Source: Planctomycetota bacterium (GTDB lineage: Bacteria > Planctomycetota > SZUA-567). Taken from it: 64,000 bases of DNA. The position numbers and the translations under genes were made by a program. The DNA lies in the NCBI GenBank assembly GCA_031548195.1, contig JAVBRG010000042.1, positions 566-64,565 on the forward strand, read 5' to 3'. A model generated the notes under the pieces. The model did not search any database and had not been told where the DNA came from. It saw only the letters and a list, made by a program, of their open reading frames with translations. The number at the start of each line of letters is the position of its first letter. Position 1 is the first letter of the stretch. Positions 1 through 64,000 of the stretch are shown piece by piece.

Positions 1-204
1 ACCGGGGGGAAGCGCAACTCGCCGGAATCCAGGACGATAAACCGTCGCTGGGTGGTTCCACTAAACACCCTATCGGTGTCAAAAATTACACCTCCGTAAG
101 ACAAGGAGCAAACGCCACTGTAGCGGTCGTCTATCGGCCTGGATTCCGGCGAGTTACGGCTTCCCCCCGGTTCAACGCTGGCGGCGCCGGAATGACGTGT
201 GGGG
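1..204. mobile_element. MITE-like palindromic element X, copy 1 (left end cut by the window edge)
   Basis: The arm at 1-33 (accggggggaagcgcaactcgccggaatccagg) pairs with 138-172 (cctggattccggcgagttacggcttccccccggtt). The outer arm ggcgccggaatgacgtgtgggg lies at 183-204. Collinear and highly similar to 20769-21012. Confidence 0.6.
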
Positions 205-270
205 GAGGGGTCGCCGTGACAAGATTCCGGAGAAGCGCATCTCCCGAATTTCAAAGTGTCCTCGGTATAA

Positions 271-361
271 TCGCCTCGTAACAGCGGTTTCTCGGCCTGG
301 ATTCCGGCGAGTTACGCTTCCCCCCGGTTCGACGTTCCCGGCGCCGGAATGACGTGTGGGG
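271..361. mobile_element. Element X, right-half copy only
   Basis: cgtaacagcgg..ggcctggattccggcgagttacgcttccccccggttcgacg..ggcgccggaatgacgtgtgggg matches the right arm of X. No left arm is present. Confidence 0.5.
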
Positions 362-378
362 TGGGTTTTGGCGTGACA

Positions 379-552
379 GGATGCGGATTGACGTAAGATT
401 TGAGATGCGCCCGGATGTGGATTGATGTAATAAGTGAGAGGCGCCCGGATGCGGATTGACGTAAGAATTGAGAGGCGCCCGAGTGCAGATTGACGTAAGA
501 AGTGAGAGGCGCCCGGATGCGGATTGACGTAACAAGAGTCGAGACGCGGACC
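379..552. repeat. 34-bp tandem repeat, 4 good units plus 1 degenerate unit
   Basis: Units start at 379, 413, 447, 481 and 515. Consensus ggatgcggattgacgtaagaattgagaggcgccc. The units abut directly with no spacers. Confidence 0.9.
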
Positions 553-553
553 A

Positions 554-926
554 TTCTGGGAGGGCTTCGCCCCCCAGACCCCCCAGCCCGGGGCGCAAGG
601 TATATGGCTGACCGCTCTGAATTTGCAACCTTCGGGGCGGCCCGGACGCAAAGGCGCGCCTTTGGCGCTGTTTGCTCTAGAAGGAAGGGCCGCGTTAACT
701 AGTTTCTGATGCGTTATTACCGAATGTTGTTCTGCCTCTTTTATTACGCGGCCCATTAACCGCATTTTGATAACCGCTAACCGCGCACCACAACCGCTAT
801 TTGACTCTTTTATAACCACATTTCACAAGGGGGCTCGGTTCTGCCTGGTTAGGCAGAACCAGTTGCGCCCCCTTAAACCCCCCAACCAGCGATTCCGCTG
901 GACCAGATCACGCCAAGCGAAAATGC
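554..926 (+). repeat. Structured intergenic element Y, copy A (inverted partner at 61070-61474)
   Basis: Collinear with the reverse complement of 61070-61474. Shared blocks: ttctgggagggcttcgccccccagac, gacgcaaag.cgcgcctt.ggcgctgtttgctc, ttacgcggcccattaaccgc, aaccgctatttgac, aagggggc..gcgccccc, aaccagcga..ccgctggaccagat. Confidence 0.8.
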
Positions 927-992
927 TACCCTACACCCTGACCGGCGGCACAAAACCCACCGGCGCCGACACCCTCCCCTCCGCCAGCAACT

Positions 993-1760
993 TCAACCAA
1001 TCCTCACTACAATACAACAACGTCCCCGACACCACCCCACCGGCATCAACAACATCCCCACAAACGGAATCAAAAACATCGCCTGCATCGCCACCCCAAA
1101 TCCCAACATCTCCCAAAAACGCTTGTCCACAAACAACCGCTTATGACGAAAACGCAAAAAATTCCGCGCCATCGAAGCATCCAAAAAACCAAACCCCGCA
1201 AAATACGCCCCCACCAAAAACAAAGGAATAAACCCCACCACAGGCACCAACAATAACGGCAATACCAATAAAGTACAACATAACTGCCGCAATAAATTCT
1301 TCAACGAATCGCCAAAACTCAACAAACCCGCCCTCGCCGTAAAACGCAACGGCAAACCCTGCTTCTCCACCCCACCCGTACACGCCGCCTCCACCCGCTC
1401 CGACAACATATCATTCAACGGAGACGCTAACGCCATCCCCACCCCGGTAAAAGTGAAAAACGCCGCCGCCAACGCCAATACAGACATAATAAACTTCATC
1501 AACCACCCCATACTATTCACCGCCGCCGACAACCACCGCCCCACCGGACCCAAAAACACCCAGTTGACTTCATAAATCTGCCACCGCCATAAAAAATACA
1601 GGTAAACCATAAACGCCAAACCATATAAAATTATATTCGCCAACAAAGGCAAAACCGCATAACGCTTCAACCCGTGATGCGTCAACAAAAACCTCGCACC
1701 AATAAACGGCAATCCAATACCCCGCCGAAAAGCTGAAAAATCAAAAGACGAACGTGACAT
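993..1760 (-). CDS. CysZ / EI24-family (DUF540) membrane protein
   Basis: 255-aa multi-TM ORF. LPLLANIILYG, ASPLNDMLSERVEA and FVGMLLMPVG parallel E. coli CysZ LPLLVNILLMG, AAPFNGLLAEQLEA and IMPVAVCG. Codon usage is extremely G/T-ending. Confidence 0.75.
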   Translation of the reverse strand: MSRSSFDFSAFRRGIGLPFIGARFLLTHHGLKRYAVLPLLANIILYGLAFMVYLYFLWRWQIYEVNWVFLGPVGRWLSAAVNSMGWLMKFIMSVLALAAAFFTFTGVGMALASPLNDMLSERVEAACTGGVEKQGLPLRFTARAGLLSFGDSLKNLLRQLCCTLLVLPLLLVPVVGFIPLFLVGAYFAGFGFLDASMARNFLRFRHKRLFVDKRFWEMLGFGVAMQAMFLIPFVGMLLMPVGWCRGRCCIVVRIG

Positions 1761-1813
1761 GCCAACCCTTACCTTTCTGGATCAATACCAAACTGTCGCC
1801 AAACAGACAGCTA

Positions 1814-1847
1814 CAAAAAAAGGCGCCCGCAAACCCCGGGGCGCCCT
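1814..1847 (-). terminator. Rho-independent terminator after the DUF1269 gene
   Basis: The minus strand reads gggcgccccggggtttgcgggcgcc followed by ttttttt. Confidence 0.7.
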
Positions 1848-1868
1848 TCGCGTATACCTGTTAAATAG

Positions 1869-2420
1869 CTAGCTTTTGGCAAAACCCGCCTCGCTCTTGA
1901 GCGGATTGTCACTGTCCTTGACCGGAGCGACAACACTCTTGCCGTTCAAAGCATCCTGCAAAATCTTCTCGTTCTGATGCGTCAAGGAAGTCTTAATCAC
2001 CTTCCCCCCCATGCCGCGCAATTCCTCCAGCACCTTGTCCGGCGTCGCCTTGCCGTACAAAACAAAAAGGAGGGACGAGCCGGGAGTGAAACTTTCCGCC
2101 AAATCCTTCATGAATTTGTCGTTGACCCCGATATCGGTCAATGCACCCGTCGCCGCCCCCGCCCCAGCTCCCACCGCAAACCCCAAAACCGGATTCAGGA
2201 AAATGAGACCAATCAACATTCCCCAAAAACCCCCGCTCAAGGCGCCGGTGGCGGTCAAATTATACATCTGCTGCAACTTCACCTTGCCGTCCGGCTTCTT
2301 TATCGCCACCACCGCATCCTCGACGTCAATCAAATAATCCTTCTTCATCTGCATAAGTTTGGTGCGGACTTCATTCGCCTTTTCCTCGGTGTCAAAGGCA
2401 ATCACAATCAAATCGCTCAT
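1869..2420 (-). CDS. DUF1269-family membrane protein
   Basis: ATG at 2420 (MSDLIVIAFDTEEKANE...). Gly-rich TM pair GALSGGFWGMLIGLIF / GAGAGAATGAL. The longer track ORF (to 2582) overlaps the neighbouring gene. Confidence 0.7.
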   Translation of the reverse strand: MSDLIVIAFDTEEKANEVRTKLMQMKKDYLIDVEDAVVAIKKPDGKVKLQQMYNLTATGALSGGFWGMLIGLIFLNPVLGFAVGAGAGAATGALTDIGVNDKFMKDLAESFTPGSSLLFVLYGKATPDKVLEELRGMGGKVIKTSLTHQNEKILQDALNGKSVVAPVKDSDNPLKSEAGFAKS

Positions 2421-2509
2421 GATATGCTCCCGATACTTACGTTCTCCCTCATAAATCCATGTCGGAGAAAACATACCGGCCCGTTGCCGCAACCGGCAGA
2501 CAATCCGCA

Positions 2510-5074
2510 TCAATACCTGGCCATAATCTTGAAGTCCATGTCCTGGAAGGCAAAAATGCAGTCGGCCAATTCCAACGTGCACAGGTAAGTCAAATCAATG
2601 CAGTCGTTCTCAATCTGCCGCATCAACTCCCGCGCCCGCGCCGAATGGACGGTAATCCTCAGCTCCGAATAACGCACCGCCTGCTGCGTTTCGATGAGGA
2701 ACCCCCAGTCGGAGGATATCGCCAAAAACAGCTCCCGAACCGCCTGGTTCAAAGCCCGGATCAACAGGGGGTGCTCGGTGTACTTGTGCTTGGTGGCCAA
2801 ATCGCTCATCTTGTTCGCCAGCCGGAACATGTGCCGGTAAACCCAGCAGTTCGGCTGATAACTCCTGCCATCCACCCAAGTCTGGAAATAGTCCTTCTTC
2901 CCCCACGAACTGGCGCCCGGCATCATCTTCTGGTGAGTCGGGACTTCTCCGAGATATTCGGACGGAGTCACCGGCCGCACTTCCTGCTGATCGTAAAGCA
3001 TCTTCTTCAGGACCGACTCAATCCACATCGGCCCCTCTTCCCACCAATGGCCAAACAATTCCGCGTCGTAGGCCGAAACAATCATCGACTTCCGGTTGGT
3101 GGTTTGCAAAACGTGGTTCGCCTTCACCCCCCGGTAATAGGCGAACTGCCCGGCCTGCTCATGCACCGTGCCCTCGGCCCACATCGGGTTGTAATAATCC
3201 TTGTCGCCGAGATTGCCGCCTTTCTTGGTTATCCGGTAATACTTGATGCCGGTGTTGCGGCGAACATTCGCGGTGTGGAAATATTCCGGTAAATAATTCC
3301 ACTCCGCCTCGTAGCCGAGGTCCCGGTACCATTCCTTGTAATTGGGGTGGCCGGGATAACCGCCCTCGCGCGACCACACCGAAGCCCGGGTCTCCTCGTC
3401 AATGCCGAAGAACGCCACACCGTTCGGGGAAATGACCGGGGCGTCCGTTCCAAAGAAGGAGCGGGTGTCGCCTTCAGTTATGCCGTTCGCGTTCAGGAGC
3501 GCCCACTTGATGCCGGAGTCGGCGAGGAATTTGTCAATACCCGGGGTGTAGGCGTTCTCGGGCAGCCACATGCCGCGGGGGGGACGGCCGAAGACGCGGG
3601 TATACTGGTTGACCCCGGTCTGCACCTGCCCACGGACCGACTCGGGAATATGCTTGAAGAGGGGGAGAATCATGTGGGTCGCGGCACAGGTGATGACCTC
3701 GATTTTGCCCATGTCCTGGAAATCGCGGTAACCGCGGGTCAAATCGCCTTCGTAAGCGTCGAACACCTCCTTGGCAATCCAGAAGCGGTGCAGGGTCTGT
3801 TCAATCGTGTTATACCAGGGCTTACCTTTCGAATTGTCCCGCTCGCGGGTGGCGAGGCGGATCAATTCGTCGATGTGCCGGGCCGCCCGCATCTTCAGGG
3901 ACGGCGTCTGCATCATGGAAAGCAGCGAAGGCGTCAGGGACAGGGTAATGCGGAAATCGATCTTGTCCTTCTCCAGCCGCCAGAACAAGTTGAGCAGCTG
4001 GGTATAGACCGACACCACCGCCTCCATGAACCACTGTTCCTCCAGCGGCACATCGTACTCGGGGTGATGGATGAAGGGGAGGTGCTGGTGCAGGACCAGG
4101 GACCAATAGCCCTTTTCCTCCTGGGCGTAATGGGTGCGGTTTTTCCAATAATTATATTGGTTGAAACGCCAGTCCGAGGTCGGCACTTCGAGGATGACGT
4201 TATTGGGATCGACCTGAATGGACGGCCACTCCGCGTACTTCTGCTGGGTGGTGCGGGAATTCTTGGGGGCGTAGGCGGAATTCGAGCGGGCGATCATCTC
4301 GAAATATTCGGTGCCATTGGCGCGGTAGCCGAGTTCGGCGATATAATCGTTGTCCGGCTTCACCTTAATCCAGTACTCGTTCTTGTCGGCGAGGTAATCG
4401 TCGACTTCAAAAACGTTCTGGAAATTGAAGCCGTCGAACTCGATGCCGGTGACCTGGTAGACACGGAGAATCAGCCGGTTCTTGCCGAAAAAGTCGGCGC
4501 CGAATTTTTCCTTCAGGTTCTTGCGGCAGCCGTCGTCCACCTCCCACAGCACGTAAATGGTCTCGGGATCGCGCGGAACCAGGTAAAGGTAGGTTTGATT
4601 GTAGAACGGATCCAGATAAGGCACTTCCTTGAGAAGTTCAAGATCCGGCTTCACTCGAACCCCCTCCTCGCCTGGAATGCTGTCGCCCGGTTTCAAGCCA
4701 TCGTCGTAACTTATCGCCGCCCCCCGCTGCACGCCGGTATTCGCCGACACTCTCCCGCCGGTGCGGAGAACGTCGGGGAATTCGGCCGGTCGCTTGGAAA
4801 ACTCCTCTTCCGCCTCCACCGCCTTCAGGTTCAGGTTCGGCGTCTCGGCGGCGGCCGCCGCCAAACCGTGGGCCCCCACTCCCACGGCGACCGGGGAGCC
4901 GGGAGGCGGCTGCTGGAGAACGCGTTTGGCGTTGTCCGCCGCCGTCACCGGTTGCAGCAGGGGCGGTCGGACAAAAGGGGGTGCGTCGGAAAGGGCGGGG
5001 TCGCCTTTCGGCAAAGGGGGAGTGATCGGGGTCGGGGGAACGGCTGGAAGATCTTTTTTAATATCGTCAGACAT
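2510..5074 (-). CDS. GH57-family 1,4-alpha-glucan branching enzyme with Pro-rich and DUF4912-like N-terminus
   Basis: 854 aa. YLYLVPRDPETIYVLWEV (DUF4912-like), then the GH57 core YWSLVLHQHLPFIHHPEY, ITCAATHMILP and AYDAELFGHWWEEG. Confidence 0.85.
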   Translation of the reverse strand: MSDDIKKDLPAVPPTPITPPLPKGDPALSDAPPFVRPPLLQPVTAADNAKRVLQQPPPGSPVAVGVGAHGLAAAAAETPNLNLKAVEAEEEFSKRPAEFPDVLRTGGRVSANTGVQRGAAISYDDGLKPGDSIPGEEGVRVKPDLELLKEVPYLDPFYNQTYLYLVPRDPETIYVLWEVDDGCRKNLKEKFGADFFGKNRLILRVYQVTGIEFDGFNFQNVFEVDDYLADKNEYWIKVKPDNDYIAELGYRANGTEYFEMIARSNSAYAPKNSRTTQQKYAEWPSIQVDPNNVILEVPTSDWRFNQYNYWKNRTHYAQEEKGYWSLVLHQHLPFIHHPEYDVPLEEQWFMEAVVSVYTQLLNLFWRLEKDKIDFRITLSLTPSLLSMMQTPSLKMRAARHIDELIRLATRERDNSKGKPWYNTIEQTLHRFWIAKEVFDAYEGDLTRGYRDFQDMGKIEVITCAATHMILPLFKHIPESVRGQVQTGVNQYTRVFGRPPRGMWLPENAYTPGIDKFLADSGIKWALLNANGITEGDTRSFFGTDAPVISPNGVAFFGIDEETRASVWSREGGYPGHPNYKEWYRDLGYEAEWNYLPEYFHTANVRRNTGIKYYRITKKGGNLGDKDYYNPMWAEGTVHEQAGQFAYYRGVKANHVLQTTNRKSMIVSAYDAELFGHWWEEGPMWIESVLKKMLYDQQEVRPVTPSEYLGEVPTHQKMMPGASSWGKKDYFQTWVDGRSYQPNCWVYRHMFRLANKMSDLATKHKYTEHPLLIRALNQAVRELFLAISSDWGFLIETQQAVRYSELRITVHSARARELMRQIENDCIDLTYLCTLELADCIFAFQDMDFKIMARY

Positions 5075-5230
5075 CGTTACTCCTCAAGAAAACTTCTATG
5101 AACACGTTCAATCACCCTCTTTGGCAAGCGGTTGCGGTGTTTCCGGGAATGGCAGGGGGCGGTTTGCTCGAGACTCACGAAACTCCACCATATGGCAAAA
5201 CCTCAAAAAACGCAAGCGAACTTTCCCGCC

Positions 5231-6082
5231 TCACGTCCCCGTCCGGACCGACACCAAATCGAGAAAATCCTCGGGATCGACCTTGTCCACCGCCAGGACC
5301 AAAATTCTCCGTTCCTCGAGCATTTGAATCGCCTCCCCCACCACCTGCGACAAATCCGTCGCGCTGACATTGTGAAACACCACGTTCAACTTCTCAATCT
5401 TCTCCAAACGCTCCGCCATTTCCCGCAACTTCCGGTACAACGCCAAATGCAGCAGCAAATCGGCCCGCAGCTTCTCCAGCGATTCCGGCTTCTTCTCCAA
5501 ATGCTCCACCTCGAAAGCGTTTCTGTCCGCATAAGTGACTATGGAATTAGCCAGCCCCACCACCTCCTCCTCGCTCGGGGGAACATAACTCGCCCCCGCC
5601 GGACTGGCGGCGATCGCCTCGTCGACCCTCCGCTGCAATTCGGTGAGGCGGCGTTCCAATTTACCCTGCCGGTCGATAAGCCGGCTGTGCCTGCCCCAAC
5701 GGAGCGGCGTGATCAGATGGTTCCACCATTTCAGCCGGGCGATGACGAACGCCATCGATTGGGGGGGAAAGACGCCGGATTTGATGCTGTCGGCCTTTTG
5801 GGTGATTTGTTCGGAGGAGCGGATAATCACCCCCCACACGGTCCAGGCGAGCAGCACCGCGAAGAATACGAAAGAGGCCTTGGCCAGCCCGGGTTTGCCG
5901 AAAATATACAGGGCGGCCGATACCAGCAGGGTGACAATCAAGGTGGCGAAGGAGGTTGCCGGCGTGTCTTCGAAGGAACTACCGCCACGGGACACCATGT
6001 CGTCGCCGGTGCGCTGGCAGAAGAAGTCGAACAAATTGGGGACGTGCAGAACGTCCTCACGCGATTCGTTTGCTGCATCCAT
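5231..6082 (-). CDS. Hypothetical membrane protein with C-terminal coiled coil
   Basis: 283 aa with ATG at 6082. Two TM helices (TLIVTLLVSAALYIF, FVFFAVLLAWTVWGVII), then heptad-like LERRLTELQRRVDE...LREMAERLEKIEKL. Confidence 0.55.
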   Translation of the reverse strand: MDAANESREDVLHVPNLFDFFCQRTGDDMVSRGGSSFEDTPATSFATLIVTLLVSAALYIFGKPGLAKASFVFFAVLLAWTVWGVIIRSSEQITQKADSIKSGVFPPQSMAFVIARLKWWNHLITPLRWGRHSRLIDRQGKLERRLTELQRRVDEAIAASPAGASYVPPSEEEVVGLANSIVTYADRNAFEVEHLEKKPESLEKLRADLLLHLALYRKLREMAERLEKIEKLNVVFHNVSATDLSQVVGEAIQMLEERRILVLAVDKVDPEDFLDLVSVRTGT

Positions 6083-6088
6083 GAGACT

Positions 6089-6877
6089 TTACCCCCCGAC
6101 CGTACACAAACGCATCGCCAAATCCCTCGGCGCCACCCCCACCTTGATGCCGCATTCCTTAATGCGCGGGCCGAACCTCTGCAAGAGGCCGTTCTTCGCC
6201 GTGTCCGGGGTATTGTTTTCCTTGGACAAATGCGACAGAACAATCCGCCTCAGCCTCTCCCCCCCGAGTCCGAACAGTAAATCCGCCGCCTCGCCGTTCG
6301 ACAAATGCCCGCCGGAACCGCGTATCCGCGCCTTCAGGTACGGGGGATACGCCCGGTTCGCCGCCAGCATGCCGGGGTCGTAATTGCTTTCCAAAAAAAC
6401 GAAGTCGAGGCCGGCCAAATGTTCGGCCAAACCCGGGAAGACATGCCCGAGATCGGTATAAATCCCGCAGCGCCGGCCGTTACGTTCCACCGTAACCACC
6501 ACCGGCTCGGCGCCGTCGTGGGGAGTGGGGTGAAATGAAAACTTCAAGCCCGCCACCAAAAGCCCGCCGGAAGCGTCGACGACCTCGACCCGGACATTCC
6601 CCAAACCCACCCCCGCCGCGTCGCGGGTTCCCCGGGTCATCCACAGCTTCCAGCCGTGCTTCCTCTGAAGAATACCCGCCCCGCGGATGTGGTCGACGTG
6701 GTCGTGGGTGACGATTATCCCCCGCACCAAACCGGCGTCGCCGCCGGCGGCGGCAATGTTGTCCAGCACTTTCTTACCCGACAATCCGGCGTCGATCAGG
6801 ACCGCCCCCTCCGGACTCTCCACATAATAGGAATTCCCCGACGATCCGCTACCCAGGGAGGCAACCCGCATCGGCAT
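6089..6877 (-). CDS. MBL-fold metallo-hydrolase
   Basis: 262 aa with an HxHxDH motif (VTHDHVDHIRG) and a later SHLS motif. Confidence 0.85.
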   Translation of the reverse strand: MPMRVASLGSGSSGNSYYVESPEGAVLIDAGLSGKKVLDNIAAAGGDAGLVRGIIVTHDHVDHIRGAGILQRKHGWKLWMTRGTRDAAGVGLGNVRVEVVDASGGLLVAGLKFSFHPTPHDGAEPVVVTVERNGRRCGIYTDLGHVFPGLAEHLAGLDFVFLESNYDPGMLAANRAYPPYLKARIRGSGGHLSNGEAADLLFGLGGERLRRIVLSHLSKENNTPDTAKNGLLQRFGPRIKECGIKVGVAPRDLAMRLCTVGG

Positions 6878-6883
6878 GTCAAT

Positions 6884-7912
6884 TCACCTCGCTACCGTTT
6901 CCAGATCCAAGCCGTCCCGGACTCCCGCCTCGTACAGCCGGGTCGCCCGCGCCGCAATCATCACCGCGTTGTCGGTGCATAACGCCAGCGGAGGAACCGC
7001 CAATCGCATGCCCGCCGCCGCCACCGCCGCCGCCATTTTATCCCTTAAATATCCGTTCGCCGCCACCCCGCCCCCCAGCGCCAGCCACTTCACCCCCACC
7101 CGCTTCGCCGCCGACAGGGCCCGGCTGACCAGGGCGTGCGTCACCGCCTCCTGAAAAGACGCCGCCGCATCCTTCACCCCCTGTTCGTCCAGAAGGAGTT
7201 CCCCCTTCCGGCCCGCCCTGCCCCGCGCCGCGTACATCACCGCCGTCTTCAAGCCGCTGAAGGAAAAATTCTCGCCGTCCGGCGGCAGGCACGACTGCCG
7301 CCAATTGTACGCGCCGGCATTCCCCCCCTTGGCCGCCTTTTCTATCCGGGGCCCCCCGGGGAAGCCCAAACCCAGCAGCTTCGCCGCCTTGTCGAAGGCT
7401 TCGCCGGCGGCGTCGTCCAGGGTCGTTCCGAGGCCGGTCATGCTCGCGCGGCCGTGGGCGGGGTCCTCGACCAGATAAAGATTGCTGTGACCGCCCGACA
7501 CCACCAGGGCGACGTAGGGGAAACGCAATTCAGGATTGGCGAACTCGGCGGCGGCGATGTGCCCTTCGATATGGTCAACCCCTATAAGCGGTTTTCCCCA
7601 GGCCAACGCCAATGCCTTGGCGGCCGACACCCCCACCAGCAAGGCGCCGATCAGGCCGGGACGGTTCGTCACCGCCACGGCGGAAAGATCCGCCGGATTC
7701 ACCTTGGCGTCGGCGAGCAGTTTGTCCACGCCGGGGAGCAGGCATTCCATGTGGGCGCGGCAGGCGACTTCGGGGACGACCCCGCCGTAAGCGCGGTGCA
7801 GATCGATTTGACTGGCGACAAATTGGGACAGGACTTCGCGGCCGTTTCTGAGAATGGCGCCGGCCGTTTCGTCGCAGGACGATTCGAGGGCGAGGACAAG
7901 GGTCTCGGGCAT
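6884..7912 (-). CDS. tsaD: tRNA N6-adenosine threonylcarbamoyltransferase TsaD
   Basis: ATG at 7912 (MPETLVLALESSCDETA...). GVDHIEGHI and GGGVAAN motifs. The track ORF's N-terminal 74 aa are a spurious extension. Confidence 0.92.
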   Translation of the reverse strand: MPETLVLALESSCDETAGAILRNGREVLSQFVASQIDLHRAYGGVVPEVACRAHMECLLPGVDKLLADAKVNPADLSAVAVTNRPGLIGALLVGVSAAKALALAWGKPLIGVDHIEGHIAAAEFANPELRFPYVALVVSGGHSNLYLVEDPAHGRASMTGLGTTLDDAAGEAFDKAAKLLGLGFPGGPRIEKAAKGGNAGAYNWRQSCLPPDGENFSFSGLKTAVMYAARGRAGRKGELLLDEQGVKDAAASFQEAVTHALVSRALSAAKRVGVKWLALGGGVAANGYLRDKMAAAVAAAGMRLAVPPLALCTDNAVMIAARATRLYEAGVRDGLDLETVAR

Positions 7913-7935
7913 GGGGAATGGTTCACTTTTAAGCG

Positions 7936-8565
7936 TCAAATCGGTTCCGTTTCGATAATCCGCGCCGGCGTCACCACCTTGTGCATCGGCATGTCGGCGT
8001 CTGTTTTCGGAATGGCCGGATATACCTGAAAATCGTACCCCGCACCCACCCGGTGCATATCCCGGTATTTTCTGAACAAGGCGTCGTAAACCCCCGCCCC
8101 CCGGCCCAAACGGTCGCCGTCTTCCGAAAAACACCGCCCCGGCGCAATCGCCAGCTGGATTTCCCCGCCCTTCGCCACCGGGCAGGTATCATCCGGCACC
8201 AGAATCCCCCCCTTGCCCTTGACCAATTGCCGGTCGAGGTCGTCGACATAACGCAAACCCACTTCCGCCTCGCCCAGCCACACCGGCAAGGCCAAAACCC
8301 CGCCCTCCTCCAGCCAGCGGCGCATGAAGTCGGTAATATCCGCCTCGTCCGGCAGGGCGGAGTAGCCGAGAATGGGACCGGTGGCGTTTTCCAGCGCCAC
8401 GTCCCACAGCTGCTCCAAAAGTTCCGCGTCCAGGCGCCGGCGCTTCTCGCACGGATTCAGGGCAAACTGTTCCCCCGCCAATCGCCGCCAGCGCTTCTTC
8501 GCCTCCCGCACCTCATCCTTGGCATCGTCAGGCATATGCAACCGTTCATCCTTCGCTTTCAACAT
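7936..8565 (-). CDS. 5-formyltetrahydrofolate cyclo-ligase
   Basis: 209 aa of the MTHFS family (ALPDEADITDF..LALPVW..PGRCFSEDGDRLGRGAGVYD). An alternative ATG at 8535 would avoid overlap with apt. Confidence 0.8.
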   Translation of the reverse strand: MLKAKDERLHMPDDAKDEVREAKKRWRRLAGEQFALNPCEKRRRLDAELLEQLWDVALENATGPILGYSALPDEADITDFMRRWLEEGGVLALPVWLGEAEVGLRYVDDLDRQLVKGKGGILVPDDTCPVAKGGEIQLAIAPGRCFSEDGDRLGRGAGVYDALFRKYRDMHRVGAGYDFQVYPAIPKTDADMPMHKVVTPARIIETEPI

Positions 8566-9070
8566 GCATCAGCGACTCGACCCGGTACTTCGCCAAATTT
8601 TTACGGCCGTGCAGGAAATCCAGTTCAATCAGGAACCCCAAACCCGTCACCGTTCCCCCCTCGCGTTCAACCAATTTCACCATCGCCTCGGCCGTCCCGC
8701 CGGTCCCCAGCAGATCGTCCACGACCAGCACCTTTTCCCCCGGCTTAATCGCGTCCTGGTGCATGTGCAGGATGGCGGTGCCGTATTCCAGTTCGTAGGC
8801 CTGCTCGTAGGTTTTCCAGGGTAGCTTCCCGGGTTTGCGGATGGGGACTATGCCCCAGCCCAGCTTGTAGCCCAAAGCCGCCGCGAACATGAATCCGCGC
8901 GCCTCGGCGGCGCAGACCTTGCTGGCGCCGCTTTTGCCGAAGCAGTCGGCGAACCAATCCACCGCGTATTTGAAGGCTTTGGGATCTTCGAGGACGGGAG
9001 TGATGTCCTTGAAATAAATGCCCGCTTTGGGAAAATCGGGGATGGTGCGGATAATGCGGTTTAGGTCCAT
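8546..9070 (-). CDS. apt: Adenine phosphoribosyltransferase
   Basis: ATG at 9070 (MDLNRIIRTIPDFPKAGIYFKDITP). PRPP motif VLVVDDLLGTGGT. Confidence 0.93.
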   Translation of the reverse strand: MDLNRIIRTIPDFPKAGIYFKDITPVLEDPKAFKYAVDWFADCFGKSGASKVCAAEARGFMFAAALGYKLGWGIVPIRKPGKLPWKTYEQAYELEYGTAILHMHQDAIKPGEKVLVVDDLLGTGGTAEAMVKLVEREGGTVTGLGFLIELDFLHGRKNLAKYRVESLMHVESEG

Positions 9071-9211
9071 TTTTTTTCTCTCTCTCCCTGGCAAAAAGGG
9101 GAAAAATGCCCAGCGACGCCGAAAGAATTCGGTTAAAGTGGAGTTCACATTTATAACCCATACGCAAAACATTGCAAAGGAAAAGAGATACCGCCCGTTT
9201 CCGGCCCAGCC

Positions 9212-11347
9212 TCAGGATCCCGCCGCCCGGTCCCAGCGCTTGCCGTACAAACGGACCAGCTCCCGCCGCACCGGCAAATGCTCCCGCGAACTCAATTCGG
9301 GATCGCGTTCCAGAACCGCCGCCGCGAATCTGCGCGCCTCCACCATGATGTCCAAATCCGCCGCCAAATCGACCAGCCGCAAACCCGAGCCGCCGCTCTG
9401 CCGCGTCCCCAAAAATTCCCCGGGGCCGCGAATCCGCAAATCCGCCTCGGCGATGGCGAAGCCGTCCGCCGCCCGGAGCAGCGCCTCCAGCCGTAAACCC
9501 GCCTCGCCCTCCCGCGCGTCCGAAAGCATGACGAACCAGCCCTGGCTCACCCCCCGGCCCACGCGTCCCCGCAATTGGTGCAGCTGCGCCATGCCGAAGC
9601 GTTCCGCGTCCTCTACCAGCATCACCGTGGCGTTGGGGACATCGACCCCGACCTCGATGACAATCGTGGACACCAGGGCGTCAATCGCCCCGGCCCGGAA
9701 CCGGGCCATGATTTCCGCCTGATCGGACCGCTTCATCCTGCCGTGGAGAAGTTCCAGCCGGTAATCCTTCAGGACCCCGTCGGCAATGTCGCGGAGCGTC
9801 TCCCCGGCCGAACGGAGGTCGCTTTCCTCCGACTCCTCCACGAGCGGGCACACCACAAACCCCTGCCGCCCCGCCGCCAGTTCCCGGCGGAAAATCTTCC
9901 AGCCCTCGCCCGGCGACGACTTCGAGGCGAGGACGGTTCGCACCGGTTTGCGGCCCGGGGGCAGGGTGTCTATGACGCTTAAATCCAGGTCGCCGTAAGC
10001 CGAGAGGGCGAGACTGCGGGGAATCGGCGTGGCGGTCATGACCAGGGTGTCCGGCCGCACGCCCTTCTTGGCCAAATCGACCCGCTGGCGGACTCCGAAT
10101 TTGTGCTGTTCGTCGATCACCACCAGGCCGAGATCGCGGAATACCACGCTGTCGGAAATGGCCGAATGGGTGGCGGAGACGATGTCCAGGGTCCCATTGG
10201 CGAGACGCTCGAGAACCAGCCCCCGCTCGGACGCCGGCATCCCCCCGACCAATAGCCCGACCGAGACCCGGGCGTTATCGCTGTTTGCGAGAAAGCGGGT
10301 GAAGGTGTCGTGGTGCTGGCGGGCGAGGAGGCTGGTCGGGGCCATGATGCAGGCCTGGGTTTTATTGGCCACGGCCGCCAGCAGGGCGTACATGGCGACC
10401 GCCGTTTTGCCGCTGCCGACGTCCCCTTGCAGAAGCCGCTGCATCGGAAGTTCGCTTTTCATGTCGTGGACGATTTCCTGGACCGCCTGATCCTGGGCCG
10501 GGGTGAGGCGGAAGGGGAAGAGGCGGCGGATGCGCTGGTCGAGTTCGGGGCCGATGGCAAAGCGGCGTCCGGGGATGTCGTGGAGCGCGTGGCGGCGGGC
10601 GGCGAGGACGGTAAGCTGCAGGAAAAAGCATTCGCCCCAGACCAGGCGTTCGCGGGCGCGTTTGGCGGCGGCGGGACTCTCGGGGAAATGCATGTTGCGG
10701 ATGGCCCATTGCAGGTCGGGAAAATTCATTTCCGGAGTGATGACGTCCTGAAGCGGGTCCTCCTGCTGGTCCAGGCGGGTGTCCAGGGCGACGGCCATGG
10801 CGGAACGCCAGACGTTCTGGTTGAGGCCGCCGGTGCAGGGGTAGACGGGAACGATGCGGCCGAAATTCAGACTGGTGGCGGGGTCCCAATTTCCGGCGTC
10901 GATGTGGTCCGGCAGGACTTCGTGGAGCGGATGGTCGAGGTGAAGTATCGGCCCGACCCGGCGGGCTTTCCCGTGCAGGAGAACGCGTTTTCCGGCCAGT
11001 TTGTCCTTCAGCCAGGGCTGGTTGAACCATACCACTTCGAGGATGCCGCCGGAGCCGTCGGTGAATTCGGCGGTGGTGACGGAGGTGGGGGGCTTCCGGC
11101 CGGAGAGGGTGCGGGCGCGCTTTTTGATGGCGCGTTCGCTGACGGAAATGGCGGTGGCGAGTATGGTGGCGGGGCGGTCCCCGGGGCAATTGGCGATGGT
11201 GAACATGTTCGAACGGTCGGCGAGGTCGCGGGGGAAGGTCCAGATCAGATCCCGGACGGTGGCGATGTCCAGGCGGGCGAAGTCGTCCGCCCGGGCGGGT
11301 CCGACGTGTTTCAGGTATTGGATGCTGTCGTCCAGGGATGGGGTCAT
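9212..11347 (-). CDS. recG: ATP-dependent DNA helicase RecG
   Basis: Walker A GDVGSGKT, DEQHKFG, and helicase C motifs (HGRMK..VEVGVDVPNA..QLHQLRGRVGRG). ATG at 11347; an alternative upstream start is at 11398. Confidence 0.92.
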   Translation of the reverse strand: MTPSLDDSIQYLKHVGPARADDFARLDIATVRDLIWTFPRDLADRSNMFTIANCPGDRPATILATAISVSERAIKKRARTLSGRKPPTSVTTAEFTDGSGGILEVVWFNQPWLKDKLAGKRVLLHGKARRVGPILHLDHPLHEVLPDHIDAGNWDPATSLNFGRIVPVYPCTGGLNQNVWRSAMAVALDTRLDQQEDPLQDVITPEMNFPDLQWAIRNMHFPESPAAAKRARERLVWGECFFLQLTVLAARRHALHDIPGRRFAIGPELDQRIRRLFPFRLTPAQDQAVQEIVHDMKSELPMQRLLQGDVGSGKTAVAMYALLAAVANKTQACIMAPTSLLARQHHDTFTRFLANSDNARVSVGLLVGGMPASERGLVLERLANGTLDIVSATHSAISDSVVFRDLGLVVIDEQHKFGVRQRVDLAKKGVRPDTLVMTATPIPRSLALSAYGDLDLSVIDTLPPGRKPVRTVLASKSSPGEGWKIFRRELAAGRQGFVVCPLVEESEESDLRSAGETLRDIADGVLKDYRLELLHGRMKRSDQAEIMARFRAGAIDALVSTIVIEVGVDVPNATVMLVEDAERFGMAQLHQLRGRVGRGVSQGWFVMLSDAREGEAGLRLEALLRAADGFAIAEADLRIRGPGEFLGTRQSGGSGLRLVDLAADLDIMVEARRFAAAVLERDPELSSREHLPVRRELVRLYGKRWDRAAGS

Positions 11348-11376
11348 AGCGTTCCAGGAAGGAAAACTGAAGGCTT

Positions 11377-11410
11377 GCAAAGTGGCGATTAATCCCAACC
11401 GCCACTTTGC
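11377..11410. repeat. REP-like hairpin (gcaaagtggcg...cgccactttgc), likely terminator of gldA
   Basis: 11-bp perfect stem. Member of the GGCGATT..AATCGCC hairpin family. Confidence 0.7.
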
Positions 11411-11441
11411 ATAATTTCACTTCGTCGCCGCAAAACTTCGA

Positions 11442-12542
11442 TCACGCCAAGCACTCCTTCAATTCCCGGCCGTACTGATCCGCCGCGAGCAGCGCCGCCA
11501 GGTGATCCTCCTCCGAATACTTCACCGGTTCCCAGTGCGTGCATTCGCCCGGCTGGTTCATGCGTTTTATCGCAAGCATCAGGTGTTCCCTGGAAGTGTC
11601 CGTGATGTCCAGATCGGCCAGGCAAATCGGCAGCCGGGTGGCGAGGTGGAATTCGTAAGTCGAGGCGATGACCTCCTCCGGCTTTTGGGTGAGGAAGAGT
11701 GAGGCGAGAATCCCCATGGCGACTTTTTCGCCGTGCAGATAATGGTGCGTCTCCGGCAGTTCCGCCAGACCCTGGTGGAAGCCGTGCGCCGCCCCCAGGC
11801 CGCCGGATTCGAAGCCGACCGTCGACATCAGGGTGCAGGCTTCGACGGTGTCCTCGAGCTGGGGGGTGACGATGTGGAGGTCGCAGTGCTTGACCGCGGC
11901 CTCGGCCGATTCAAGGAGCGTTTCGTAGCAAAGTTTGGCGATGGCGTAGGCGGTACGGGTGCCGGAGTAGCCGGTGAAATTCTGCCGCCGGGTCAGGAGG
12001 CAGGATTCGGCCTCGAACCAGGTGGCGAGGGCGTCGGCGATGCCGGCGGAAAGGTAACGGGTGGGGGCGGCGGCGATGACCGCGGTGTCCACCAGGACGA
12101 TGTCCGGATTGAAAAGGCCGTGTATGTCCCGGTTGACGGTGTGGTCCTCGTTATAGACGACGGCGTTTTTGCTGCAGGGGGCGTCGGAGGCGCAGATGGT
12201 GGGGATGATGACCAGTTTGGCCGGGTGGAAGTGGGCGCCCCCCTTGGCGGTGTCGACAGCCTTGCCGCCGCCGACGCCGATGATGATTTCGCAGTTGTTC
12301 TCCTTCGCCTTGGCGGCTACGTCCCGCATGGCGGCCTCGGTGGATTCGCCGCCGAAGTCGAAGAAGACGATGTGGAGGTGACCCTTGGCGGCTTCCTCGA
12401 TTTTGGGTTTAAGCATTTTCGCTATGCCCGGGTCCATCACCGCCAGGGCGGTTTTTCCGAGCGGCTTCAGATGCTTGCCGAGTTCCCCGATAGCCCCGGC
12501 GCCCTGGATGTAGCGATGGGGGAAAATAGCGCTGCGAATCAT
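11442..12542 (-). CDS. gldA: Glycerol dehydrogenase-like iron-containing alcohol dehydrogenase
   Basis: GVGGGKAVDTAK motif and His cluster HGFHQGL..HGEKVA. ATG at 12542; alternatives at 12557 and 12584. Confidence 0.8.
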   Translation of the reverse strand: MIRSAIFPHRYIQGAGAIGELGKHLKPLGKTALAVMDPGIAKMLKPKIEEAAKGHLHIVFFDFGGESTEAAMRDVAAKAKENNCEIIIGVGGGKAVDTAKGGAHFHPAKLVIIPTICASDAPCSKNAVVYNEDHTVNRDIHGLFNPDIVLVDTAVIAAAPTRYLSAGIADALATWFEAESCLLTRRQNFTGYSGTRTAYAIAKLCYETLLESAEAAVKHCDLHIVTPQLEDTVEACTLMSTVGFESGGLGAAHGFHQGLAELPETHHYLHGEKVAMGILASLFLTQKPEEVIASTYEFHLATRLPICLADLDITDTSREHLMLAIKRMNQPGECTHWEPVKYSEEDHLAALLAADQYGRELKECLA

Positions 12543-12714
12543 GTGGTGCCTTTCCATATGCTGGGCGTTTTGGATCCTGGCCATTCCTCGCGGCGGGATC
12601 GCGGCCGGCGGTTTCCGCCCCGCCCGCGCCTCGACCGCCTACCCGCTCCATTCTAACGTTCCCACGACAAAAGGGAACCCTCTACACCGGCGTTTCCCAA
12701 AATGAATTTTTGTG

Positions 12715-12742
12715 TTGACAGCAACCGGAAAATCGCTACCAT
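12715..12742 (+). promoter_or_regulatory. Candidate sigma70-type promoter for the ATPase cluster
   Basis: TTGACA (12715-12720), 16-nt spacer, TACCAT (12737-12742), about 110 nt upstream of the ATG at 12852. Confidence 0.35.
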
Positions 12743-12851
12743 GCCGATGTTTTAGATGTAAAACTTTGCCATGGGCGGTTACCTCGTGTGTCGCGACTGT
12801 GCGGCAATACCGGCTTGCCGGCCGTTTCCGCATTCAAACAAGGAGAAGGGC

Positions 12852-13085
12852 ATGAATAAGGGCGTCTGGTGCTGCATCGGTTGTGTCGCTTTGGGGGCGG
12901 CGGGGGCGATTTTGTACATGAAGAACAAGGAAAAGCTGAAACCGATAGCGGCGAACCTGGTCGCCGGCGGCATCCGCCTCAAGGACAAGGCGCTCGAATA
13001 CGCCGAAAAAACCAAGGAATGCGCCGAGGACATCGTCGCCGAGGCCAAGCACATCAATGAGACCGGCCCCAGTCCCAAATCCTGA
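12852..13085 (+). CDS. Small single-TM protein (partner of the P-type ATPase)
   Basis: AAGGAG RBS 8 nt before the ATG at 12852. MNKGVWCCIGCVALGAAGAILYM, then an amphipathic helix. 77 aa. Confidence 0.55.
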   Translation: MNKGVWCCIGCVALGAAGAILYMKNKEKLKPIAANLVAGGIRLKDKALEYAEKTKECAEDIVAEAKHINETGPSPKS

Positions 13086-13138
13086 TCTCAAGGTCTATCG
13101 TATCCAGGTCCGGTTTTTCCGCCAACAAGGTTCAATGT

Positions 13139-15325
13139 ATGGAATATGACGTTCTCCACGACATCCCGGGGAGGCTGCGGGTGCATTGCCGCGACCCCAG
13201 GGCGACCCGTTTCGCCACCGCCATCGGCCAGCTCCTGTCCACCCAGGACGGCGTGGTCAGCGCCGAATTGTCGCCCCGGACCGGCAATCTGCTGGTCACC
13301 TACACCCGGGTCCTGCCGCGCCGGCACGTCCTGAATCTCCTAAATGTCCTTGAAGCATCGGACTGGGAGGCTATCGGCCCGAACGCCGGAAAGCCGCCGG
13401 CGACGTTTTTCGAAACGTCCCTCTGCGCCGTCGCCGCCACCGCGTTCTGGCATTTCCTGAAGTGGCTGGTCCTCCCCCCGCTGGTTCGGCACGGCCTCAC
13501 CTTCCTGCAGGCCGTGCCGTATGTCGGTAAAGGCCTGACCGCCCTGACCCGCGGCAGTTTGGAGGTGGCGGTCCTCGACGGCACCGCCCTGGCCATCCTG
13601 GCGCTGCGGCATGATTTCGTCGCCATCCGCACCATCCTTTGGATGTTCTCGGCCGCCGAGGCGCTGGAGGACTGGACCCGGGAGCAGTCGCGGAACAGCC
13701 TGACCGAAAGCCTGGCCCTGAAGGTCGATTCGGTCTGGGTCAGAACCGATACCGGGGACATCCGGCGGCCGATGTCGGAGGTGCGCCCGGGCGACCTGGT
13801 GGTGGTCCGCACCGGCAGCGTCATCCCCGTGGACGGCGTCGTGGTGGAGGGCGACGCCTTCATAAACCAGTCCGTTCTCACCGGCGAAAGCGAGGCGGCC
13901 CACAAGTGCCCGGGGCTGTCGGTTTTCGCCGGCACGGTCATTGACGAAGGGGACATCGTCATCCGGGTCGAGAAAACCGCCAATGACACCCGCCTGCAGG
14001 GCATCGTCACCTTTATCGAGCAGTCGGAGGCCTTGAAGGCCGACGTCCAGTCCAGGGCCGAACGCATGGCCGACGCCATCGTCCCCTACAATCTGTTTCT
14101 GGCCCTGGCCATCCTGGCCATCACCCGGAATCCGCTGCGGGCATCGGCCGTTTTGATGGTGGACTATTCCTGCGCCATCCGCATGGCGACCCCCCTGACC
14201 ATCCTCAGCGCCATTCGCGAAGGGGTGAAAAACGGCGTCCTCATCAAGGGCGGCAAATATGTCGAATCCCTCGCCCACGCCGACAGCCTGGTCATCGACA
14301 AAACCGGCACCCTCACCCAATCCCGGCCCGCCGTGGCCCGGGTCATTCCCTTCGCCGGCTGGAACGCCAGCGAAGTGCTCCGCACCGCCGCCTGCATCGA
14401 GGAGCATTTCCCGCATCCGGTCGGCCGGGCGGTGGTGAAGCGGGCGGAACGCGACAACCTCCGCCACCGCGAGCGCCACGCCAAGCCGGAGTACATCCTG
14501 GCGCACGGCATCGTTTCCACCTTGGAAGGCCGAAAAATTCTCATCGGGAGCGCGCATTTCGTCTTCGACGACATGGGCATCGCCCGGAACGGGGAAGCCG
14601 AGCGCGAGGCCGCCGTCGAGGCGGAATTGGGGCGTTCCCTCCTGTACATGGCCCACGACGGACATTTGGTCGGCATGCTGTCGGTGGAAGATCCGATACG
14701 CGAAGATGCCCAAGCGACCCTCACCGCCCTGTTCGATCATGGGGTCGAAAGCGTGACCATGCTCACCGGCGACGGCGAGCGGACGGCGGGTGCGGTGGCG
14801 AAAATCCTGGGGATTAGCCAGTATCATTCCGGTCTGCTGCCGGTTGACAAGGCGGATTTGATCCACGGTCTGCAGAAAAACGGCCGCAAGGTGATTTTCG
14901 TCGGGGACGGCGTGAACGACTCCCCGGCCCTTTCGGCGGCTGCGGTCGGGGTCAGCCTCAAGGACGGCGCGGACATCGCGAAGGAAGTGGCGGGAGTGGT
15001 GCTGGTGGACGGGCAGTTGTCGGGACTGGCGACCGCGCGCGCCCTTTCGCGGCAGGCGATGAAACGGATCGACTGGCAGTTCGGTTTTATCCTGGGCTTG
15101 AACTCCCTCTTGATCCTGTTCGGTTTGTTCGGGGTCATTGCGCCGCGTCTGGCGGCGCTCCTGCATAACCTGGGCACGGTCCTGGTCACGGCGCACAGCG
15201 TGAAAAAGCTCTTGCCGGAACGGCTGTCGGACGACATGGTAATCGAAATGCAATTGGAAACGCCCGATCGCGAAGTCGAGGCCGAAGTGGTCGAGGCAGA
15301 GGACGCACAGCCGGCGCGGGCGTGA
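13139..15325 (+). CDS. P1B-type (heavy-metal) P-type ATPase with SCA transmembrane motif and HMA2-like N-terminus
   Basis: DKTGTLT, TGES and GDGVNDSPAL motifs. The TM motif is YSCAIRMATP (S-C-A codons at 14168-14176) where CPC is expected. The N-terminus has PGRLRVH. Confidence 0.9.
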   Translation: MEYDVLHDIPGRLRVHCRDPRATRFATAIGQLLSTQDGVVSAELSPRTGNLLVTYTRVLPRRHVLNLLNVLEASDWEAIGPNAGKPPATFFETSLCAVAATAFWHFLKWLVLPPLVRHGLTFLQAVPYVGKGLTALTRGSLEVAVLDGTALAILALRHDFVAIRTILWMFSAAEALEDWTREQSRNSLTESLALKVDSVWVRTDTGDIRRPMSEVRPGDLVVVRTGSVIPVDGVVVEGDAFINQSVLTGESEAAHKCPGLSVFAGTVIDEGDIVIRVEKTANDTRLQGIVTFIEQSEALKADVQSRAERMADAIVPYNLFLALAILAITRNPLRASAVLMVDYSCAIRMATPLTILSAIREGVKNGVLIKGGKYVESLAHADSLVIDKTGTLTQSRPAVARVIPFAGWNASEVLRTAACIEEHFPHPVGRAVVKRAERDNLRHRERHAKPEYILAHGIVSTLEGRKILIGSAHFVFDDMGIARNGEAEREAAVEAELGRSLLYMAHDGHLVGMLSVEDPIREDAQATLTALFDHGVESVTMLTGDGERTAGAVAKILGISQYHSGLLPVDKADLIHGLQKNGRKVIFVGDGVNDSPALSAAAVGVSLKDGADIAKEVAGVVLVDGQLSGLATARALSRQAMKRIDWQFGFILGLNSLLILFGLFGVIAPRLAALLHNLGTVLVTAHSVKKLLPERLSDDMVIEMQLETPDREVEAEVVEAEDAQPARA

Positions 15326-15333
15326 CTTTCCCG

Positions 15334-15399
15334 CTTTATCCCGACCCATCATCCCCTTTATCCCGGTTCACCACCTGCTTTATCCCGGTTCATCACCTC
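15334..15399. repeat. 22-bp direct repeat x3 (ctttatcccggttca.cacct.)
   Basis: Units start at 15334, 15356 and 15378, between the ATPase stop and the HMA2-like gene. Confidence 0.8.
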
Positions 15400-15413
15400 C
15401 ACAGAAAGGATCT

Positions 15414-15650
15414 ATGAAAATCGAAAGCTTTTTTCCCGGCCGGCTGCGGGTGAGTTCGCCGCTGTTCACCCAATCGGGAGTTTACGACCGGATTAGCGAA
15501 TATGTGAACGGGATTGACGGCATAAGGAATATTTCCGGCAACCTCCGCACCGGCAGTATCACCGTCCTCTACGACCCCGAGCGCATCACTACGCCGATGC
15601 TGATGGACGCCAAGGAGGAACTGGAACGCCTGGAAATGGAGTCGGCATAG
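15414..15650 (+). CDS. HMA2-like small protein (FPGRLRV motif)
   Basis: 78 aa. MKIESFFPGRLRVSS...GSITVLYDP mirrors the N-terminus of the adjacent ATPase (IPGRLRVHC...GNLLVTYT). RBS aaagga. Confidence 0.6.
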   Translation: MKIESFFPGRLRVSSPLFTQSGVYDRISEYVNGIDGIRNISGNLRTGSITVLYDPERITTPMLMDAKEELERLEMESA

Positions 15651-15684
15651 CGCTCAGGTAAAATCCAAAATTACCGGTGTTTTT

Positions 15685-15719
15685 CGAAGTGGCGATGGAC
15701 CGATTCCATCGCCACTTCG
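15685..15719. repeat. REP-like hairpin, bidirectional terminator between convergent genes
   Basis: cgaagtggcgatgga ccgat tccatcgccacttcg, a 15-bp perfect stem. Confidence 0.75.
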
Positions 15720-15730
15720 CGTTACAGCGG

Positions 15731-16675
15731 TCAATCCCGTTTCTTGATACTCTGGAGCAGCACGGCGGCGACGATGATTAGACCCTTGGTGACCTGTTGC
15801 TGGTAGGACGGGATTCCGGTCAGGTTCATGATGTTCCCGATCATCCCGAGAATCAGGACGCCCAGCAAGGTGTGGGTGGCGCTGCCGTAGCCGCCGGAGA
15901 GGCTGGCGCCGCCGATGACCACCGCGGCGATGGAATCGAGTTCCAGCCCTTGTCCGGCGTTCGCCGAGCCGATGCCGGTGCGGGTGGTGGAGATGATGCC
16001 GGCCATGGCGGCGCACATGCCGGAAATGGCGTAGACCCAGAACTTGTACCAGCTGGTGCGGATGCCGGCCAGGCGGACCGCGGTCTCGTTCGAGCCGATG
16101 GCGACGGCGAGCCGGCCAAAGGAGGTCTTTCTAAGAATGAAGAGGGTGACGAGAAAGACCGCCAGCATGATGAAGACCGGGGCCGGGATGCCGAAATAGT
16201 AGTCGGTGCTGAGATCCTTCAGGAACTTCGCCTGGGGGGGAAGGCGGATGGGGGCGGCGTTCGAGTAGATGTAGGCGAAGCCGCGGGCGATGGTCATGCC
16301 GGCCAGGGTCACGACAAAGGGCGCCATGTTCCGCCAGGCCACGAAAAGCCCGTGAAACATGCCCATGAGCGCCCCGACGCCAAGCGTCAGGGCGATGGTG
16401 AGGGGGGCGCCGAACTTGAAGGAAAAGAGGGCGGCGGAGACGCTCGTCAGGGCCACCACGGAACCGACCGACAGATCGATGCCGCCGGTGAGAATGACCA
16501 TGAGCATGCCCATGCTGGCCAGGCCGTTGGGGGTTACTTGCCGCAACAGATTGAAGAGATTCTGCTGGGTGAGGAACACCTTGGACATCACGGCGGAGAC
16601 GATGAACAGCGCCGCGAAGATCAGGTGCGTGTTGTATTTCAGCAAAAATGCCGCAATGGGCGATCCGCGCTTCAT
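15731..16675 (-). CDS. Sugar ABC transporter permease (RbsC/CUT2 type), system 2
   Basis: 314 aa with about 10 TM helices. ILTGGIDLSVGS and SLSGGYGS motifs. Confidence 0.9.
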   Translation of the reverse strand: MKRGSPIAAFLLKYNTHLIFAALFIVSAVMSKVFLTQQNLFNLLRQVTPNGLASMGMLMVILTGGIDLSVGSVVALTSVSAALFSFKFGAPLTIALTLGVGALMGMFHGLFVAWRNMAPFVVTLAGMTIARGFAYIYSNAAPIRLPPQAKFLKDLSTDYYFGIPAPVFIMLAVFLVTLFILRKTSFGRLAVAIGSNETAVRLAGIRTSWYKFWVYAISGMCAAMAGIISTTRTGIGSANAGQGLELDSIAAVVIGGASLSGGYGSATHTLLGVLILGMIGNIMNLTGIPSYQQQVTKGLIIVAAVLLQSIKKRD

Positions 16676-16687
16676 TTCATCCTCCGT

Positions 16688-18169
16688 TCAACTGATCTGT
16701 ATGGCGTAACGCATCATTTGTTCCTCGGTGATTTCGTCGCCCGTCAATTCGCCGGTCACCTGGCCGTTACGAATCACCAGGACCCGGTCGCAGATGCCAA
16801 TCAGCTCCAGCAACTCCGAGGAAATGACCAGAACCGCCAGTCCCGACTCGGCAAGGGAATTAATCAATTCGTAGATTTCGTACTTCGCCCCGACATCGAC
16901 CCCCCGGGTCGGTTCGTCGAGGATCATCACCCGGAATTGCGAGGCGAACCATTTCGCCAGCACCACCTTCTGCTGATTGCCCCCGGACAGGGACGACACC
17001 GGATTGTCCATGTTGTCGGTCTTGATGGCGAGGCGTTTGACCAGATCCCCGACGACGTTACGCTCCTTCCTTCCCTTGATCACCCCCCAGACCCCGGACA
17101 CCTTCTTCAAGGACGCCATGGTGGCGTTCTCGCGGATGGACATCCTGAGGAGGGCGCCTTGCCCCTTGCGGTCCTCCGGCACCAGGCCGATGCCGGCGGC
17201 GACGGCGTCCTTGGGGTGATGGGCGCGCATCTCGACCCCGTCGACGTACACCCGCCCGCCCAGCCGGGGGTCGGCGCCGAAGATGGCGCGGGCAATCTCC
17301 GTGCGGCCGCTTCCCACCAGTCCGGCCAGGCCCAGGACCTCCCCGGCGTGAATTTCGAAGGACACTCCCGCCACCTTCTCGTTGACCAGGCCCTCGACCT
17401 TCAGGACGACGGGGCCCCGGACGGCATTCCGTTTGGGGTAGAGGGCGGTCAGTTCGCGGCCGATCATGGCGGCGATGAGGGTGTCCTGGTTTATTTCCGA
17501 GGTCTTGAAGCGGCCGGTGACGGAACCGTCCTTCATGGCGGTGACCCGATCGGTGATGGCGAAAATTTCCTCGAGGCGGTGGGAAATGTAGACGATGGAA
17601 ACGCCCTGTTCCCGCAGCAAGCCAAGAATCTTGAAGAGCCGCTCCAAATCGGACGGGGCGAGGACAGCCGAAGGCTCGTCGAGAATCAGCACCTTGACGT
17701 TTTCCGAAAGCGCTTTCGCGATTTCCACCACCTGCTGGTAGGCGACGCTGAGGCTGCCGACCCGGGCCAGGGGGTCGATGTCGAAGCCGAGGCGGGCGAG
17801 GAGCTCGCGGGTGTCGGCGGTGAGCTTGCGCCAATTGACCAGGCGCGACTGGGGGAGGCGGGAGATATAGACGTTCTCGGCGACGGTGAGATCGGGGGCG
17901 AGGGCGAATTCCTGGTAGATGATGCCGATGCCGAGGCGGCGGCTGTCGCTTGGCGACTTGATGTCCACCTTTTCGCCGGACAATAGAACCGTTCCGGCGT
18001 CCTTCTTGACGGCGCCGGAGAGAATTTTCATGAGGGTGGATTTGCCGGCGCCGTTTTCGCCGACCAGGCCGTGGATTTCCCCGGGATTGACCGAGAAATC
18101 GACCGCCTTCAAGGCTTCCACGCCGCCGTAGAATTTGCTGATGCCTTGCATTTCGACGCTGGGGGTCAT
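16688..18169 (-). CDS. Sugar ABC transporter ATP-binding protein (duplicated ATPase, RbsA type), system 2
   Basis: GENGAGKST, LSGGNQQK and ILDEPTRGVD motifs. ATG at 18169 (MTPSVEMQGISKF). Confidence 0.92.
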   Translation of the reverse strand: MTPSVEMQGISKFYGGVEALKAVDFSVNPGEIHGLVGENGAGKSTLMKILSGAVKKDAGTVLLSGEKVDIKSPSDSRRLGIGIIYQEFALAPDLTVAENVYISRLPQSRLVNWRKLTADTRELLARLGFDIDPLARVGSLSVAYQQVVEIAKALSENVKVLILDEPSAVLAPSDLERLFKILGLLREQGVSIVYISHRLEEIFAITDRVTAMKDGSVTGRFKTSEINQDTLIAAMIGRELTALYPKRNAVRGPVVLKVEGLVNEKVAGVSFEIHAGEVLGLAGLVGSGRTEIARAIFGADPRLGGRVYVDGVEMRAHHPKDAVAAGIGLVPEDRKGQGALLRMSIRENATMASLKKVSGVWGVIKGRKERNVVGDLVKRLAIKTDNMDNPVSSLSGGNQQKVVLAKWFASQFRVMILDEPTRGVDVGAKYEIYELINSLAESGLAVLVISSELLELIGICDRVLVIRNGQVTGELTGDEITEEQMMRYAIQIS

Positions 18170-18186
18170 GGCTGTTTTCCTTTTGT

Positions 18187-18218
18187 CAAGCGGCGATTGA
18201 ACCGCCAATCGCCGCTTG
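18187..18218. repeat. REP-like hairpin directly after the binding-protein gene (intercistronic)
   Basis: caagcggcgatt gaaccgcc aatcgccgcttg. Confidence 0.75.
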
Positions 18219-18233
18219 GCAAAAATCGTTGGT

Positions 18234-19214
18234 TTAGAAAATGGCGTCGGGACGGTAATACTTGGCGACGTTATCCCTGGTGACGGCGACGGGTTCGGTG
18301 AAATAGATCTTCGGCATGTCGATTTTGCCCTTCTGGGCGTATTCGATGGCCAGATCGACGGCGGTGCGGGCGACCAGATCCGGGTCGTTCATGCCGGTGG
18401 CCATGTAGTTGCCTTCGTTATTGTTCTTGATGAGTTCCATCGCTTCCTTCTGGCCGTCGCAGACCGCGAAAATGCGAATCTGCTGCACCTTGCCCGCCTC
18501 TTGAATCGCCTTGAGGGCGCCGAGGGCCATGGAGTCGTTTTCGGCGATAAGCATGTTGATGTCGGGGTAGGCGACGATGATGTCCTCCATCGCCTTGAGG
18601 CCGAGTTCCTGCGCCCAGTCGCCCCAGCCCTGAACCTGGAGTTCGAGGGTGGTTTTCCCCTTGGTCAGGAGTTCCTGTTCGATGAAACCGGTGAAGAAGC
18701 CGGTGCGGCGGTCGCGGCCGGGGGTGTTCCCCTTGGTGCCGCTGAGGACGGCCGCCTTGACCGGCTTGTCGGTGTAGAACTGGGCGGCGTAGGCGCCGAC
18801 GGCGCGGCCGTTTTCGAAATTGTTCGAGAGGACGATGGTGAGGTATTCGCCGGTGGGATCGATGAGGGTGTCGAAGCCGATGACCGGGACGCCGCGGCGG
18901 GCCGCGTTGTGGGTGGCGGGGACGATGGCGACGGGATCGCAGGCGTTGATGAGCAGGACGTCGATGTTTTGGGAGAGGAGATCCTCGCAGTCGCTGATTT
19001 GCTTTTCGAGATTGCCTTCGGCGTCGATGGCGATAAGGGTGAAGCCGCGCTCCTTGGCCAGTTTCTTGGCGACTTCGATTTGCGCCACGAAGTAGGGCGC
19101 GCTCTGCTGTTTCATGGACATGCCGATGCGGATGTCCTTCAGGGCTTTCTCGCCGGCCGGGGCGGAAAAGGCTAGGGCGACAAGCGTCAGCAGGCATAGC
19201 ACGATCTTTTTCAT
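18234..19214 (-). CDS. Periplasmic sugar-binding protein (RbsB-like), system 2
   Basis: Signal peptide MKKIVLCLLTLVALAFSAPAG. PBP type I fold motifs (LLINACDP, AENDSMALGA). Confidence 0.9.
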   Translation of the reverse strand: MKKIVLCLLTLVALAFSAPAGEKALKDIRIGMSMKQQSAPYFVAQIEVAKKLAKERGFTLIAIDAEGNLEKQISDCEDLLSQNIDVLLINACDPVAIVPATHNAARRGVPVIGFDTLIDPTGEYLTIVLSNNFENGRAVGAYAAQFYTDKPVKAAVLSGTKGNTPGRDRRTGFFTGFIEQELLTKGKTTLELQVQGWGDWAQELGLKAMEDIIVAYPDINMLIAENDSMALGALKAIQEAGKVQQIRIFAVCDGQKEAMELIKNNNEGNYMATGMNDPDLVARTAVDLAIEYAQKGKIDMPKIYFTEPVAVTRDNVAKYYRPDAIF

Positions 19215-19319
19215 TGCTCTTCCTCTCATTGATCAAAAACAGGGTCGGTCCCCACACGGGACCCGGAATCATAATAAGCGGGCAAGCTCCCCAAAAACCC
19301 CCATGGAGGCGCCCACGGG

Positions 19320-20672
19320 TCACCCCGCCCGCTTGCGGGAGCGGGAGCGGGACAGCCAGCGCAAGTCCAGTTGTTTCATCCGGTCCAGCAGCACGGCGCC
19401 CAGGATGACCAGGCCGAGAATGACCTTCTGGGTGTAACTTTCCACCCCCAAGAGGTTCATGCCGTTCTGAATCACGGCGATAATGAAGGAACCGATGAGG
19501 GTGCCGAGAATCTTCCCCTCCCCGCCGGCCAGGCTGGTGCCGCCGACCACCACCGAGGCGATGACGTACATTTCGTAGGTGACGCCGTAGGTGGGGGCGC
19601 CGGCGTTCAGCTGCGAGGCGGTGATGACCCCGCCCAGTCCGGCGAGGATGGCGGTGATGGTGTAGACAAAAAACAGGACGAACTTCACCGGCACGCCGGA
19701 AAGCCGCGCCGCCTCGCGGTTGCCGCCGACGGAATAGATGTAACGGCCGAGAGTGGTGCGGCTCATCATGATGTGGGCGGCGAGGTAGAGAACCAGCATT
19801 ATCCCCACGGAAATGGGAATCCCGCCCGGGAGCATGCCGCGCCCGAGCCAGGTGAAGCTGGGGGGGAGTTGATATATCGAATAACCGCCGGAGATGATGA
19901 AGGCGAGGCCGGAGGTGACCATCATGGTGGCGAGGGTGACGATGAAGGGGGGGATGCTGAAAATGGTGACGAAGAAACCGGTGAAAAAGCCCAGGCAGCC
20001 GCAAACGAAAATGGCCAGAAGGCAATAGCCGACCATCGCCCCGGTCCCGGCTTCGTAGGCGCCGCCCCAGTTCTTGATAAGCCAGGCGGCGAGGCAGGAG
20101 GCGAAGGCGATCTGACTGCCGACCGAAAGTTCGATGCCGCCGGTGATGATGATCATGGTCATGCCGATGGCGATGGTGGCGATGACCACGATTTGATTGG
20201 CGACGTTGATGAGGTTTTCCTTCTTGAGAAAAGTCGGCCACAGATACGGCGTGGGCTTGACCAGGGTGGCGTTCTTCATATTGGGGATTTTGTCGCCCAG
20301 ATTGTCGAAAATGCCCCATACCGAAGTCGGCTCGCTGCAGGCGACGCCGTCGATATTTTCCCCTTTCGCCTCGGCCGCCCTGGCGATGCGGCGCACCTCC
20401 CCGGGCGCGCCTTTCGCTATCCCGGCGACGGCGATACCGTCGGCCTTCAGGGTCTCCTCCACGGCGGCGGCGAATTCCCGCTCCATGGCGTTGTCGCGGA
20501 TGGCGATGAGGACCCGGGTCGGCCTGGGAGTGCCGGCGGCGAGGTTTTTGGCGACCAGCCGGCCGGCCGCGGCACCTTCCGGATTCTGCGGCGACAAGGT
20601 GGTGAAGCTGAGAAACAGGCAGAGCAGGAGCAGGATGAAGATGGTCCCGTAATCGTTAAGGAAGCGCTTCAT
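19320..20672 (-). CDS. Sugar ABC permease (CUT2) with ~170-aa N-terminal TM plus periplasmic extension, system 1
   Basis: ATG at 20672 (MKRFLNDYGTIFILLLL...). Residues ~30-170 are soluble-looking (VLIAIRDNAMEREFAAAVEETLKADGIAVAG...). The RbsC-like core follows (IITGGIELSVGS). Confidence 0.88.
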   Translation of the reverse strand: MKRFLNDYGTIFILLLLCLFLSFTTLSPQNPEGAAAGRLVAKNLAAGTPRPTRVLIAIRDNAMEREFAAAVEETLKADGIAVAGIAKGAPGEVRRIARAAEAKGENIDGVACSEPTSVWGIFDNLGDKIPNMKNATLVKPTPYLWPTFLKKENLINVANQIVVIATIAIGMTMIIITGGIELSVGSQIAFASCLAAWLIKNWGGAYEAGTGAMVGYCLLAIFVCGCLGFFTGFFVTIFSIPPFIVTLATMMVTSGLAFIISGGYSIYQLPPSFTWLGRGMLPGGIPISVGIMLVLYLAAHIMMSRTTLGRYIYSVGGNREAARLSGVPVKFVLFFVYTITAILAGLGGVITASQLNAGAPTYGVTYEMYVIASVVVGGTSLAGGEGKILGTLIGSFIIAVIQNGMNLLGVESYTQKVILGLVILGAVLLDRMKQLDLRWLSRSRSRKRAG

Positions 20673-20768
20673 GCGTGCCGCTTTCTGTTGTCTGGGGATA
20701 CGATGAAAAGAATTTTCCCAATTACAGCGCGCAACCGGCAAAACCGCCTCCTGTTACCCCGGACACCA

Positions 20769-21012
20769 CCCCACACGTCATTCCGGCGCCATTGACATTG
20801 AACCGGGGTGAGGCGTAACTCACCGGAATCCAGGCCGATAAACCGCCGCTCCGTCGCTCGGTGGTTCCACTAAACGTCCTATCAGGGTCGGAACTTACAA
20901 ATCCGTACGACAGCAAGCAAACGCCACGGTAGCGATTGTCCTTCGGCCTGGATTCCGGCGAGTTACGCTTCCCCCCGGTTGAACGCTTGCGACGCCGGAA
21001 TGACGTGTGGGG
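20769..21012. mobile_element. MITE-like palindromic element X, complete copy, inside an ABC operon
   Basis: Outer arms ccccacacgtcattccggcgcc / gacgccggaatgacgtgtgggg. Inner ~36-bp arms aaccggggtgaggcgtaactcaccggaatccaggcc / ggcctggattccggcgagttacgcttccccccggtt. Lies in the 397-bp gap between the ATPase stop (21070) and the permease start (20672). Confidence 0.7.
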
Positions 21013-21035
21013 AGGGAACAACGTAACAGCGCACG

Positions 21036-21064
21036 AAATTACGTAACAATGTTGAGATGCGCCC
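21036..21064. repeat. Single unit related to the 34-bp repeat, adjacent to X
   Basis: aaattacgtaacaatgttgagatgcgccc, compared with attgacgtaagatttgagatgcgccc at 386-412. Confidence 0.5.
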
Positions 21065-21069
21065 TACCA

Positions 21070-22563
21070 TCATCCGCTCACCGCCACCCGGAGAACGTCG
21101 GCCTGGGTCGCCTCCTTCGGCCGGGCGATTTCCCCGACTATCCTCCCCCCCCGCATCACCAGAAGCCGATCCGCCATGCCCAATGCCTCGGGGAGTTCGG
21201 AACTGATCATCACCACCGCCTTGCCGCCGGCGGCCAGTTCGTTGATGATCTGGTAGATTTCGTATTTCGCGCCGACGTCGACGCCGCGGGTCGGCTCGTC
21301 GAAAATTATCGCCTCGCAATTGGCCTGGAGCCATTTCGCCAAAACCACCTTCTGCTGGTTGCCGCCGGAAAGGTTTTTCGCCAGCTGCTCCTGATTGGGG
21401 ATTTTGATGCGGATGGAGTCGACGTATCTGGCGAAGGCGTTTTCCTCGACCCGGGTTTTGATAAAGCTGAAGCGGCTCCACTGCCGCAAATTCGGCAGGG
21501 CGAAGTTGTCCCGGACCGACTGGATAAGCACCAGTCCCTGGGACTTCCGGTCCTCGGTCAGGAGCGCGATGCCGGAACGGATGGAATCGCGGGGATTGGC
21601 CAAATTCAGCAGTTTTCCGTCCAAAAGCACCTGCCCCCTGTCCATGCGGTCGGCGCCAAAGAGAAGGCGGGCCGTCTCCGTCCGGCCGGCTCCCACCAAA
21701 CCGACCAGCGCCACCACCTCCCCCGCCCGCACCGAAAAGGACACGTCGTTGACCGTCTTCCCCAGACCTATGCCCCGCACTTCCAGCCGCACCGGGCCGA
21801 GCCCGACCCGGCGGGGCGGGAATTCCTGGCTTAATTTCCGGCCGACCATCATTTCAATCAGGGTGGGGCGATCGAGTTCGCTGCGGCTCCGGGTGCCGAC
21901 GCTCTCGCCGTCCCGTAGCACCGCCACGCGGTCGGAAAGTTCCAGAACCTCGTCCAGGCGGTGGCTGATGTAGATGATGCCCAGGCCCTTCGCCTTCAGT
22001 TCGGCGATGATCCGGAACAGCCGTTCCGACTCGGTCTGGGTCAAGGCGGCCGTGGGCTCGTCCATGACCACAATCTTGGCGTCGAGAAGCAGGGCTTTGG
22101 CGATTTCAATGCCCTGGTGCTGGGCCACGGACAGGGTCTTCACCTCCGCCTCGGGATCGATGTCGACGCCGACCCGCTCGAAAAGCCCCCTCGCCTCCTC
22201 GCGTTCCCTCTTTATGTTTATGAAGCCCCGATGATTCCGTTCCCGGCCGAGAAAGAGGTTCTCCCGGGCGGTCATGGCGGGGATCATGTTGAGTTCCTGG
22301 TAAATGATGGAAATACCCAGGGCCGAGGCGGCGTGGGGGCTGACGATGTCCACCCGCCTCCCCTGGATTTCGATGCTGCCGGCATCGGGTTGGTGGGCCC
22401 CCCCCAGGACCTTCATCAGGGTCGACTTCCCGGCCCCGTTCTCGCCCATGAGGCCGAGAACTTCGCCGGGATGCAATTCGAGGCTCACCCCCTTCAGGGC
22501 GTGGACGCCGGGGAAGCTTTTTTCGATGTTCGCCATTCTGAGGAGCGGTGGTTTCTCGCCCAT
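21070..22563 (-). CDS. Sugar ABC transporter ATP-binding protein (RbsA type), system 1
   Basis: GENGAGKST, LSGGNQQK and IFDEPTRGVD motifs. ATG at 22563 or 22536. The track start at 22620 is a GTG inside a hairpin. Confidence 0.9.
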   Translation of the reverse strand: MGEKPPLLRMANIEKSFPGVHALKGVSLELHPGEVLGLMGENGAGKSTLMKVLGGAHQPDAGSIEIQGRRVDIVSPHAASALGISIIYQELNMIPAMTARENLFLGRERNHRGFINIKREREEARGLFERVGVDIDPEAEVKTLSVAQHQGIEIAKALLLDAKIVVMDEPTAALTQTESERLFRIIAELKAKGLGIIYISHRLDEVLELSDRVAVLRDGESVGTRSRSELDRPTLIEMMVGRKLSQEFPPRRVGLGPVRLEVRGIGLGKTVNDVSFSVRAGEVVALVGLVGAGRTETARLLFGADRMDRGQVLLDGKLLNLANPRDSIRSGIALLTEDRKSQGLVLIQSVRDNFALPNLRQWSRFSFIKTRVEENAFARYVDSIRIKIPNQEQLAKNLSGGNQQKVVLAKWLQANCEAIIFDEPTRGVDVGAKYEIYQIINELAAGGKAVVMISSELPEALGMADRLLVMRGGRIVGEIARPKEATQADVLRVAVSG

Positions 22564-22587
22564 GAACAAGCTCTTTTCCGGAAGTTT

Positions 22588-22626
22588 CGCGGAGTGGCGA
22601 TTGAACCGCCAATCGGCCACTCCGCG
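22588..22626. repeat. REP-like hairpin directly after the binding-protein gene (intercistronic)
   Basis: cgcggagtggcgattgaaccgccaatcggccactccgcg. Confidence 0.75.
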
Positions 22627-22674
22627 TCGTGACCACTTCGCTGCGTGATTGACACCGGTCGCGCAGGCCGCGGT

Positions 22675-23604
22675 TTACTTCAGGGACGGGTCCTTCATCG
22701 CGTCGGCTTTGTAGTACAGCGCGGTGGGAATGAGGATTTCACCGGGGACTTCCTCGCCGTCGACGTAGCGGAGAAAGACCTTGACGACTTCGGAACCGAG
22801 CTTGCCGGGGAACTGAATGGGGTCGGCGAAAATCTTGCCGTCCTTGATGGCCTGCTTGCCTTCCGGCTGGCCGTCGAAGCCGACCAGCTTGACCCGGTCC
22901 ATTTTGCCGGCGCCTTCGAGGGCGGCGATGGCGCCGAGGGCGGTCGGATCGTTGATGCAGAAAATGCCGTCGATGTCGGGGACGGCCTGGAGCATGTCCT
23001 GGGCGGCGCGGAATGCCTTGTCCCGGGAGCCCAGACCGGGGAGGTCGGCCATGATGATGATGTCCTTGTCCTTGCCGAGCTCCTTCAGGCGGGCCTTGAA
23101 GCCGTCGGTACGCAGAATCACCGCCTCGACCTCGGGGTGATTGATGATGCCGATTTTCCCCTTGCCGTTCAGGGCTTCAATCATGGCTTCGGCGGCCATT
23201 TTGCCGCCGGCGAAATTATCGGTGGCGACGTGGCAGACCACCTTGGCGCTGGGATCGAGGCTGCCGATGTCGACGGTAAAAACGGGGATGCCGGCGTCAT
23301 TCGCTTCACGGATGGTGGCGCCGATGGCTTTCGAGTCGCAGGGGGCGAGGACGATGGCGGCGTAGCCGGAGGCGATGAAATCCTTGACCTGGTTCGACTG
23401 CTTGACGACGTCGAAATTGCCGTCGGTGATGACCACGTCGTAGCCGGCCTTGCCGGCCTCGGCAATCATGGCGTCGGCGATTTCCTTGTAGAAGGGATTG
23501 CTGAAGGCGAGCAGGGAGCAGCCTATGGTGCCCTTCTTTTCGCCGGCCATGGCGCCGGCGGCGAGCATGGCGACCAGGGCGAACAATAATACGAACTTGC
23601 GCAT
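22675..23604 (-). CDS. Periplasmic sugar-binding protein (RbsB-like), system 1
   Basis: Signal peptide MRKFVLLFALVAMLAAGAMAG. PBP type I motifs (IVLAPCDS, CINDPTALGA). Confidence 0.9.
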   Translation of the reverse strand: MRKFVLLFALVAMLAAGAMAGEKKGTIGCSLLAFSNPFYKEIADAMIAEAGKAGYDVVITDGNFDVVKQSNQVKDFIASGYAAIVLAPCDSKAIGATIREANDAGIPVFTVDIGSLDPSAKVVCHVATDNFAGGKMAAEAMIEALNGKGKIGIINHPEVEAVILRTDGFKARLKELGKDKDIIIMADLPGLGSRDKAFRAAQDMLQAVPDIDGIFCINDPTALGAIAALEGAGKMDRVKLVGFDGQPEGKQAIKDGKIFADPIQFPGKLGSEVVKVFLRYVDGEEVPGEILIPTALYYKADAMKDPSLK

Positions 23605-23918
23605 ATCGTCTCCTTACGGGAAATTGCTCCCCGGTCCGAGACCCGGACACAATCCGAACCGCCGACCGGGGAAAAAAATTTCAGGCTTGGGATTAAGGCG
23701 CCTTTGGGAATAAGGCGACCTTATTCTAGCACATCTATTGTCATTGTCTATCTTTTATAATTTTTTATTAGCGTTTTTTATTATTACGCCAACTTAACAG
23801 GAGAATACGCCATAAAGCAATAGGAAAAAGCAGTAAAAAATAGGAAACGCAAAAGGCATACGGGCGAATCCGGCCGGAATATCAACCGGACACCCTTAAG
23901 GCGCGCCTTGAATAGGGT

Positions 23919-23947
23919 TTGACGAACACGGCAAACCGGGTTATGCT
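23919..23947 (+). promoter_or_regulatory. Candidate promoter for ABC system 3
   Basis: TTGACG (23919-23924), 17-nt spacer, TATGCT (23942-23947), in the 519-bp divergent intergenic region. Confidence 0.3.
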
Positions 23948-24001
23948 GATTATAGCCGGATTGCGGTTTGCCTCGGCTTGACGGGGCGATTTTGCCAAAC
24001 T

Positions 24002-24053
24002 CCAGTGCAGTATTCCAGTGCATTATTCCAGTGCAGTACCCCAGTGCGTTACT
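24002..24053 (+). promoter_or_regulatory. 13-bp direct repeat x4 (ccagtgcagtatt), candidate operator array
   Basis: Units at 24002, 24015, 24028 and 24041, about 70 nt upstream of the ATG at 24124 and downstream of the candidate promoter. Confidence 0.5.
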
Positions 24054-24123
24054 TCAATCGTCACACCGCGGTTATCGGGTAATTCGATCAATTCCCACCA
24101 TTCATTCAACAAAGGAGAAGCAT

Positions 24124-25077
24124 ATGCAGCGCATGTCCCTGGCCGTCGTGTTGTTGGTCTTCGCGCTCGCCCTGTCCTGCCGGGCGGCAGACCAGCTTCG
24201 CATCACTTTCGTCACCCCTCTCCTGGCCCACCCGGTGTGGCTCGAGGCGAAGGAAGGGTTCGAAAAGGCCGGCAAGGATTACAATTTCGACGCCGCCTGG
24301 GTGGGACCGCAGGGCGTGGACGTGAACGAGATGGTAAACCTGGTGGAAATCGCCATCGCCGAAAAGGTCGACGGCATCGTCACCATGGCCCTGAATCCCT
24401 CGGCCATGATCGAAGTCTTCAAAAAGGCCGAAGCGGCCGGCATTCCGGTGCTCCTGGTCGACTCGGACGCCACCGACGCCCCCCGCTTCGCCTTCCTGGG
24501 CCTGGACCCCACCGAAACAGGGGACATCGGCGCACAGGTCCTCCTGAAAGCGCTCAAGGGCAAAAAGATTTTCGGCGCCGGCATCGTCCCCACCATCACC
24601 TCCCCCTTCCTCATGGCCATTCAGCAGGCCTACCAGGACGCCCTAGCCAAAAATCCGGACGGCTTCCAGCACGTGGTCATCGTCGAGTCGAACTCCGACA
24701 TGCTCAAGGCCATCCAGGAATGGGAGAACGTCTTCTCGACTTATCCCGAAGTCAACGCCCTCTACTGCAACGGCGCCGAAACGGCCCCCGCCGCCGCCAA
24801 GGTCATCGACGAACGCAACCTCAAAGGGAAAGTCGCCGTGGTCGGTATCGACGCCCTGCCGGAAACGCTGGACGGCATCCGCAACGATCTCATCACCGGC
24901 ACCCTGGCGGTGAACTTCTACCGCTACGGCTATCAGGCCGGGCAAATGCTCGCCGACTTCAAGCGTAAAGGCGTCAAGCCCGCCGAAGTCGTCATCCCCA
25001 TCCCCCCCATCGTGGTCACCAAGGAAAACGTCGACACCTTCGCCAAGGACATGCGTAATCCCGCCACCTACAAATAG
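24124..25077 (+). CDS. Periplasmic sugar-binding protein (PBP type I), system 3
   Basis: RBS aaaggagaa. Signal peptide MQRMSLAVVLLVFALALSCRAA. GIVTMALNP and VLLVDSD motifs. Confidence 0.88.
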   Translation: MQRMSLAVVLLVFALALSCRAADQLRITFVTPLLAHPVWLEAKEGFEKAGKDYNFDAAWVGPQGVDVNEMVNLVEIAIAEKVDGIVTMALNPSAMIEVFKKAEAAGIPVLLVDSDATDAPRFAFLGLDPTETGDIGAQVLLKALKGKKIFGAGIVPTITSPFLMAIQQAYQDALAKNPDGFQHVVIVESNSDMLKAIQEWENVFSTYPEVNALYCNGAETAPAAAKVIDERNLKGKVAVVGIDALPETLDGIRNDLITGTLAVNFYRYGYQAGQMLADFKRKGVKPAEVVIPIPPIVVTKENVDTFAKDMRNPATYK

Positions 25078-25187
25078 CGTGCCGGCGTTTGGTAGACCGC
25101 CGTAGACCGTCCGGATATTTTTTCGCACTCAATGCGATACGGAATAGTGCTGAAATAAGGACAACCCGGTGAAAACGTGCGGATTAT

Positions 25188-25239
25188 GGGGACATGACCC
25201 AATTATTCGGCGGTTCTGAATAATTGGGATTGTGTCCCC
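25188..25239 (+). terminator. Stable intercistronic hairpin after the binding-protein gene
   Basis: ggggaca..cccaattattc ggcggttct gaataattggg..tgtcccc. No clear T-run, so more likely an mRNA-stabilising or attenuating hairpin than a full terminator. Confidence 0.55.
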
Positions 25240-25283
25240 GATAATCTCGATAATTCCCGCCAAACTTCTGTAAAGAGGACCCC

Positions 25284-26243
25284 ATGCAGACGCTAAAACG
25301 CCTCCTGCACATCCGGGAAATGGGGATTCTCATCCCCACCGTTCTACTGGTCATCGTCGTACAATTCCTGAATCCGGTTTTTCTCAGTCACGACAACATC
25401 ATCAACATCCTGCGCGCCGCCAGCTTCAACCTGATCGTCGCCATCGGCATCACCTTCGTCCTCATCGCCGCCGGCCTCGACCTTTCCATAGGCGCCGCCC
25501 TGGCCTTCGGCGGCGCCTTCACCGTGCTCCTCATGCAGAAGGCGGGACTGCCGCTGATCCTGGCCATTCCCGGCGGCCTCCTCTCCGGCGTCCTCATCGG
25601 CCTGGTGAACGGCTACATCATCTACCGCTTCCGCATTCCCTCCCTAATCATGACCCTCGGCATGCAGTACATCATCCGGGGCATCCTCAATATCATCACC
25701 AAGGGCGTCCCCATTTATCCCCTGCCCAAATCCTATATGGAATTCGCCAAGGTCGAGCTCTTCGGCGCCCCCCTGGTGGTGGTCGTCTCCATCCTCATCG
25801 CCCTGGTCGCCCACATCATCCTCCGCCACAGCGTCTTCGGCCGATCCGTCTGCGCCATCGGGGGAAACCCCGAAGCCGCCCGCCTCTCCGGCATCAACGT
25901 CAAGAAGATTTCCGTCCTCACCTACATCCTCTGCGCCACCCTCGCCGCCGCCTCCGGCATCTTCATGACCGCCCGCCTGGGTTCGGCCCAGCCCACCGCC
26001 GGCACCGGCATGGAAATGATCGTCATCACCGCCTCGGTCATCGGCGGCACCTCGATGTTCGGCGGTTCCGGCTCCATCGCCGGCACCTTCATCGGGGTCA
26101 TCTTCATGAGCATCCTCTACAACAGCATGACCCTCCTGAGAATTTCCGTGTTCTGGCAGCAGCTGGTCATCGGCATCATCCTCATCCTCGCCGTCATCGT
26201 CGACCAAATCAACCGTGAACGCCGCGAACGCATGGGGAGGTAG
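25284..26243 (+). CDS. Sugar ABC permease (CUT2), system 3
   Basis: 319 aa with about 10 TM helices. LIAAGLDLSIGA motif. Confidence 0.9.
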   Translation: MQTLKRLLHIREMGILIPTVLLVIVVQFLNPVFLSHDNIINILRAASFNLIVAIGITFVLIAAGLDLSIGAALAFGGAFTVLLMQKAGLPLILAIPGGLLSGVLIGLVNGYIIYRFRIPSLIMTLGMQYIIRGILNIITKGVPIYPLPKSYMEFAKVELFGAPLVVVVSILIALVAHIILRHSVFGRSVCAIGGNPEAARLSGINVKKISVLTYILCATLAAASGIFMTARLGSAQPTAGTGMEMIVITASVIGGTSMFGGSGSIAGTFIGVIFMSILYNSMTLLRISVFWQQLVIGIILILAVIVDQINRERRERMGR

Positions 26244-26247
26244 GCGC

Positions 26248-27798
26248 ATGCCGGAAATCATCCTGGAAGCCAGAAACATCACCAAACGTTTCGCCGGCAC
26301 CAAAGCCCTGGACGACGTGTCGGTCAGCCTGGAACGCGGGGAAATCCTCGCCCTTTTGGGCGAAAATGGGGCCGGCAAATCGACCCTGATGAAAATCGTC
26401 GCCGGCGCCTACCCGGCCGACGGCCACGAGGGGGAACTAATTGTCAACGGCCAGGTGAAACGCTTTCAATCCCCTTCCGACGCCGAGCGGGCCGGCATCG
26501 GCATGATTCACCAGGAAATCCTGGTCGAACCCGACATGAGCGTGGCCAAAAACATCATGCTGGGGCAATTTCCCCGTAAATTCCCGGGGCTGATCGATCA
26601 CCGCCGCTGCGAAGAGGAAGCCGCCCGCCACCTGGACGCCTTGGGCGTCGCCATCGACCCCAAGGCCATGGTGCGTAGCCTAGCCCCAAGTTACCGGCAA
26701 ATTGTCTGCATCGCCCGGGCCCTGTCCCGCAATCCCGCCGTGCTGATTCTCGACGAACCGACCTCCGCCCTCACCGAAGAGGAGACGAAACACCTCTTCG
26801 GCATCGTGCGCACCCTGAAGGAGCGAAATGTCTCCTGCATTTACATTTCCCACAAACTGAGCGAAGTTTTTGAAATCGCCGATCGCATCGTGGTCCTGCG
26901 TGACGGCCGGGTCGTCTCCGGCTACCAGCGGGGCGACTTTAAACCGGGGACCATCATCGCCGACATCGTCGGCAACCGGCAAATGGAGGCGGGGGATCTC
27001 CAGCGTCCGGAACCGGGCCGGGAACTCCTGGGCGTCCGCGGCCTCTCCATTCCCTCCCCCATTGAAAAAGGGGGCTACCTGCTCCGCGGGATTGACCTCA
27101 GCCTCCGGGCCGGGGAAATCCTCGGCCTGGTCGGGATTGTCGGATCCGGCCGGAGCGAACTCCTGCGGGCGGTTTTCGGGGTGCAGGGGTTTTCGGAGGG
27201 GACGGTCAGTATCGAGGGCCGGGAAACGCGCATCCATTCCCCCACCGAGGCCATGGCCAAAGGGGTTTGCCTCCTGACCGAGGACCGCAAGTACGACGGT
27301 TACGTCAAGACCATGTCGGTTCTGGAAAACATGACCCTGACCGTCTTCGGCCGCTTCGCCCGGCTCCTAATCAATCACGCGCGGGAGCGTGAGGCGGCAG
27401 GGTCGACCTCGGAGCGTCTACAGGTGAAGGCTCCGTCACTGGACGCGAACATCCTCTCCCTGTCCGGCGGCAATCAGCAGAAGGTGCTTCTGGCCAAACA
27501 GCTGATGGCGGAGCCGAAGGTGCTCCTGTTGGACGAACCGACCCGCGGCGTCGACGTCGGCACCAAGAAGGAATTTTACCGCATGATGCGGGATTTGACC
27601 CGGCAGGGGATGGGCATCGTCGTGGTGTCGTCGGAACTGCCGGAAATCATCGAGGTCTGCGACCGATCTGTGGTGCTGTCGGGCGGGCGGATCGTGGCCC
27701 GGCTGGAAAGGGGCGAAGCCGACGAACAGAAGCTGCTCCGCCTCGCCTCCGGGTTCAGCGCTCCGCAGCCGGTTTTGGCGACGAAGGGGGACGCGTGA
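26248..27798 (+). CDS. Sugar ABC ATP-binding protein (duplicated ATPase), system 3
   Basis: ATG at 26248 (MPEIILEARNITKRF). GENGAGKST, LSGGNQQK and LLDEPTRGVD motifs. Confidence 0.92.
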   Translation: MPEIILEARNITKRFAGTKALDDVSVSLERGEILALLGENGAGKSTLMKIVAGAYPADGHEGELIVNGQVKRFQSPSDAERAGIGMIHQEILVEPDMSVAKNIMLGQFPRKFPGLIDHRRCEEEAARHLDALGVAIDPKAMVRSLAPSYRQIVCIARALSRNPAVLILDEPTSALTEEETKHLFGIVRTLKERNVSCIYISHKLSEVFEIADRIVVLRDGRVVSGYQRGDFKPGTIIADIVGNRQMEAGDLQRPEPGRELLGVRGLSIPSPIEKGGYLLRGIDLSLRAGEILGLVGIVGSGRSELLRAVFGVQGFSEGTVSIEGRETRIHSPTEAMAKGVCLLTEDRKYDGYVKTMSVLENMTLTVFGRFARLLINHAREREAAGSTSERLQVKAPSLDANILSLSGGNQQKVLLAKQLMAEPKVLLLDEPTRGVDVGTKKEFYRMMRDLTRQGMGIVVVSSELPEIIEVCDRSVVLSGGRIVARLERGEADEQKLLRLASGFSAPQPVLATKGDA

Positions 27799-28823
27799 AC
27801 GGACGGGAACGTATCCAGGCCGCCCTGGACGGAAAGCTGGCGGACCAGGTGCCGGTGATGCTACATAACTTCCTCATGGCGGCGAAGGAAGCCGGTATAA
27901 GCCAGGCGGAATACCGTAGCCGGCCCGACCGGGCGGCCGCGGCGCATATCAGGGCGGTGGAGAAATACGCTTACGACGGAGTGGTGGTGGACATCGACAC
28001 GACCGCCCTGGCGGGGGCGATTGGGGTTGAGGTTGACGAACCGCCGGATCAGCCGGCGCATTGCCGGGCCGGGGGCTTATTGTCCGAGCTGGAGGATGTG
28101 GACGGTTTGAAACGGATTGACCTCCTCGCCAATGCCAAAATCGTGGCCTGGCTGGAGACGGCCCGGCGGCTGGCGGAGCATTTCCGGGGACAGGTGCATG
28201 TGCGGGGGAATTGCGATCAGGGACCGTTTTCCCTGGCTTGTCTGGTGAGGGGGACGGAAAATTTTCTGGCGGATTTGATGGACGAGGCGAACCATGCCGC
28301 CGCCGACCGGCTGATCGCCTATTGCGGCCGGGTGACCCGGGACTTTATCGCCTTGATGCTTGAGACCGGCGTGGATTCCGTTTCGAACGGCGACAGCATG
28401 GCCGGCCCGGCCCTGGTTTCCCCGGCCATTTACCGGCGCTTCGCCATGCGGCCGGAAAGTGAAGTCGCGGCGGCGGCCCGGGCCGGCGGCGGCAAATACC
28501 TGCTGCATGTCTGCGGCGACACCACGGCGATTCTCGACGATTTGTCCCGGACCGGCATCGATGGCCTGGAACTCGACTACCTCACCGATGTCGGCAAGGC
28601 GAAGGCGGCCCTGGCGGAGCGGATAACCTTTGTCGGGAACATCAATCCGGCGGGGGTTTTGGCGCATGGCGACGTCGGGACGGTACGCCGGGCGACGGAG
28701 GAATTGCTGGCCGTGTACGGCTCGTCGCCGCGATTCATCCTGAATGCCGGCTGCGCCATAACCGCCGACACCCCTTCGGAGAACCTCCGGACCATGGTCA
28801 GGGCGGCGCGGTCTTTCCGATAG
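27795..28823 (+). CDS. URO-D-family protein (uroporphyrinogen decarboxylase / MtaA-CmuA methyltransferase fold), paralogue 1
   Basis: 342 aa. The GTG start overlaps the ATPase stop (GTGA at 27795-27798), suggesting translational coupling. Family call made from overall similarity only (RIQAALDGK..DQVPV, HVCGDT). Confidence 0.7.
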   Translation: MNGRERIQAALDGKLADQVPVMLHNFLMAAKEAGISQAEYRSRPDRAAAAHIRAVEKYAYDGVVVDIDTTALAGAIGVEVDEPPDQPAHCRAGGLLSELEDVDGLKRIDLLANAKIVAWLETARRLAEHFRGQVHVRGNCDQGPFSLACLVRGTENFLADLMDEANHAAADRLIAYCGRVTRDFIALMLETGVDSVSNGDSMAGPALVSPAIYRRFAMRPESEVAAAARAGGGKYLLHVCGDTTAILDDLSRTGIDGLELDYLTDVGKAKAALAERITFVGNINPAGVLAHGDVGTVRRATEELLAVYGSSPRFILNAGCAITADTPSENLRTMVRAARSFR

Positions 28824-28826
28824 GGA

Positions 28827-29735
28827 TCATTCTTCCGTAGCGGTGCCGCCCCGCAGTAGGCGGTAGGAGGTGGGCGATTCGCCGGTTTTGTTTTTGAACT
28901 GGCGGGAGAAATAGTAGTAGTCGGAGAAGCCGCACAGAGTCGCCACCTGTGACAGGGGCATATTGGTCAGGCACAGGTAATACTCGGCCTTGGCGATACG
29001 CATGCGGATGAGATCGTCAATCGGATTGGCGTCGAAAAATTCGCGGTAGAGCTGGCTGAAACGCGATTGGCTCAAATGCACCCGGTCCGCCATGTCCTTC
29101 AGGGTCCAGGGTTCGGCCGAGTGTTCGCGCAGGGTGTCGCGGAGGGCGGTGAACCGGTCGCGAAGTTCGGCGCTCCGGGCCGACTTCAGCCGCACCGAAC
29201 CGCCACTGCCGATTTCCCGGGCCATTTCGATGAAGAAGCGTTCCACGCCGCTCCCGACCATCAGGCGCCAGAGTTTGCCCTGGTTCAGGTTTTCGCGTTG
29301 GAACATGTTCAGGAGGGGTTCGATGAAGGCGGAATCGCGGAGGTGCAGCGGCTGATTCAGGGGTATGCCGCAGGCTTCCAGGAGCTTCCCCGCCCATGGT
29401 CCGTGAAAGTGAAACCAGTTGTTTCCAAAAGGGGTGAAGAGGTCGCCGCCGAAGCATTGGGGATCGTCGGGACGAAATACGATGCAGCCTCCTTCGCGTT
29501 CACGGCGTTCCTCGCCGGCGACAAACAGGAAAGCGGGGGTGAGCCATTGCATGAAGGCGTAGTCCTGTGAGCCGCGGGGACGGTCGACCCTGAAGCCGGC
29601 GGGGTGATACCAGCGAATGCCGACGCTCTTGATTTCCACCGCCGGGAAGATATCCGGCGGTTTTTTTTGGGTTTGCGTCACGGATTGCCCTCCCCCGCCT
29701 GCCAAACCGCGAAAATCATCGGATCGTGCAAACAA
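28827..29735 (-). CDS. AraC-family transcriptional regulator
   Basis: C-terminal double HTH (LKDMADRVHLSQSRFSQLYREFF..., LSQVATLCGFSDYYYFSRQFKNKTGESPTSYR). N-terminal cupin-like sensor. The start is uncertain (TTG at 29735). Confidence 0.85.
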   Translation of the reverse strand: MFARSDDFRGLAGGGGQSVTQTQKKPPDIFPAVEIKSVGIRWYHPAGFRVDRPRGSQDYAFMQWLTPAFLFVAGEERREREGGCIVFRPDDPQCFGGDLFTPFGNNWFHFHGPWAGKLLEACGIPLNQPLHLRDSAFIEPLLNMFQRENLNQGKLWRLMVGSGVERFFIEMAREIGSGGSVRLKSARSAELRDRFTALRDTLREHSAEPWTLKDMADRVHLSQSRFSQLYREFFDANPIDDLIRMRIAKAEYYLCLTNMPLSQVATLCGFSDYYYFSRQFKNKTGESPTSYRLLRGGTATEE

Positions 29736-29849
29736 ACAGACATATTATCTATTGTCGTAATTTCCATCTGGTATCATAATACCCCCACTCAACAAATACA
29801 ATAGCTCCGGTAATTGCCGCCTGGCAAATCTTCAGCAGCAGGAGAAGCT

Positions 29850-30881
29850 ATGGAAAAACGTGAAGTAATCCGTCTGGTCCTTGAAGGCAAACCTCCCCCA
29901 TACGTACCCTGGCACTACAGCTTCACCGTGGAAATTCAGGAAACGCTGGAGAAACATTTCGGCGGCCCCGACGCGGTCGAAAAAGCCACCGAAAACCACA
30001 TCCTCGGCTTGGGCAGCGACATCGGTTTTTTCGATAATCTCGGCAACGACCGTTTTTGCGATGTCTTCGGCGTGGTCTGGAACCGCAGCGTCGACAAGGA
30101 TATCGGCATCGTAGAAAAAATCCTGCTGCCCGAGCCCACCCTGAACGGCTACACCTTCCCCAATCCCCGCGACCCGCGTTTCTTCGACCCCATCCCCGGC
30201 CTCATCGACAAATATCCCGACCGCTGGCGGGTCTTCCGCATCGGCTTTTCCCTGTACGAACGCGCCTGGACCCTCAGGGGCATGGAAGACCTGATGATGG
30301 ACTTCTACGAAAACCCCGATTTTGTCCGGGAACTCCTGAACGCCATCTGCGACTACAACCTGGCCCAGGTCGACGAAGCCCTCAAGTACGACATCGACGC
30401 CGTCTACTTCGGTGACGACTGGGGCATGCAGACCGGATTGCAGATGGGCCCGGCCTTGTGGCGGGAATTCATCCTGCCGGTCCTCAGGCGGATGTACGGC
30501 CGGGTCCAGGCCGCCGGCAAAATGGTGATGATCCATTCCTGCGGCAAAGTCGACGAACTCTTCGACGATTTGGTGGAAATCGGCCTGAACTGCTTCAATC
30601 CCTTCCAGCCCGAAGTGATGGACGTCTTCGCCTTGATGGATCGTTATCGCGGCCGCCTCGCCTTCCACGGCGGGTTATCCACCCAGAAGACCCTCCCCTA
30701 CGGCACGGTGGCCGAGGTGGCCGGGGAAACGGAACGCCTCCTGACGGCCGGAAAAAAGGGCGGTTACATTCTCGCCCCGGCCCACGCGGTGGAAGGGGAC
30801 GTGCCCCTCGGGAATATGCTGGAAGTCATCAATCTGGCCCGCAACCAGCCGACGTCGCCATGGCGGGGAAGCAGGGTGTGA
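29850..30881 (+). CDS. URO-D-family protein, paralogue 2
   Basis: ATG at 29850 after ggagaag. DDWGMQTGLQMGPALWREFILP..MIHSCGKV..FNPFQPEVMD is typical of the URO-D/MtaA fold. Confidence 0.72.
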   Translation: MEKREVIRLVLEGKPPPYVPWHYSFTVEIQETLEKHFGGPDAVEKATENHILGLGSDIGFFDNLGNDRFCDVFGVVWNRSVDKDIGIVEKILLPEPTLNGYTFPNPRDPRFFDPIPGLIDKYPDRWRVFRIGFSLYERAWTLRGMEDLMMDFYENPDFVRELLNAICDYNLAQVDEALKYDIDAVYFGDDWGMQTGLQMGPALWREFILPVLRRMYGRVQAAGKMVMIHSCGKVDELFDDLVEIGLNCFNPFQPEVMDVFALMDRYRGRLAFHGGLSTQKTLPYGTVAEVAGETERLLTAGKKGGYILAPAHAVEGDVPLGNMLEVINLARNQPTSPWRGSRV

Positions 30882-30936
30882 ATGTTCATTTCGCGGCGAA
30901 GGCCCGCATTTTAAAATGGAACCAGGAGAACAGACC

Positions 30937-31881
30937 ATGTCGAAATTTTCCGTAGCAGTCCTTTTCGTTCTTGCCCTGACGCTGGCAGCCACGGCAGCGG
31001 CGGCCGATCGGAAGATCGTCGTCGGCTTCTCGCAAATCGGCGCCGAAAGCGCCTGGCGCACCGCCGAGACGAACTCCATCAAATCGGAGGCGGAGAAACA
31101 GGGGGTCGAACTCGTCTTCTCCGACGCCCAGCAGAAACAGGAAAACCAGATCAAGGCGGTTCGCAACTTCATCACCATGGGCGTCGACGTCATCGGCCTC
31201 GCCCCGGTCGTCGAATCCGGCTGGGAGCCGGTCCTGCGCGAAGCCAAGGAGGCCGGCATCCCGGTAATCCTGGTGGACCGCAAGGTCGACGCCGACGAGT
31301 CCCTTTACGACAGCTACCTCGGCCCCAACGTCATCGAGGAAGGACGCAACGCCGCCCGCTGGCTGGCCAAGAAAATGCACGGCAAAGCCACCATCGTGGA
31401 ACTCCAGGGCACGGTCGGCGCCGCCCCCACCATCGAACGGAAGAAGGGCTTCGCCGAAATCCTGGCCAATTACCCCGACATGAAAATCATCAAGTCACAG
31501 AGCGGCGACTTCACCCGCGCCAAGGGCAACGAAGTCATGGAACAGTGGGTCAAGGCCGGCGACTTCGCCAACGTCAACGCCCTCTACGCCCACAACGACG
31601 ACATGGCGCTCGGGGCGATTCAGGCCCTGGAGGCGTCCGGCTTCAAGCCCGGCAAGGACATCGTCATCGTGTCGATTGACGGCGTTCGCGACGCCTTCGT
31701 GGCCATGGTCGAGGGTAAGCTCAACTGCACGGTCGAATGCAACCCGCTGCTTGGCCCCCAGTTCTTCAAGCTGGCGAAAATGGCGGCGGCCGGCGAAACG
31801 ATTCCCCGCTGGGAGGAATCGCACGAGGACGTCTACGACGAAACCACCGCCAAGGAAGTCCTCCCCACCCGGCTGTATTGA
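30937..31881 (+). CDS. ytfQ: YtfQ-like galactofuranose-type periplasmic binding protein
   Basis: Long collinear identity with E. coli YtfQ (GFSQ.G.ES.WR.AETN..KSEAEK.G; QQKQENQIKAVR; GWEPVL.EAK.A.IPV; VELQGTVGA...RKKGFAE; SQSGDFTR.KG.EVME; YAHNDDM..GAIQA). Confidence 0.9.
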   Translation: MSKFSVAVLFVLALTLAATAAAADRKIVVGFSQIGAESAWRTAETNSIKSEAEKQGVELVFSDAQQKQENQIKAVRNFITMGVDVIGLAPVVESGWEPVLREAKEAGIPVILVDRKVDADESLYDSYLGPNVIEEGRNAARWLAKKMHGKATIVELQGTVGAAPTIERKKGFAEILANYPDMKIIKSQSGDFTRAKGNEVMEQWVKAGDFANVNALYAHNDDMALGAIQALEASGFKPGKDIVIVSIDGVRDAFVAMVEGKLNCTVECNPLLGPQFFKLAKMAAAGETIPRWEESHEDVYDETTAKEVLPTRLY

Positions 31882-31977
31882 AAACTTGTTGCCCCCCCCC
31901 AATTTCAAGAAGATCCTGAAGGATGAAGGCTTCATCGAATGAGGGGTGGCGCCGGGGCCCGAACTTTTTATACAAAA

Positions 31978-32006
31978 GCGAGCGGGGCTTTCCCGCTCGC
32001 TTTCTT
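31978..32006 (+). terminator. Rho-independent terminator
   Basis: gcgagcgggg cttt cccgctcgc followed by tttctt, between convergent genes. Confidence 0.7.
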
Positions 32007-32071
32007 AATGTCCCGGCTGTTTTGACGCGACCGCCCGGCCGTAAGCGGAGGCGTCCTAACGCGTCCACGCC

Positions 32072-33469
32072 TCAACTCCGCCGGGTGTTCATGAACCACA
32101 GCCAAATGCCAATCAGCACCACCAGGACGTCCGGCACCCAAATCACCCAATATGGCATCAATCCCCGCGACACCTGCGCCTCGGCGCTTTTAAGCGCCAG
32201 AAAAAAAGCTCCCGCCGTGGCAATGCCCCAAACGAACGACGCGACCAAAGTCCCCCGGGTGCGCATCCCCAGGGGTATCCCCAAAACGGCAAATGCGAAA
32301 CAGGAAAAACACAGGGCGAGGCGCATGTTGATTTCCCCCGTCCGGTCCTGCACCAGCATCCGCTGCGTCCTGAGCATGTCCCCCGCCACCACCCGCTGCG
32401 GTTCCGACAGGGCCTCCATGTCGAGGCTTTCCAATTCCCTCACCTTGTCCTCCGCTTCGCGGCGGGTGTCCGACAGCATCAGAATCGGCCAGAAGGCGGT
32501 CCGATTCGAGTGAATCGTCACGTCCGGACGGCCGCCCAGCACCACCCGCTCCTCGCCGGATTCGCCGTCGGCGATAAAGGTTTTATTGAGGTCCGTGATG
32601 TGCAGGTCCTGGAAAATCGGCCGGATGACCTGCATTTTCATGGTCATCTCCTGCCCCGGGACATTGGCGAAATCCTTGATCTCGTGGTCCCGCGCGACAA
32701 TCCGTTTCGCGGGATAGGGATAGCGCGGATCCCATACGAAATCCGGCCCGACCTCGCCCGCCGGCGCCACATTGAAGCGGGTGATGTCCAAACTCGCCCG
32801 GCCCTCGGGGTCCCGCGACGGGTCGACCTTCGACATGGCGATGAATTCCGAACCGGTCGGAACGGTGATGTTCCCGGGCCGGCTAATCATCCGCCGGAGA
32901 ATGTTCGCCTGATCGTCCAGGACCAAACGCTCGATATTGCGGATGGCCGGCATCAACGCCACTTCGTTCAGGGTCAGGGTGATGAAAATCGCGAGAATGG
33001 AGGTCAACAGCGCCGGCAGCATCAGCCAGAACGGGTTCACCCCCCCGGCGTAGGCGGCGAGAATTTCATTGTCCTTCGACAGCCGGGAGTAACACATGAG
33101 GATGCCGGTGATAATTCCCAAAGGGAGGACGAACGGGCAAATCATCGGGATGAAATTGGGGAGCACCCGCGCCAGAGTGTAGGGGCCGATGCCGTCGCGC
33201 ATCACCTGCCCGGCGAATACCGCCATGAGAATGGCGGAGAAGACCAGGGTCGAGAGGACGACCCCTTTCAGCAGTTCCCGGAGAATGTAGGCCGGCAGGG
33301 TCACCAGGCGGGAGAAGATCCGCCGTCCCGACAGGGTGGTGTCCTCCCAGGCGTCGGGGGTGAGGTAATGGAATCCGGTCTGGCTGACCGCCGCCTCGTT
33401 CCCCGGGCCGGCGGGGGCGTTTTCCGGTGGGTTTTTCCCGACAATCCTCAGTCCGCCTTTGTTATCCAC
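32072..33469 (-). CDS. LptF/LptG-family (YjgP/YjgQ) permease
   Basis: YILRELLKGVVLSTLVFSAILM near the N-terminus. 6-TM architecture with a periplasmic beta-jellyroll insert. GTG start at 33469 is uncertain. Confidence 0.8.
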   Translation of the reverse strand: MDNKGGLRIVGKNPPENAPAGPGNEAAVSQTGFHYLTPDAWEDTTLSGRRIFSRLVTLPAYILRELLKGVVLSTLVFSAILMAVFAGQVMRDGIGPYTLARVLPNFIPMICPFVLPLGIITGILMCYSRLSKDNEILAAYAGGVNPFWLMLPALLTSILAIFITLTLNEVALMPAIRNIERLVLDDQANILRRMISRPGNITVPTGSEFIAMSKVDPSRDPEGRASLDITRFNVAPAGEVGPDFVWDPRYPYPAKRIVARDHEIKDFANVPGQEMTMKMQVIRPIFQDLHITDLNKTFIADGESGEERVVLGGRPDVTIHSNRTAFWPILMLSDTRREAEDKVRELESLDMEALSEPQRVVAGDMLRTQRMLVQDRTGEINMRLALCFSCFAFAVLGIPLGMRTRGTLVASFVWGIATAGAFFLALKSAEAQVSRGLMPYWVIWVPDVLVVLIGIWLWFMNTRRS

Positions 33470-33518
33470 TTCGTTACACTCCTTCGGCCGCCGGGGCTGC
33501 TCAGGGCTGATTTTATTG

Positions 33519-34589
33519 CTAGGCGAGTCCCGTACCGCGGCGGTGTTTAAGCCGTTCCTTGAAGAAAGCGGTCTCGCCGGCGATGTCGCGGGTGCGAGTT
33601 ATTTCCGCCCCTACCGCCACGGCTCGGGCGCCGGCGTCCAGGACTGGCTCCAGTCTGTCCCGGTTCACCCCGCCCGCGCAGAATACCGGCAATTTGTCCC
33701 ACCGGGACAATTCGCTGACCAAGGTCAAACCGCCCGAGTCGCCGGACCGGTTCAGATCATTTGCGAACAACGGTCCATTCTCCACATAATCGGCGCCGGC
33801 CGCGAACGCTTTTTCCCCGCCGGACACTCCGCCGCCGGAGAGGCCGATGATTTTTTCCGGCCCGACCAACCGCCGGGTAAGATTGACCGGCAGACCCTCC
33901 GGTCCCTGCCGCACGCCGCCGGCGTCGAGCAAGGCGGCGATATGCGGGCGTCCGTCGGTTATGAAAATCACCCGCTTTTCGCGGCAGAGTTCGAGGATTT
34001 CCCCGGCCCGGCGCTGGAACTCGCCGTCCCCCATTTCCGCCGCGCCGAATTGCAGCATATCCGCGCCGCCGGCAATAGCCTCCCGCGCGGCGGCCAGCGA
34101 ATCGGCGGCTCCGCCTTCCGGGCAGATTTTTACCGCCAGCATGGCGGCGGCCAGGCGTCGCCGCAGGGTTCCCTCCGCCAATAGCATCGGCTCGACGTCA
34201 TAAAGCCCGTAGCGGATTTTTTCAAACTCCCCGGCCAGAACCGGATTGACGATTTTCCCATACTCCGACAGGGTCCTGAGGGCTTCGGCCGCCCGCCGGC
34301 TGGCGGCGGCGGCGACAGAGAGGGCATTCGGCCGGCTGAATTCGCCTTCGGTCTTTATCCCCGCCCCGACGTCGCCGGCGATGTCCCGGTGGGCCAGGGG
34401 CCGTTCCTCCGCCGGCAACGCCGCCGCCCAGGCTTTGGCGACGCCGGCCAGATCATGCCGCAGATTTTTGCAGCGTCCCGCCAGGGCCGGCGACTCCTGG
34501 ATGAAGCGGGCGTATTCCTCAAGCGTCCGCAAAGCTTCGCCGGCGCGGTTCAGATTGACGTCGATTATTCTGGCGACGGGATTGTTCAC
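33519..34589 (-). CDS. thiE: Thiamine-phosphate synthase with N-terminal ThiE-associated domain
   Basis: 356 aa. The C-terminal half is a TMP-TENI fold (GADYVENGPLF..., VFCAGGV..., VAVGAEI). GTG start. Confidence 0.8.
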   Translation of the reverse strand: MNNPVARIIDVNLNRAGEALRTLEEYARFIQESPALAGRCKNLRHDLAGVAKAWAAALPAEERPLAHRDIAGDVGAGIKTEGEFSRPNALSVAAAASRRAAEALRTLSEYGKIVNPVLAGEFEKIRYGLYDVEPMLLAEGTLRRRLAAAMLAVKICPEGGAADSLAAAREAIAGGADMLQFGAAEMGDGEFQRRAGEILELCREKRVIFITDGRPHIAALLDAGGVRQGPEGLPVNLTRRLVGPEKIIGLSGGGVSGGEKAFAAGADYVENGPLFANDLNRSGDSGGLTLVSELSRWDKLPVFCAGGVNRDRLEPVLDAGARAVAVGAEITRTRDIAGETAFFKERLKHRRGTGLA

Positions 34590-34610
34590 GGCTTTTCCTG
34601 TAGGGAATAT

Positions 34611-35180
34611 TCAACAAACCCGCTTCCGATCCTCACCTTTGAGGATCTCCTCCATCGCCGCGATAATCTCCTCCGGCTCCGCCATCCGGCCAATTCCCAC
34701 GTCGCCGCAGGCCAAATTGCCCGTCTCCGGCCCGACGAAACGGTAGCCGTCACCGCGGAGTATTTTCATATTTCTCTGTGTCGCCGCCGCCGTCCACATC
34801 CCGCAATTCATCGCCGGGGCGATCAGGACCGGCTTCTTGGTGCAGAGGAGCACACCGGTCAGCAAATTGTCGGCGATGCCGCAAGCCAGTTTCGCCATGG
34901 TGTTCGCGGTGCAGGGCGCCACGACGATTAAATCCGGCCGCTCCGCCAAGGCGATATGCTCCGGCCGCCGTTCCGCCTGCCAGGGATTATGGTACACCGA
35001 CCGGTGAGTTATCGATGCGAACAGGAGGGGCTGGACAAACTCCATCGCGCCGGGGGTCATCGCCACGTCCACTTCCGCCCCGGCCTGCACGAGTTTACTC
35101 GCCATGCCGACCGCCTTGTAAACCGCCACGCCGCCGGTGACGCCCAGTAAGATGCGCTTCCCTTGCCAGAATGAACTCAT
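34611..35180 (-). CDS. coaC: Phosphopantothenoylcysteine decarboxylase-type flavoprotein (CoaC domain only)
   Basis: GVTGGVAVYKA, APCTANTMAKLACGIADNLL and PAMNCGMW motifs. 189 aa with no CoaB half. Confidence 0.88.
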   Translation of the reverse strand: MSSFWQGKRILLGVTGGVAVYKAVGMASKLVQAGAEVDVAMTPGAMEFVQPLLFASITHRSVYHNPWQAERRPEHIALAERPDLIVVAPCTANTMAKLACGIADNLLTGVLLCTKKPVLIAPAMNCGMWTAAATQRNMKILRGDGYRFVGPETGNLACGDVGIGRMAEPEEIIAAMEEILKGEDRKRVC

Positions 35181-35200
35181 GGGGACGTTTCTCTTTCTAT

Positions 35201-35330
35201 CTGAAGTTTTGCAAAGTGGCGATTAAACCGCCAATCGCCACTTTGCAAAAATTTTTTTTGCCTGAATTGCAAAGGTTTTTGACTTTACAAAATCGCCATT
35301 CGGCGGTTTGAATGGTGCTTTTGCAACCGC
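35201..35330. repeat. ~130-bp composite intergenic repeat (two opposed REP-like hairpins); second copy at 43235-43362
   Basis: Hairpin 1 at 35207-35250 has an 18-bp stem, ttttgcaaagtggcgatt/aatcgccactttgcaaaa. Hairpin 2 at 35288-35323 is atcgccattcggcggtttgaatggtgc. Collinear with 43235-43362. Confidence 0.85.
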
Positions 35331-35364
35331 AGCTTCACCACTTTTTTTACCGCTTCCCTTCCCG

Positions 35365-37530
35365 CTACTGACCCTTCTTGCGCCTCGCCCTTACCGAAAA
35401 CACCTGATGCCGCAACTCCTCCCTGCTCTCCGCCGCCATCGCCGCCGCCCGCTGATACAACTTCTCCTGACTCCTGAACACCGGCTCGTACGGCGCCGGC
35501 TTCTCCCTGCTGTACTCCCCCTCGGGAAGCAGCCGCCAAGCACTCACATTGTCCGCAAACCCCGCATCCAAAACCGCCAACGCCTCGCCTTTGCAAACCG
35601 GATCGTTCACCGGAAACAACAACTCCAAACGCCGATCCATGTTCCGCTCCATCCAATCCGCCGACGACAAATAAACCTCCTCGCTCCCCCCGTTGTGATA
35701 ATGGAAAATCCGGGGATGCTCGAGAAAACGATCCACGATACTGCGCACCCTTATATTGTCCGACAAACCCGGAACCCCCGGCCGCAAACGGCACAAACCC
35801 CGGATGAGCAAATCAATCCGCACCCCCGCCTGACTCGCCCGGTACAACTCGCCGATGATGTCCGGATCCACCAGCGAATTCATCTTGGCGCGGATGAAGG
35901 AGGGATTCTCGACCGTGTGCTTTTCAATCTCCCGGCGAATCATCGCAATGGTCCGCGCCCTTAATCCGGTCGGCGCCATCTCGATGTAGTTCCACACCGG
36001 CGGCAGGGAATAACCCGTAATCACATTGAAGAATGACGACAAGTCGGAACCGAAATCGGGGTCGGCGGTAAGGAGACCCAAATCGGTATACTGCCGCGCC
36101 GTCCGGTCATTGTAATTGCCCGTGGCCAAATGGCAGTAGCGGCGAATCCCGTCCTGCTCCCGGCGAATCACCAGGGCGGCCTTCGAATGCGTCTTGTATC
36201 CGACCACCCCGTAAATCACGTGCGCCCCCGCCGCGTCCAGGCGCTGAGCCCAGGTGATATTCGCCTCCTCGTCGAAACGGGCCTGGAGTTCCACCAGGGC
36301 GGTGACCTGCTTCTTCTGTTCCGCCGCCCGGATTAACGCCCGCACCAGGGGGCTCTGCCCGCTGACCCGGTACAAGGTAATCTTGATGGCGAGGACGTCC
36401 GGGTCGTCGGCCGCCTCCTCGATGAAGCGGGTCACCGGGTCGAAGGACTGATAGGGGAGGTTCAGGAGGACGTCCCGTTGGGCGACGACTTCGAAGATGT
36501 CCTTGCCGTCGTCGAAGGCCGGGTGTTGCCGCGGCGGCCACGGCGGTTCCAGGAGGTCGGGGCGGTCGATTTTCCCGAGAAGGTGGAAGAGGCCCTTCAT
36601 GTCCAGCATGCCGGTGGAAGAGAAGATGTCCAGGGGTCCGAGTTCCAGCATCTTGCAGAGGTAGTCCGTTTCCTCCTGCGGCACTTTCGACGACACCGAC
36701 AGCCGCACCGGCGCGCCCCAGCGGCTCCGCTTCAGGCCTTCCTGAATGGCGATAATCAAATCGTCGGAACGCTCGTCGTCCAGGAACAGCTCGGCGTCCC
36801 GGGTGATGCGGAAGTGGTGCACGGCGCGGATGTCGTAGCCGTTTACGATTTCCTTGGCGAAGAGGGCGACGACTTCCTCGAGGAGGATGAAGCGGTAGGC
36901 GTCCGGCGGCCGCGGCAGGGCGATGAAGCGTCCCAGTCCGGACGGCACCTGGACCAGCACGGTATCGGCCTTGGAGAAGAAGCCGGCCTGGATGTCGGGC
37001 CGGGCCGCCACGCGCATGAGCAGGTAAATGGCTCCGGAGGACAGCAGCGGAAAGGGGTGGGTGGAGTCGAGGACCATGGGGGTCAGGACGGGAAGGATTT
37101 GCTCGCGGAAATAATCGGCCAGGTAGTCGAGGTCGTCCGGCGAGAGTTCGTCGGTGTCGTGGATGAAGATATTCGAATCGCGGAGAGCCGGGAGGACATC
37201 GTCCAGCCAGCAGCGATTGGCGCGCTCGAGTAGTTCCCGGGCTTTTTCGCGGGCGGTGTCGAGGAGCTGCCGGGGGGACATACCGTCGGGGCCCGTTTCG
37301 GCGTGCCCGGCTTTCAGGGCGCGGCGAATGTACGAGACCCGGACCATGAAGAATTCGTCCATGTTCGAGGAGACGATGGCGAGGAATTTTACCCGGTCGA
37401 GGAGAGGCAGGTTGATGTCCTCGGCTTGGGAGAGGACGCGGTAATTGAAGGCGAGGATGGAGAGGTCGCGGTTTATCCAGTGTTCCGGATTGAGGTCGGA
37501 AGTATGGTGATTGGGTATGCTGGTGGTCAT
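35365..37530 (-). CDS. ppk: Polyphosphate kinase 1
   Basis: ATG at 37530 (MTTSIPNHHTSDLNPEHWINRDLSILAFNYRVL). 721 aa. PLD-like HKD halves (GYKTHSKAALV..., RFLEHPRIFHY). Confidence 0.92.
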   Translation of the reverse strand: MTTSIPNHHTSDLNPEHWINRDLSILAFNYRVLSQAEDINLPLLDRVKFLAIVSSNMDEFFMVRVSYIRRALKAGHAETGPDGMSPRQLLDTAREKARELLERANRCWLDDVLPALRDSNIFIHDTDELSPDDLDYLADYFREQILPVLTPMVLDSTHPFPLLSSGAIYLLMRVAARPDIQAGFFSKADTVLVQVPSGLGRFIALPRPPDAYRFILLEEVVALFAKEIVNGYDIRAVHHFRITRDAELFLDDERSDDLIIAIQEGLKRSRWGAPVRLSVSSKVPQEETDYLCKMLELGPLDIFSSTGMLDMKGLFHLLGKIDRPDLLEPPWPPRQHPAFDDGKDIFEVVAQRDVLLNLPYQSFDPVTRFIEEAADDPDVLAIKITLYRVSGQSPLVRALIRAAEQKKQVTALVELQARFDEEANITWAQRLDAAGAHVIYGVVGYKTHSKAALVIRREQDGIRRYCHLATGNYNDRTARQYTDLGLLTADPDFGSDLSSFFNVITGYSLPPVWNYIEMAPTGLRARTIAMIRREIEKHTVENPSFIRAKMNSLVDPDIIGELYRASQAGVRIDLLIRGLCRLRPGVPGLSDNIRVRSIVDRFLEHPRIFHYHNGGSEEVYLSSADWMERNMDRRLELLFPVNDPVCKGEALAVLDAGFADNVSAWRLLPEGEYSREKPAPYEPVFRSQEKLYQRAAAMAAESREELRHQVFSVRARRKKGQ

Positions 37531-37603
37531 GATGGTGTCCTTTGGCGCGGTATAGTGTCGTGGACTGGCGTAACATTTCCGCTTGGCGTAGTCGGGTCCA
37601 AAA

Positions 37604-38809
37604 TCAGAACAAAGTGCGGCGGGCCGGCTGCGACTGCCCCGGCGGACGCATCCGCGCCGGAACCGCCCGCGCCGAGGACTCCCCGGACGGCAAACCGTCC
37701 CGGCGCGGCGGCGCCGCATAGCCCCCGCCCGAATCCCCCGCCCCGCCCCACACCGTCACCATCGGCGGTCCCGACGGCGGCCCGGGCGGCGGTCCCGGCG
37801 GCGGCCCGGGCGGCGGTCCATACCCCACCCCTCCGCCGACCGACAATCCCGGACCATACTCGACCGGCGGACCCACATCGACCTCCGGCCCCCGCCGCTG
37901 CGGCGAACGCACCACCCGGGGCGGCGCCAAACCCGCATACGGATCCGCGTCACCACCCGACGCCGAAAAGTCGAAGGGATTCCGGATGGCCCCCCCCCGA
38001 TCCGCCGGTTCCGGTCCAATCGGCTGCTGATAATCCGGCAGCGGCACCCGGTAGGATGGACGCCGCGGCGCTTCGGGCTGCGCCCGCGCCACTTCCGCCC
38101 CATGCCCGAAATCGGGCGGCGGGACCAGGTCCGGACTCCAGCCCGGGGGCACCCGGCGCCAAACCACCCGCCGGCCGTCAAACTCGCCCCTCTGCGCCAC
38201 CTGCCCCCGCGAGAAGCGGTAATACGTGCTTATCGAACCGCCGAAAGCCTCGTCGACATGCAGCTCCCGCCAAAAATCCCGGGGAATCAAACTCGCCACC
38301 TCGCCCTGACTCACCAAACCCGAACCCAAATTGTCGAAATACCCCGGCGGAGCCTGGAAATATAAAACGCTGTCCGTCACCCCGTCGAGGTTCCGGTCTT
38401 CACGAAGTTCCCAATTCCTTGCGCCCATGTACTCCAATTCCATATCGTTGACGCCGCGAAAATTCGTGTCGCGAAGCAGCGACAGCAGACTGCCGCTCCG
38501 CCCGTCCCAGCGCGTCTGACAATCGACCTTGCCGTCGTAATTCAAATCCCGCTCCTCCGACGACAAAACCCCCCGGTGATAAAACCGCCAGACATCGATA
38601 CGCTTGTCCCCGTTCGAGTCGAACTCCTCGGCGAAAATGAACTCGCCGTCCATATAACGCCGCCCGCGCCAGCCCTCCGGCGTGGTGACGTTGAAGGAAC
38701 CGGACATGGCCCGGGGACCAAAATCCATGGCGGCGGCCTCACCGCCAGCCCCGCCGGCGAACGCCGTAAACAGGAGGAGAAGCAAAACCTTGTTCGCTGT
38801 AAAACGCAT
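37604..38809 (-). CDS. Secreted protein with DxNxDG calcium-binding-type repeats and Pro/Gly-rich C-terminus
   Basis: RBS taaggag. Signal peptide MRFTANKVLLLLLFTAFAGG. DSNGDKRID, DLNYDGKVD and DRNLDGVTD repeats. C-terminal GPPPGPPPGPPPGPPSGPP. Confidence 0.7.
   Translation of the reverse strand: MRFTANKVLLLLLFTAFAGGAGGEAAAMDFGPRAMSGSFNVTTPEGWRGRRYMDGEFIFAEEFDSNGDKRIDVWRFYHRGVLSSEERDLNYDGKVDCQTRWDGRSGSLLSLLRDTNFRGVNDMELEYMGARNWELREDRNLDGVTDSVLYFQAPPGYFDNLGSGLVSQGEVASLIPRDFWRELHVDEAFGGSISTYYRFSRGQVAQRGEFDGRRVVWRRVPPGWSPDLVPPPDFGHGAEVARAQPEAPRRPSYRVPLPDYQQPIGPEPADRGGAIRNPFDFSASGGDADPYAGLAPPRVVRSPQRRGPEVDVGPPVEYGPGLSVGGGVGYGPPPGPPPGPPPGPPSGPPMVTVWGGAGDSGGGYAAPPRRDGLPSGESSARAVPARMRPPGQSQPARRTLF
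37764..37823. repeat. 12-bp coding tandem repeat x5, (GPPP)n
   Basis: ggcggtcccgac / ggcggcccgggc / ggcggtcccggc / ggcggcccgggc / ggcggtccatac. Confidence 0.8.
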
Positions 38810-38819
38810 CGCGGTCTCC

Positions 38820-39977
38820 TTATGCCTCGCCCGTTTCGGGCGGCGTTTCCGCCGCGTCCGCTTCGGATAAGTCCCCACTGCCGCCCGCCGCATCCGCCAG
38901 CAGCGGATGCGCCGCCAGGCGGCGGAGAAATTCCTTGGGCGTGCGCGGGCGGGCGTCGCGGTTCCGTTCCAAAAGCCACTGGATCAGCTTCGACGTCTCC
39001 TCGCTGATATTCGCGTCGACCGACCGCGCCGTCGGCGCCTTGCGTTCCCGCCTTTTCAAAATAGCCGCGAACGGCGAAGGGATTTCGGGCGAAGCCTCCG
39101 CCCCGCCGCCATCACCCCCATCCGCGGGCGTTACCGGAAACTCCGCCGGAACGGAGTCCGCCGGTGATGGGTGATCCACCATCGAAGCGTGATCCGCCGG
39201 AAAAACCGACCGCCCTAGCAGGAGCCAGAACCACATCGACCCCAAGCTGTACAGGTCGCCGCGAATGTCGATGTTAAGCTCCCCCGCCAAACGTTCCGGC
39301 GGCAGAAAATCCGGCTTGGCGAGGAATGCGGCTGGATCGTCCGGCCAGGCCATGGTCCAGGCGAAACCGATATCGGCCAGGAACACCCGGCCGCCTTCGG
39401 CTACCAGCACGTTGGACGGCTGCAAATGCCCGTGCGGATGCCCCGCCTCGAAGAGGTTCCGCAAAACCCCGGCCATCTCCCGCACCAGTTTGACCGCTTC
39501 CCTCTCGGTCATGTTTCCCCGCTGCCGCCGGGCCATTTTCGCCGCCAGGCTTTCGCCGGGGAGACACTCGTAAACCAGGTAAAAAGCCCCCCCCGCCCGG
39601 CCGGCGTCCAAACCCCTCGCCACACCCGGGCAGCGCAAGCGCGCGATGCTTCCGGCCAGGGAAAAAAATTCCTCCACCGACCCGGCCCGGTTTGGATAAG
39701 GCCGCATGGCCTTCACCACCACCGCGCGGTCCATCACCGCGTCGTGAGCTTTGAAAACCGCCCCCCGCTCGCCGGCGGCGAGAATGTGGGTCAGAGTGTA
39801 ACCCTTGACGGCCTGCGCCGTGAAGAGTCCGGCCGCGAAGTCCGTCAGCGGACCGCCGTTCTCCGCCCGTTCCGGCAGGGGCGCGGGAACCGCATCCGCC
39901 TTCAGGAAAGGTGACCCCGGGCGTTTGTTCGCCCCCCCGTTTCTCAGGGCGGTGAATTTCTCGGATAAATCCGCCAT
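38820..39977 (-). CDS. Ser/Thr protein kinase
   Basis: GERGAVFKA..VVVKAM (ATP site), HGHLQPSNVLV (catalytic loop) and ADIGFA (DFG-like). The ATG at 39977 overlaps the xseB stop (TGATG). Confidence 0.85.
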   Translation of the reverse strand: MADLSEKFTALRNGGANKRPGSPFLKADAVPAPLPERAENGGPLTDFAAGLFTAQAVKGYTLTHILAAGERGAVFKAHDAVMDRAVVVKAMRPYPNRAGSVEEFFSLAGSIARLRCPGVARGLDAGRAGGAFYLVYECLPGESLAAKMARRQRGNMTEREAVKLVREMAGVLRNLFEAGHPHGHLQPSNVLVAEGGRVFLADIGFAWTMAWPDDPAAFLAKPDFLPPERLAGELNIDIRGDLYSLGSMWFWLLLGRSVFPADHASMVDHPSPADSVPAEFPVTPADGGDGGGAEASPEIPSPFAAILKRRERKAPTARSVDANISEETSKLIQWLLERNRDARPRTPKEFLRRLAAHPLLADAAGGSGDLSEADAAETPPETGEA

Positions 39978-40321
39978 CAAACTTCTTCCTCGTAATTGTC
40001 CCCGGCCACGTCACCGTCCTCGAAATCCGCCAAACGGAACGCGCCGTCCTGTTCCAATAAAACCTTGACCCGATCCTCGGCGCGCCGGAGCAACTCGGCG
40101 GAACGCCGCAAATCCGCCACCCCCCGCTCGTAGGCGCGAATCGCCTCGTCGAGGGGCAGACCGCCCCCCTCGATTTGCGCGGCCAAAGCCTCCGCCTCCG
40201 CCAGGAGTTCCTCGAAGGAGCGTCCGTCCTCCGGCGCCGCGCCGGCCGCGTCCCCGGCCGGGTTCGGGACGCCGCCGGCGACGCCCGGGTCCGCTTTCGG
40301 CTGCATGTTTTTCCGTGCCAT
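39977..40321 (-). CDS. xseB: Exodeoxyribonuclease VII small subunit
   Basis: SFEELLAEAEALAAQIEGGGLPLDEAIRAYERGVADLRRSAELLRRAEDRV is the typical XseB helical hairpin. No xseA is adjacent. Confidence 0.8.
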   Translation of the reverse strand: MARKNMQPKADPGVAGGVPNPAGDAAGAAPEDGRSFEELLAEAEALAAQIEGGGLPLDEAIRAYERGVADLRRSAELLRRAEDRVKVLLEQDGAFRLADFEDGDVAGDNYEEEV

Positions 40322-40324
40322 GCT

Positions 40325-40840
40325 TCAGTCCAATCCTGATAGAATGCCGATGATTTCGTGCTCGTCGGCGGCCTGGAGAAGGGCGGCCGGAAGCCACTCC
40401 TCCTCCTTGAAGGCGCGGGCGATCCACTTGTAGGCCTGCAGATAATCGTTCGTGACCTTCTCGTCGTAAGTCGGCGCCGCCATGCCGAAAAAGAGGTGCA
40501 CCGGTTTCCCGTCGGGGGCGCCGAATTCGACGCCGTCGCGGCTGCGGGCGAAGACCATGCAGAAATTCCGCGGCTGCATGCTGCGGACGTGCGGCACGGC
40601 CAGGCCGCCCCCGATGGCCGTGGAGGCCTTGCGCTCGCGCGAGAGAAGATCGTGGTGGAACTTGTTCCGGTTACGGATTTGTCCGGTGTTCATGAACAAA
40701 TCGGTCAGCTCCAGAATGACCTCTTCCTTCAGCCTAACGCGTTCCTTATGGGGATCCTTCTCGGGATCGATGTCGTCCAGATGGCCGCCGACCATGCCCA
40801 GGCGGACCACCTCTGGCTTGAGGTATCTAGTGATTTGCAT
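40325..40840 (-). CDS. ptsN: PTS EIIA-Ntr-type regulator
   Basis: PTS_EIIA_2 fold with the phosphorylatable His in GGGLAVPHVRS. Confidence 0.8.
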   Translation of the reverse strand: MQITRYLKPEVVRLGMVGGHLDDIDPEKDPHKERVRLKEEVILELTDLFMNTGQIRNRNKFHHDLLSRERKASTAIGGGLAVPHVRSMQPRNFCMVFARSRDGVEFGAPDGKPVHLFFGMAAPTYDEKVTNDYLQAYKWIARAFKEEEWLPAALLQAADEHEIIGILSGLD

Positions 40841-40952
40841 AACCGCGTTTCCTGTCTGGGCCGCTGGGGGTGGCGTCCTGGTTCAAAACGGACAATTTTA
40901 AAAAATATTCACGCCATATGCCAGCAAATTCATCCGAGTAACATTGCGGTGG

Positions 40953-41723
40953 ATGCGACATGCCGCTTGGGATATACTCACCGACATGCGAACCCTGTAT
41001 TTGCCGCGCCTATTTCACCGCGCGCTTGATTTGACCCTATCCCTGTTTGCGCCGCCCTGTTGCCGTCTGTGCCGGGCGCCGCTGTTTGGCCATGAAAATC
41101 CGTATCTGTGCGGGGATTGCGTGGGGAGGATGGCGTGGATTGGCCGAGGCGCCTGCCCGATATGCGGTTATCCGGCCGGTGAATACGCCAGTCTGGAACA
41201 GGGCTGCCGCCGGTGCCGGAACCGGAAGCTGGACATGACCGGCGCGGCGGCGGTGGCGAGATACCGGGCGGGGGCGCGCGAATTGGTGCTCCGCTTGAAA
41301 TTCGGCCGGGAGACGGAATTGGCCAGGCCTATCGGAGGTTTGATGGCGGAACGTTTGTTGTCGGCACCGTTCGGGGACAAGGTGGAGGTGATTGTTCCGG
41401 TGGCCCTGCATCCGGTGCGGAAGAGGGATCGGGGGTTCGACCAGGCCCGATTGCTGGCTGGAGTGGTGTCGCGGCGGGTCGGATTGCCGATGGAGATTCG
41501 GAGCCTCAGGCGGGTGGTGTTCACCACGCCCCAGTCGCGCTTGCGGCGCCAATTGCGGCTCGCGAATGTGGAGAACGCATTTGTGGCGGACGGCAGGCTC
41601 GAGGGCAAGCGGGTACTCTTGATTGACGACGTGATGACGACCGGGGCGACCATGGCGGCCTGTTCGCGGGCCTGCCGGGCGGCCGGGGCGACGCGGGTTT
41701 ACGGTTTGGTGTTTGCACGCTGA
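40953..41723 (+). CDS. ComF-family phosphoribosyltransferase-domain protein
   Basis: N-terminal Cys4 (CRLC..CGDC, CPICGYP..CRRC). PRTase motif VLLIDDVMTTGAT. Alternative starts at 40944 (TTG) and 40986. Confidence 0.82.
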   Translation: MRHAAWDILTDMRTLYLPRLFHRALDLTLSLFAPPCCRLCRAPLFGHENPYLCGDCVGRMAWIGRGACPICGYPAGEYASLEQGCRRCRNRKLDMTGAAAVARYRAGARELVLRLKFGRETELARPIGGLMAERLLSAPFGDKVEVIVPVALHPVRKRDRGFDQARLLAGVVSRRVGLPMEIRSLRRVVFTTPQSRLRRQLRLANVENAFVADGRLEGKRVLLIDDVMTTGATMAACSRACRAAGATRVYGLVFAR

Positions 41724-41778
41724 GTTTGGGTGACGGAAACATGCGGCGGGGAATTTCCGTGTCTCTCCGGTCAAAGCT

Positions 41779-41943
41779 CTAGAGCGGTTCTAACAATTAT
41801 ATGGCATTTTGAGCACTGCTATTTTGCCCTCAATCGAGGCACGAGGAGCGCGCATCCCCTACGGGCTGTAAGCGACGAGTAACGAAGAGTGAGGGCAAAA
41901 GAGCGGTGCTCAAAATGCCATATAATTGTTAGGACCGCTCTAG
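41779..41943. mobile_element. AT-rich palindromic MITE-like insertion bounded by CTAG
   Basis: ~55-bp arms agcggttctaacaattatatggcattttgagcactgctattttgccctca / tgagggcaaaagagcggtgctcaaaatgccatataattgttaggaccgct. CTAG at 41779-41782 and 41940-41943. The right arm supplies the last 2 codons and the stop of the downstream gene. Confidence 0.65.
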
Positions 41944-43167
41944 CGCCGCCGAGCGTCCCGCCAGCATCCCGCCGGCGAAGGCCCAATGCAGATTGTATCC
42001 GCCGCACGGACCGTCGACCCCGAGCATTTCTCCGGCGAAGAACAAACCCGGCACGATTTTGCTCGACATATTTCCGGCTTCGACTTCACGGACGTCGACT
42101 CCCCCCCGGGTGATAATGGCCCGTTCCCAACCTTCAGTGCCGGTGATCCGAACCGGAAAAGCGCCGAGAAGCCGCGCCAGCCGGTTCCCCCCCTCGGCGG
42201 TAAGCCGGGCGGCGGTCACCGCCTCGGCTCCGGCTTGCCGGCACAGCCAAGCCGCCAGGCGGGCCGGGAAAAATTCCCTCAGGAGCACCGCCAGTTCACG
42301 GGCGCCCGATCGCGAACGCCACGCCGCCAATTGTTCGTTCCACACCTTGACGCCCCTGCCGGAAATCCATTCGACGACGATTTCCACATCACTCCCGCCG
42401 CGGGACAATTCCTCGGCCAGCGTAGACGACATATCCAAAACCGCCGGTCCCGAGAGGCCGCGGTGGGTCAGGAGCAGTTCCCCTCTCCCGCGCAGTTCGC
42501 CCTGTTTCGCAATGCGGCAGCGAACGCCACTGTCCGGCATGACCAATCCAGCCAGGTCGGCATCGAGATTGCCACAACGCAGTCCGACCAAACCGGGGGT
42601 CGGCGGCTGAATGCGGTGGCCAAGGCTTTCGGCGATGCGGCAGCCGTCCCAATTGGCGCCGGTCTCGGGGTAGCTCCGGCCGCCGGTGGCGAGAATGACG
42701 GCGGAAAAAGGGGCACTGTCGACGGCAAGGCCGAACGGCGTAACCGTGAGCCGTTCGACCCGATGCGGGCGAACCGGGTCGACGCCGAGTTTGTCCGCGA
42801 AGGCGACCAGGGCGTCACGGACCTGCCGCGCCGACTGCGAGACGGGGAAGAGGTGAAAACCGTCCGGCGAGCAGAGCGGCTGGCCGATTTCCTGAAAGAA
42901 CTCCAGCAGGGCGGCCTGGGGAAACTGGTTCAAGGCGGTGGCGATGAAGCGTCCGTGTCTGCCAAAGAGAGCCGGCCATGCGGAGACGGGGCGATTGTTC
43001 CCCGCATTGCAGTGCCCGCCGCCGGTGATGAGGAGTTTTCTTCCCGGCTGATCGTTCTGTTCGAACAGGCTGACCCGCACGCCGGCCCGGCGCGCCGCGA
43101 TGGCGGCGGCGAGTCCGGCCGGACCGGCGCCGACGACGGCGAGATGTTGATCGGAGGTTGGCGACAT
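41929..43167 (-). CDS. HI0933/BaiN-family NAD(P)/FAD-dependent oxidoreductase
   Basis: ATG at 43167 (MSPTSDQHLAVVGAGPAGLAAA...). GRKLLITGGGHCN and FAGEMLGVDGPCGGYNLHWAF motifs. Confidence 0.85.
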   Translation of the reverse strand: MSPTSDQHLAVVGAGPAGLAAAIAARRAGVRVSLFEQNDQPGRKLLITGGGHCNAGNNRPVSAWPALFGRHGRFIATALNQFPQAALLEFFQEIGQPLCSPDGFHLFPVSQSARQVRDALVAFADKLGVDPVRPHRVERLTVTPFGLAVDSAPFSAVILATGGRSYPETGANWDGCRIAESLGHRIQPPTPGLVGLRCGNLDADLAGLVMPDSGVRCRIAKQGELRGRGELLLTHRGLSGPAVLDMSSTLAEELSRGGSDVEIVVEWISGRGVKVWNEQLAAWRSRSGARELAVLLREFFPARLAAWLCRQAGAEAVTAARLTAEGGNRLARLLGAFPVRITGTEGWERAIITRGGVDVREVEAGNMSSKIVPGLFFAGEMLGVDGPCGGYNLHWAFAGGMLAGRSAALERS

Positions 43168-43234
43168 GGGCCGAAGCGACTCCCAGAAGTTTTGCGGCCT
43201 CACCACTCAAACCGCCGCATGGCGATTATGTAAC

Positions 43235-43362
43235 TGAAGTTTTGCAAAGTGACGATTTAACCGCCAATCGTCACTTTGCAAAAATCGTTTTTGCCCGAAT
43301 TTCCGGGGTTTTAGATTTGACAATATCGCCATTCGGCGGTTTGAATGGTGATTTTGCAAAAC
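43235..43362. repeat. ~130-bp composite intergenic repeat, copy 2
   Basis: ctgaagttttgcaaagtgacgatttaaccgccaatcgtcactttgcaaaaatcg...atatcgccattcggcggtttgaatggtgattttgcaaaac. An extra half-site caccactcaaaccgccgcatggcgatt lies at 43201-43227. Confidence 0.85.
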
Positions 43363-43409
43363 TCCAGTTATGTAAAATGAAAAACCTTGAATTTTCAGGC
43401 AAAAACGAT

Positions 43410-44618
43410 TCAGAACGACCACCCGCCCTCCAGCGACAAACTCTGTTCAAGCGCCGCGTCCGGCAACAACACCCCCCGGTAATGCAAACCCAGCCGGAAC
43501 CGGTTCCGAAACCGCGCCTCGATTCCGGCCGTCGCCGACAACGTACCGTCGGCCGTAAACGGCGACACCCGCGAAAACGCTCCGCCGCCCGCCGCCGCAT
43601 CGGCCGACCAATAACCTCCGCCCTTGAAATTGTACCCGTACTCCAAACCGGCCGAAGGATGCAATTCGCCCCAAGCCGGCGCGAGCGACCGCCGCGCCAC
43701 CACCCCGAATACGGCGGAGTACTGCCCCGCCTCGCCACCGGCGGCGGCGGCGCCGGGCGCCGTCGGCGGAGCCCAAGCGGGAAAACGCGAAAACACGCTT
43801 TCGAAACGGGTGAATGGCGAAATGGTGAAACTATTTTTCCCGAACTCGTAGCCGAGCGACACATAGCCGAAAAGCTGCTCCCCCCGTCCCCCCCCCGCCG
43901 GCGGCATGACGTTACCGTCCTCACGGCGGAGATCCTGGCAAAACACATTCCCCCCCGCCATGCCTTCCAAATATATACCCGGCTCAAATACATAAGAGGC
44001 ATACGCCGCCGCCGAAAGCGCCTCGCCCCCCAGTCTCCCGCCGGCGCCGACACGGTTCCAGTCCCGGGCGTAGCCCGCCGCGATGCCCGCCGTCACCCCG
44101 GCCCCAAACGCGTAATCCGCCCCGAAGGTCGTGCACAAATTATGCGTGTCCGCCTCGGCCCGGCCGCTGGCGCCAAAATCCGCCGCTCCGCCGTTCCACC
44201 TTGACCAGCGCGTCGGCGCCTTCGGCGCCGTCAGGGACGATCTCCCACCGGACAGGACAAAATCCTCCGCCTTCTGTTCCGGCGCCACCGCTCCCAGATG
44301 CGTCAAATTGATCGACTCCACCACGGCCGCCGGCGCCTCCCGGTTCAACCCCGAGCGCCGGATTTGCCAAACCCCCTGCGGCCGATTGATTCGCACCCCC
44401 AGCCAGTTTCTCCGGTTTCCACGATCCCCCTCGGTACGAATCGTCGCCAACCTTTCCACAATGCGCCCGGCCTGACCGCGGTAATAAAACTCGGCGCTCG
44501 CCGCCCGGGCGTCGCGGAGCGCCGCCGGATCGATATCCGAAACACCTTCAGCCGCCGGCAAAACCCGGACGCAACAGATCAAAAAAAAGCCCATGAACCA
44601 GCAAGCGAAGCCTGACAT
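43410..44618 (-). CDS. Autotransporter-type outer-membrane beta-barrel protein with short passenger
   Basis: Signal-like MSGFACWFMGFFLICCVRVLPAAEG. Alternating beta-strand pattern with C-terminal ...SLSLEGGWSF. Confidence 0.75.
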   Translation of the reverse strand: MSGFACWFMGFFLICCVRVLPAAEGVSDIDPAALRDARAASAEFYYRGQAGRIVERLATIRTEGDRGNRRNWLGVRINRPQGVWQIRRSGLNREAPAAVVESINLTHLGAVAPEQKAEDFVLSGGRSSLTAPKAPTRWSRWNGGAADFGASGRAEADTHNLCTTFGADYAFGAGVTAGIAAGYARDWNRVGAGGRLGGEALSAAAYASYVFEPGIYLEGMAGGNVFCQDLRREDGNVMPPAGGGRGEQLFGYVSLGYEFGKNSFTISPFTRFESVFSRFPAWAPPTAPGAAAAGGEAGQYSAVFGVVARRSLAPAWGELHPSAGLEYGYNFKGGGYWSADAAAGGGAFSRVSPFTADGTLSATAGIEARFRNRFRLGLHYRGVLLPDAALEQSLSLEGGWSF

Positions 44619-44728
44619 TCGTCTCCCGCCGCCCATTCCAAAATACAGGCGCGTGCGCGGCAAAATTGCCGCATGTACGAATGTTCTGTAAGCTTCCCGC
44701 CCAGGTCATTCTCGAAATACGAAACGTT

Positions 44729-47700
44729 TTATGTGCCACTTGGCTTATCAGCCCGGTCATCACGAACGGGAATCCCGCGCCAACGCCGGCCGCTGTGCAA
44801 CGTCTCACCCCGCATGACCAGGGACAAATCCCCAACCACGGCGCCCTCCCCAACCCGTGAATCCGGCAACAAATATGCCGCCGGGCCAATGCTCGCGCGC
44901 GCCTCCACCGCCACCGCTCCGCATTCCGGCGTTTCCTCGACCCTCAGCCGCGCCAGCAGCGCCGCGCCGCCGGCCACATAAACCTCGTCCCCCAGGGAAA
45001 CCGCCTCCAAACCGGTGAAACGGGTCGACTCCAGGCAGCATCGCCTCCCCACCCGCATGCCAAGGAACCGCAACGGCCAAGTCACAAACGGCGTGCCCAA
45101 TAACGGCCGAAGGAAATAACCCTCGCCAAAGTTCTCGTACGCCCCCGTGAACATTGCTAGCCGCCCGGTCGCGCTGCGCCCCACGGACGCCTTCCCCTTG
45201 CAGCCCCGCCCCAATAACAGCCACTTGAGCAGGACGATTACCGCAAACGCCACAGCGGTCATCGCGAAACAGCTGAAGGGCAACGCCGCCGCAACCAGCC
45301 ACGGCCACACCTGCCACACCCTAATCATCTGTCCCAAGACCGCCGCCGCCATCGCCACAAACAGCAGATTCGGGATAAGTATGCAGAAGAGGTCCAGAGG
45401 ATAACGAAACGCGCCGCCGGTCGAAGCGAAGCGCCTTCCGCCGGAAGCCGCGGCGCCGGAAGGCCCCGCCGCCGCCTTCGGCCGGACCGGAGCGAAAATG
45501 GCCGGGGACCCGAACCAGCGCGAATCGTCCGTCGTTCCACCGTTTCCGGGCGGCTGCGAAAGGACGCCGATGCGGCAGCGTTTGCCGATTACCGAACCGG
45601 CGGGGATGACCGAACCTTGTCCCAGCCGCGCTCCGGCCCCCAAATGCACCTTGCCGACGGTGAAGTAGCCGTGCCCCACCCGCGGCGCACCCAGCATGAC
45701 CTCGGGATCGACCCGGCAATCCTCGCCGATGCTCAGGAGGGACGGCTGCACGCCCCGCACCGTCGCCACCTCCGCCCCCCGCCCCAATTCCGCCCCCAGC
45801 ATCCTGAACCACCAGCCCAGGTAAACGGTCGAAAAAACCGAACCAGCCACGGTCAGGCATTCCTGGTACACCGCGTTGAAGAGCCAATGCCGCACATAGA
45901 GCAAACTGTTGATGGACCAGCGCCCCTCGTCCGCAGCCGGTATCAGGTATCTCCTGAGGAGCGCCGCCTCAAGGCAAACCAGGGGAATGAAGGAAACGGC
46001 AATCAGGGGCACGGCGAGGACATACTGCCGGAGACTGTCGTACCAGTTTAAATAAGCGATTAGAAACAGGCCGGGATAATAGGGCAATAATCCCAGTAGC
46101 GGCAGCAACAGGGAAAGGACCAGCAGCGGCAGGGAATTGCCGAGCGACCAGCAGACGGGATTCTCCCTGGGCAGGCGGGTCGTCAACAAAACGGCGGGCG
46201 ATCCGGACCAGATTTCCAAACTGGGAATATGCCGCCGGGCGTCAAGGAGCGACAAATCCGCCAAAGTGGCTTCATCCGCCAGCGAGGCCCCCGGCCTCAC
46301 CACGGCGCGGTTCCCCACCACACAGCCGGAGCCGATTTTGACCGGCGCGAAAATCAGCCTGCCCCCTTCGACATAATGCCCGTCGACCAGGGCTTCCGCG
46401 CCGATGGCGGAGCCGTCGCCGATTTCAATCAGGTCGAAGGCGGCCAGATTGGCGCTCCCGATAAACACATTCCTGCCGATTTTCACGCCCAGGCAGCGGT
46501 AAAATAGGCACAAGGCGGGCGTCCCCGCCAAAAAACGGAGCGGCAGGGCGGCGAGGAAACGGCGCATGAACCAGAAACGCACATGGCGGCCGCTCCACAA
46601 GGGAAATTCCCCCGGCATGATCTTTCCCAGGACCAGCCACTTCAAGGCCACCGCCAAACCCAAGAGCACCGGTAGCGAGGCGATCTGGATGCCCAGCGCC
46701 GTCAGGGCCGAAAACCACACGGATTCGTTCTTCTCAAGGAGCAAATCGAAAACCAGAAACGACCCCAGCCATACCCAGGCGTGCACCGCCCAAACCACAG
46801 GCAAAAGAACCGCCTGCCAAACCCCCGCCCGGCGGTGACCGCTCTCCGTCGCCCGCAGGAATGGCCGGGGGGATTCCCTTCCGCCCGGTTCAGTTCCGGC
46901 TTCCGCCTTCGCGGCGTCGCTTCGCGCCGCCCCTGTTTCCGGAAACTCCTTCGCCAGTCCTTCCAAAGTGGGATGGCGGAAAAGGTCCGCCACCGACAAA
47001 CCGGCGAACTCCATGGATTCCCGCAGCCGCGACACGGCTTGGGCCGCTTTCGCCACGTCGCCGCCTAGGTCGAGGAAAAAATCGTCGTCGACGGAAATAT
47101 CCTTTCTGGCGAACAGTTCCGTCCACACCCGGTAAATCCGCTTCTCGCCGGGATTGCGCGGGGCGGTCATGGCCTTTCCGCCGCCAGCCAATGGCGCTGC
47201 CGGAGGGGGCAAAGCGGATCGGTCGACCGCGCCGGACAGGCGCATGGGCAACGCCGGCACGACGTCAAGCCAGGATGGAATCATATAAGCCGGAAGTCGA
47301 TTGGCCAGGCTTTGGACCACCAGCTTGCGGTTGAACTCGCACCCCCCGCCCGCGACCACGTAGGCGGCGAGTTGCTTCGCGTCCGGAGTCGGCGCCACCG
47401 CCGCCGCCAACACGCCGGGACAATGCAGCAAAGCCGCCTCGATTTCCGGCAGGTCGACGGCGAAGCCGCACAAGTCCACCCGGCTGTCACCCCATCCGGT
47501 CAGGACGATGTCCCCATACGGGTCGACCCGCGCCTGTTCGCCGGTCCGGTAGACGCGTTCAGGTCCCCCCGGCCGGGAAACATCCAGGTTCAGGAATTTC
47601 ACCCTCTCCAGTTCCTCACGGTTCCAGTATCCCCGCGCCACTCCAGGCCCACCGATGCAAAGCTCCCCGGTCTCCCCCGGCGGCAACGTTTGCAGATCGG

Positions 47701-48763
47701 TTCCGACTATGTAGACTTGGTAATCCGGCAGCGGCGCGCCGACATTGACCGGTGCGTTCGGAATTATTTCGCCGCAGGTGGCGGCGGGACCGGTTTCGCT
47801 GGAGCGATAGGAATTGAGGATGCGCCGCCCCGGCTGGTGCCAGCGGGCGGCGAGGACGGCGGGGCAGGGTTCGCCACCGAGGACAATGACGCGGAGAGTG
47901 GGAAGGTCGGGCTCGAGCATGGCGAGGTAAGTCGGGGCGCAGGAGAGAACCGTAATCCGCATCCGGGCAAGTTCCGCCGCGAAGCCGCTTCCGGCACCGG
48001 CCTTCTCCCCCGCCGCGACGACCAGGGTGGCTCCGTTGAGGAAAACCGGCCAAATCCCCCCGAATGCCGCGTCGGCCGCCGGAGAAAAACCCTGATAGAC
48101 GCGGTCGGCGTGGGTTATGCCGTAAACGGACCCGGCGGATATGGCTTGCCGGGCGAGCTGGCGGTGTTCCAGAAGGCAGCCGTGGGGCGGCTTATCGTCA
48201 CCGCCGGAAGCATGGTCGCGGGCATAAACGAGGCAGGCGAGCCGGCCCGGTTCGGCGCCGGTGTCGGAACGGTTCAGGCGGGACGAGGGTTGAGTGAAAT
48301 CAATGTCGGGGGTGAGAAACAGGCAGGGGGTTTCCAGCTTGTTTCCGACCGGACCGTCGTGGTGATGGTTCTTCGAGGCGATGAACAATTTCGCCCGGCA
48401 GTCGTCGAGGACGAAGGCGGCGTGCCGGTTTGAACAGGCGGAGTCCAAGAGCACGCAGACGGCGCCGGCCTTGAGGACGCCGAGAATGGCGACGTAGAGC
48501 CCGACGTCGCGGTCGAGCCGGATGACGACCTTGTCCTCGAGGCCGACACCCCGCGCGCATAGATGCCGGGCCAGGCGATTGGCCCGTTCCTCGAGCTGGC
48601 GGTAGGTGAGGGAGGCCGTGGCGGTCTCGACGGCGTTCCGGTTTGGATAACGATCCGCGGCGGCCTCGAAAATTTCGTGAAGGAGCGGATCCACCGCCGG
48701 ATCGCCGGCGGGGTGGGCGGCGGAGGTTCCCTGCGGAATTGCAGGTTGATCGCTGGTAGGCAT
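44729..48763 (-). CDS. Pls/PosA-type membrane NRPS-like protein (A-T module, TM segments and three hexapeptide-repeat domains) with degenerate A/T catalytic motifs
   Basis: A1 LTYRQLEERANRLA, A2 LKAGAVCVLLD, A6 GELCIGGPGVARGYW, A9 LPAYMIPS. A3 is LVYARDHASGGDDKPPHG, A10 is SGAVDR and the carrier motif is FFLDLGGDVAKA. Three LbH-like blocks (IGRNVFIGS..., LGRGAEVAT..., VGRRCCLES...) are separated by TM clusters. ATG at 48763. Confidence 0.8.
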   Translation of the reverse strand: MPTSDQPAIPQGTSAAHPAGDPAVDPLLHEIFEAAADRYPNRNAVETATASLTYRQLEERANRLARHLCARGVGLEDKVVIRLDRDVGLYVAILGVLKAGAVCVLLDSACSNRHAAFVLDDCRAKLFIASKNHHHDGPVGNKLETPCLFLTPDIDFTQPSSRLNRSDTGAEPGRLACLVYARDHASGGDDKPPHGCLLEHRQLARQAISAGSVYGITHADRVYQGFSPAADAAFGGIWPVFLNGATLVVAAGEKAGAGSGFAAELARMRITVLSCAPTYLAMLEPDLPTLRVIVLGGEPCPAVLAARWHQPGRRILNSYRSSETGPAATCGEIIPNAPVNVGAPLPDYQVYIVGTDLQTLPPGETGELCIGGPGVARGYWNREELERVKFLNLDVSRPGGPERVYRTGEQARVDPYGDIVLTGWGDSRVDLCGFAVDLPEIEAALLHCPGVLAAAVAPTPDAKQLAAYVVAGGGCEFNRKLVVQSLANRLPAYMIPSWLDVVPALPMRLSGAVDRSALPPPAAPLAGGGKAMTAPRNPGEKRIYRVWTELFARKDISVDDDFFLDLGGDVAKAAQAVSRLRESMEFAGLSVADLFRHPTLEGLAKEFPETGAARSDAAKAEAGTEPGGRESPRPFLRATESGHRRAGVWQAVLLPVVWAVHAWVWLGSFLVFDLLLEKNESVWFSALTALGIQIASLPVLLGLAVALKWLVLGKIMPGEFPLWSGRHVRFWFMRRFLAALPLRFLAGTPALCLFYRCLGVKIGRNVFIGSANLAAFDLIEIGDGSAIGAEALVDGHYVEGGRLIFAPVKIGSGCVVGNRAVVRPGASLADEATLADLSLLDARRHIPSLEIWSGSPAVLLTTRLPRENPVCWSLGNSLPLLVLSLLLPLLGLLPYYPGLFLIAYLNWYDSLRQYVLAVPLIAVSFIPLVCLEAALLRRYLIPAADEGRWSINSLLYVRHWLFNAVYQECLTVAGSVFSTVYLGWWFRMLGAELGRGAEVATVRGVQPSLLSIGEDCRVDPEVMLGAPRVGHGYFTVGKVHLGAGARLGQGSVIPAGSVIGKRCRIGVLSQPPGNGGTTDDSRWFGSPAIFAPVRPKAAAGPSGAAASGGRRFASTGGAFRYPLDLFCILIPNLLFVAMAAAVLGQMIRVWQVWPWLVAAALPFSCFAMTAVAFAVIVLLKWLLLGRGCKGKASVGRSATGRLAMFTGAYENFGEGYFLRPLLGTPFVTWPLRFLGMRVGRRCCLESTRFTGLEAVSLGDEVYVAGGAALLARLRVEETPECGAVAVEARASIGPAAYLLPDSRVGEGAVVGDLSLVMRGETLHSGRRWRGIPVRDDRADKPSGT

Positions 48764-48810
48764 GTTTGTTATCCTTGGACTGGTGCAAAGCGGCGATTGA
48801 CCCGCCAATG

Positions 48811-48846
48811 GTCATGAGGCGCATCTTTGTCATGAGGCGCATCTTT
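48811..48846. repeat. Perfect 18-bp tandem duplication (gtcatgaggcgcatcttt x2) in a divergent promoter region
   Basis: 48811-48828 equals 48829-48846. Preceded by a partial REP core gcaaagcggcgattgacccgccaatgg. Confidence 0.85.
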
Positions 48847-48916
48847 TCAGTATATTAGGAATAGGCGGCGGAAAACATAATTTACTTCAATCCGAGGACT
48901 GAAAAGGGGACCGGGC

Positions 48917-49918
48917 ATGGACATTCTTCTCATCGGCGGCACCGGCACCATCAGTTACTCCGTGGCCCGGCTGTTGGCGGGCAAAACCGGCAACCGGGTG
49001 TTTCTCCTGAACCGGGGGAACCATCCGGGCCGGATGGTGGAGGGGGCGGAAATTCTGCGGGCCGACGTGAGCCGCATCGGCGAGGTGCGGGAGGCGCTGG
49101 GCGGGCGGCGTTTCGACGTGGTGGCGGATTTTCTCGCCTATACGCCGGAGGACGCGCGGCGGGATCTTGAATTGTTCAAGGGACGGGTCGGCCAGTTTGT
49201 CTTCATCAGTTCCGCTTCGACCTACAAGAAACCCCTGACCGACTTTCCGGTGACGGAATCGACTCCGCAGAAAAATTCCTTCTGGGAATACTCCCGGCAG
49301 AAGATTGCCGCCGAACAGGTGTTCATGGATAGTTTTCGCCGCGACGATTTTCCGGTGACGCTGGTCCGCCCCAGCCACACCTACGACTACCGGAATTACC
49401 CCCTGGCCCTCCGGGGGAAGAAGCGCTCCTGGCAGACGATACTCCGCCTGCGGGAGGGGAAGCGGGTGGTGATACCGGGGGACGGAACCAGCTTGTGGAC
49501 GCTGACGCACGCGGACGATTTCGCGGTGGGTTTCGCAGGTTTACTGGGTAATCCCGGGGCGATTGGCCAAGCGATCAATCTGGTTTCCGACGACGTGGTG
49601 ACCTGGGACGCGGTGTATGAACGTTTGGCCGAGGTGCTGGGGGTGAAGCTGAGGGCGGTGCACGTGGCGTCGGAGGCGCTGGCGGGCATGGACGCGGCGC
49701 TGTACGGGGAACTGTTGGGGGACAAGGCGAATTCGCTATTTTTCGACAATGCGAAGCTGCGCCGTCTGGCGCCGGAATTCAGGACGACGATCCGCCTGCA
49801 CGCGGCGGCGCCGGAGATTCTCCAGACGATTGAGGGCGACGCCGATTTGCGTCAGCCGGATCCGGAGTGGGATGCGTGGCTGGAAAAGGTGCTGGCGAGG
49901 TTCGCGCCGGAGGAGTGA
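48917..49918 (+). CDS. NAD-dependent epimerase/dehydratase-family (SDR) protein
   Basis: N-terminal Rossmann motif MDILLIGGTGTISYSV. 333 aa. RBS-like ggggac upstream. Confidence 0.8.
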   Translation: MDILLIGGTGTISYSVARLLAGKTGNRVFLLNRGNHPGRMVEGAEILRADVSRIGEVREALGGRRFDVVADFLAYTPEDARRDLELFKGRVGQFVFISSASTYKKPLTDFPVTESTPQKNSFWEYSRQKIAAEQVFMDSFRRDDFPVTLVRPSHTYDYRNYPLALRGKKRSWQTILRLREGKRVVIPGDGTSLWTLTHADDFAVGFAGLLGNPGAIGQAINLVSDDVVTWDAVYERLAEVLGVKLRAVHVASEALAGMDAALYGELLGDKANSLFFDNAKLRRLAPEFRTTIRLHAAAPEILQTIEGDADLRQPDPEWDAWLEKVLARFAPEE

Positions 49919-49963
49919 AGGCGGACAATATGAACCTCCGGGTTTCCGGTCGAAATGATTATC

Positions 49964-49999
49964 GCAAAGCGACGCCGGGCGGAACAGGCGTCGCTTTGC
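49964..49999. terminator. Bidirectional hairpin terminator between convergent genes
   Basis: gcaaagcgacgcc gggcggaaca ggcgtcgctttgc, a 13-bp stem. Confidence 0.7.
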
Positions 50000-50014
50000 A
50001 TAAGTCCGGCGAAT

Positions 50015-52177
50015 TCACCCGCGGGGATTGACCATCACCACCACGCTCCGCGGCTCGATTCCGTAGCGATCCTGGCAATAGCCCAAATTCGGCGCCCGGT
50101 CCAGATCCTCGAAATAGTCGTCCGGACCCGGGCGCGCCGTGTCCACCACTTTCCGCCACTCCCTGCCCCGCCGCGGCAGGACGAAATGCCGCCACTCCGC
50201 CGAGGCGTTCATCAAAACGTATATGTCGTCGTCCGACCTGCCGTCGTCGCGGGTGGCCTTGCCCCCATCCAATAAAAACGCCAGCCATTGCGCATTCGCC
50301 GACCAGTCCGGCTCATTCTCCTTCTCGCCGTGCCAGGTGATCCCGCCGCCGCGGCCAAAGAAATTCTCGCGCCGCAAAACCGGATGCTCCCGCCGGAAGC
50401 GAATCATCAATTTGAAGAAACGCCGCATGTCCGGGTTATCTTCCAGGAGACGCCAATTCACCCAGCTGATCTCGTTGTCCTGGCAGTAGGCATTATTGTT
50501 GCCCCGCTGGGTCCGGCAGAATTCGTCTCCGGCCAGAAGCATCGGCACCCCCTGCGACAGCATCAGGGTCGCCACGAAATTCTTCATCATGATTTTCCGC
50601 CGCCGGGTCACCTCGCCGTCGCCGGTCGGGCCCTCGACCCCGAAATTCATGGAGTGGTTGAACTTCTCGCCGTCGAAATTGTTTTCGCCGTTCTCCTCGT
50701 TGTGTTTCTTCTCGTAACTCACCAGGTCGTTCATGGTGAAGCCGTCGTGGGCGGTCACGAAATTGATGGTGTGCCGGGGCTTTCCGCTCGGCCCCCGGTA
50801 AAGATCGTCCGACCCGCACACCCGGCTCGCGAACCTGCTCACCATCCCCTTGTCGCCGCGCCAGAACATCCTCACGTCGTCACGGTAATAGCCGTTCCAT
50901 TCCGACCACCTTCCGTAGGAGGGGAAATTGCCGACCTGGTTCAGCCCGGCCGCGTCCCAGGCTTCGGCGATCAGCTTGGTGTGGGCGAGAATGGGATCCT
51001 TGGAAATCATTTCGAGAATGGGGGGATTGGCGAGGACTTCGCCGTTGACGTCGCGGCCGAGAATGGAGGCGAGGTCGAAGCGGAAGCCGTCGATGTGCAT
51101 CGAGGCGACCCAGTAGTGGAGGACGTCGATGATGAAGGCGCGGACGACCGGATGATTGCAATTGAAGGTATTGCCGCAGCCGGAGAAATTGCGGTATTTG
51201 CCGTGGGCGTCAAGCATGTAGTAGGTCGGATTGTCGAGACCGCGGAAGGAGATGGTGGGACCGCGCTCGTCCCCTTCGGCCGTGTGATTGAAGACCACGT
51301 CCAGGAAAACCTCGATGCCGGCCTTGTGGAAGAGCTTGACCATTTCGCGGAATTCGCCTAGAACGCCGGCGTCGGAGGCGTCGGAGGCGTAACAGGTGTT
51401 GGGGCAGAAAAATCCAATCGGCGAGTAGCCCCAGTAATTCAGGAGGGGCTCGCCGGTTTTCGGGTTGACCCGCATGTTTTCGTTTTCATCAAATTCAAAA
51501 ACCGGCATCAGTTCCACCGCCGTGACGCCGAGGTCGACGAGATAGGGAATTTTCTCGGTAAGCCCGATGAAGGTGCCGGGATTCGCCACGCCCGAGGTAC
51601 CGTGCACCGTGAAGCCGCGCACATGCAGTTCGTAAATTATCGAATCCTCGAGGGGGGTCAACTGCGGGGCGTCGCCGTCCCATTCGAAGGAGCGGGTCGA
51701 CGCCAGCCGGCAGCGCCGGGGGGTGATGGCCGGGGCGCCGCCGCCGTTGGCGTGCGGCAGATCCGGGCGACCCCAGCCGGCCACGCCGGAGAAGGCGCGG
51801 GCGTAGGGGTCGAGAAGCGGCAGGGACGGTTCGTAAAAAAGACCCTGGGACAGGTCGCGTGGACCGGCCGCCTTCCAGACGTAGCGGAGACTGCGTAGGC
51901 GCTCGGGTTCGGGATGCAATACGCGGACGTGCCAGATGTCGCCGGTACGGTTCAGGCGCGGATCCAGATCCAGTACCGCCTTGACCTCGTCCTCGTCCTC
52001 GTCGAAAAGTTCCAAAAACATCTGGGAGGCCCGGCTGGCGTAGATGGCGAAATTCACGCCCCGGTCGGTCCGGTAGGGGCCGAGGGGCAGTGGGCTGCCG
52101 CGATCGATATGAAAGCCGTTGACGCAGCGGTGGTCCCTCCCCAGAGAAAGAAGCTGACCGAACTCCCTGGTATACAT
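50015..52177 (-). CDS. glgX: Glycogen debranching enzyme GlgX (GH13)
   Basis: ATG at 52177 (MYTREFGQ...). GH13 regions VFNHTAEG, GFRFDLASIL, EAWD and FVTAHDGFT. The N-terminal 53 aa of the track ORF are an extension. Confidence 0.9.
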   Translation of the reverse strand: MYTREFGQLLSLGRDHRCVNGFHIDRGSPLPLGPYRTDRGVNFAIYASRASQMFLELFDEDEDEVKAVLDLDPRLNRTGDIWHVRVLHPEPERLRSLRYVWKAAGPRDLSQGLFYEPSLPLLDPYARAFSGVAGWGRPDLPHANGGGAPAITPRRCRLASTRSFEWDGDAPQLTPLEDSIIYELHVRGFTVHGTSGVANPGTFIGLTEKIPYLVDLGVTAVELMPVFEFDENENMRVNPKTGEPLLNYWGYSPIGFFCPNTCYASDASDAGVLGEFREMVKLFHKAGIEVFLDVVFNHTAEGDERGPTISFRGLDNPTYYMLDAHGKYRNFSGCGNTFNCNHPVVRAFIIDVLHYWVASMHIDGFRFDLASILGRDVNGEVLANPPILEMISKDPILAHTKLIAEAWDAAGLNQVGNFPSYGRWSEWNGYYRDDVRMFWRGDKGMVSRFASRVCGSDDLYRGPSGKPRHTINFVTAHDGFTMNDLVSYEKKHNEENGENNFDGEKFNHSMNFGVEGPTGDGEVTRRRKIMMKNFVATLMLSQGVPMLLAGDEFCRTQRGNNNAYCQDNEISWVNWRLLEDNPDMRRFFKLMIRFRREHPVLRRENFFGRGGGITWHGEKENEPDWSANAQWLAFLLDGGKATRDDGRSDDDIYVLMNASAEWRHFVLPRRGREWRKVVDTARPGPDDYFEDLDRAPNLGYCQDRYGIEPRSVVVMVNPRG

Positions 52178-52257
52178 TTGGGTCAGGCTGCTGCGGATTT
52201 GCCTTATTTCCGACAAGATTTTTCGTCCTTCCCTATGGAAAAACCCGAAAATGGGAC

Positions 52258-53799
52258 CTACCAATTCAATCGCTCCCGCCAAAGCCGCGCGTCCAGATCG
52301 CTGTCGCTCGAGCGAACCAGCCGCTGCAGACGCCACAGCACCATGTGCGCCAAGCCCACTTCCGGCGCACCCGCCCGCAAGGGCGGATACACCCGCGTCT
52401 CGGCCAACATCGCCAACAAGGCCACCCGCGCCGCGTCCCGGCCCTCGCGTCTGCCGGTGGCGATGGTCCGCAAGGCGTCAATCGCCGACTCGGCGAAACG
52501 GGCCCCGTCGTTACCGAACTCCGGCGAGCAGTACGGGGAGTCGATGATGCTGGCCAGGGCTGACACCGAGCGCTCCGCGCCGACTTCACCCAGAGCGGCG
52601 GCCACGGCGGAACGTTTCTCGCGGGTCAGATTCGGATGCATCAGGAGGTATTCGAGGCGCCCCAGGCCACTTTCCCTGACCCCGGCCAGCCTGCCGCCGG
52701 GATCCGGCAGCGCTTCGGGATAACTCAAAGCCGCCCCCAAAGCCGACACGATGGAGGAAAAAACCCCGGCGTCGGAATCCTCCAGCAATTTCTCCTCCGC
52801 GCAATTCGCCGTGAACACCGCCAGATTAACCGCCGACTGATTCCGCCGCTTGCGCCAACCCTCCGCCTCCACCGCCTCCTCGGCGGCGAATTCCATCCCG
52901 AAAAGCATGTCGAAGCCCGAGAACGCCGCCCGGCACATCGTCCCCATGGCGTCGTACACCGCCTGACGCATGACGTTACCGGGCATGGTCCGGAGATATC
53001 GGAACGCCTCGATGACCTCCGGCAAACCCTCCGCGCCCATGTCCGAAAGGGAGGTCAGGGCGGCCAGACGGATTTCCTCCAATTCATCCGGCGCCAGCAG
53101 CTCCATGTCATTCCCCTGTTCCGCCCAAATCCGCGCCCACCGGCTGGGATCGTTTCCCAACGCCTTGCCGACAAAATGCGCGACCGCCTTTCGTGCCGCC
53201 TGGCTGTACAGGATGTCGTCAATGTATTTGAGGGCGGCGCCGACCGGGTCGAACTGGGCCGCCAGACTCCTGGTAATCCGCCCCTGCAGGCGTTCCAGCG
53301 CCGTGTCCAGGCGGCCGCGACGGGTGAGGGGGGGACGCCTTAACGGTTCCAGAAGCCCCCCTTCCGCGACCCGATCGTAACCGCCGGCGTAATGAATATA
53401 ATTGAACCGCGCCCGCTCCGACTGCAGGCAGAACGCCGGCAGCAGGCGAATAACCAGGGTCTTGACCTCCAGTTGATCGGAAGTGGCCAACAAGGCGTCC
53501 AGGCTGGCGACGTCGCGGGGGTCCCCCAACATCGCCATCGCCTCCACTACCCCCTGCAGGACCAGCGTATTGGTCCGGGTCAGGGATTCCCGCAGGATTT
53601 CCTGCATCTGCCGCCCGTCGGGTCCGCGGAGCTCGGTGTAGATCATCTCCAGAATGCGGTTGCGCCGTTCCGATGATGTGTTCAGGCCTTCAATCAAACC
53701 GGTGAAACGTTCCGCGCGCACATCCGCCTCTTCGGCCCGGACGGGACGAACGGACATCAGGATCACGATAAACCCGATCTGGAGAAGTGCGCGAATCAT
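52258..53799 (-). CDS. Secreted HEAT/armadillo-like repeat protein
   Basis: ATG at 53799. Signal-like MIRALLQIGFIVILMSVRPVRAEE. Repeated helical units with LGDPR / LGEVGAERSV-type HEAT signatures. Confidence 0.65.
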   Translation of the reverse strand: MIRALLQIGFIVILMSVRPVRAEEADVRAERFTGLIEGLNTSSERRNRILEMIYTELRGPDGRQMQEILRESLTRTNTLVLQGVVEAMAMLGDPRDVASLDALLATSDQLEVKTLVIRLLPAFCLQSERARFNYIHYAGGYDRVAEGGLLEPLRRPPLTRRGRLDTALERLQGRITRSLAAQFDPVGAALKYIDDILYSQAARKAVAHFVGKALGNDPSRWARIWAEQGNDMELLAPDELEEIRLAALTSLSDMGAEGLPEVIEAFRYLRTMPGNVMRQAVYDAMGTMCRAAFSGFDMLFGMEFAAEEAVEAEGWRKRRNQSAVNLAVFTANCAEEKLLEDSDAGVFSSIVSALGAALSYPEALPDPGGRLAGVRESGLGRLEYLLMHPNLTREKRSAVAAALGEVGAERSVSALASIIDSPYCSPEFGNDGARFAESAIDALRTIATGRREGRDAARVALLAMLAETRVYPPLRAGAPEVGLAHMVLWRLQRLVRSSDSDLDARLWRERLNW

Positions 53800-53866
53800 G
53801 CCGATTATTCCTCTAGCGCCATGCAACCGCCATTTTGCGAAACAACCAGCCCCGAATCAATGCCAA

Positions 53867-56800
53867 TCACCGCAGGCGAATATTCCGGATCAACGACGTC
53901 GCCGGAGCCTTGCCGTCGCGATAGAGGAAAAATCCCGCCCGACCCGTGCGGTCCTTGCCGATCAATTCCCGCCCCGGTCCGCCGCCTGGTGACAACAGAC
54001 GGAAATCGCGGCCGGTCAGGGAAAATTCCAGCTTGTTCCAGCCGTTCTGCAATACCGTCGACGGCGTTTCGTAATCGACCCAGCCCTTCGGACTTTGCAC
54101 CGTGAACACCATGGACAATGCCGCCGTACCGACCCCGTCGTAGTATGCCTCAAGGGTTACCTGTCCGGCGCCGGATAAATCCTGCGTCGGCGAAAGCGTC
54201 CGGTACACGGCCACCCGGCCCTTCGCCGCCGCCTGCAAATCCATCTTCAAGGCCCGGCCGCCCTGCCCGTCCGATATGGCGCCAATCTTACCCGGGTCGC
54301 TCCAGGACGGCATGCGCCACTGGGCCGCCGTGTCCGGACCGAATTCGTCCCACAGCGCGCCGGCCCGCGCGGGGTCGCCGGCCAGGCGGTCCGGAATGAC
54401 TTCCCTCACCGGCTCGGCCCGGACTTCGCCCCCAAGCTTTTCCGGTTCGAGGACAATTCCCTCCTCCGCATTGCCGGACAGGAAATAATTCAGGGTCCGG
54501 CTTAAAAACCGCAACGGCCGCCGGCTGTCACGGGTGACCCCACCCTCGCGTCGCCAGTCCTGATAAGTCGCCACCGCCGCCAGTTTGCCACCCAGCCATA
54601 ACGCGTCCGCCTTCTCGCCCTCGCCCAGCTGGTGCTTGGCCGAAAGCGGTTCAACCTCACCACCCGCCGCCTTGGACAAACGTTCCAGCTGCCGCACCGT
54701 CCTGTCCCGATCCGGCGAGTCCAGCCAGATGTGCCCGCCGGATTGGAGATAAGCCGCGACCCGCTTCACCGCCGCGTCCGGCCAATCCGCCATTTCCTCC
54801 GGCGTCAAGAGGGCTAGCAGGGTGTCGGACAAATTGCCGTCCTCCGGCTTCACCCGCCGGCTCTCGACCGTAAGCCCCCGGGGAAGCCGCGCCTTGAGTC
54901 TACCGAACAAATCCTCGCCCGCGTCGTCCGACCGGCCGGCGAAATCGCCCAGCACCAATAGCAGGCTGTCCATGTCGACCGCGCTCGCCGCCGTCCCGAC
55001 GACGCGTTTGCGATCCCGGCGTTCCATCCGCTTCCAGTCGCTGTCGGATACCGGCAACGACACCACGTCCAGGCCGAACTTCCCGCCGCCGTCCCCGAGA
55101 ACGGAGCGTCCCAAACCCTGGCCGCCGTCCCCCTGCCGCCTGCCAATCCCGGCGCCGCCGAAGCCGCCGGCCAGATCGTCAAACCTGCCCTCGCCGACCC
55201 CGCGACCGCTGCCCCGTCCGGACCCGCCGGCGCCGCTGCCGCCGCCACCCTTGCCGCCGGTGCCGTTTCCGCCCCCGCCCCCATTGCCGCCGCCCCCCGG
55301 CCCGTCGCCGGCGTTGCCGCGACCGCCCCCGCCCGGACCGGCGCGATCACCCGTGCCGGTAGCGTCGCCGGAGCCGGTTCCATTGCCGGTCCCGGCCATC
55401 AAGCCCGGAACCTTGCCGCCGGGTTCGCCGCTGCCGCTGCCGGATTTATCGCCGATTCCCTGACGGTCGCCGCGACGTTGTCCGCCGCGGGGGCCCGCTT
55501 CGAGACCGGTACCGCCCTTCCCCGCCCGGGCAAAATCGGCACGCTCGCTGCCACCGCCTTCCCCAAAGGGATTGGGCGCCGCGCCGGTTCCTTCGCCGCC
55601 GTCGCCCAGAAGGGTCGTAAGCGCTTTGCCGGTCCCGTCCCGGTTCCCTTCGGGTCCGCCGGCTGCTCCGCCGGAGGGTTCGCTGTCAAAACGTTTTTCC
55701 TTGGCCTGATTGCCGCCGGAAGGCGCGCTTTTGGACCGGCTTTCCCCTTGTCCGGAGGCGTCGGAGGCGACGGCCCCGGACAGACTGGCGCCGGTTCCGC
55801 CGGGAATGCCTCCCTGCCGGTTCGGCATGCTGCGGGCTGCGCGGGGCGCTCCGCCCCGGCTCTGCCGCTCGGCGCCACGAACCAGGGCGAGTTCCGGCAG
55901 GTCCGTCCCCGATTCGCCGCGCGGATGCGAATCGTTCGTCGGAGCATTCAGGTACGACGCCGCTTCCGGCATCACCACCCCCTGCTTGGCGCCGAGATAA
56001 TCCGCTCCGACCGCCCGCGCTTCAGGCCGCAACTCTTCAATTCCCGGAGGCCCCTCCGCGTTGTGTTTCGGTTCGGCGGAGACGACTTTTTCGGCGTCGC
56101 GGATCGGATCGGAAATTTCCGCCCGGGGTTCCGGCTGGGTATCCGGGGTCTCGCGGGGAGTCCGGCGACGCCCCTGGGGATCGATACGGCGGACGGTGGG
56201 GTCCAGGGATACCTTTTCCACACCGCTGGCTTCGGCAAGCAACAATCCCTGTTCCGGCGACAAATTCTCGCGGGGGCGCTCACCGTCCGACCACTTCGCG
56301 CGGGCGCTCTCGGCCTGCTCGACAATGTCCGGCCGGGCTTCGTCGATTTGCCGCTCGGTTGCGTTCTCGGCGGGTTTTTCGCTGGGCGCGGCCGCCGAGG
56401 CGGGTTCGGCCATTTCCAGAAGTTCGGGGAATTCCTGTTCATCCGGCGCTTGTTCCAAGCGCTGATTTCGCTCGGGCATGCGCTCGCGGCGGCGCATATT
56501 CTTCTGCTCCGCCACTTCGTCCTGGAAGGACATCGCCGACGGCCGCAACGAATCCTGGGTCAACCGGAGATTTTCATTGGGAGCGCTGTCGGGGAGTTCG
56601 ACCGGGCGTTCGCTCACCAATGCCCCGCCCGACGTCGAGGACGCGGCGGAGGCCGACTCGGCTCCGGCGTCGGCGAAGGAAAGTTCCCCGGGGCTGGCGC
56701 TCTCGCCCCCTCCACTGTCGACGGATTCGCGGGCGCTGACCGCCGTGAGCATTTCCTGTTCGGCGGGACTGAATTCAATCACGCCGGACGCTTCGGGGTC

Positions 56801-59554
56801 GGCTTCGGAGAGACTGACGGTAATGCTGGGTTCGGCCCGGGCGACATCGGTGGAGGCGGCCCCGAGCATCAGGATGAAGGCGACGAGCAGCATTATATTG
56901 GCAATGGCCGAGGCCAAAAGGAATCGGGCCAGGGCGCTTTTTCCCAAGCGGTACAGAATGTAGGCAAGAAGCAACAGGAGAAGCAAAAGCAACAGCATGG
57001 CCGCCAGAATGTAAATCCACCAGGCGCTCCAAAAGCTGTCACCCTTCTTGGCCTTGCCGGGATCGGGGAACGTGAAATCGGCCGGTGCGGCGGGAGCTCC
57101 CGTCACCGGAGTGTCGTGGAACATTTCGGCGGTTTTGTCGAAGGGTGACTCCACTGGCTCCGGCAAGTCGCCGGGTTTTTCTTCCCAAAGATCCCGACCG
57201 GGCTCCAGTTCGTCCTTCAGGGGCGCGTGTGTAACACCCAGTTCCGGCGGCTTGGGGACGCCCTGCACCGGTGCCAGTTCCGCCGGCTCCGCCTCATACG
57301 CCTTCACCCGCCAGCGAAGAGGGATTGCCAAAGCGCCCGGCCCGGCGCTTAAACTCAGGATCCCGTTGTACTCGCCCTCGGCTTGGTTCATCGGGGCGGA
57401 AGCGGTGACCTCGAGGTCAAGGGTGCCCGAACCCGGTGACACTTCGCGATACGGATTCGCCAGCCGGAGATTATCGTTCCCCGCAACGCCGGCGGACAGC
57501 GGCGCCGCCTTATCCGCCTGGTAGGGAATTTTCAGGACGTGGCTGGTAAAGGTGCCGGGCGGGACCGTACCCAGATCCACCGGGTCGCCCCCGTCGAACC
57601 GCACCGTTCCCACCCGCACCCGCGCAGCTACACTATCGCCCATTTCCATGCCGTCGGAAATACTGAAGGCGCCCTGGTAATCGCCCGGGCGCGCCTCGGC
57701 GGGAATGGCGATTTCCAATTCCAGGGAACGCCGGCCGGGATTGAACACGAGGGCGGTGGACAACTCCTGCAGGCCAATCCCGGAGTCGTGCCAGGTCAGG
57801 TCGAGGGTCAGCTTCTGCGCCGAACGCGCGTCCAGGGCGATGTCCGCGAAGGCGGTCCCGGTTTCGCCGGGGAACAGCACGCCGAAGTCCAGGGCGTCGG
57901 CAATGCCGGCCCAGCCCGGCGGCGGATCCCGGGATTTAATGGCCAGACCCGAAGTTTGCCGGATGAATTCGCCCTGCTCCCAGGCCTCCCCCGAGGCGCG
58001 CAAGGTCAGGTCGAACTGGTCCGGAGCATCCGGCAATGCAATGTCAATGCCATACACGCCGTCGCCGGCGGCGCCGTCGCCGTGTCCGCCGTCGTCTAAA
58101 AGTTGTAGGCCGTCCGGCAAAACGCCCGGCACCGGCATAACCCACACCCGGGCGCCTCCGAGTGGACTGAAGCCCTCCGCCAGCGTGGCCGCGACGGCGA
58201 AGCGGCCGCCCCGCAGCTGGGGGGGGAACATGTCGAGAAAGAACTGGGTGTCGGCGGAAAGGGCCAGAACCGAAAGGCCCGGAGTCGCGCGTTCCCAGGT
58301 GAATTCCCATTCGCCCGGGTTCGGATTGGCTTGATGGATGTTTGTCGCCTTGCTATTCGTATCCAGGCCTTGGCCGGGGCCGGTCATGCCGACGCGGGCG
58401 CCGCCGTCGACCATGGCGGAAAGGCGCCGCACGGCGCCGTCCACGGGGAATTTGGCTACGCCGGCGGAGGCGTCGAGGATTTCCGTACGGAGGAGCTGGC
58501 GTTTGCCCAGTTCCGCCGCGAGGCGGGCGTAAATATCCGGCAGGTCCGCGTCCTTTGCCGCCTTGAAGTACATGCCGTCGGTGGCATCGGCCATCTCCTT
58601 CAGGAGATTGTGGTCGGTTTGTTCGCTGAGGCCGACGGCGAAGATGCGCACGCCCCGACGGACCGCCTCCAGATGCGTGTTGAGGTAATCCGACCCTTCG
58701 TTCTTGCCGTCGGTAAGGAAGACGATCACCGGCCGTCGCGAACCGCCCAGTTCCTTCAGCGCGGCTTCGAGGGGTTTGTCGAGGTCGGTCATGCCGTCAG
58801 CGCTGATGCCGTCGAGAACCTGGAGGAGTTTGTCGCCTTCGGCGAGAGGGAGCAGCGGTGTGTCGAGGGAGGCTTTGTGATTGAAGGTGACTAGGCCGAT
58901 GCGGCCGATGCCCCCGGATTCGCGGGCGGTTTCGATGAAGGATCGGGCGGCGGCGACCCGGAGTTTGTTGGGGTCGTTATGCAACATGCTGAGGCTGATG
59001 TCGACGACCAGGACGACGTCCACGAGTTCCGCCGCGTAGCGGGAGCTGCCCTCGGCCTCGCCTTCGGCGAGCGGGGTTCCGCCGGGGGCGTAAACCACCC
59101 GGACGGTCGCCGGCCCCTCGCCTTCCTGGGGAGGAACGGCCCGGGCGTCTACGAATACCTTGTAACCGTTGCGCCAAACATACAGGCCACCAGCCCGGTA
59201 GCGTTCCTGTTTCCCTTCAGCCGGCTTCAAGCCTTTCGGGTAGACGAAAACCTGGAAATCCCCCGGTCGCACCACCGTTTGCGGGCCGATGCGGTGGAGG
59301 GGAAGATTGAGGACCATCTTGACATTGGCCGGGTAACGGGGGTCCCCCAAATCCTGGGTGAGCAGGGCCGCGTGCAGCGGTTCGACCGTTTCCGCCGCCA
59401 GCGCTCCGGGCGTCGCCGCCAGGGTTGACCACAGTAAAACCAGTACGGCGGAAAATTCCGGCCAAAAAGCGACAGCCGGCCGGGCCGGGTGCTGCACGGC
59501 GCCGCCGGTCGGAATTTCGGCTTTGTGTTTTGGGGTGACCCGCATGTGCGTCAT
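53867..59554 (-). CDS. 1895-aa membrane protein: signal peptide, vWA domain, Ig-like region, TM hairpin, long acidic/Gly-rich linker, DUF4159-like domain, C-terminal beta-sandwich
   Basis: vWA MIDAS VVLVVDISLSM...TDG at ~58507-59023. TM pair FWSAWWIYILAAMLLLLLLLLLLAYILY / FLLASAIANIMLLVAFILMLGAA at ~56850-57040. The Gly-rich tract is GGGGNGGGGGNGTGGKGGGGSGAGG. DUF4159-like LLALLTPEEMADWPDAAVKRVAAYLQSGGHIWLDS. Confidence 0.8.
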   Translation of the reverse strand: MTHMRVTPKHKAEIPTGGAVQHPARPAVAFWPEFSAVLVLLWSTLAATPGALAAETVEPLHAALLTQDLGDPRYPANVKMVLNLPLHRIGPQTVVRPGDFQVFVYPKGLKPAEGKQERYRAGGLYVWRNGYKVFVDARAVPPQEGEGPATVRVVYAPGGTPLAEGEAEGSSRYAAELVDVVLVVDISLSMLHNDPNKLRVAAARSFIETARESGGIGRIGLVTFNHKASLDTPLLPLAEGDKLLQVLDGISADGMTDLDKPLEAALKELGGSRRPVIVFLTDGKNEGSDYLNTHLEAVRRGVRIFAVGLSEQTDHNLLKEMADATDGMYFKAAKDADLPDIYARLAAELGKRQLLRTEILDASAGVAKFPVDGAVRRLSAMVDGGARVGMTGPGQGLDTNSKATNIHQANPNPGEWEFTWERATPGLSVLALSADTQFFLDMFPPQLRGGRFAVAATLAEGFSPLGGARVWVMPVPGVLPDGLQLLDDGGHGDGAAGDGVYGIDIALPDAPDQFDLTLRASGEAWEQGEFIRQTSGLAIKSRDPPPGWAGIADALDFGVLFPGETGTAFADIALDARSAQKLTLDLTWHDSGIGLQELSTALVFNPGRRSLELEIAIPAEARPGDYQGAFSISDGMEMGDSVAARVRVGTVRFDGGDPVDLGTVPPGTFTSHVLKIPYQADKAAPLSAGVAGNDNLRLANPYREVSPGSGTLDLEVTASAPMNQAEGEYNGILSLSAGPGALAIPLRWRVKAYEAEPAELAPVQGVPKPPELGVTHAPLKDELEPGRDLWEEKPGDLPEPVESPFDKTAEMFHDTPVTGAPAAPADFTFPDPGKAKKGDSFWSAWWIYILAAMLLLLLLLLLLAYILYRLGKSALARFLLASAIANIMLLVAFILMLGAASTDVARAEPSITVSLSEADPEASGVIEFSPAEQEMLTAVSARESVDSGGGESASPGELSFADAGAESASAASSTSGGALVSERPVELPDSAPNENLRLTQDSLRPSAMSFQDEVAEQKNMRRRERMPERNQRLEQAPDEQEFPELLEMAEPASAAAPSEKPAENATERQIDEARPDIVEQAESARAKWSDGERPRENLSPEQGLLLAEASGVEKVSLDPTVRRIDPQGRRRTPRETPDTQPEPRAEISDPIRDAEKVVSAEPKHNAEGPPGIEELRPEARAVGADYLGAKQGVVMPEAASYLNAPTNDSHPRGESGTDLPELALVRGAERQSRGGAPRAARSMPNRQGGIPGGTGASLSGAVASDASGQGESRSKSAPSGGNQAKEKRFDSEPSGGAAGGPEGNRDGTGKALTTLLGDGGEGTGAAPNPFGEGGGSERADFARAGKGGTGLEAGPRGGQRRGDRQGIGDKSGSGSGEPGGKVPGLMAGTGNGTGSGDATGTGDRAGPGGGGRGNAGDGPGGGGNGGGGGNGTGGKGGGGSGAGGSGRGSGRGVGEGRFDDLAGGFGGAGIGRRQGDGGQGLGRSVLGDGGGKFGLDVVSLPVSDSDWKRMERRDRKRVVGTAASAVDMDSLLLVLGDFAGRSDDAGEDLFGRLKARLPRGLTVESRRVKPEDGNLSDTLLALLTPEEMADWPDAAVKRVAAYLQSGGHIWLDSPDRDRTVRQLERLSKAAGGEVEPLSAKHQLGEGEKADALWLGGKLAAVATYQDWRREGGVTRDSRRPLRFLSRTLNYFLSGNAEEGIVLEPEKLGGEVRAEPVREVIPDRLAGDPARAGALWDEFGPDTAAQWRMPSWSDPGKIGAISDGQGGRALKMDLQAAAKGRVAVYRTLSPTQDLSGAGQVTLEAYYDGVGTAALSMVFTVQSPKGWVDYETPSTVLQNGWNKLEFSLTGRDFRLLSPGGGPGRELIGKDRTGRAGFFLYRDGKAPATSLIRNIRLR

Positions 59555-59556
59555 GA

Positions 59557-59967
59557 TTATTTACCCGGATCCATGACTGGCAAATCCACATTCTTCACGC
59601 CGGCGGCGCGACAGATGCCGAACACCTTCATGACCGATCGGTAGGGAACTTTCGCGTCGGCGCGGATTACGGCCGGCCGGCCGGGGTGGACGGATACGAA
59701 GTCGCCTACGGCGCCGCGGAGTTCGACTTCCGCCATGATTTTCCCGTTCACGACCAGAGTCCCTTCCTCGCGGATGTTGATGACCATGCGGCTGGGGACC
59801 TGAGAAGCCTTGACACCGGCTTCGCTGTCGGGGAGGACGACGTTGTGGTCCAGTTCCTGCCGGGTGAAATTAGTGGCGACCAGGAAAAAGATGAGCAGGA
59901 GAAACACGACGTCCAGAAGCGAAGTGAGGGGGATTTCGAACTGGTCTTCTTCTTGCATGGCTTTCAT
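59557..59967 (-). CDS. exbD: ExbD/TolR-family protein
   Basis: ATG at 59967 (MKAMQEEDQFEIPLTSLLDVVFLLLIFFLV...). 136 aa. The track ORF has a 104-aa spurious extension. Confidence 0.88.
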   Translation of the reverse strand: MKAMQEEDQFEIPLTSLLDVVFLLLIFFLVATNFTRQELDHNVVLPDSEAGVKASQVPSRMVINIREEGTLVVNGKIMAEVELRGAVGDFVSVHPGRPAVIRADAKVPYRSVMKVFGICRAAGVKNVDLPVMDPGK

Positions 59968-60020
59968 GGGATCTCCGAGGCGGCGCGGCCGGGGTCGGGT
60001 GATGGGTAATGTTTTACAAA

Positions 60021-60053
60021 GCGGCAGTGGCGATGGAAACGCCAATCGCCGCG
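60021..60053. repeat. REP-like hairpin variant between exbB and exbD
   Basis: gcggcagtggcgatggaaacgccaatcgccgcggc. Confidence 0.55.
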
Positions 60054-60070
60054 GCATGACCGGGGTGTCC

Positions 60071-61021
60071 TCAACCCTCGTCAGCGTCCGCGCGGCGGCG
60101 CATGATTTCCGTCTTCCGGGTGAACGAATCGTAGGCGGCGGAGTCAAGCGTGGCCAGGTTATCGACTCCCGCCTCGACTGCTTGGACGTTTTCCGTATAC
60201 GCTTCCTGGCGGGCGTTGCCGGCCTGGTGCACCACCGGCCGGCGCGCGCGTGCGCGGGTCTGAACCACCGGCTCGGCAATTTCCTCGTTACTGTCCGTGG
60301 CGCCCAGGTGCGAGCGTTCGGAGGAGCGGTTCGACGGCCGGTTGGAGGCGGCGGAGATGAAGGCCAGCGCCCGGTCTTCGACTTCGCGCATGATGCTGTC
60401 GGCGTAATTTCTCAGGAGGTGGTAGACGACCAGGAGGGGAATGGCGACGACCAGGCCGAAGGCGGTGGTGTAGAGGGCTTCGTAGATGCCGGCGGCGAAA
60501 TTGCGGGGATCGTCCATGCCGAGTTCGGCGGCGGAGCGGAAGGCGGCGATGAGGCCGAAGACGGTTCCCAGGAGTCCCAGCAGCGGGGCGATGGAGGCGA
60601 TGATGCCGATGGGGCGGAGGTTTGAGCGGAGGTCGTAGAGGATGCGGCTGCCTTCTTCGTCGACGGTCGTTTCCAGTTCGCGGCGGGTGGCGCCGCTTCG
60701 TGAGAGGAGGGCGTGCATGACTCTTCCCATGGCGGTGCGGTTTCCTTCGACGACTTGCAGGCCGGAGTTTACGCCTCCGGCGAGCATGGCGTCGCGGAGG
60801 TCGTTCATGAGGCGTTTGGGGATTTGGGCGCCTTTTCGGATGACCAGGAAGCGTTCGGCGGCGAAGGCGCAGCCGATGACGGAGCAGGCGAGGATGGCCC
60901 ACATGATTTTTCCGCCGCGTTCGAAGGCGGTGAGGATTGATTCGGGGTCGATGTCATCGGCTCTGGCGTTGGTGGCGAGGGTTAGTAGGATGGCCGTGGT
61001 GATTAGGGGTCGTATGGACAT
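60071..61021 (-). CDS. exbB: MotA/TolQ/ExbB proton-channel protein with ~90-aa disordered C-terminal tail
   Basis: ATG at 61021 (MSIRPLITTAILLTL...). IAPLLGLLGTVFGLI and GIYEALYTTAFGLVVAIP motifs. Confidence 0.88.
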   Translation of the reverse strand: MSIRPLITTAILLTLATNARADDIDPESILTAFERGGKIMWAILACSVIGCAFAAERFLVIRKGAQIPKRLMNDLRDAMLAGGVNSGLQVVEGNRTAMGRVMHALLSRSGATRRELETTVDEEGSRILYDLRSNLRPIGIIASIAPLLGLLGTVFGLIAAFRSAAELGMDDPRNFAAGIYEALYTTAFGLVVAIPLLVVYHLLRNYADSIMREVEDRALAFISAASNRPSNRSSERSHLGATDSNEEIAEPVVQTRARARRPVVHQAGNARQEAYTENVQAVEAGVDNLATLDSAAYDSFTRKTEIMRRRADADEG

Positions 61022-61069
61022 CGAGCTCTCCAAGTATAAGGGCAATTCTGCCGAGACCGTATTAACGCC

Positions 61070-61474
61070 GCATTACCGCTTTGCGTAATCTGGTCCAGCG
61101 GCTCGCTGGTTGCGGGGGTTCTAGGGGGGCGCAACCAGCCCCCTTGTTTTGTGCGGTTGTAAAAAAGTCAAATAGCGGTTAAGCGGTGAAACGGTTTTGA
61201 AACGCGGTTAATGGGCCGCGTAAACAATTCGGCAATGCAACACTTGGTATAACCTATCAGAAACTAGTTACGCGGCCCCACCTTTCAGAGCAAACAGCGC
61301 CGAAGGCGCGTCTTTGCGTCCGGGCGGCCCCGAAGGTATCGAATGTAAAACGGGCGGCCCCGAAGGTATCGAATGCAAAACGGGCGGCTCCGAGGATCGC
61401 GTCTTCAGGACCGGGCGGCCACATACTTCGCGAATTCAGGCCGGGGGGGTCTGGGGGGCGAAGCCCTCCCAGAA
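61070..61474 (-). repeat. Structured intergenic element Y, copy B (inverted relative to 554-926), forming the exbB upstream region
   Basis: Its reverse complement is collinear with 554-926. It ends about 50 nt upstream of the exbB ATG. Confidence 0.8.
61321..61440. repeat. 30-bp tandem repeat x4 inside Y copy B (two near-perfect units, two degenerate)
   Basis: cgggcggccccgaaggtatcgaatg(t/c)aaaa at 61321 and 61351. Degenerate units at 61381 and 61412. Copy A carries only ~1-2 units. Confidence 0.8.
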
Positions 61475-61513
61475 CGGAAACCAAAAGAACCACTCTCCGT
61501 CCCGATAATTCAC

Positions 61514-64000
61514 TCACTTACCTCCCGTCACCTGACTCTGCAAATCCCGCGCTTCCTCCGCTGCCGGCGTATCGCCGTAACGCGCCAGAACCCGCTCCAG
61601 GTCGCCAATCGCCTTGTCGCGGAAACCGTCCGCCAAAGCCGAACGCGCCGCCCGGAGCAAAGCCGCCGCCGCCCACTCGGGATAATTCGGATACAAGGAA
61701 TCCACCGCCAAAAATTCCAGCCGCGCCTTCGCGCTGTCGCCCGCCAACGCGGCCGTCATCCCCAAGCCATAACGCGACTTCGCCGCCGTCTCCGTCGTCT
61801 TGTCCACCGCCAGCGACTGTTCAAAAGCCGCCGCCGCATCCGCGTAGGCACCCAAATTCAAATTCGCCTGACCGAGACCCCAATACGATTCCTGCACGTA
61901 GGGGCCGTCGGGATTCAAAAGAATCCGCCGGAATACCTCTCTGGCCTCGCCGGACTTCCCGTCCAAAAGCAGGCACAATCCCTCGCCGTACTGCGCCGCC
62001 TGCAGGTACGGCGCGTCCGGACCGCCCCGCTCCAGCGCCTGGCGGTATCTCTGCACCGCGCTCTCGAACCAGGCCCCCCGGCGCGAGACGTCCGTGTTGT
62101 CCTGCCCCGAACGCCGGCGCATTTCCGCCGCCCGAAAACAGGCGTCACCGATCAAATCGCTCTTAGGATACTTGCCGATTATCATTTCAAAAGCGTCGAT
62201 GGCCGCCACCCGCTTGTCCCACATGCTCTTCCGTTCCGCCTCGCGGCGTTTGGGATCGGGGTCGGACAAACTCGCCTTCTCCGCCGCCTCGGCCCGGCGC
62301 TGAATGCTCCAGGCCAAACGGTACTGCGCCTTGTCGGCGAGGTCCGAGTTCCTTTCCGACGCCGCCGCCTGGGCGTTCTGGTAGGCGGTGAAGGCGCCGT
62401 CGAAGTCGCCGCGATCATAAAGGATTTCACCAATCCGAAGCCAGGCGGCGTCGACAACCGGATAATCCGGATAACGGCTGGTCAAGCCCCGCAGCGCCGC
62501 GAGAATGTCGTCCTCGGCTTTACGAACCCCCGTGGACACGCCGTTCAATTCGTCACGAACCTTCATGACCGCGGCGCGATCCGCCGCGGGCAAATCCTCC
62601 GCCTGCCGGCCGCCGGTCAGTTCCTTCAAACGCTCCTCCAAATCCCGCGCCTTCTTCGCGTCCGGTTTAATCTGGTTCCAAAGCGCCCAGGAACGCTGGT
62701 ACAAGGCCTGGGGAACGTCGGCGTGTTCCGGATGCTCGGACAGGAATTTCTGGAAAGCCGCCGCCGCCTCGGCGTGCCGGCCCAGTTCATCCAGGGCGGA
62801 GGCGCGTTCGAGACTCGCCTTGGCGGACAAAGCATGGTTCGCGTACTCGGCGAGGAAACGATCCAGATCCGCCAATGCGCCTTTGGCGTCCCCGTTCGCG
62901 CGACGCAGGGACGCCCGGAGCGCCAGGGCGTCGGGACGGAGGGGACTATCGGGGAAGGAGTCGACGACCTTCGTCGCCGCCTCAATCGCCCCGGCGTCGT
63001 CGCCGAGATCCCGCTTGGCCCAGGTCACCCCGAACCAGGCGGCGTCGGACAGTTCACCCTTGGCGTCGGCTTCGAGACTCTTACGGTAATCGTCCAGGGC
63101 CTCCTTTTTCTGGCCGAGGCCGTAACGGGCTTCGGCAAGATAGTAGCGCGGCCGGGCCATGTTCAAGCCTTCCGGCGGGTCACCCAGGACCGCCATCAGG
63201 TTCCGGGCCGCCTCCTGCAGGCTGGCGTTCCGGCGCTTGTCATCCGTTTCTTTCTGGCCATTCTTCAGGAGAAGCGTTCCCAGGCGCAACTGGCCGTAGC
63301 CGATGGTCGATCCGACCTTGTTCTTGCCCAATTGCAGGGCAAGCTTGAGGCACTCCTCGTAACGTTGGCGGGCGGCGGCCAAATCCTTGCCGGCCTCGGA
63401 AATTTCCCCCAGCCGGAGGAGAGCCATCGCCGTTTGCGCAGCCGCCGGGAAACGCTTGACGATTTCCTCGTAGAAGCCGGCCGCCCGGGGATAATCGTTC
63501 ACGAAATAGTATGACTCGCCCAGGCGGAACAGGCTGTCGCCGGCGTATTCGCGGGCGCGGGGGGCGAGGGTGGGGTCGCCCTTCCCTTGCGGGTCCTTCC
63601 AATTTTCCGACCACTTTTCGCCGTCGGCGGCCAGCCAGCGGTACTGCTCGCGGGCGCCGGGGACGTCCCCCAGAATCGATTGGTAATCGGCCAGGGCCCA
63701 GGCGGCCTGCAGGCGGGTTTTGGCGTCGGGGTAGGCAATGGATTTCTTCAAGGCGCCGGCGGCTTTGGCGATGCGGTCCTTTTTGCCGGATTCGTTCGTC
63801 TCGGCCTGGGAAAGCTCCCTTTCGGCCAAGGCCTGGTGATACAACGCCCAGGGGGCGCGTTCGGTTTTGGGCCAGCGCTCGGCGACTTCGGCGAATTCCT
63901 TCGCCGCCTCGTCGTAGCGGCCGGCGTCGAGGAGGACTTCACCGAGAAGCGAGCGGGCCTCCAGTTCCTCGTCCCCGAGTTTACCCAAGGCGAGGGCGCG
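61514..64000 (-). CDS. TPR-repeat protein (5' end outside the window)
   Basis: >820 aa of consecutive TPR-like units (AxxxYxxAL..GdyxxA). The reading frame is open to the window edge. Confidence 0.8.
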   Translation of the reverse strand, partial: RALALGKLGDEELEARSLLGEVLLDAGRYDEAAKEFAEVAERWPKTERAPWALYHQALAERELSQAETNESGKKDRIAKAAGALKKSIAYPDAKTRLQAAWALADYQSILGDVPGAREQYRWLAADGEKWSENWKDPQGKGDPTLAPRAREYAGDSLFRLGESYYFVNDYPRAAGFYEEIVKRFPAAAQTAMALLRLGEISEAGKDLAAARQRYEECLKLALQLGKNKVGSTIGYGQLRLGTLLLKNGQKETDDKRRNASLQEAARNLMAVLGDPPEGLNMARPRYYLAEARYGLGQKKEALDDYRKSLEADAKGELSDAAWFGVTWAKRDLGDDAGAIEAATKVVDSFPDSPLRPDALALRASLRRANGDAKGALADLDRFLAEYANHALSAKASLERASALDELGRHAEAAAAFQKFLSEHPEHADVPQALYQRSWALWNQIKPDAKKARDLEERLKELTGGRQAEDLPAADRAAVMKVRDELNGVSTGVRKAEDDILAALRGLTSRYPDYPVVDAAWLRIGEILYDRGDFDGAFTAYQNAQAAASERNSDLADKAQYRLAWSIQRRAEAAEKASLSDPDPKRREAERKSMWDKRVAAIDAFEMIIGKYPKSDLIGDACFRAAEMRRRSGQDNTDVSRRGAWFESAVQRYRQALERGGPDAPYLQAAQYGEGLCLLLDGKSGEAREVFRRILLNPDGPYVQESYWGLGQANLNLGAYADAAAAFEQSLAVDKTTETAAKSRYGLGMTAALAGDSAKARLEFLAVDSLYPNYPEWAAAALLRAARSALADGFRDKAIGDLERVLARYGDTPAAEEARDLQSQVTGGK

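Follow-up and report, generated by a model that had tools for sequence, protein, structure and literature searches.

Does the position of a codon along a bacterial gene help to set its silent base? The question is raised by a 64-kb stretch of DNA from a Planctomycetota bacterium (the whole of which is referred to here as the window), where the original prediction, made from the sequence alone, described a polar change within genes from C-ending codons in the 5' part to G-ending codons in the 3' part. It gave four 60-nt base counts, and these are exact: 14 G and 24 C at 9241-9300, 32 G and 10 C at 10501-10560, 12 G and 29 C at 25441-25500, and 28 G and 15 C at 27661-27720. Forty-four window genes were called by two independent self-trained passes, and in each of them G versus C at codon position 3 was correlated with codon index, the null being obtained by permuting synonymous codons between those sites of the gene that share an amino acid. 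Against this null the trend from C3 to G3 was positive in 35 of the 44 genes, with z > 2 in 20 and z < -2 in two (mean z +2.3, or +2.6 for the 34 genes of at least 200 codons). In the metagene plot, sense GC3 skew lies at -0.19 to -0.25 over the first 60% of the gene and reaches +0.20 in the last 10%, the successive quintiles being -0.25, -0.20, -0.18, -0.05 and +0.14, and the curve is identical with fourfold sites alone. GC3 is flat along the genes, T-A skew rises toward the 3' end, and A3+T3 amounts to.18-.22 past the first tenth of the gene. The predicted shift over hundreds of codons, polar and mostly synonymous, is thus borne out, and its dependence on distance along the gene survives the amino-acid control. 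The gradient is real, strong and no amino-acid artefact; at silent codon positions most genes of this uncultured bacterium, and of its closest relatives, pass from C-rich to G-rich.

All eight fourfold codon families move from C3 to G3 (for Ala, G/(G+C) goes from 0.32 to 0.60, p = 6e-22), Lys, Glu and Gln codons change from A to G along the gene, and the log-odds shift is the same whichever base precedes or follows, at 0.63-1.06 throughout. When three zones were defined by their fourfold G/C skew, T/(C+T) in twofold pyrimidine codons was.20,.30 and.42 over the zones, G/(A+G) in twofold purine codons.52,.59 and.70, and TTG/(TTG+CTG) for Leu.15,.30 and.46. Across the same zones AGG/(AGG+CGG) for Arg did not shift (.18 to.21), and fourfold sites had a constant T/(T+G). 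The change had been described as synonymous, but it is not purely so, since the first positions of Leu codons, codon positions 1 and 2 in general, and amino-acid replacements move likewise. G-C skew gains +0.08 and +0.10 at positions 1 and 2, respectively (bootstrap intervals exclude 0), more weakly than at silent sites, and in the last third of genes the codons of residues replaced relative to a weak-gradient relative, L082, are enriched in G (+0.24 in relative L081, p =.003; +0.17 in the window, p =.05). The lists of early and late codons that accompanied the prediction were right in that the families shift, but CTC and AAA do not dominate early, as CTG already exceeds CTC, and AAG exceeds AAA, in the 5' parts. 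The axis is G+T against C+A and does not depend on neighbouring bases, so that a pressure at the nucleotide level, not a tRNA or codon-adaptation effect, produces this strand-compositional gradient. The consequence for predicted mRNA folding is small, 5' halves falling short of the stability of synonymous shuffles by only about 3%.

The textbook case is recG (9212-11347, minus strand, z = +7.8), whose homologues list Pfam RecG domains; with three related genomes pooled, skew at its fourfold sites climbs from about -0.7 (5' end) to +0.8 (3' end), and z reaches +11.3 in relative L081. The top value in the window belongs to ppk, for polyphosphate kinase 1 (35365-37530, minus strand, z = +10.1), where the change is monotonic over four Pfam domains and a linear fit is better than a step. 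A full swing, from -0.6 to +0.6, is found in the pooled profile of tsaD (6884-7912, minus strand, z = +6.5) and even in the short apt gene (8546-9070, minus strand, 174 aa, z = +4.1). The gradient is also present in a minus-strand gene for a 283-aa protein (5231-6082, z = +4.7), for which a Pfam search matched no family, and it is gradual, from C-type to G-type, in a TPR-repeat gene assigned by Pfam and cut by the window edge (61514-64000, minus strand, z = +8.4). The word flip, as first used, suits some genes, but many show a gradient rather than a switch. A rather sharp switch occurs near codon 320 of a 'Pls-like' gene with Pfam AMP-binding, PP-binding and hexapeptide-repeat domains (44729-48694, minus strand, z = +7.0), where a step fits better by 8 log-likelihood units and an upward jump at 47695 agrees with the flip placed near 47.7 kb. 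A VWA-domain gene of 1892 aa (53867-59545, minus strand, z = +5.1), given as a 1895-aa gene with one broad transition, instead goes through two or three skew cycles in one ORF, with internal downward jumps at 55773 and 59107, and a GH57 branching-enzyme-like gene (2510-5074, minus strand) has an overall trend from C to G with internal resets that are not at Pfam domain borders.

Other genes are of one type for most of their length. A plus-strand operon at 24124-28823 encodes, according to Pfam, a sugar-binding protein, a permease, an ABC ATPase and a URO-D protein; its skew profile is C-type over about 3 kb and switches to G within the ATPase gene (z = +4.2), so the flip said to span gene borders is indeed a gradient running across these tightly packed genes. 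Two further ABC transporter cassettes (15731-23604, minus strand) have binding-protein and permease genes that are C-type throughout, including the permease at 15731-16675 that had been singled out as such (fourfold skew -0.28 in the 5' part and -0.30 in the 3' part). All three ABC ATPases had been listed as flipping, and those of the operon and of 16688-18169 (z = +4.8) clearly do, but that of 21070-22620 does so weakly (z = +1.6). Genes for a 393-aa protein of unknown function and a Ser/Thr kinase (37604-39980, minus strand) are largely G-type, and this is the form in which the G-type label given to the MTHFS, kinase and 37604-38785 genes stands in the skew profiles, whereas the MBL gene, also listed as G-type throughout, is mixed. 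An extreme state of G+T is reached in a gene for an EI24-like membrane protein (993-1760, minus strand), with third positions of A.07, C.03, G.56 and T.34 and a skewed block bounded sharply at about 900 and 1850. Compared with L081, the directional differences are 52 C>T against 4 T>C and 37 A>G against 9 G>A, yet the protein is still 80% identical despite this silent-site change; the gene may represent the same pressure at its limit.

The best single predictor of skew is relative position within the gene, which fits better than a start-anchored exponential with its best length scale of 400-700 codons, and, measured against relative length, the log-odds slope is roughly constant over length classes; expressed per 100 codons, it declines sixfold as genes get longer. 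An exponential with two anchors (length scales of about 700 codons for the start and 250 for the stop) gives a log-likelihood gain of 217, against 188 and 205 for linear and quadratic functions of relative position. On the plus strand of the window, third-position skew changes sign strongly 18 times downward and 13 times upward, and of the 18 downward jumps 12 are found no more than 150 nt from a gene boundary, where about 20% would be expected by chance. The largest drop from positive to negative (D = 1.19) is at the tandem junction upstream of ppk (37531-37603), and the second-sharpest (D = 1.07) at a divergent intergenic junction (29682-29849) where the local 80 bases have 34% G+C; overall, the drop is equal at tandem, convergent and divergent boundaries. 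At junctions of 6-23 nt the skew resets within 0-25 codons of the start codon: for tsaD immediately past a 23-nt junction, with a downward jump at 7909, and for the 283-aa gene with a lag of about 25 codons after a 6-nt junction. Resets are absent at operon-internal junctions. The 3' G zone measures +0.12 before a convergent downstream neighbour and +0.14 before a tandem one, and it is still strong (+0.21) at tandem junctions of 25 nt or less; one convergent pair with a 3-nt gap is without 3' G zones, which other convergent pairs possess. Flanks of up to 150 nt have skews of +0.01 upstream and +0.03 downstream, the same tandem spacer being counted as both. Genes of either orientation appear C-rich on the left and G-rich on the right in a plus-strand view, since reverse complementing leaves a 5'-to-3' skew gradient as it was. 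The presence of the gradient on both strands is therefore no proof that it follows transcription or the sense strand, as had originally been proposed.

The same pipeline was applied to 104 other bacterial loci, whose 879 genes of 200 codons or more gave a mean z of -0.05 (sd 1.29; window versus controls, Mann-Whitney p = 5e-9). The proposed repetition in related genomes turned out positive in three close relatives, with mean z of +2.3 to +4.4, and the four clade genomes have +4.4, +3.1, +2.6 and +2.3; among independently assembled sequences the gradient is seen again in GCA_031548865.1, GCA_031555915.1 and metagenome contig QMCE01000597.1. In L081, skew by quintile goes from -0.39 to +0.25. 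Relatives with 71-73% RecG identity (L084 and L004, pooled) have a mean z of about +1.85, L082 (72% RecG identity) shows a weak gradient with +0.5, and in more distant relatives the mean z is 0 and the gradient absent. It is thus confined to one lineage, with a strength that turns over fast between lineages (mean z from +4.4 down to 0). Within this Planctomycetota clade the gradient is actively maintained and at equilibrium: 30-40% of fourfold sites differ among three genomes, yet the skew profiles coincide, and C>G and G>C rates show a reciprocal difference between zones (.087 versus.139 and.158 versus.081). Relative to a weak-gradient relative, the derived change is mostly a gain of G in the last third of genes, not a gain of C at the start. 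Polarized substitutions differ between zones in C<->G transversions and possibly in G>T, and the zones are alike in C>T and A>G transitions, as far as small counts and a parsimony that is noisy at this divergence allow.

Hooper and Berg reportedly found, in 2000, that G3 rises along E. coli genes in most sequence contexts. This precedent is reproduced here as a weak gradient in 101 genes of E. coli K-12 (mean z +0.66, quintile skew from 0.00 to +0.14), and the window resembles it in that G3 goes up from 5' to 3' in every neighbouring-base context; however, the change of skew in the clade is roughly three to five times larger (0.39-0.64 versus 0.14), its sign reverses, and codon positions 1 and 2, which have no skew trend in the controls, E. 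coli included, are shifted. A likeness is also found in unicellular fungi such as yeasts, whose coding strand has a C bias at 5' ends that gives way, through an intermediate middle, to a G bias at 3' ends; the effect touches both fourfold sites and the usage of amino acids, depends on lineage, and has been given mutational as well as adaptive hypotheses (PMC3315797). Fungal genes are eukaryotic, single-gene units transcribed by Pol II, whereas the bacterial gradient can span the genes of an operon and resets across 6-nt junctions; the fungal skew reaches into promoters and UTRs and may not do so here, the short flanks having a skew of about 0 with tandem spacers counted twice; and fungal AT skew is uniform, whereas T-A skew rises here. 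The 5' codon ramp (Hockenberry et al. 2014, PMC4069614) and the preference shown at the 3' end for AT-rich codons (Zahdeh and Carmel 2019, PMC6892556) are likewise forms of position-dependent synonymous codon usage, but they decay in tens of codons, favor A/T-rich codons and concern mRNA structure near the start or stop, while the present pattern is an exchange of G against C at flat GC3 on the scale of the whole gene. The ramp, from which the pattern had rightly been set apart, was rejected on its scale (roughly the first 10-50 codons, with exponential decay) and on its enrichment of A/T-rich or rare codons near the start, A3+T3 here being steady beyond the first tenth of the gene while G and C are exchanged. 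The bacterial skews associated with replication and transcription, in which the leading or non-template strand has G>C and T>A (review in PMC2031905), share the axis, and the 3' zones and the EI24-like gene resemble an exaggerated non-template-strand signature, but such skews keep one sign per replichore or whole gene, whereas here the sign flips inside each gene and the 5' zones are opposite. Replication-associated skew was rejected given the number of sign changes in 64 kb and the boundary-tied downward ones, and canonical transcription-associated skew because C exceeds G over the first 60% of genes and the canonical sign is limited to 3' zones and a few genes. That this bacterial lineage carries a sign-reversing, gene-scale strand asymmetry, arising either from a new position-dependent regime of mutation or repair or from a genome-wide, Rho-licensing composition code against untranslated sense and antisense RNA, seems to us an evenly balanced proposition. 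If true, it would give the fungal skew its first strong counterpart in a prokaryote, and related genomes with a strong, a weak and no effect would make its cause tractable by comparative genomics.

The likeliest cause, which we put forward tentatively, is a strand-asymmetric bias of mutation or repair that is tied to gene expression and changes its balance along the gene. We infer a mutational driver with two molecular steps. At the gene start, G would be lost from the sense strand relative to its complement, possibly through template-strand-biased (transcription-coupled) repair that leaves guanine lesions of the sense strand unrepaired; toward the gene end, the sense strand would lose C and gain G and T, possibly by growing exposure of, or damage to, the non-template strand. 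Both biases would be superimposed on a general preference for C-ending codons. The common direction in all codon families and contexts counts for a cause at the nucleotide level, and the co-variation of independent site classes on one axis, the movement of non-synonymous positions, and active maintenance combined with rapid turnover between lineages all count for mutation or repair. Silent-site selection is normally weakest in weakly expressed genes, and it is in genes expected to be of this kind (recG, ppk, tsaD) that the gradient is strongest, which points the same way, as does the EI24-like gene, where the lineage proves able to impose extreme strand-specific silent change. Against the proposal, the zones are alike, on small counts, in the C>T and A>G transitions in which a deamination model would have them differ. 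We know of no mutational process with sign reversal inside genes, scaling to gene length and a reset within 0-25 codons at 6-23-nt junctions, and the equal drop at all boundary types is unpredicted by simple promoter- or terminator-centred models.

Other explanations fare less well. Chance clustering, amino-acid composition, gene miscalls or errors of MAG assembly or polishing can be given next to no weight: regional heterogeneity does widen the variance of z even among controls, but the contrast with them, survival of within-amino-acid permutation and of the fourfold-only analysis, recurrence in relatives and intact reading frames all contradict an artefact. Very unlikely, too, is translational selection that rises along the gene, with G-ending codons more accurate or processive and abortion costlier later (the model of Eyre-Walker and Stoletzki), even if the E. 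coli trend has the same direction and the literature summarized in PMC2777431 describes a codon bias that grows weakly along genes. Every codon family shifts alike whatever its tRNA set; C and T exchange within codons read by the same tRNA; Leu CTG/TTG and codon positions 1 and 2 shift too; the slope is roughly constant per relative length and falls with length per codon; and the gradient is weakest in binding-protein genes, which are probably well expressed, and strongest in recG. An unlikely but more substantial reading is a mutational footprint of pervasive bidirectional transcription from every intergenic region, where promoter-proximal asymmetries would decay inward from both gene ends and sum to a sawtooth, an analogue of the skew N-domains found between replication origins in humans. 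The strand-symmetric, boundary-centred pattern, the slight advantage of the two-anchor exponential and the lack of resets at operon-internal junctions would suit it; the equal strength of 3' G zones before convergent neighbours, their persistence at tandem junctions too short for a promoter, and their presence in convergent pairs other than the one with a 3-nt gap do not.

The main rival of the mutation or repair bias is selection on nascent-RNA composition, e.g., for Rho surveillance or avoidance of R-loops, which we consider possible, though somewhat doubtful. Rho prefers C-rich, G-poor RNA and silences antisense RNA. RNA entering a gene from either boundary would begin C-rich and G-poor, as the 3' G zone of the sense strand is the C-rich start of an antisense transcript; ribosomes would shield translated sense RNA, and untranslated sense or antisense RNA would be loaded with Rho and terminated. 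Skew locked to boundaries of every orientation and resets at the short junctions fit this scheme, reciprocal C>G and G>C rates are compatible with a fixation bias, and scaling with a gene's own expression is not required, which would suit the strong gradient of recG. The 5' zones also reach a Rho-like composition, with, e.g., 10 G and 32 C in 60 nt of the recG sense strand, and resemble, in composition only, a rut-like stretch of about 80 nt or more that is C-rich and G-poor; a model for predicting Rho-dependent termination has been published (PMC6144790). Maximizing C and minimizing G should, however, move both Arg CGG/AGG and T/(T+G), and both are static; selection would also have to be strong enough to shift amino-acid positions where expression is weak, predicted mRNA folding is little affected, and the near-total loss of C3 in the EI24-like gene is hard to see as adaptive. 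The earlier remark that C-rich, G-poor 5' ends are counter-intuitive in view of Rho's binding preference appears reasonable as a puzzle.

A polar switch from C-ending to G-ending codons within genes had been predicted for this DNA, and the four 60-nt base counts cited in its favour were exact on recounting. Gene calling with a self-trained codon model gave 44 genes in the window (62% G+C), with an identical set obtained from a second, composition-independent start, and tRNA and Rfam searches of the whole window returned no matches. The gene labels of the original prediction were backed by Pfam, and comprise RecG, Fe-ADH/gldA, a P-type ATPase, three sugar ABC cassettes with URO-D-like genes, LptF/G, PPK1, an AMP-binding/PP-binding/hexapeptide protein, a VWA protein of ~1890 aa, and ExbB/ExbD. 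For each gene, third-position G versus C was correlated with codon index, and the null for z was provided by within-gene permutation of synonymous codons among sites for the same amino acid. This revealed a positive C3-to-G3 trend in 35 of the 44 genes, with z>2 in 20, z<-2 in two, and a mean z of +2.3; the highest values were those of ppk (+10.1), a TPR gene (+8.4) and recG (+7.8). The sense-strand metagene shows a skew (G-C) that is flat at about -0.2 across the first 60% of the gene and then rises, reaching +0.20 over the final tenth. The same curve is obtained at fourfold-degenerate sites alone, position-3 G+C is flat along genes, and within recG the skew at fourfold sites spans about -0.7 to +0.8 from 5' to 3'. 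The skew gradient is real and strong, and it persists when amino-acid composition is controlled, both under permutation and at fourfold sites only.

The best single predictor of the skew is relative position in the gene (log-likelihood gain 95-112 in the window and 188-205 across the clade of relatives described below), which outperforms distance to the start or to the stop. A two-anchor model, in which a slow decay anchored at the start (~700 codons) is paired with a rise toward the stop (~250 codons), is slightly better (gain 217). Grouping genes by spacing gave no better fit than single genes, and a gradient along transcription units was rejected on this basis. The log-odds swing per gene is roughly constant, at 0.8-1.5, from genes of 150 codons to those of >800 codons, and its shape is a mixture of step and line, being sharp in the AMP-binding gene (at ~47.7 kb) and gradual in ppk. 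In two long genes the skew cycles two or three times, out of register with Pfam domains. Protein domains or co-translational folding are rejected as the cause, as ppk is monotonic over four domains and the GH57 gene cycles internally without regard to Pfam borders. The ORF of the VWA protein (53867-59545, minus strand) includes a stretch of 73% G+C at 55001-56000, where a second C-type block also lies and the skew resets internally at ~55.8 kb. The region 15731-31881 carries the three paralogous sugar ABC cassettes (Peripla_BP_4, BPD_transp_2 and a double ABC_tran), along with a fourth, lone binding-protein gene, and two URO-D-like genes and an AraC regulator are interleaved. The binding-protein and permease genes of these cassettes are C-type throughout, without a gradient, and no other genes of the window are as C-biased at third positions; the ATPase genes have a clear gradient in two of the three cassettes.

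A G-C skew gradient running 5' to 3' is invariant under reverse complementation, and on the plus strand appears as C-rich on the left and G-rich on the right whichever strand the gene occupies. Because of this symmetry, finding it on both strands adds no independent support for the idea that it follows transcription or translation, and the earlier proposal that it tracks the sense strand is left unproven. When the top-strand skew is centred on gene junctions, it is +0.10 to +0.21 on the left and -0.10 to -0.13 on the right (controls are flat), and the drop is alike in tight tandem, loose tandem, convergent and divergent pairs. Of 18 strong downward jumps, 12 fall no more than 150 nt from a gene boundary, many of them within 50 nt, compared with one of 13 upward jumps. 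These profiles and jump positions tie the pattern to gene boundaries. At junctions of 6 nt the skew is reset about 25 codons late. The 3' G zone is equally strong beside convergent and tandem downstream neighbours, and a downstream-promoter (divergent antisense) model was rejected on this ground.

Codon families were compared between the first 40% and the last 25% of genes. From 5' to 3', G/(G+C) rises in Ala (.32 to.60), Pro (.53 to.76), Thr (.22 to.46), Arg (.46 to.64), Ser (.39 to.58), Val (.40 to.54), Leu (.57 to.70) and Gly (.27 to.38), the Lys, Glu and Gln codons move from A to G, and C/(C+T) drops slightly in twofold codons. Neither the preceding nor the following base influences the size of the shift, which is equal in every context, ruling out a dinucleotide or context effect. 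The synonymous first position of Leu moves from C to T, with TTG/(TTG+CTG) going from.23 to.38 (p=4e-8), and Arg CGG/AGG does not move along genes. Across zones defined by fourfold G/C, twofold T/(C+T) is.20/.30/.42, G/(A+G) is.52/.59/.70 and the TTG share is.15/.30/.46. Conversely, when twofold sites define the zones, the fourfold share of C declines from.60 to.35 as that of G goes up from.30 to.51 and that of T from.053 to.096, with fourfold A and T/(T+G) constant. As the silent-site classes predict each other, the axis is G+T versus C+A, that of the classical strand asymmetries, and is neither G+C content nor 'C content'. Skew at codon positions 1 and 2 also increases, by +0.08 and +0.10 (bootstrap intervals excluding 0; flat in controls), and among residues replaced in the last third of genes the clade codons are G-enriched relative to L082, a weak-gradient relative whose assembly is GCA_965328725.1. 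In 30 control loci of >55% G+C, taken from L005-L080 and L090-L168, local within-gene skew at positions 1+2 is negatively correlated with fourfold skew (r=-0.21, p=1e-30), resembling compensation in ordinary GC-rich genomes. Compensation between codon positions is rejected as the cause of the gradient, since the clade correlation is +0.13 (-0.01 when detrended) versus -0.21 in controls.

By its RecG homologues the source organism falls within uncultured Planctomycetota: the best hits share 94% and 89% identity, the next ~73%, and that of Thermogutta 46%. The PPK of the window (35365-37530, minus strand) is identical to a protein on an NCBI contig of 72,462 nt, so that the source contig reaches some 8 kb past the window. 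The same pipeline was run on RecG loci of species-representative genomes, PPK loci of metagenomes, close-relative contigs and 150 kb of E. coli K-12, and mean z was compared for genes of at least 200 codons. It was +2.6 in the window (34 genes), +3.1 in GCA_031548865.1 (RecG 94%; 19 genes), +4.4 in GCA_031555915.1 (RecG 89%; 14 genes), where recG alone reached z=+11.3, and +2.3 in contig L089 (PPK 79%; 10 genes). Lower values were found in L084 and L004 (RecG 71-73%; 16 genes, +1.85), L082 (RecG 72%; 15 genes, +0.5) and L002 and L003 (RecG 50-62%; 19 genes, -0.1). The 104 other loci (879 genes) gave -0.05 (sd 1.29), and the window differs from these control genes at p=5e-9 (Mann-Whitney). The effect is therefore limited to one clade and differs in strength inside it. 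E. coli K-12 (101 genes) had a mean z of +0.66, its GC3 skew going from 0.00 to +0.14 by quintile; the sign is that of the clade gradient, but the trend is weak there and strong in the clade. Hooper and Berg reportedly described, in 2000, a positive and pervasive third-position G gradient in E. coli, of which the present control is a weak version.

Fourfold skew was compared by gene thirds in seven syntenic orthologues. L082 has -0.17/-0.15/-0.04, versus changes from first to last third of -0.26 to +0.37, -0.25 to +0.28 and -0.34 to +0.36 in the three strong genomes, so that the derived change is mostly a gain of G toward the 3' end. In recG, ppk and tsaD, where the gradient is strongest, both ends are shifted. 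Between 30 and 40% of fourfold sites differ among the three genomes, and their profiles nonetheless coincide. The rates of C>G and G>C substitution differ reciprocally between zones, and the pattern is maintained. Spectra of polarised substitutions, aimed at telling deamination from fixation bias, are underpowered and ambiguous, and in these the zones differ in recent C<->G exchange and not in transitions.

A gene for an EI24-like membrane protein (993-1760, with 931-1116, both minus strand) was overlooked by the self-trained gene finder. Its third positions are.03 C,.34 T and.56 G, it has 49% G+C, and the skewed block is sharp-edged at ~900 and ~1850. Differences from GCA_031555915.1 have a strong direction, with 52 C>T changes against 4 in reverse, 37 A>G against 9, 27 G>T against 11 and 22 C>G against 5, and the protein is 80% conserved. 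The conserved C-terminus ('VVSGTLLYCSEDW...GFVPP') sits in a different frame, indicating a frameshift or sequencing error near 1000-1020. Directly downstream of the gene, a 9-bp inverted repeat read by eye at 826-866 (GGTTCTGCC ... GGCAGAACC), with G and C runs alongside, may be a terminator. The apparently non-coding left end holds a 34-nt tandem repeat at 379-536 (4.6 copies, 85% match, consensus GGATGCGGATTGACGTAAGAAGTGAGAGGCGCCC), where spurious ORFs give repeated peptides; it has no spacers, which excludes a CRISPR-like identity.

Strand-asymmetric mutation or repair is the preferred, if tentative, reading of the cause, and with a variant involving bidirectional transcription included, the balance tips slightly in its favour. 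Such a process would drive the intragenic gradient, and is favoured by the G+T versus C+A axis, an effect that extends to protein sequence, a strong gradient in genes whose expression is probably weak, the fast turnover between lineages, and the EI24-like gene. The confinement of zone differences to C<->G exchange would count against it, although the data are underpowered, and we know of no mutational or repair process that reverses sign inside genes and resets at start codons. A sawtooth arising from Okazaki-fragment exposure was discarded by reasoning alone, as it would give the opposite slope and a single sign.

The other reading that stands, a less probable one, is selection on nascent RNA, under which any RNA reading into a gene, from whichever end, would begin C-rich and G-poor; it accords with boundary locking, orientation independence and the reciprocal fixation pattern. 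Rho could then remove untranslated sense and antisense transcripts, and R-loops would be disfavoured too; the constant C/A and T/G ratios, the amino-acid shift and the EI24-like gene are not predicted by it. A tRNA or translational explanation is unlikely given the uniform direction over codon families, the C/T change within codons read by one tRNA, the shift at positions 1 and 2, a swing that scales with relative and not absolute position, and the strongest signal being in recG. Selection for weak mRNA structure was rejected, since relative to synonymous shuffles the 5' half has lost just ~3% of its stability and the 3' half is unchanged.

In almost all unicellular fungi, genes show a C bias at their 5' end that gives way to a G bias at the 3' end, in both fourfold sites and amino acids, and the cause of this layout was left open (McLean & Tirosh, PMC3315797); the layout in the clade is the same. 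Known position effects in bacteria are short-range and A/T-directed (PMC4069614, PMC6892556), and a literature search found no account of the present pattern in Planctomycetota, nor one from any bacterium of a strong skew sawtooth on the scale of genes. The clade gradient is thus an extreme new bacterial form of a known, so far unexplained, kind. It is polar, long-range and distinct from the 5' codon ramp, as originally proposed, but is neither purely synonymous nor without precedent. Intragenic skew gradients have hitherto been weak in E. coli and clear in yeasts, without explanation, and the clade offers a bacterial case with a very large effect and a pressure able to bias protein composition. 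Since sister lineages span strong, moderate, weak and no effect, gene content can be compared among them, with rho, mfd, ung, mutM/mutY, rnhA/B, topA and translesion polymerases as candidates. Such gradients distort gene finding based on codon usage, the EI24-like gene being an example, and in genomes of the clade they may similarly affect expression prediction, searches for horizontal transfer and models of substitution. A weaker form may exist in the phylum Candidatus Omnitrophota, four loci of which (L044, L051, L054 and L019; 5-11 genes each) have a moderate gradient in the same direction: mean z lies between +0.9 and +1.4, and skew differs by +0.16 to +0.26 between the first and last thirds.

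Follow-up and report, generated by a model that had tools for sequence, protein, structure and literature searches.

The gene at 44729–48763 (minus strand) is under purifying selection, and its product has lost the catalytic residues of a Pls/PosA-type synthetase with the fold retained and no partner genes nearby. The best explanation is that its product is a protein of the inner membrane whose ancestor was a single-module homopoly(amino acid) synthetase of this type; such enzymes produce poly-amino-acid chains with antimicrobial activity. This reading as a whole, a pseudo-synthetase maintained by selection in a non-catalytic membrane role, is considered fairly probable. Because the recognisable residues of the chemical steps are lost and the gene is still kept by selection in three genomes, a new, non-enzymatic job is most likely. 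The retained role would be non-catalytic and envelope-related.

The gene starts with ATG and encodes 1344 amino acids plus a stop; the mechanical open reading frame reaches back to TTG at 48808. A first-pass annotation, made from the letters of the sequence, had proposed a Pls/PosA layout. Pfam, NCBIfam, hydropathy and AlphaFold all support it: an adenylation (A) domain and a carrier (PCP) domain are followed by three rounds of a membrane-helix pair and then a left-handed beta-helix. The following features are all on the minus strand. The N-terminal core of the A domain corresponds to residues 32–420 (47504–48670); its fold motifs are kept and its catalytic motifs are lost. Residues 32–380 match Pfam AMP-binding (PF00501, E-value 4e-60) over the full profile (1–384 of 384). 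The C-terminal A subdomain, residues 421–520 (47204–47503), matches AMP-binding_C (PF13193) at residues 440–511 and contains the degenerate motifs A8 and A10. The carrier domain, residues 544–605 (46949–47134), keeps its fold and matches PP-binding (PF00550) with 29.9 bits. The C-terminal membrane domain, residues 649–1333 (44765–46819), matches TIGR02353, the Pls/PosA C-terminal domain, and Hexapep is also seen. Hydropathy predicts six helices in three pairs, at 46628–46822, 45953–46141 and 45215–45397. These are also helices in the AlphaFold model of residues 626–1344, a structure prediction that the annotation had proposed. The predicted fold is confident (pLDDT 87, pTM 0.90), the three pairs alternating with beta-helix segments, and Foldseek finds matches of the model among hexapeptide acyltransferases.

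Motifs were registered by a phmmer alignment to LgrA structures and by a MAFFT alignment of 120 sequences. The two are concordant, and both agree with the manual registration behind the earlier claim of dead catalytic motifs: neither the serine nor the lysine is present at the canonical position. The catalytic lysine of A10 is alanine (K512A; codon 47228–47230), as in all three proteins with the dead state. The phosphopantetheine-attachment serine is valine (S570V; codon 47054–47056), and the invariant histidine preceding it is aspartate (H569D), so that HS has become DV. In the A3 P-loop, TSGTTGxPKG is changed to ARDHASGGDDKPPHG, plus an insertion; the remnant at 48179–48226 reads YARDHASGGDDKPPHG, where the family has YTSGTTG-RPKG. 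The replacement varies in sequence and length across the three dead proteins, and therefore no new loop has been fixed. A5 is NSYRSSE (47795–47815) instead of N-x-YGPTE, with G320R common to the three proteins, and A7 is YRTGE (47537–47551) instead of YRTGD, through D409E.

The losses extend beyond those listed in the annotation. In A4 and the specificity pocket, FSPAADAAFG (48059–48088), F230 is replaced by alanine, D231 is kept, and E235, the equivalent of the substrate-binding glutamate E221 of PosA, is replaced by glycine. A8 reads GWGDSRVDLCGFAVDLPEIE (47438–47497) against the family pattern GRxDxQVKLRGxRxELxEIE, with R424W, K430D, R432C and R435A. H569D in the carrier is a further addition. 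The structural A motifs had been regarded as intact; this holds for A1, A6 and A9 but not for A2, where the family-invariant Y103 and P105 are cysteine and leucine. Just downstream of A2, P111 is serine and R114 is histidine. The A10 lysine and the P-loop are each needed for adenylation in enzymes of the ANL superfamily. The view that the protein cannot follow the textbook mechanism is strengthened by these additional losses, and the cycle of adenylation, thioester formation and condensation is disabled.

At A3, A4, A5, A7, A8, A10 and the carrier His-Ser, 116–117 of the 117 other listed homologues have the canonical residue at each column. So do relatives at 22 further loci, wherever the alignment reaches these sites, and chance is therefore excluded. 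Among the listed homologues, the replacements are confined to the present protein, P0002 and P0003, the last of which still has the carrier serine and the A7 aspartate. The TIGR01733 score is 262 bits, below the cutoff of 317.4 and below the 419–446 bits of intact relatives.

The C-terminal domain is also degenerate, a feature absent from the annotation. Its two best-conserved polar motifs, GRxFxGN in C2 and QTHLFEDRVMK in C3, are gone. The C2 remnant is GAGARLGQG (45614–45640), where the family has G-x-R-x-F-x-G-N-S (R in 110, F in 117 and N in 107 of 117). The C3 remnant, AGGAALLARLRVEETPE (44924–44974), stands in place of N-x5-QTHLFEDRVMK (H in 106, and L, F and R in 116 of 117), and it differs among the three dead proteins. 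From their conservation and by analogy with hexapeptide transferases, both motifs may be catalytic. Of 101 C-terminal columns that are invariant in the family, 20–27 are lost. The TIGR02353 score is 398.1 bits, below the cutoff of 423.1; the dead proteins score 398–423 bits and the intact ones 541–640, a deficit of about 120–240 bits. In identity to outgroups, the dead proteins fall short by 15–19 points in C3, 7–11 in the A-PCP region and 0–3.5 in C1.

Outside this protein, the dead state was found only in P0002 and P0003, which are counted apart from the 117 intact homologues and the 22 further loci. They are 75% and 65% identical to it, and one is from a named Planctomycetota metagenome-assembled genome (MAG); all three sequences of the sample come from MAGs. 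The survey of orthologues that the annotation had suggested thus finds both dead and sharing derived residues, P0003 with its two exceptions. F230A, E235G, G320R, K512A and H569D are identical in all three. In the tree the three form one clade, sister to intact proteins, on a long stem (0.32 versus 0.03 substitutions per site). The shared derived residues indicate that inactivation took place once, in the ancestor shared by a small clade of Planctomycetota.

The neighbouring genes lie as the annotation described them. An autotransporter-type outer-membrane barrel gene (43410–44618, minus strand; PF03797, E-value 3e-23; TIGR01414) is located 110 bp downstream. Its product has a signal peptide, an N-terminal region of roughly 110 aa and the barrel; the gene is probably co-transcribed with the synthetase-like gene. 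An SDR/NAD-dependent epimerase-dehydratase gene (48917–49918, plus strand; PF01370) is divergently transcribed and syntenic in all three genomes. Both genes adjoin only the dead clade and not the intact relatives. A barrel orthologue is present at L002, while only a decayed remnant, frameshifted and internally deleted, is left at L001, where the synthetase-like gene is intact. The linkage to the barrel is therefore clade-specific but dispensable, and the two genes could only conceivably act as one functional unit. The locus lies in conserved core-chromosome synteny, and its context is housekeeping rather than biosynthetic.

The proposed history begins with one inactivation in the ancestor of the clade, followed by a burst of change mainly in A-PCP and in the third repeat of the C-terminal domain, after which the whole protein has been kept under purifying selection. 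Activation of an amino acid with ATP and thioester loading of the carrier are disabled, and very probably the C-terminal domain can no longer polymerise by acyl transfer. The protein would then most likely act by binding, not by chemistry. Helices 1–4 and the C1 and C2 beta-helix units, ancestrally plausibly the acceptor or polymer-handling half, might now be a scaffold, conduit or receptor in the membrane, and the A subdomain and the carrier domain may have stayed on as a folded module for interactions in the cytoplasm.

Active relatives are the targets of many pseudoenzymes. The protein could likewise pair, as a non-catalytic partner, with an intact Pls/PosA paralogue elsewhere in the genome, in the role of an allosteric regulator, a subunit of a hetero-oligomer or an assembly factor. 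The retained fold and the conserved surfaces of the A subdomain, PCP, C1 and C2 would suit such a partner, and the family occurs widely; its named members come from several phyla, Planctomycetota (Pirellulales) among them. However, no paralogue was found in the 64 kb window (the whole stretch of DNA analysed) or at the orthologous loci. The nearest intact relatives, P0004–P0009, are only 43–47% identical and lie on unrelated contigs, in one case on a mobile element. This alternative is considered unlikely. These uncharacterised proteins are the sister group, with the same length and architecture. Unlike the dead clade they keep every catalytic position (TIGR02353, 622–640 bits; TIGR01733, 419–425 bits), and they are not linked to barrel or SDR genes. 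P0008 has a phosphopantetheinyl transferase gene directly downstream.

The annotation had left two options, a pseudo-enzyme scaffold or the use of monomers activated in trans. The first fits the data and the second is disfavoured. Under the second, the C-terminal membrane domain would still be an acyltransferase or polymerase fed by a stand-alone A-T pair, aminoacyl-tRNA or acyl-CoA, with the dead A-PCP part as a docking platform only. C1, C2 and helices 1–4 are indeed the most conserved parts (72–85% identity; dN/dS 0.15–0.25), the domain is confidently predicted to fold, and P0003 retains the carrier serine. There is also a precedent in the fungal siderophore synthetases SidD/Nps6, whose T domain is loaded by the A domain of another module (PMC10192304). 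Against this, the C2 and C3 motifs are gone with nothing fixed anew in their place, and the deficit in TIGR02353 is large. The carrier serine is valine or alanine in two of the three dead proteins, so trans-loading of that carrier is impossible there. No carrier, adenylating, phosphopantetheinyl-transferase or other donor-supplying gene was found in the 64 kb window or at the two orthologous loci. Phosphopantetheinyl transferase genes adjoin 4 of the roughly 20 intact loci, and 2 proteins carry the transferase as a fusion, whereas none is near the dead genes at the three loci. Feeding in trans is thus improbable.

It is very improbable that the gene is a recently inactivated synthetase on its way to loss, with the frame still unbroken. 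The adjacent barrel has decayed in one genome, and the remnants of the P-loop and C3 drift freely. The dN/dS against two orthologues is 0.25–0.28 overall, above that of strongly constrained neighbours such as polyphosphate kinase (0.045) and isoamylase (0.056). By domain it is 0.29–0.34 in the A core (95% CI 0.22–0.44), 0.17–0.18 in the A subdomain, 0.16–0.23 in PCP, 0.15–0.17 in C1, 0.16–0.25 in C2 and 0.35–0.41 in C3. These values lie towards the top of the local range (0.045–0.29), especially in C3, and part of the protein is therefore weakly constrained. However, several neighbours that are clearly genes show similar values (0.19–0.29), and the dead state is older than the split of the three lineages (dS 0.6–0.9). 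In all three the frame stays open for about 1300 codons, while simulated neutral drift produced 10–40 stop codons and no open frame in 2000 runs. An AAGGA ribosome-binding-like site 7–9 nt upstream of the start codon is conserved in all three genomes. Decay of the orthologues, which the annotation had named as a counter-indication, is not seen, and a pseudogene is ruled out by this simulation together with bootstrap 95% upper bounds of dN/dS of no more than 0.58 in every domain.

Hardly credible is a still-active synthetase with unconventional residues in the canonical places. In its favour, D231 (the aspartate binding the substrate alpha-amino group), A5 E323, the A8 hinge D426 and A1, A6 and A9 are kept and the A7 change is conservative. 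Against it, the P-loop, Gly-Pro-Thr of A5, three basic residues of A8, the A10 lysine, the side-chain-binding glutamate and the carrier serine are lost together, at near-invariant positions that include two adenylation requirements, and the P-loop replacements are unlike one another.

The pseudo-synthetase can be compared with several known systems. Pls, the epsilon-poly-L-lysine synthetase of Streptomyces albulus, and related cationic homopoly(amino acid) synthetases have the same single-polypeptide layout, described as an A domain, a carrier and six membrane helices in three pairs with three tandem soluble units (PMC4668381, PMC10522769). By sequence, the protein also matches the A-domain structure of Pls (7wew) significantly. 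The present protein differs from Pls in the replacement of every recognisable catalytic residue in its A and carrier domains, erased C2 and C3 motifs, scores below curated NCBIfam cutoffs, housekeeping context and lack of an adjacent phosphopantetheinyl transferase gene. PosA, the delta-poly-L-ornithine synthetase of Acinetobacter baumannii, belongs to the same family model (TIGR02353, 'Pls/PosA family'). Its predicted C-terminal fold is the same, a pseudo-threefold bent-helix bundle capped by three packed left-handed beta-helices. PosA is active and makes 7–12-mers, and mutagenesis showed that D217 and E221 are needed for substrate activation (PMC10522769). The corresponding pair here is D231/G235, and no product would be expected.

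SidD/Nps6 likewise retain an inactive adenylation domain (dA) in an NRPS-type protein. It is shorter by about 290 residues, whereas the present A domain is full length and point-inactivated. The carrier beside dA is functional and the whole enzyme is active (PMC10192304), whereas here the carrier and the downstream domain are dead too.

The C-terminal units resemble hexapeptide-repeat acyltransferases and gamma-carbonic-anhydrase-like proteins both in fold (Foldseek E-value about 1e-4; maltose, galactoside and serine acetyltransferases and AntD) and in sequence profile (3ixc, E-value 9e-9). Those proteins are soluble homotrimers or separate subunits, whereas three non-identical beta-helices are here in one chain, interspersed with membrane helices and joined to a loading module of NRPS type. 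The matches also include the gamma-CA-like subunits of complex I from mitochondria. A useful analogy is offered by these beta-helix trimers, which are catalytically degenerate and have a structural role within a membrane complex.

Downstream of the barrel gene, a palindromic hairpin at 43240–43283 (18-bp stem, flanked by T and A runs) matches the consensus of a terminator and is a candidate for ending the two-gene unit. In the divergent intergenic region (48764–48916), alignment of the three orthologous regions reveals a conserved TTTTCCGCCGCC...TAATATAC block.

The gene under study lies on the (-) strand, with its ATG at 48763 and its stop at 44729, and encodes a Pls/PosA-type protein of 1344 aa (P0001); the mechanical ORF extends to a TTG at 48808. 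Pfam assigns AMP-binding to residues 32–380 (profile positions 1–384 of 384, E 4e-60), AMP-binding_C to residues 440–511, PP-binding to residues 544–605, and hexapeptide repeats. The NCBIfam Pls/PosA C-terminal model, TIGR02353, covers residues 649–1333. Hydropathy reveals six membrane helices in three pairs, at residues ~648–712, 875–937, and 1123–1183. The AlphaFold model of residues 626–1344 (50-sequence alignment as input) has pLDDT 87.2 and pTM 0.90, and in it beta-helix segments alternate with long helix pairs. With Foldseek, the beta-helix units match maltose, galactoside, and serine acetyltransferases and AntD. These data indicate that the layout described in the first-pass annotation, with an adenylation (A) domain, a carrier, and membrane clusters alternating with LbH domains, is real. 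It is the Pls/PosA architecture: A domain, carrier, and three repeats of a membrane-helix pair plus a beta-helix unit (C1, C2, and C3). P0001 descends from the Pls/PosA family, as its homology and architecture show, and its folds are retained. When cysteine enrichment and new metal-site signatures were sought in P0001, the composition stayed in the range of the family.

The motifs of the A and carrier domains were registered with a phmmer alignment to LgrA structures and a MAFFT alignment of the best 120 of ~4600 database homologues. Both alignments support the registration of the first-pass annotation and the losses it had read. A3 is YARDHASGGDDKPPHG, with an insertion, in place of YTSGTTGxPKG, and A5 is YRSSE in place of YGPTE. 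The Asp of A7 is Glu, and the Lys of A10 is Ala (codon 47228–47230). The His-Ser of the carrier is Asp-Val, and the Val (V570) is encoded at 47054–47056; the coordinates of both codons were re-derived. A2, considered intact at first, is only partly kept, with Y103 replaced by Cys and P105 by Leu. Further losses had escaped the first reading: A4 Phe is replaced by Ala, R424, K430, and R435 of A8 are lost, and the Glu four residues past the pocket Asp (D231, kept) is Gly. PosA cannot activate its substrate without D217 and E221 (PMC10522769). The equivalent of E221 is Gly in P0001 and in the two orthologues sharing its dead state (P0002 and P0003), and Glu in 117/117 other homologues among the best 120 listed. 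Of the substrate-binding Asp/Glu pair, P0001 thus has the Asp, and the Glu is replaced.

At the A3, A5, A7, A10, and carrier columns, the canonical residue is seen in 116–117 of the 117 other homologues among the best 120 listed, and in 22 further loci where the alignment reaches the site. Chance or misalignment is therefore excluded as the source of the substitutions. A3, the YGPTE of A5, the Asp of A7, the basic residues of A8, and the Lys of A10, all expected in a functional A domain, are replaced in P0001. The dead trio lost 22–26 of the 85 family-conserved columns of the A core. The adenylation-domain model TIGR01733 (cutoff 317.4) gives 262 bits for P0001, 262–284 for the dead trio, and 419–446 for intact relatives. 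Based on these alignments, the residues for adenylation and thioester loading are absent from P0001.

Among ~5.8 billion sequence clusters, only P0002 and P0003 show >47% identity to P0001 (75% and 65%, respectively). P0002 comes from a Planctomycetota MAG, and P0003 from a different NCBI assembly. The derived states common to the trio are A4 Ala, pocket Gly, A5 Arg, A10 Ala, and Asp at the position of the carrier His. The position of the carrier Ser is occupied by Val in P0001, Ala in P0002, and Ser in P0003, and by Ser in 117/117 others among the homologues listed. The survey of orthologues suggested by the first-pass annotation thus recovers these derived states in both P0002 and P0003, and P0003 still carries the carrier Ser and the A7 Asp. 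In the neighbour-joining tree, the dead trio forms one clade, sister to the nearest intact relatives (P0004–P0009). Its stem is 10 times longer (0.32 vs 0.03 substitutions per site), and its root-to-tip distances are ~1.7-fold greater. E = 0 and 40–47% identity over 97–98% of the length to intact members indicate common descent. The sequence comparison indicates that the dead state arose once and that the event is old.

The dead clade is known from three MAG-derived sequences. A metagenome scan with the single protein detected no further members, and one with the three-sequence alignment detected only intact-type relatives at 33–38% identity; therefore, the clade remains n = 3. A scan of the genome collection returned the P0002 contig alone, with no new members. 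When a profile of the dead adenylation plus carrier region (A-PCP) was searched against representative sequences, the best 150 matches were giant multi-module NRPSs. Their summed scores swamp single-module proteins, and the search is therefore uninformative on other dead lineages.

The C-terminal domain is also degenerate, which changes the interpretation of P0001. The dead trio lacks 20–27 of 101 invariant columns (at least 93% conserved among 117 intact homologues of the best-listed set), which matches the fraction lost in the A core. The losses are uneven. Repeat 1 (helices 1–2 and C1) is nearly unchanged. The family C2 motif, G-x-R-x-F-x-G-N (F in 117/117, R in 110, N in 107), reads GAGARLGQG in P0001. 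The family C3 motif, N-x5-Q-T-H-L-F-E-D-R-V-M-K (L, F, and R in 116/117, H in 106), is the best-conserved polar motif of the whole C-terminal domain, and repeat 3 of the dead trio has lost it. The corresponding sequences in the three proteins are ARLRVEETPE, TRLAVDANVF, and ANMDGEGNLT. They differ from one another, indicating that the motif was erased and is drifting. Neither motif, as defined in the sampled relatives, can be recognised in P0001, while further loci have them intact where covered. The best-conserved motifs of its transfer domain are, as aligned, absent. Relative to two outgroup sets, the identity of the dead clade is 15–19 points lower in C3, 7–11 points lower in A-PCP, mildly lower in C2, and 0–3.5 points lower in C1.

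TIGR02353 gives 398.1 bits for P0001, 400.3 for P0003, and 423.1 for P0002, and 541–640 for five intact relatives. P0001 is below the curated cutoff of 423.1 bits, and P0002 (L001:10001–13987) scores identically to it. Automatic naming as "Pls/PosA family non-ribosomal peptide synthetase" would strike P0002, but neither P0001 nor P0003.

The polymerisation domain of Pls/PosA is without a solved structure or a defined active site (PMC10522769). A literature search on this domain found no structure paper and no match for TIGR02353, and phmmer found no PDB match of P0001 past the A domain. A profile of the intact C3 unit matches gamma-carbonic-anhydrase-like proteins and hexapeptide transferases among PDB sequences. 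The C3 motif falls in the beta-helix region aligning with their active-site region, and its His is not in exact register with their active-site His. This alignment is suggestive only. We infer that the C2 and C3 motifs could have a catalytic role.

The three genes are under constraint. Codon alignments give an overall dN/dS of 0.25–0.28, with 0.29–0.34 for the A core, 0.17–0.18 for the A subdomain, 0.16–0.23 for the carrier, and 0.15–0.17, 0.16–0.25, and 0.35–0.41 for the C1, C2, and C3 regions. The bootstrap 95% upper bounds for the domains are ≤0.58, and 1 is excluded. Neighbouring genes in the same genomes show 0.045–0.29. The protein identities of P0001 to its orthologues (76/67%) resemble those of the adjacent HI0933-type flavoprotein (78/66%). 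The three genomes share an invariant AAGGA ribosome-binding-like site 7–9 nt before the start. The dS among the three lineages is 0.6–0.9, which indicates that the dead protein has been kept for a long time. Pseudogene decay, named in the first-pass annotation as evidence against its reading, was not found. P0001 as a pseudogene is rejected, since the frames are open in three genomes, dN/dS is far below 1, and simulated neutral drift of 0.1–0.6 substitutions per site generates 10–40 stop codons and leaves 0/2000 frames open. These values point to maintenance of P0001 by selection. P0001 shows homology to an enzyme, a kept fold, and absent catalytic residues, as expected of a pseudoenzyme, and dN/dS <1 with shared derived dead states indicates purifying selection after the catalytic loss. 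As far as can be tested on sequence, P0001 fails in every functional property of Pls/PosA membership, and it also falls short of the curated cutoffs. The fitting description is Pls/PosA-derived pseudoenzyme rather than synthetase.

Ordinary core chromosome makes up the 64 kb window, which shares synteny with the P0002 locus (L001). It includes genes for GH57 branching enzyme, TsaD, RecG, P-type ATPase, sugar ABC transporters, LptF/G, thiamine genes, polyphosphate kinase, Ser/Thr kinase, ComF, the HI0933-type flavoprotein, isoamylase, and HEAT and VWA proteins. Rfam and tRNA scans of the window returned nothing. As first annotated, an SDR/epimerase gene is divergent from the P0001 gene, and it is syntenic in all three genomes. 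The intergenic regions between them (48764–48916, L001:9888–10000, and L002:5619–5831, L002 being the P0003 locus) contain a conserved block, TTTTCCGCCGCC(N)TTCCTAATATAC, which is seemingly duplicated in L002. The block and the invariant AAGGA are possible shared promoter or operator elements.

The autotransporter-type barrel gene (43410–44618 (-)) is 110 bp downstream of the P0001 gene, again as first annotated, and no terminator-like site is seen between the two. A palindromic hairpin with a perfect 18-bp stem, TTTTGCAAAGTGACGATT(N8)AATCGTCACTTTGCAAAA, with T and A runs on its flanks, is located at 43240–43283 between the barrel gene and the flavoprotein gene. Judging from its sequence, it could be a bidirectional terminator. 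The barrel protein is autotransporter-type and seemingly passenger-less, with a C-terminal 12-strand barrel domain (PF03797 E 3e-23; TIGR01414 31.2 bits, cutoff 16). Between the signal-peptide-like N-terminus and the barrel are only ~110 residues with no Pfam match, and this segment contains a strongly conserved helix-like stretch, RDA(K/R)AASAEFY(F/Y)RGQAGRI-ERLA. NCBIfam gives only generic matches for the SDR and barrel genes.

The dN/dS of the barrel gene against its L002 orthologue is 0.27. In the P0002 genome, the barrel gene is frameshifted and internally deleted, while the synthetase-like gene is intact. In the remnant (L001:14016–14447), a 91-codon ORF still encodes the signal peptide along with the first conserved helix. 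Beyond it, deletion has shortened the gene by ~1 kb, and what still matches does so in a second reading frame. The P0003 genome carries, between the dead synthetase and barrel genes, a gene for a 105-aa STAS-domain (anti-sigma-antagonist-like) protein (L002:9752–10069). Its 4-nt overlap with the upstream stop suggests translational coupling, and the gene is missing from the window and L001. Homologues of the barrel and SDR genes are found beside 0 intact-relative loci. The linkage whose conservation the first-pass annotation wished to see surveyed is thus peculiar to the dead clade in that the barrel adjoins no intact locus, but it is not maintained in the P0002 genome. Because of this decay and the STAS insertion in the P0003 genome, the linkage may be mere local synteny, and the barrel is at most a dispensable partner.

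P0001 is probably a pseudo-synthetase that selection maintains for a non-catalytic role in the membrane, such as that of a scaffold, conduit, or receptor. This takes up the pseudo-enzyme scaffold from the options of the first-pass annotation, given the absent loading residues and C2/C3 motifs and the maintained selection. P0001 would make no product and would act by binding, and an isopeptide-linked amino-acid homopolymer is predicted not to be made. Its role could derive from the half of the ancestral machine that handled the polymer. Judging by the pattern of constraint, the functional surfaces would be helices 1–4 together with C1/C2, and the A-subdomain together with the carrier.

It is rather unlikely that P0001 works as the partner of an intact paralogue encoded elsewhere in the genome. 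The chance is slim that the C-terminal domain is still catalytic with donors supplied in trans, as its C2 and C3 polar motifs are erased, and the 64 kb window contains no other adenylating, carrier, or phosphopantetheinyl-transferase (PPTase) gene. A PPTase gene adjoins 4 of ~20 intact loci, and two of the listed proteins contain a fused PPTase. That the gene is on its way to loss is very improbable, considering the low dN/dS in all domains, the dS between lineages, and the neutral trials. An unconventional yet active synthetase is hardly credible.

For the pseudo-synthetase, a bolder scenario can be speculated, though it is a long shot: a whole single-module NRPS-type polymerase was exapted as a non-catalytic envelope protein in a Planctomycetota lineage. 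The membrane helix bundle and C1/C2 platform would serve as a conduit, anchor, or receptor, for which a polycationic polymer is a conceivable ligand. In the cytoplasm, the dead A-PCP unit would act as an adaptor, and P0001 may work with the probably co-transcribed, seemingly passenger-less barrel.

Inactive A domains are known within active NRPSs, such as the truncated dA of SidD/Nps6 (PMC10192304). There, the inactive domain resides inside an active NRPS, whereas all recognisable stages are dead in P0001. A literature search found no account of a Pls-family member with all stages dead yet conserved. To our knowledge, an entire multi-step synthetase that is dead yet selectively kept is rare in bacteria.

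The P0001 clade is a natural experiment on the polymerisation mechanism of Pls/PosA. The loading module, QTHLFEDRVMK of C3, and GRxFxGN of C2 decayed jointly, whereas C1 and helices 1–4 were spared. If the exaptation is true, this joint decay of A, T, C3, and C2 would map the polymerisation active site of the Pls family. The pattern suggests that the pseudo-repeats divide the labour among themselves, and it nominates C2/C3 residues as mutation candidates in active enzymes. Learning the role of P0001 would reveal a non-biosynthetic use of the Pls-type membrane fold. There is also an annotation hazard, as architecture-based genome mining would count the P0001 gene as a cationic-polymer synthetase.

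Some other loci deserve mention. In the window, the 1895-aa protein encoded at 53867–59554 (-) has a single N-terminal VWA domain as its only Pfam match, and L001 has a syntenic counterpart (~1904 aa). Two URO-D paralogues, at 27795–28823 (+) and 29814–30881 (+), are on either side of an AraC-type regulator gene, close to genes for sugar-type ABC transporters. Rather than haem-biosynthesis enzymes, they may be methyltransferase-like members of this family. At L037:213–9888, the gene of P0022, another intact relative, precedes those of an ECF sigma factor, a zf-HC2 anti-sigma-like protein, an outer-membrane efflux protein (OEP), and a MacB-type ABC transporter. This arrangement resembles a regulation and export module dedicated to the polymer. 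P0022 was considered as a same-genome paralogue of P0001 and rejected, its source assembly being unrelated. At L004:759–12691, the gene of P0008, the closest intact relative, adjoins relaxase, integrase, AAA_25, and HicB and HigB toxin-antitoxin genes. Directly downstream of it is a PPTase gene, and the P0008 gene appears to ride on a mobile element.
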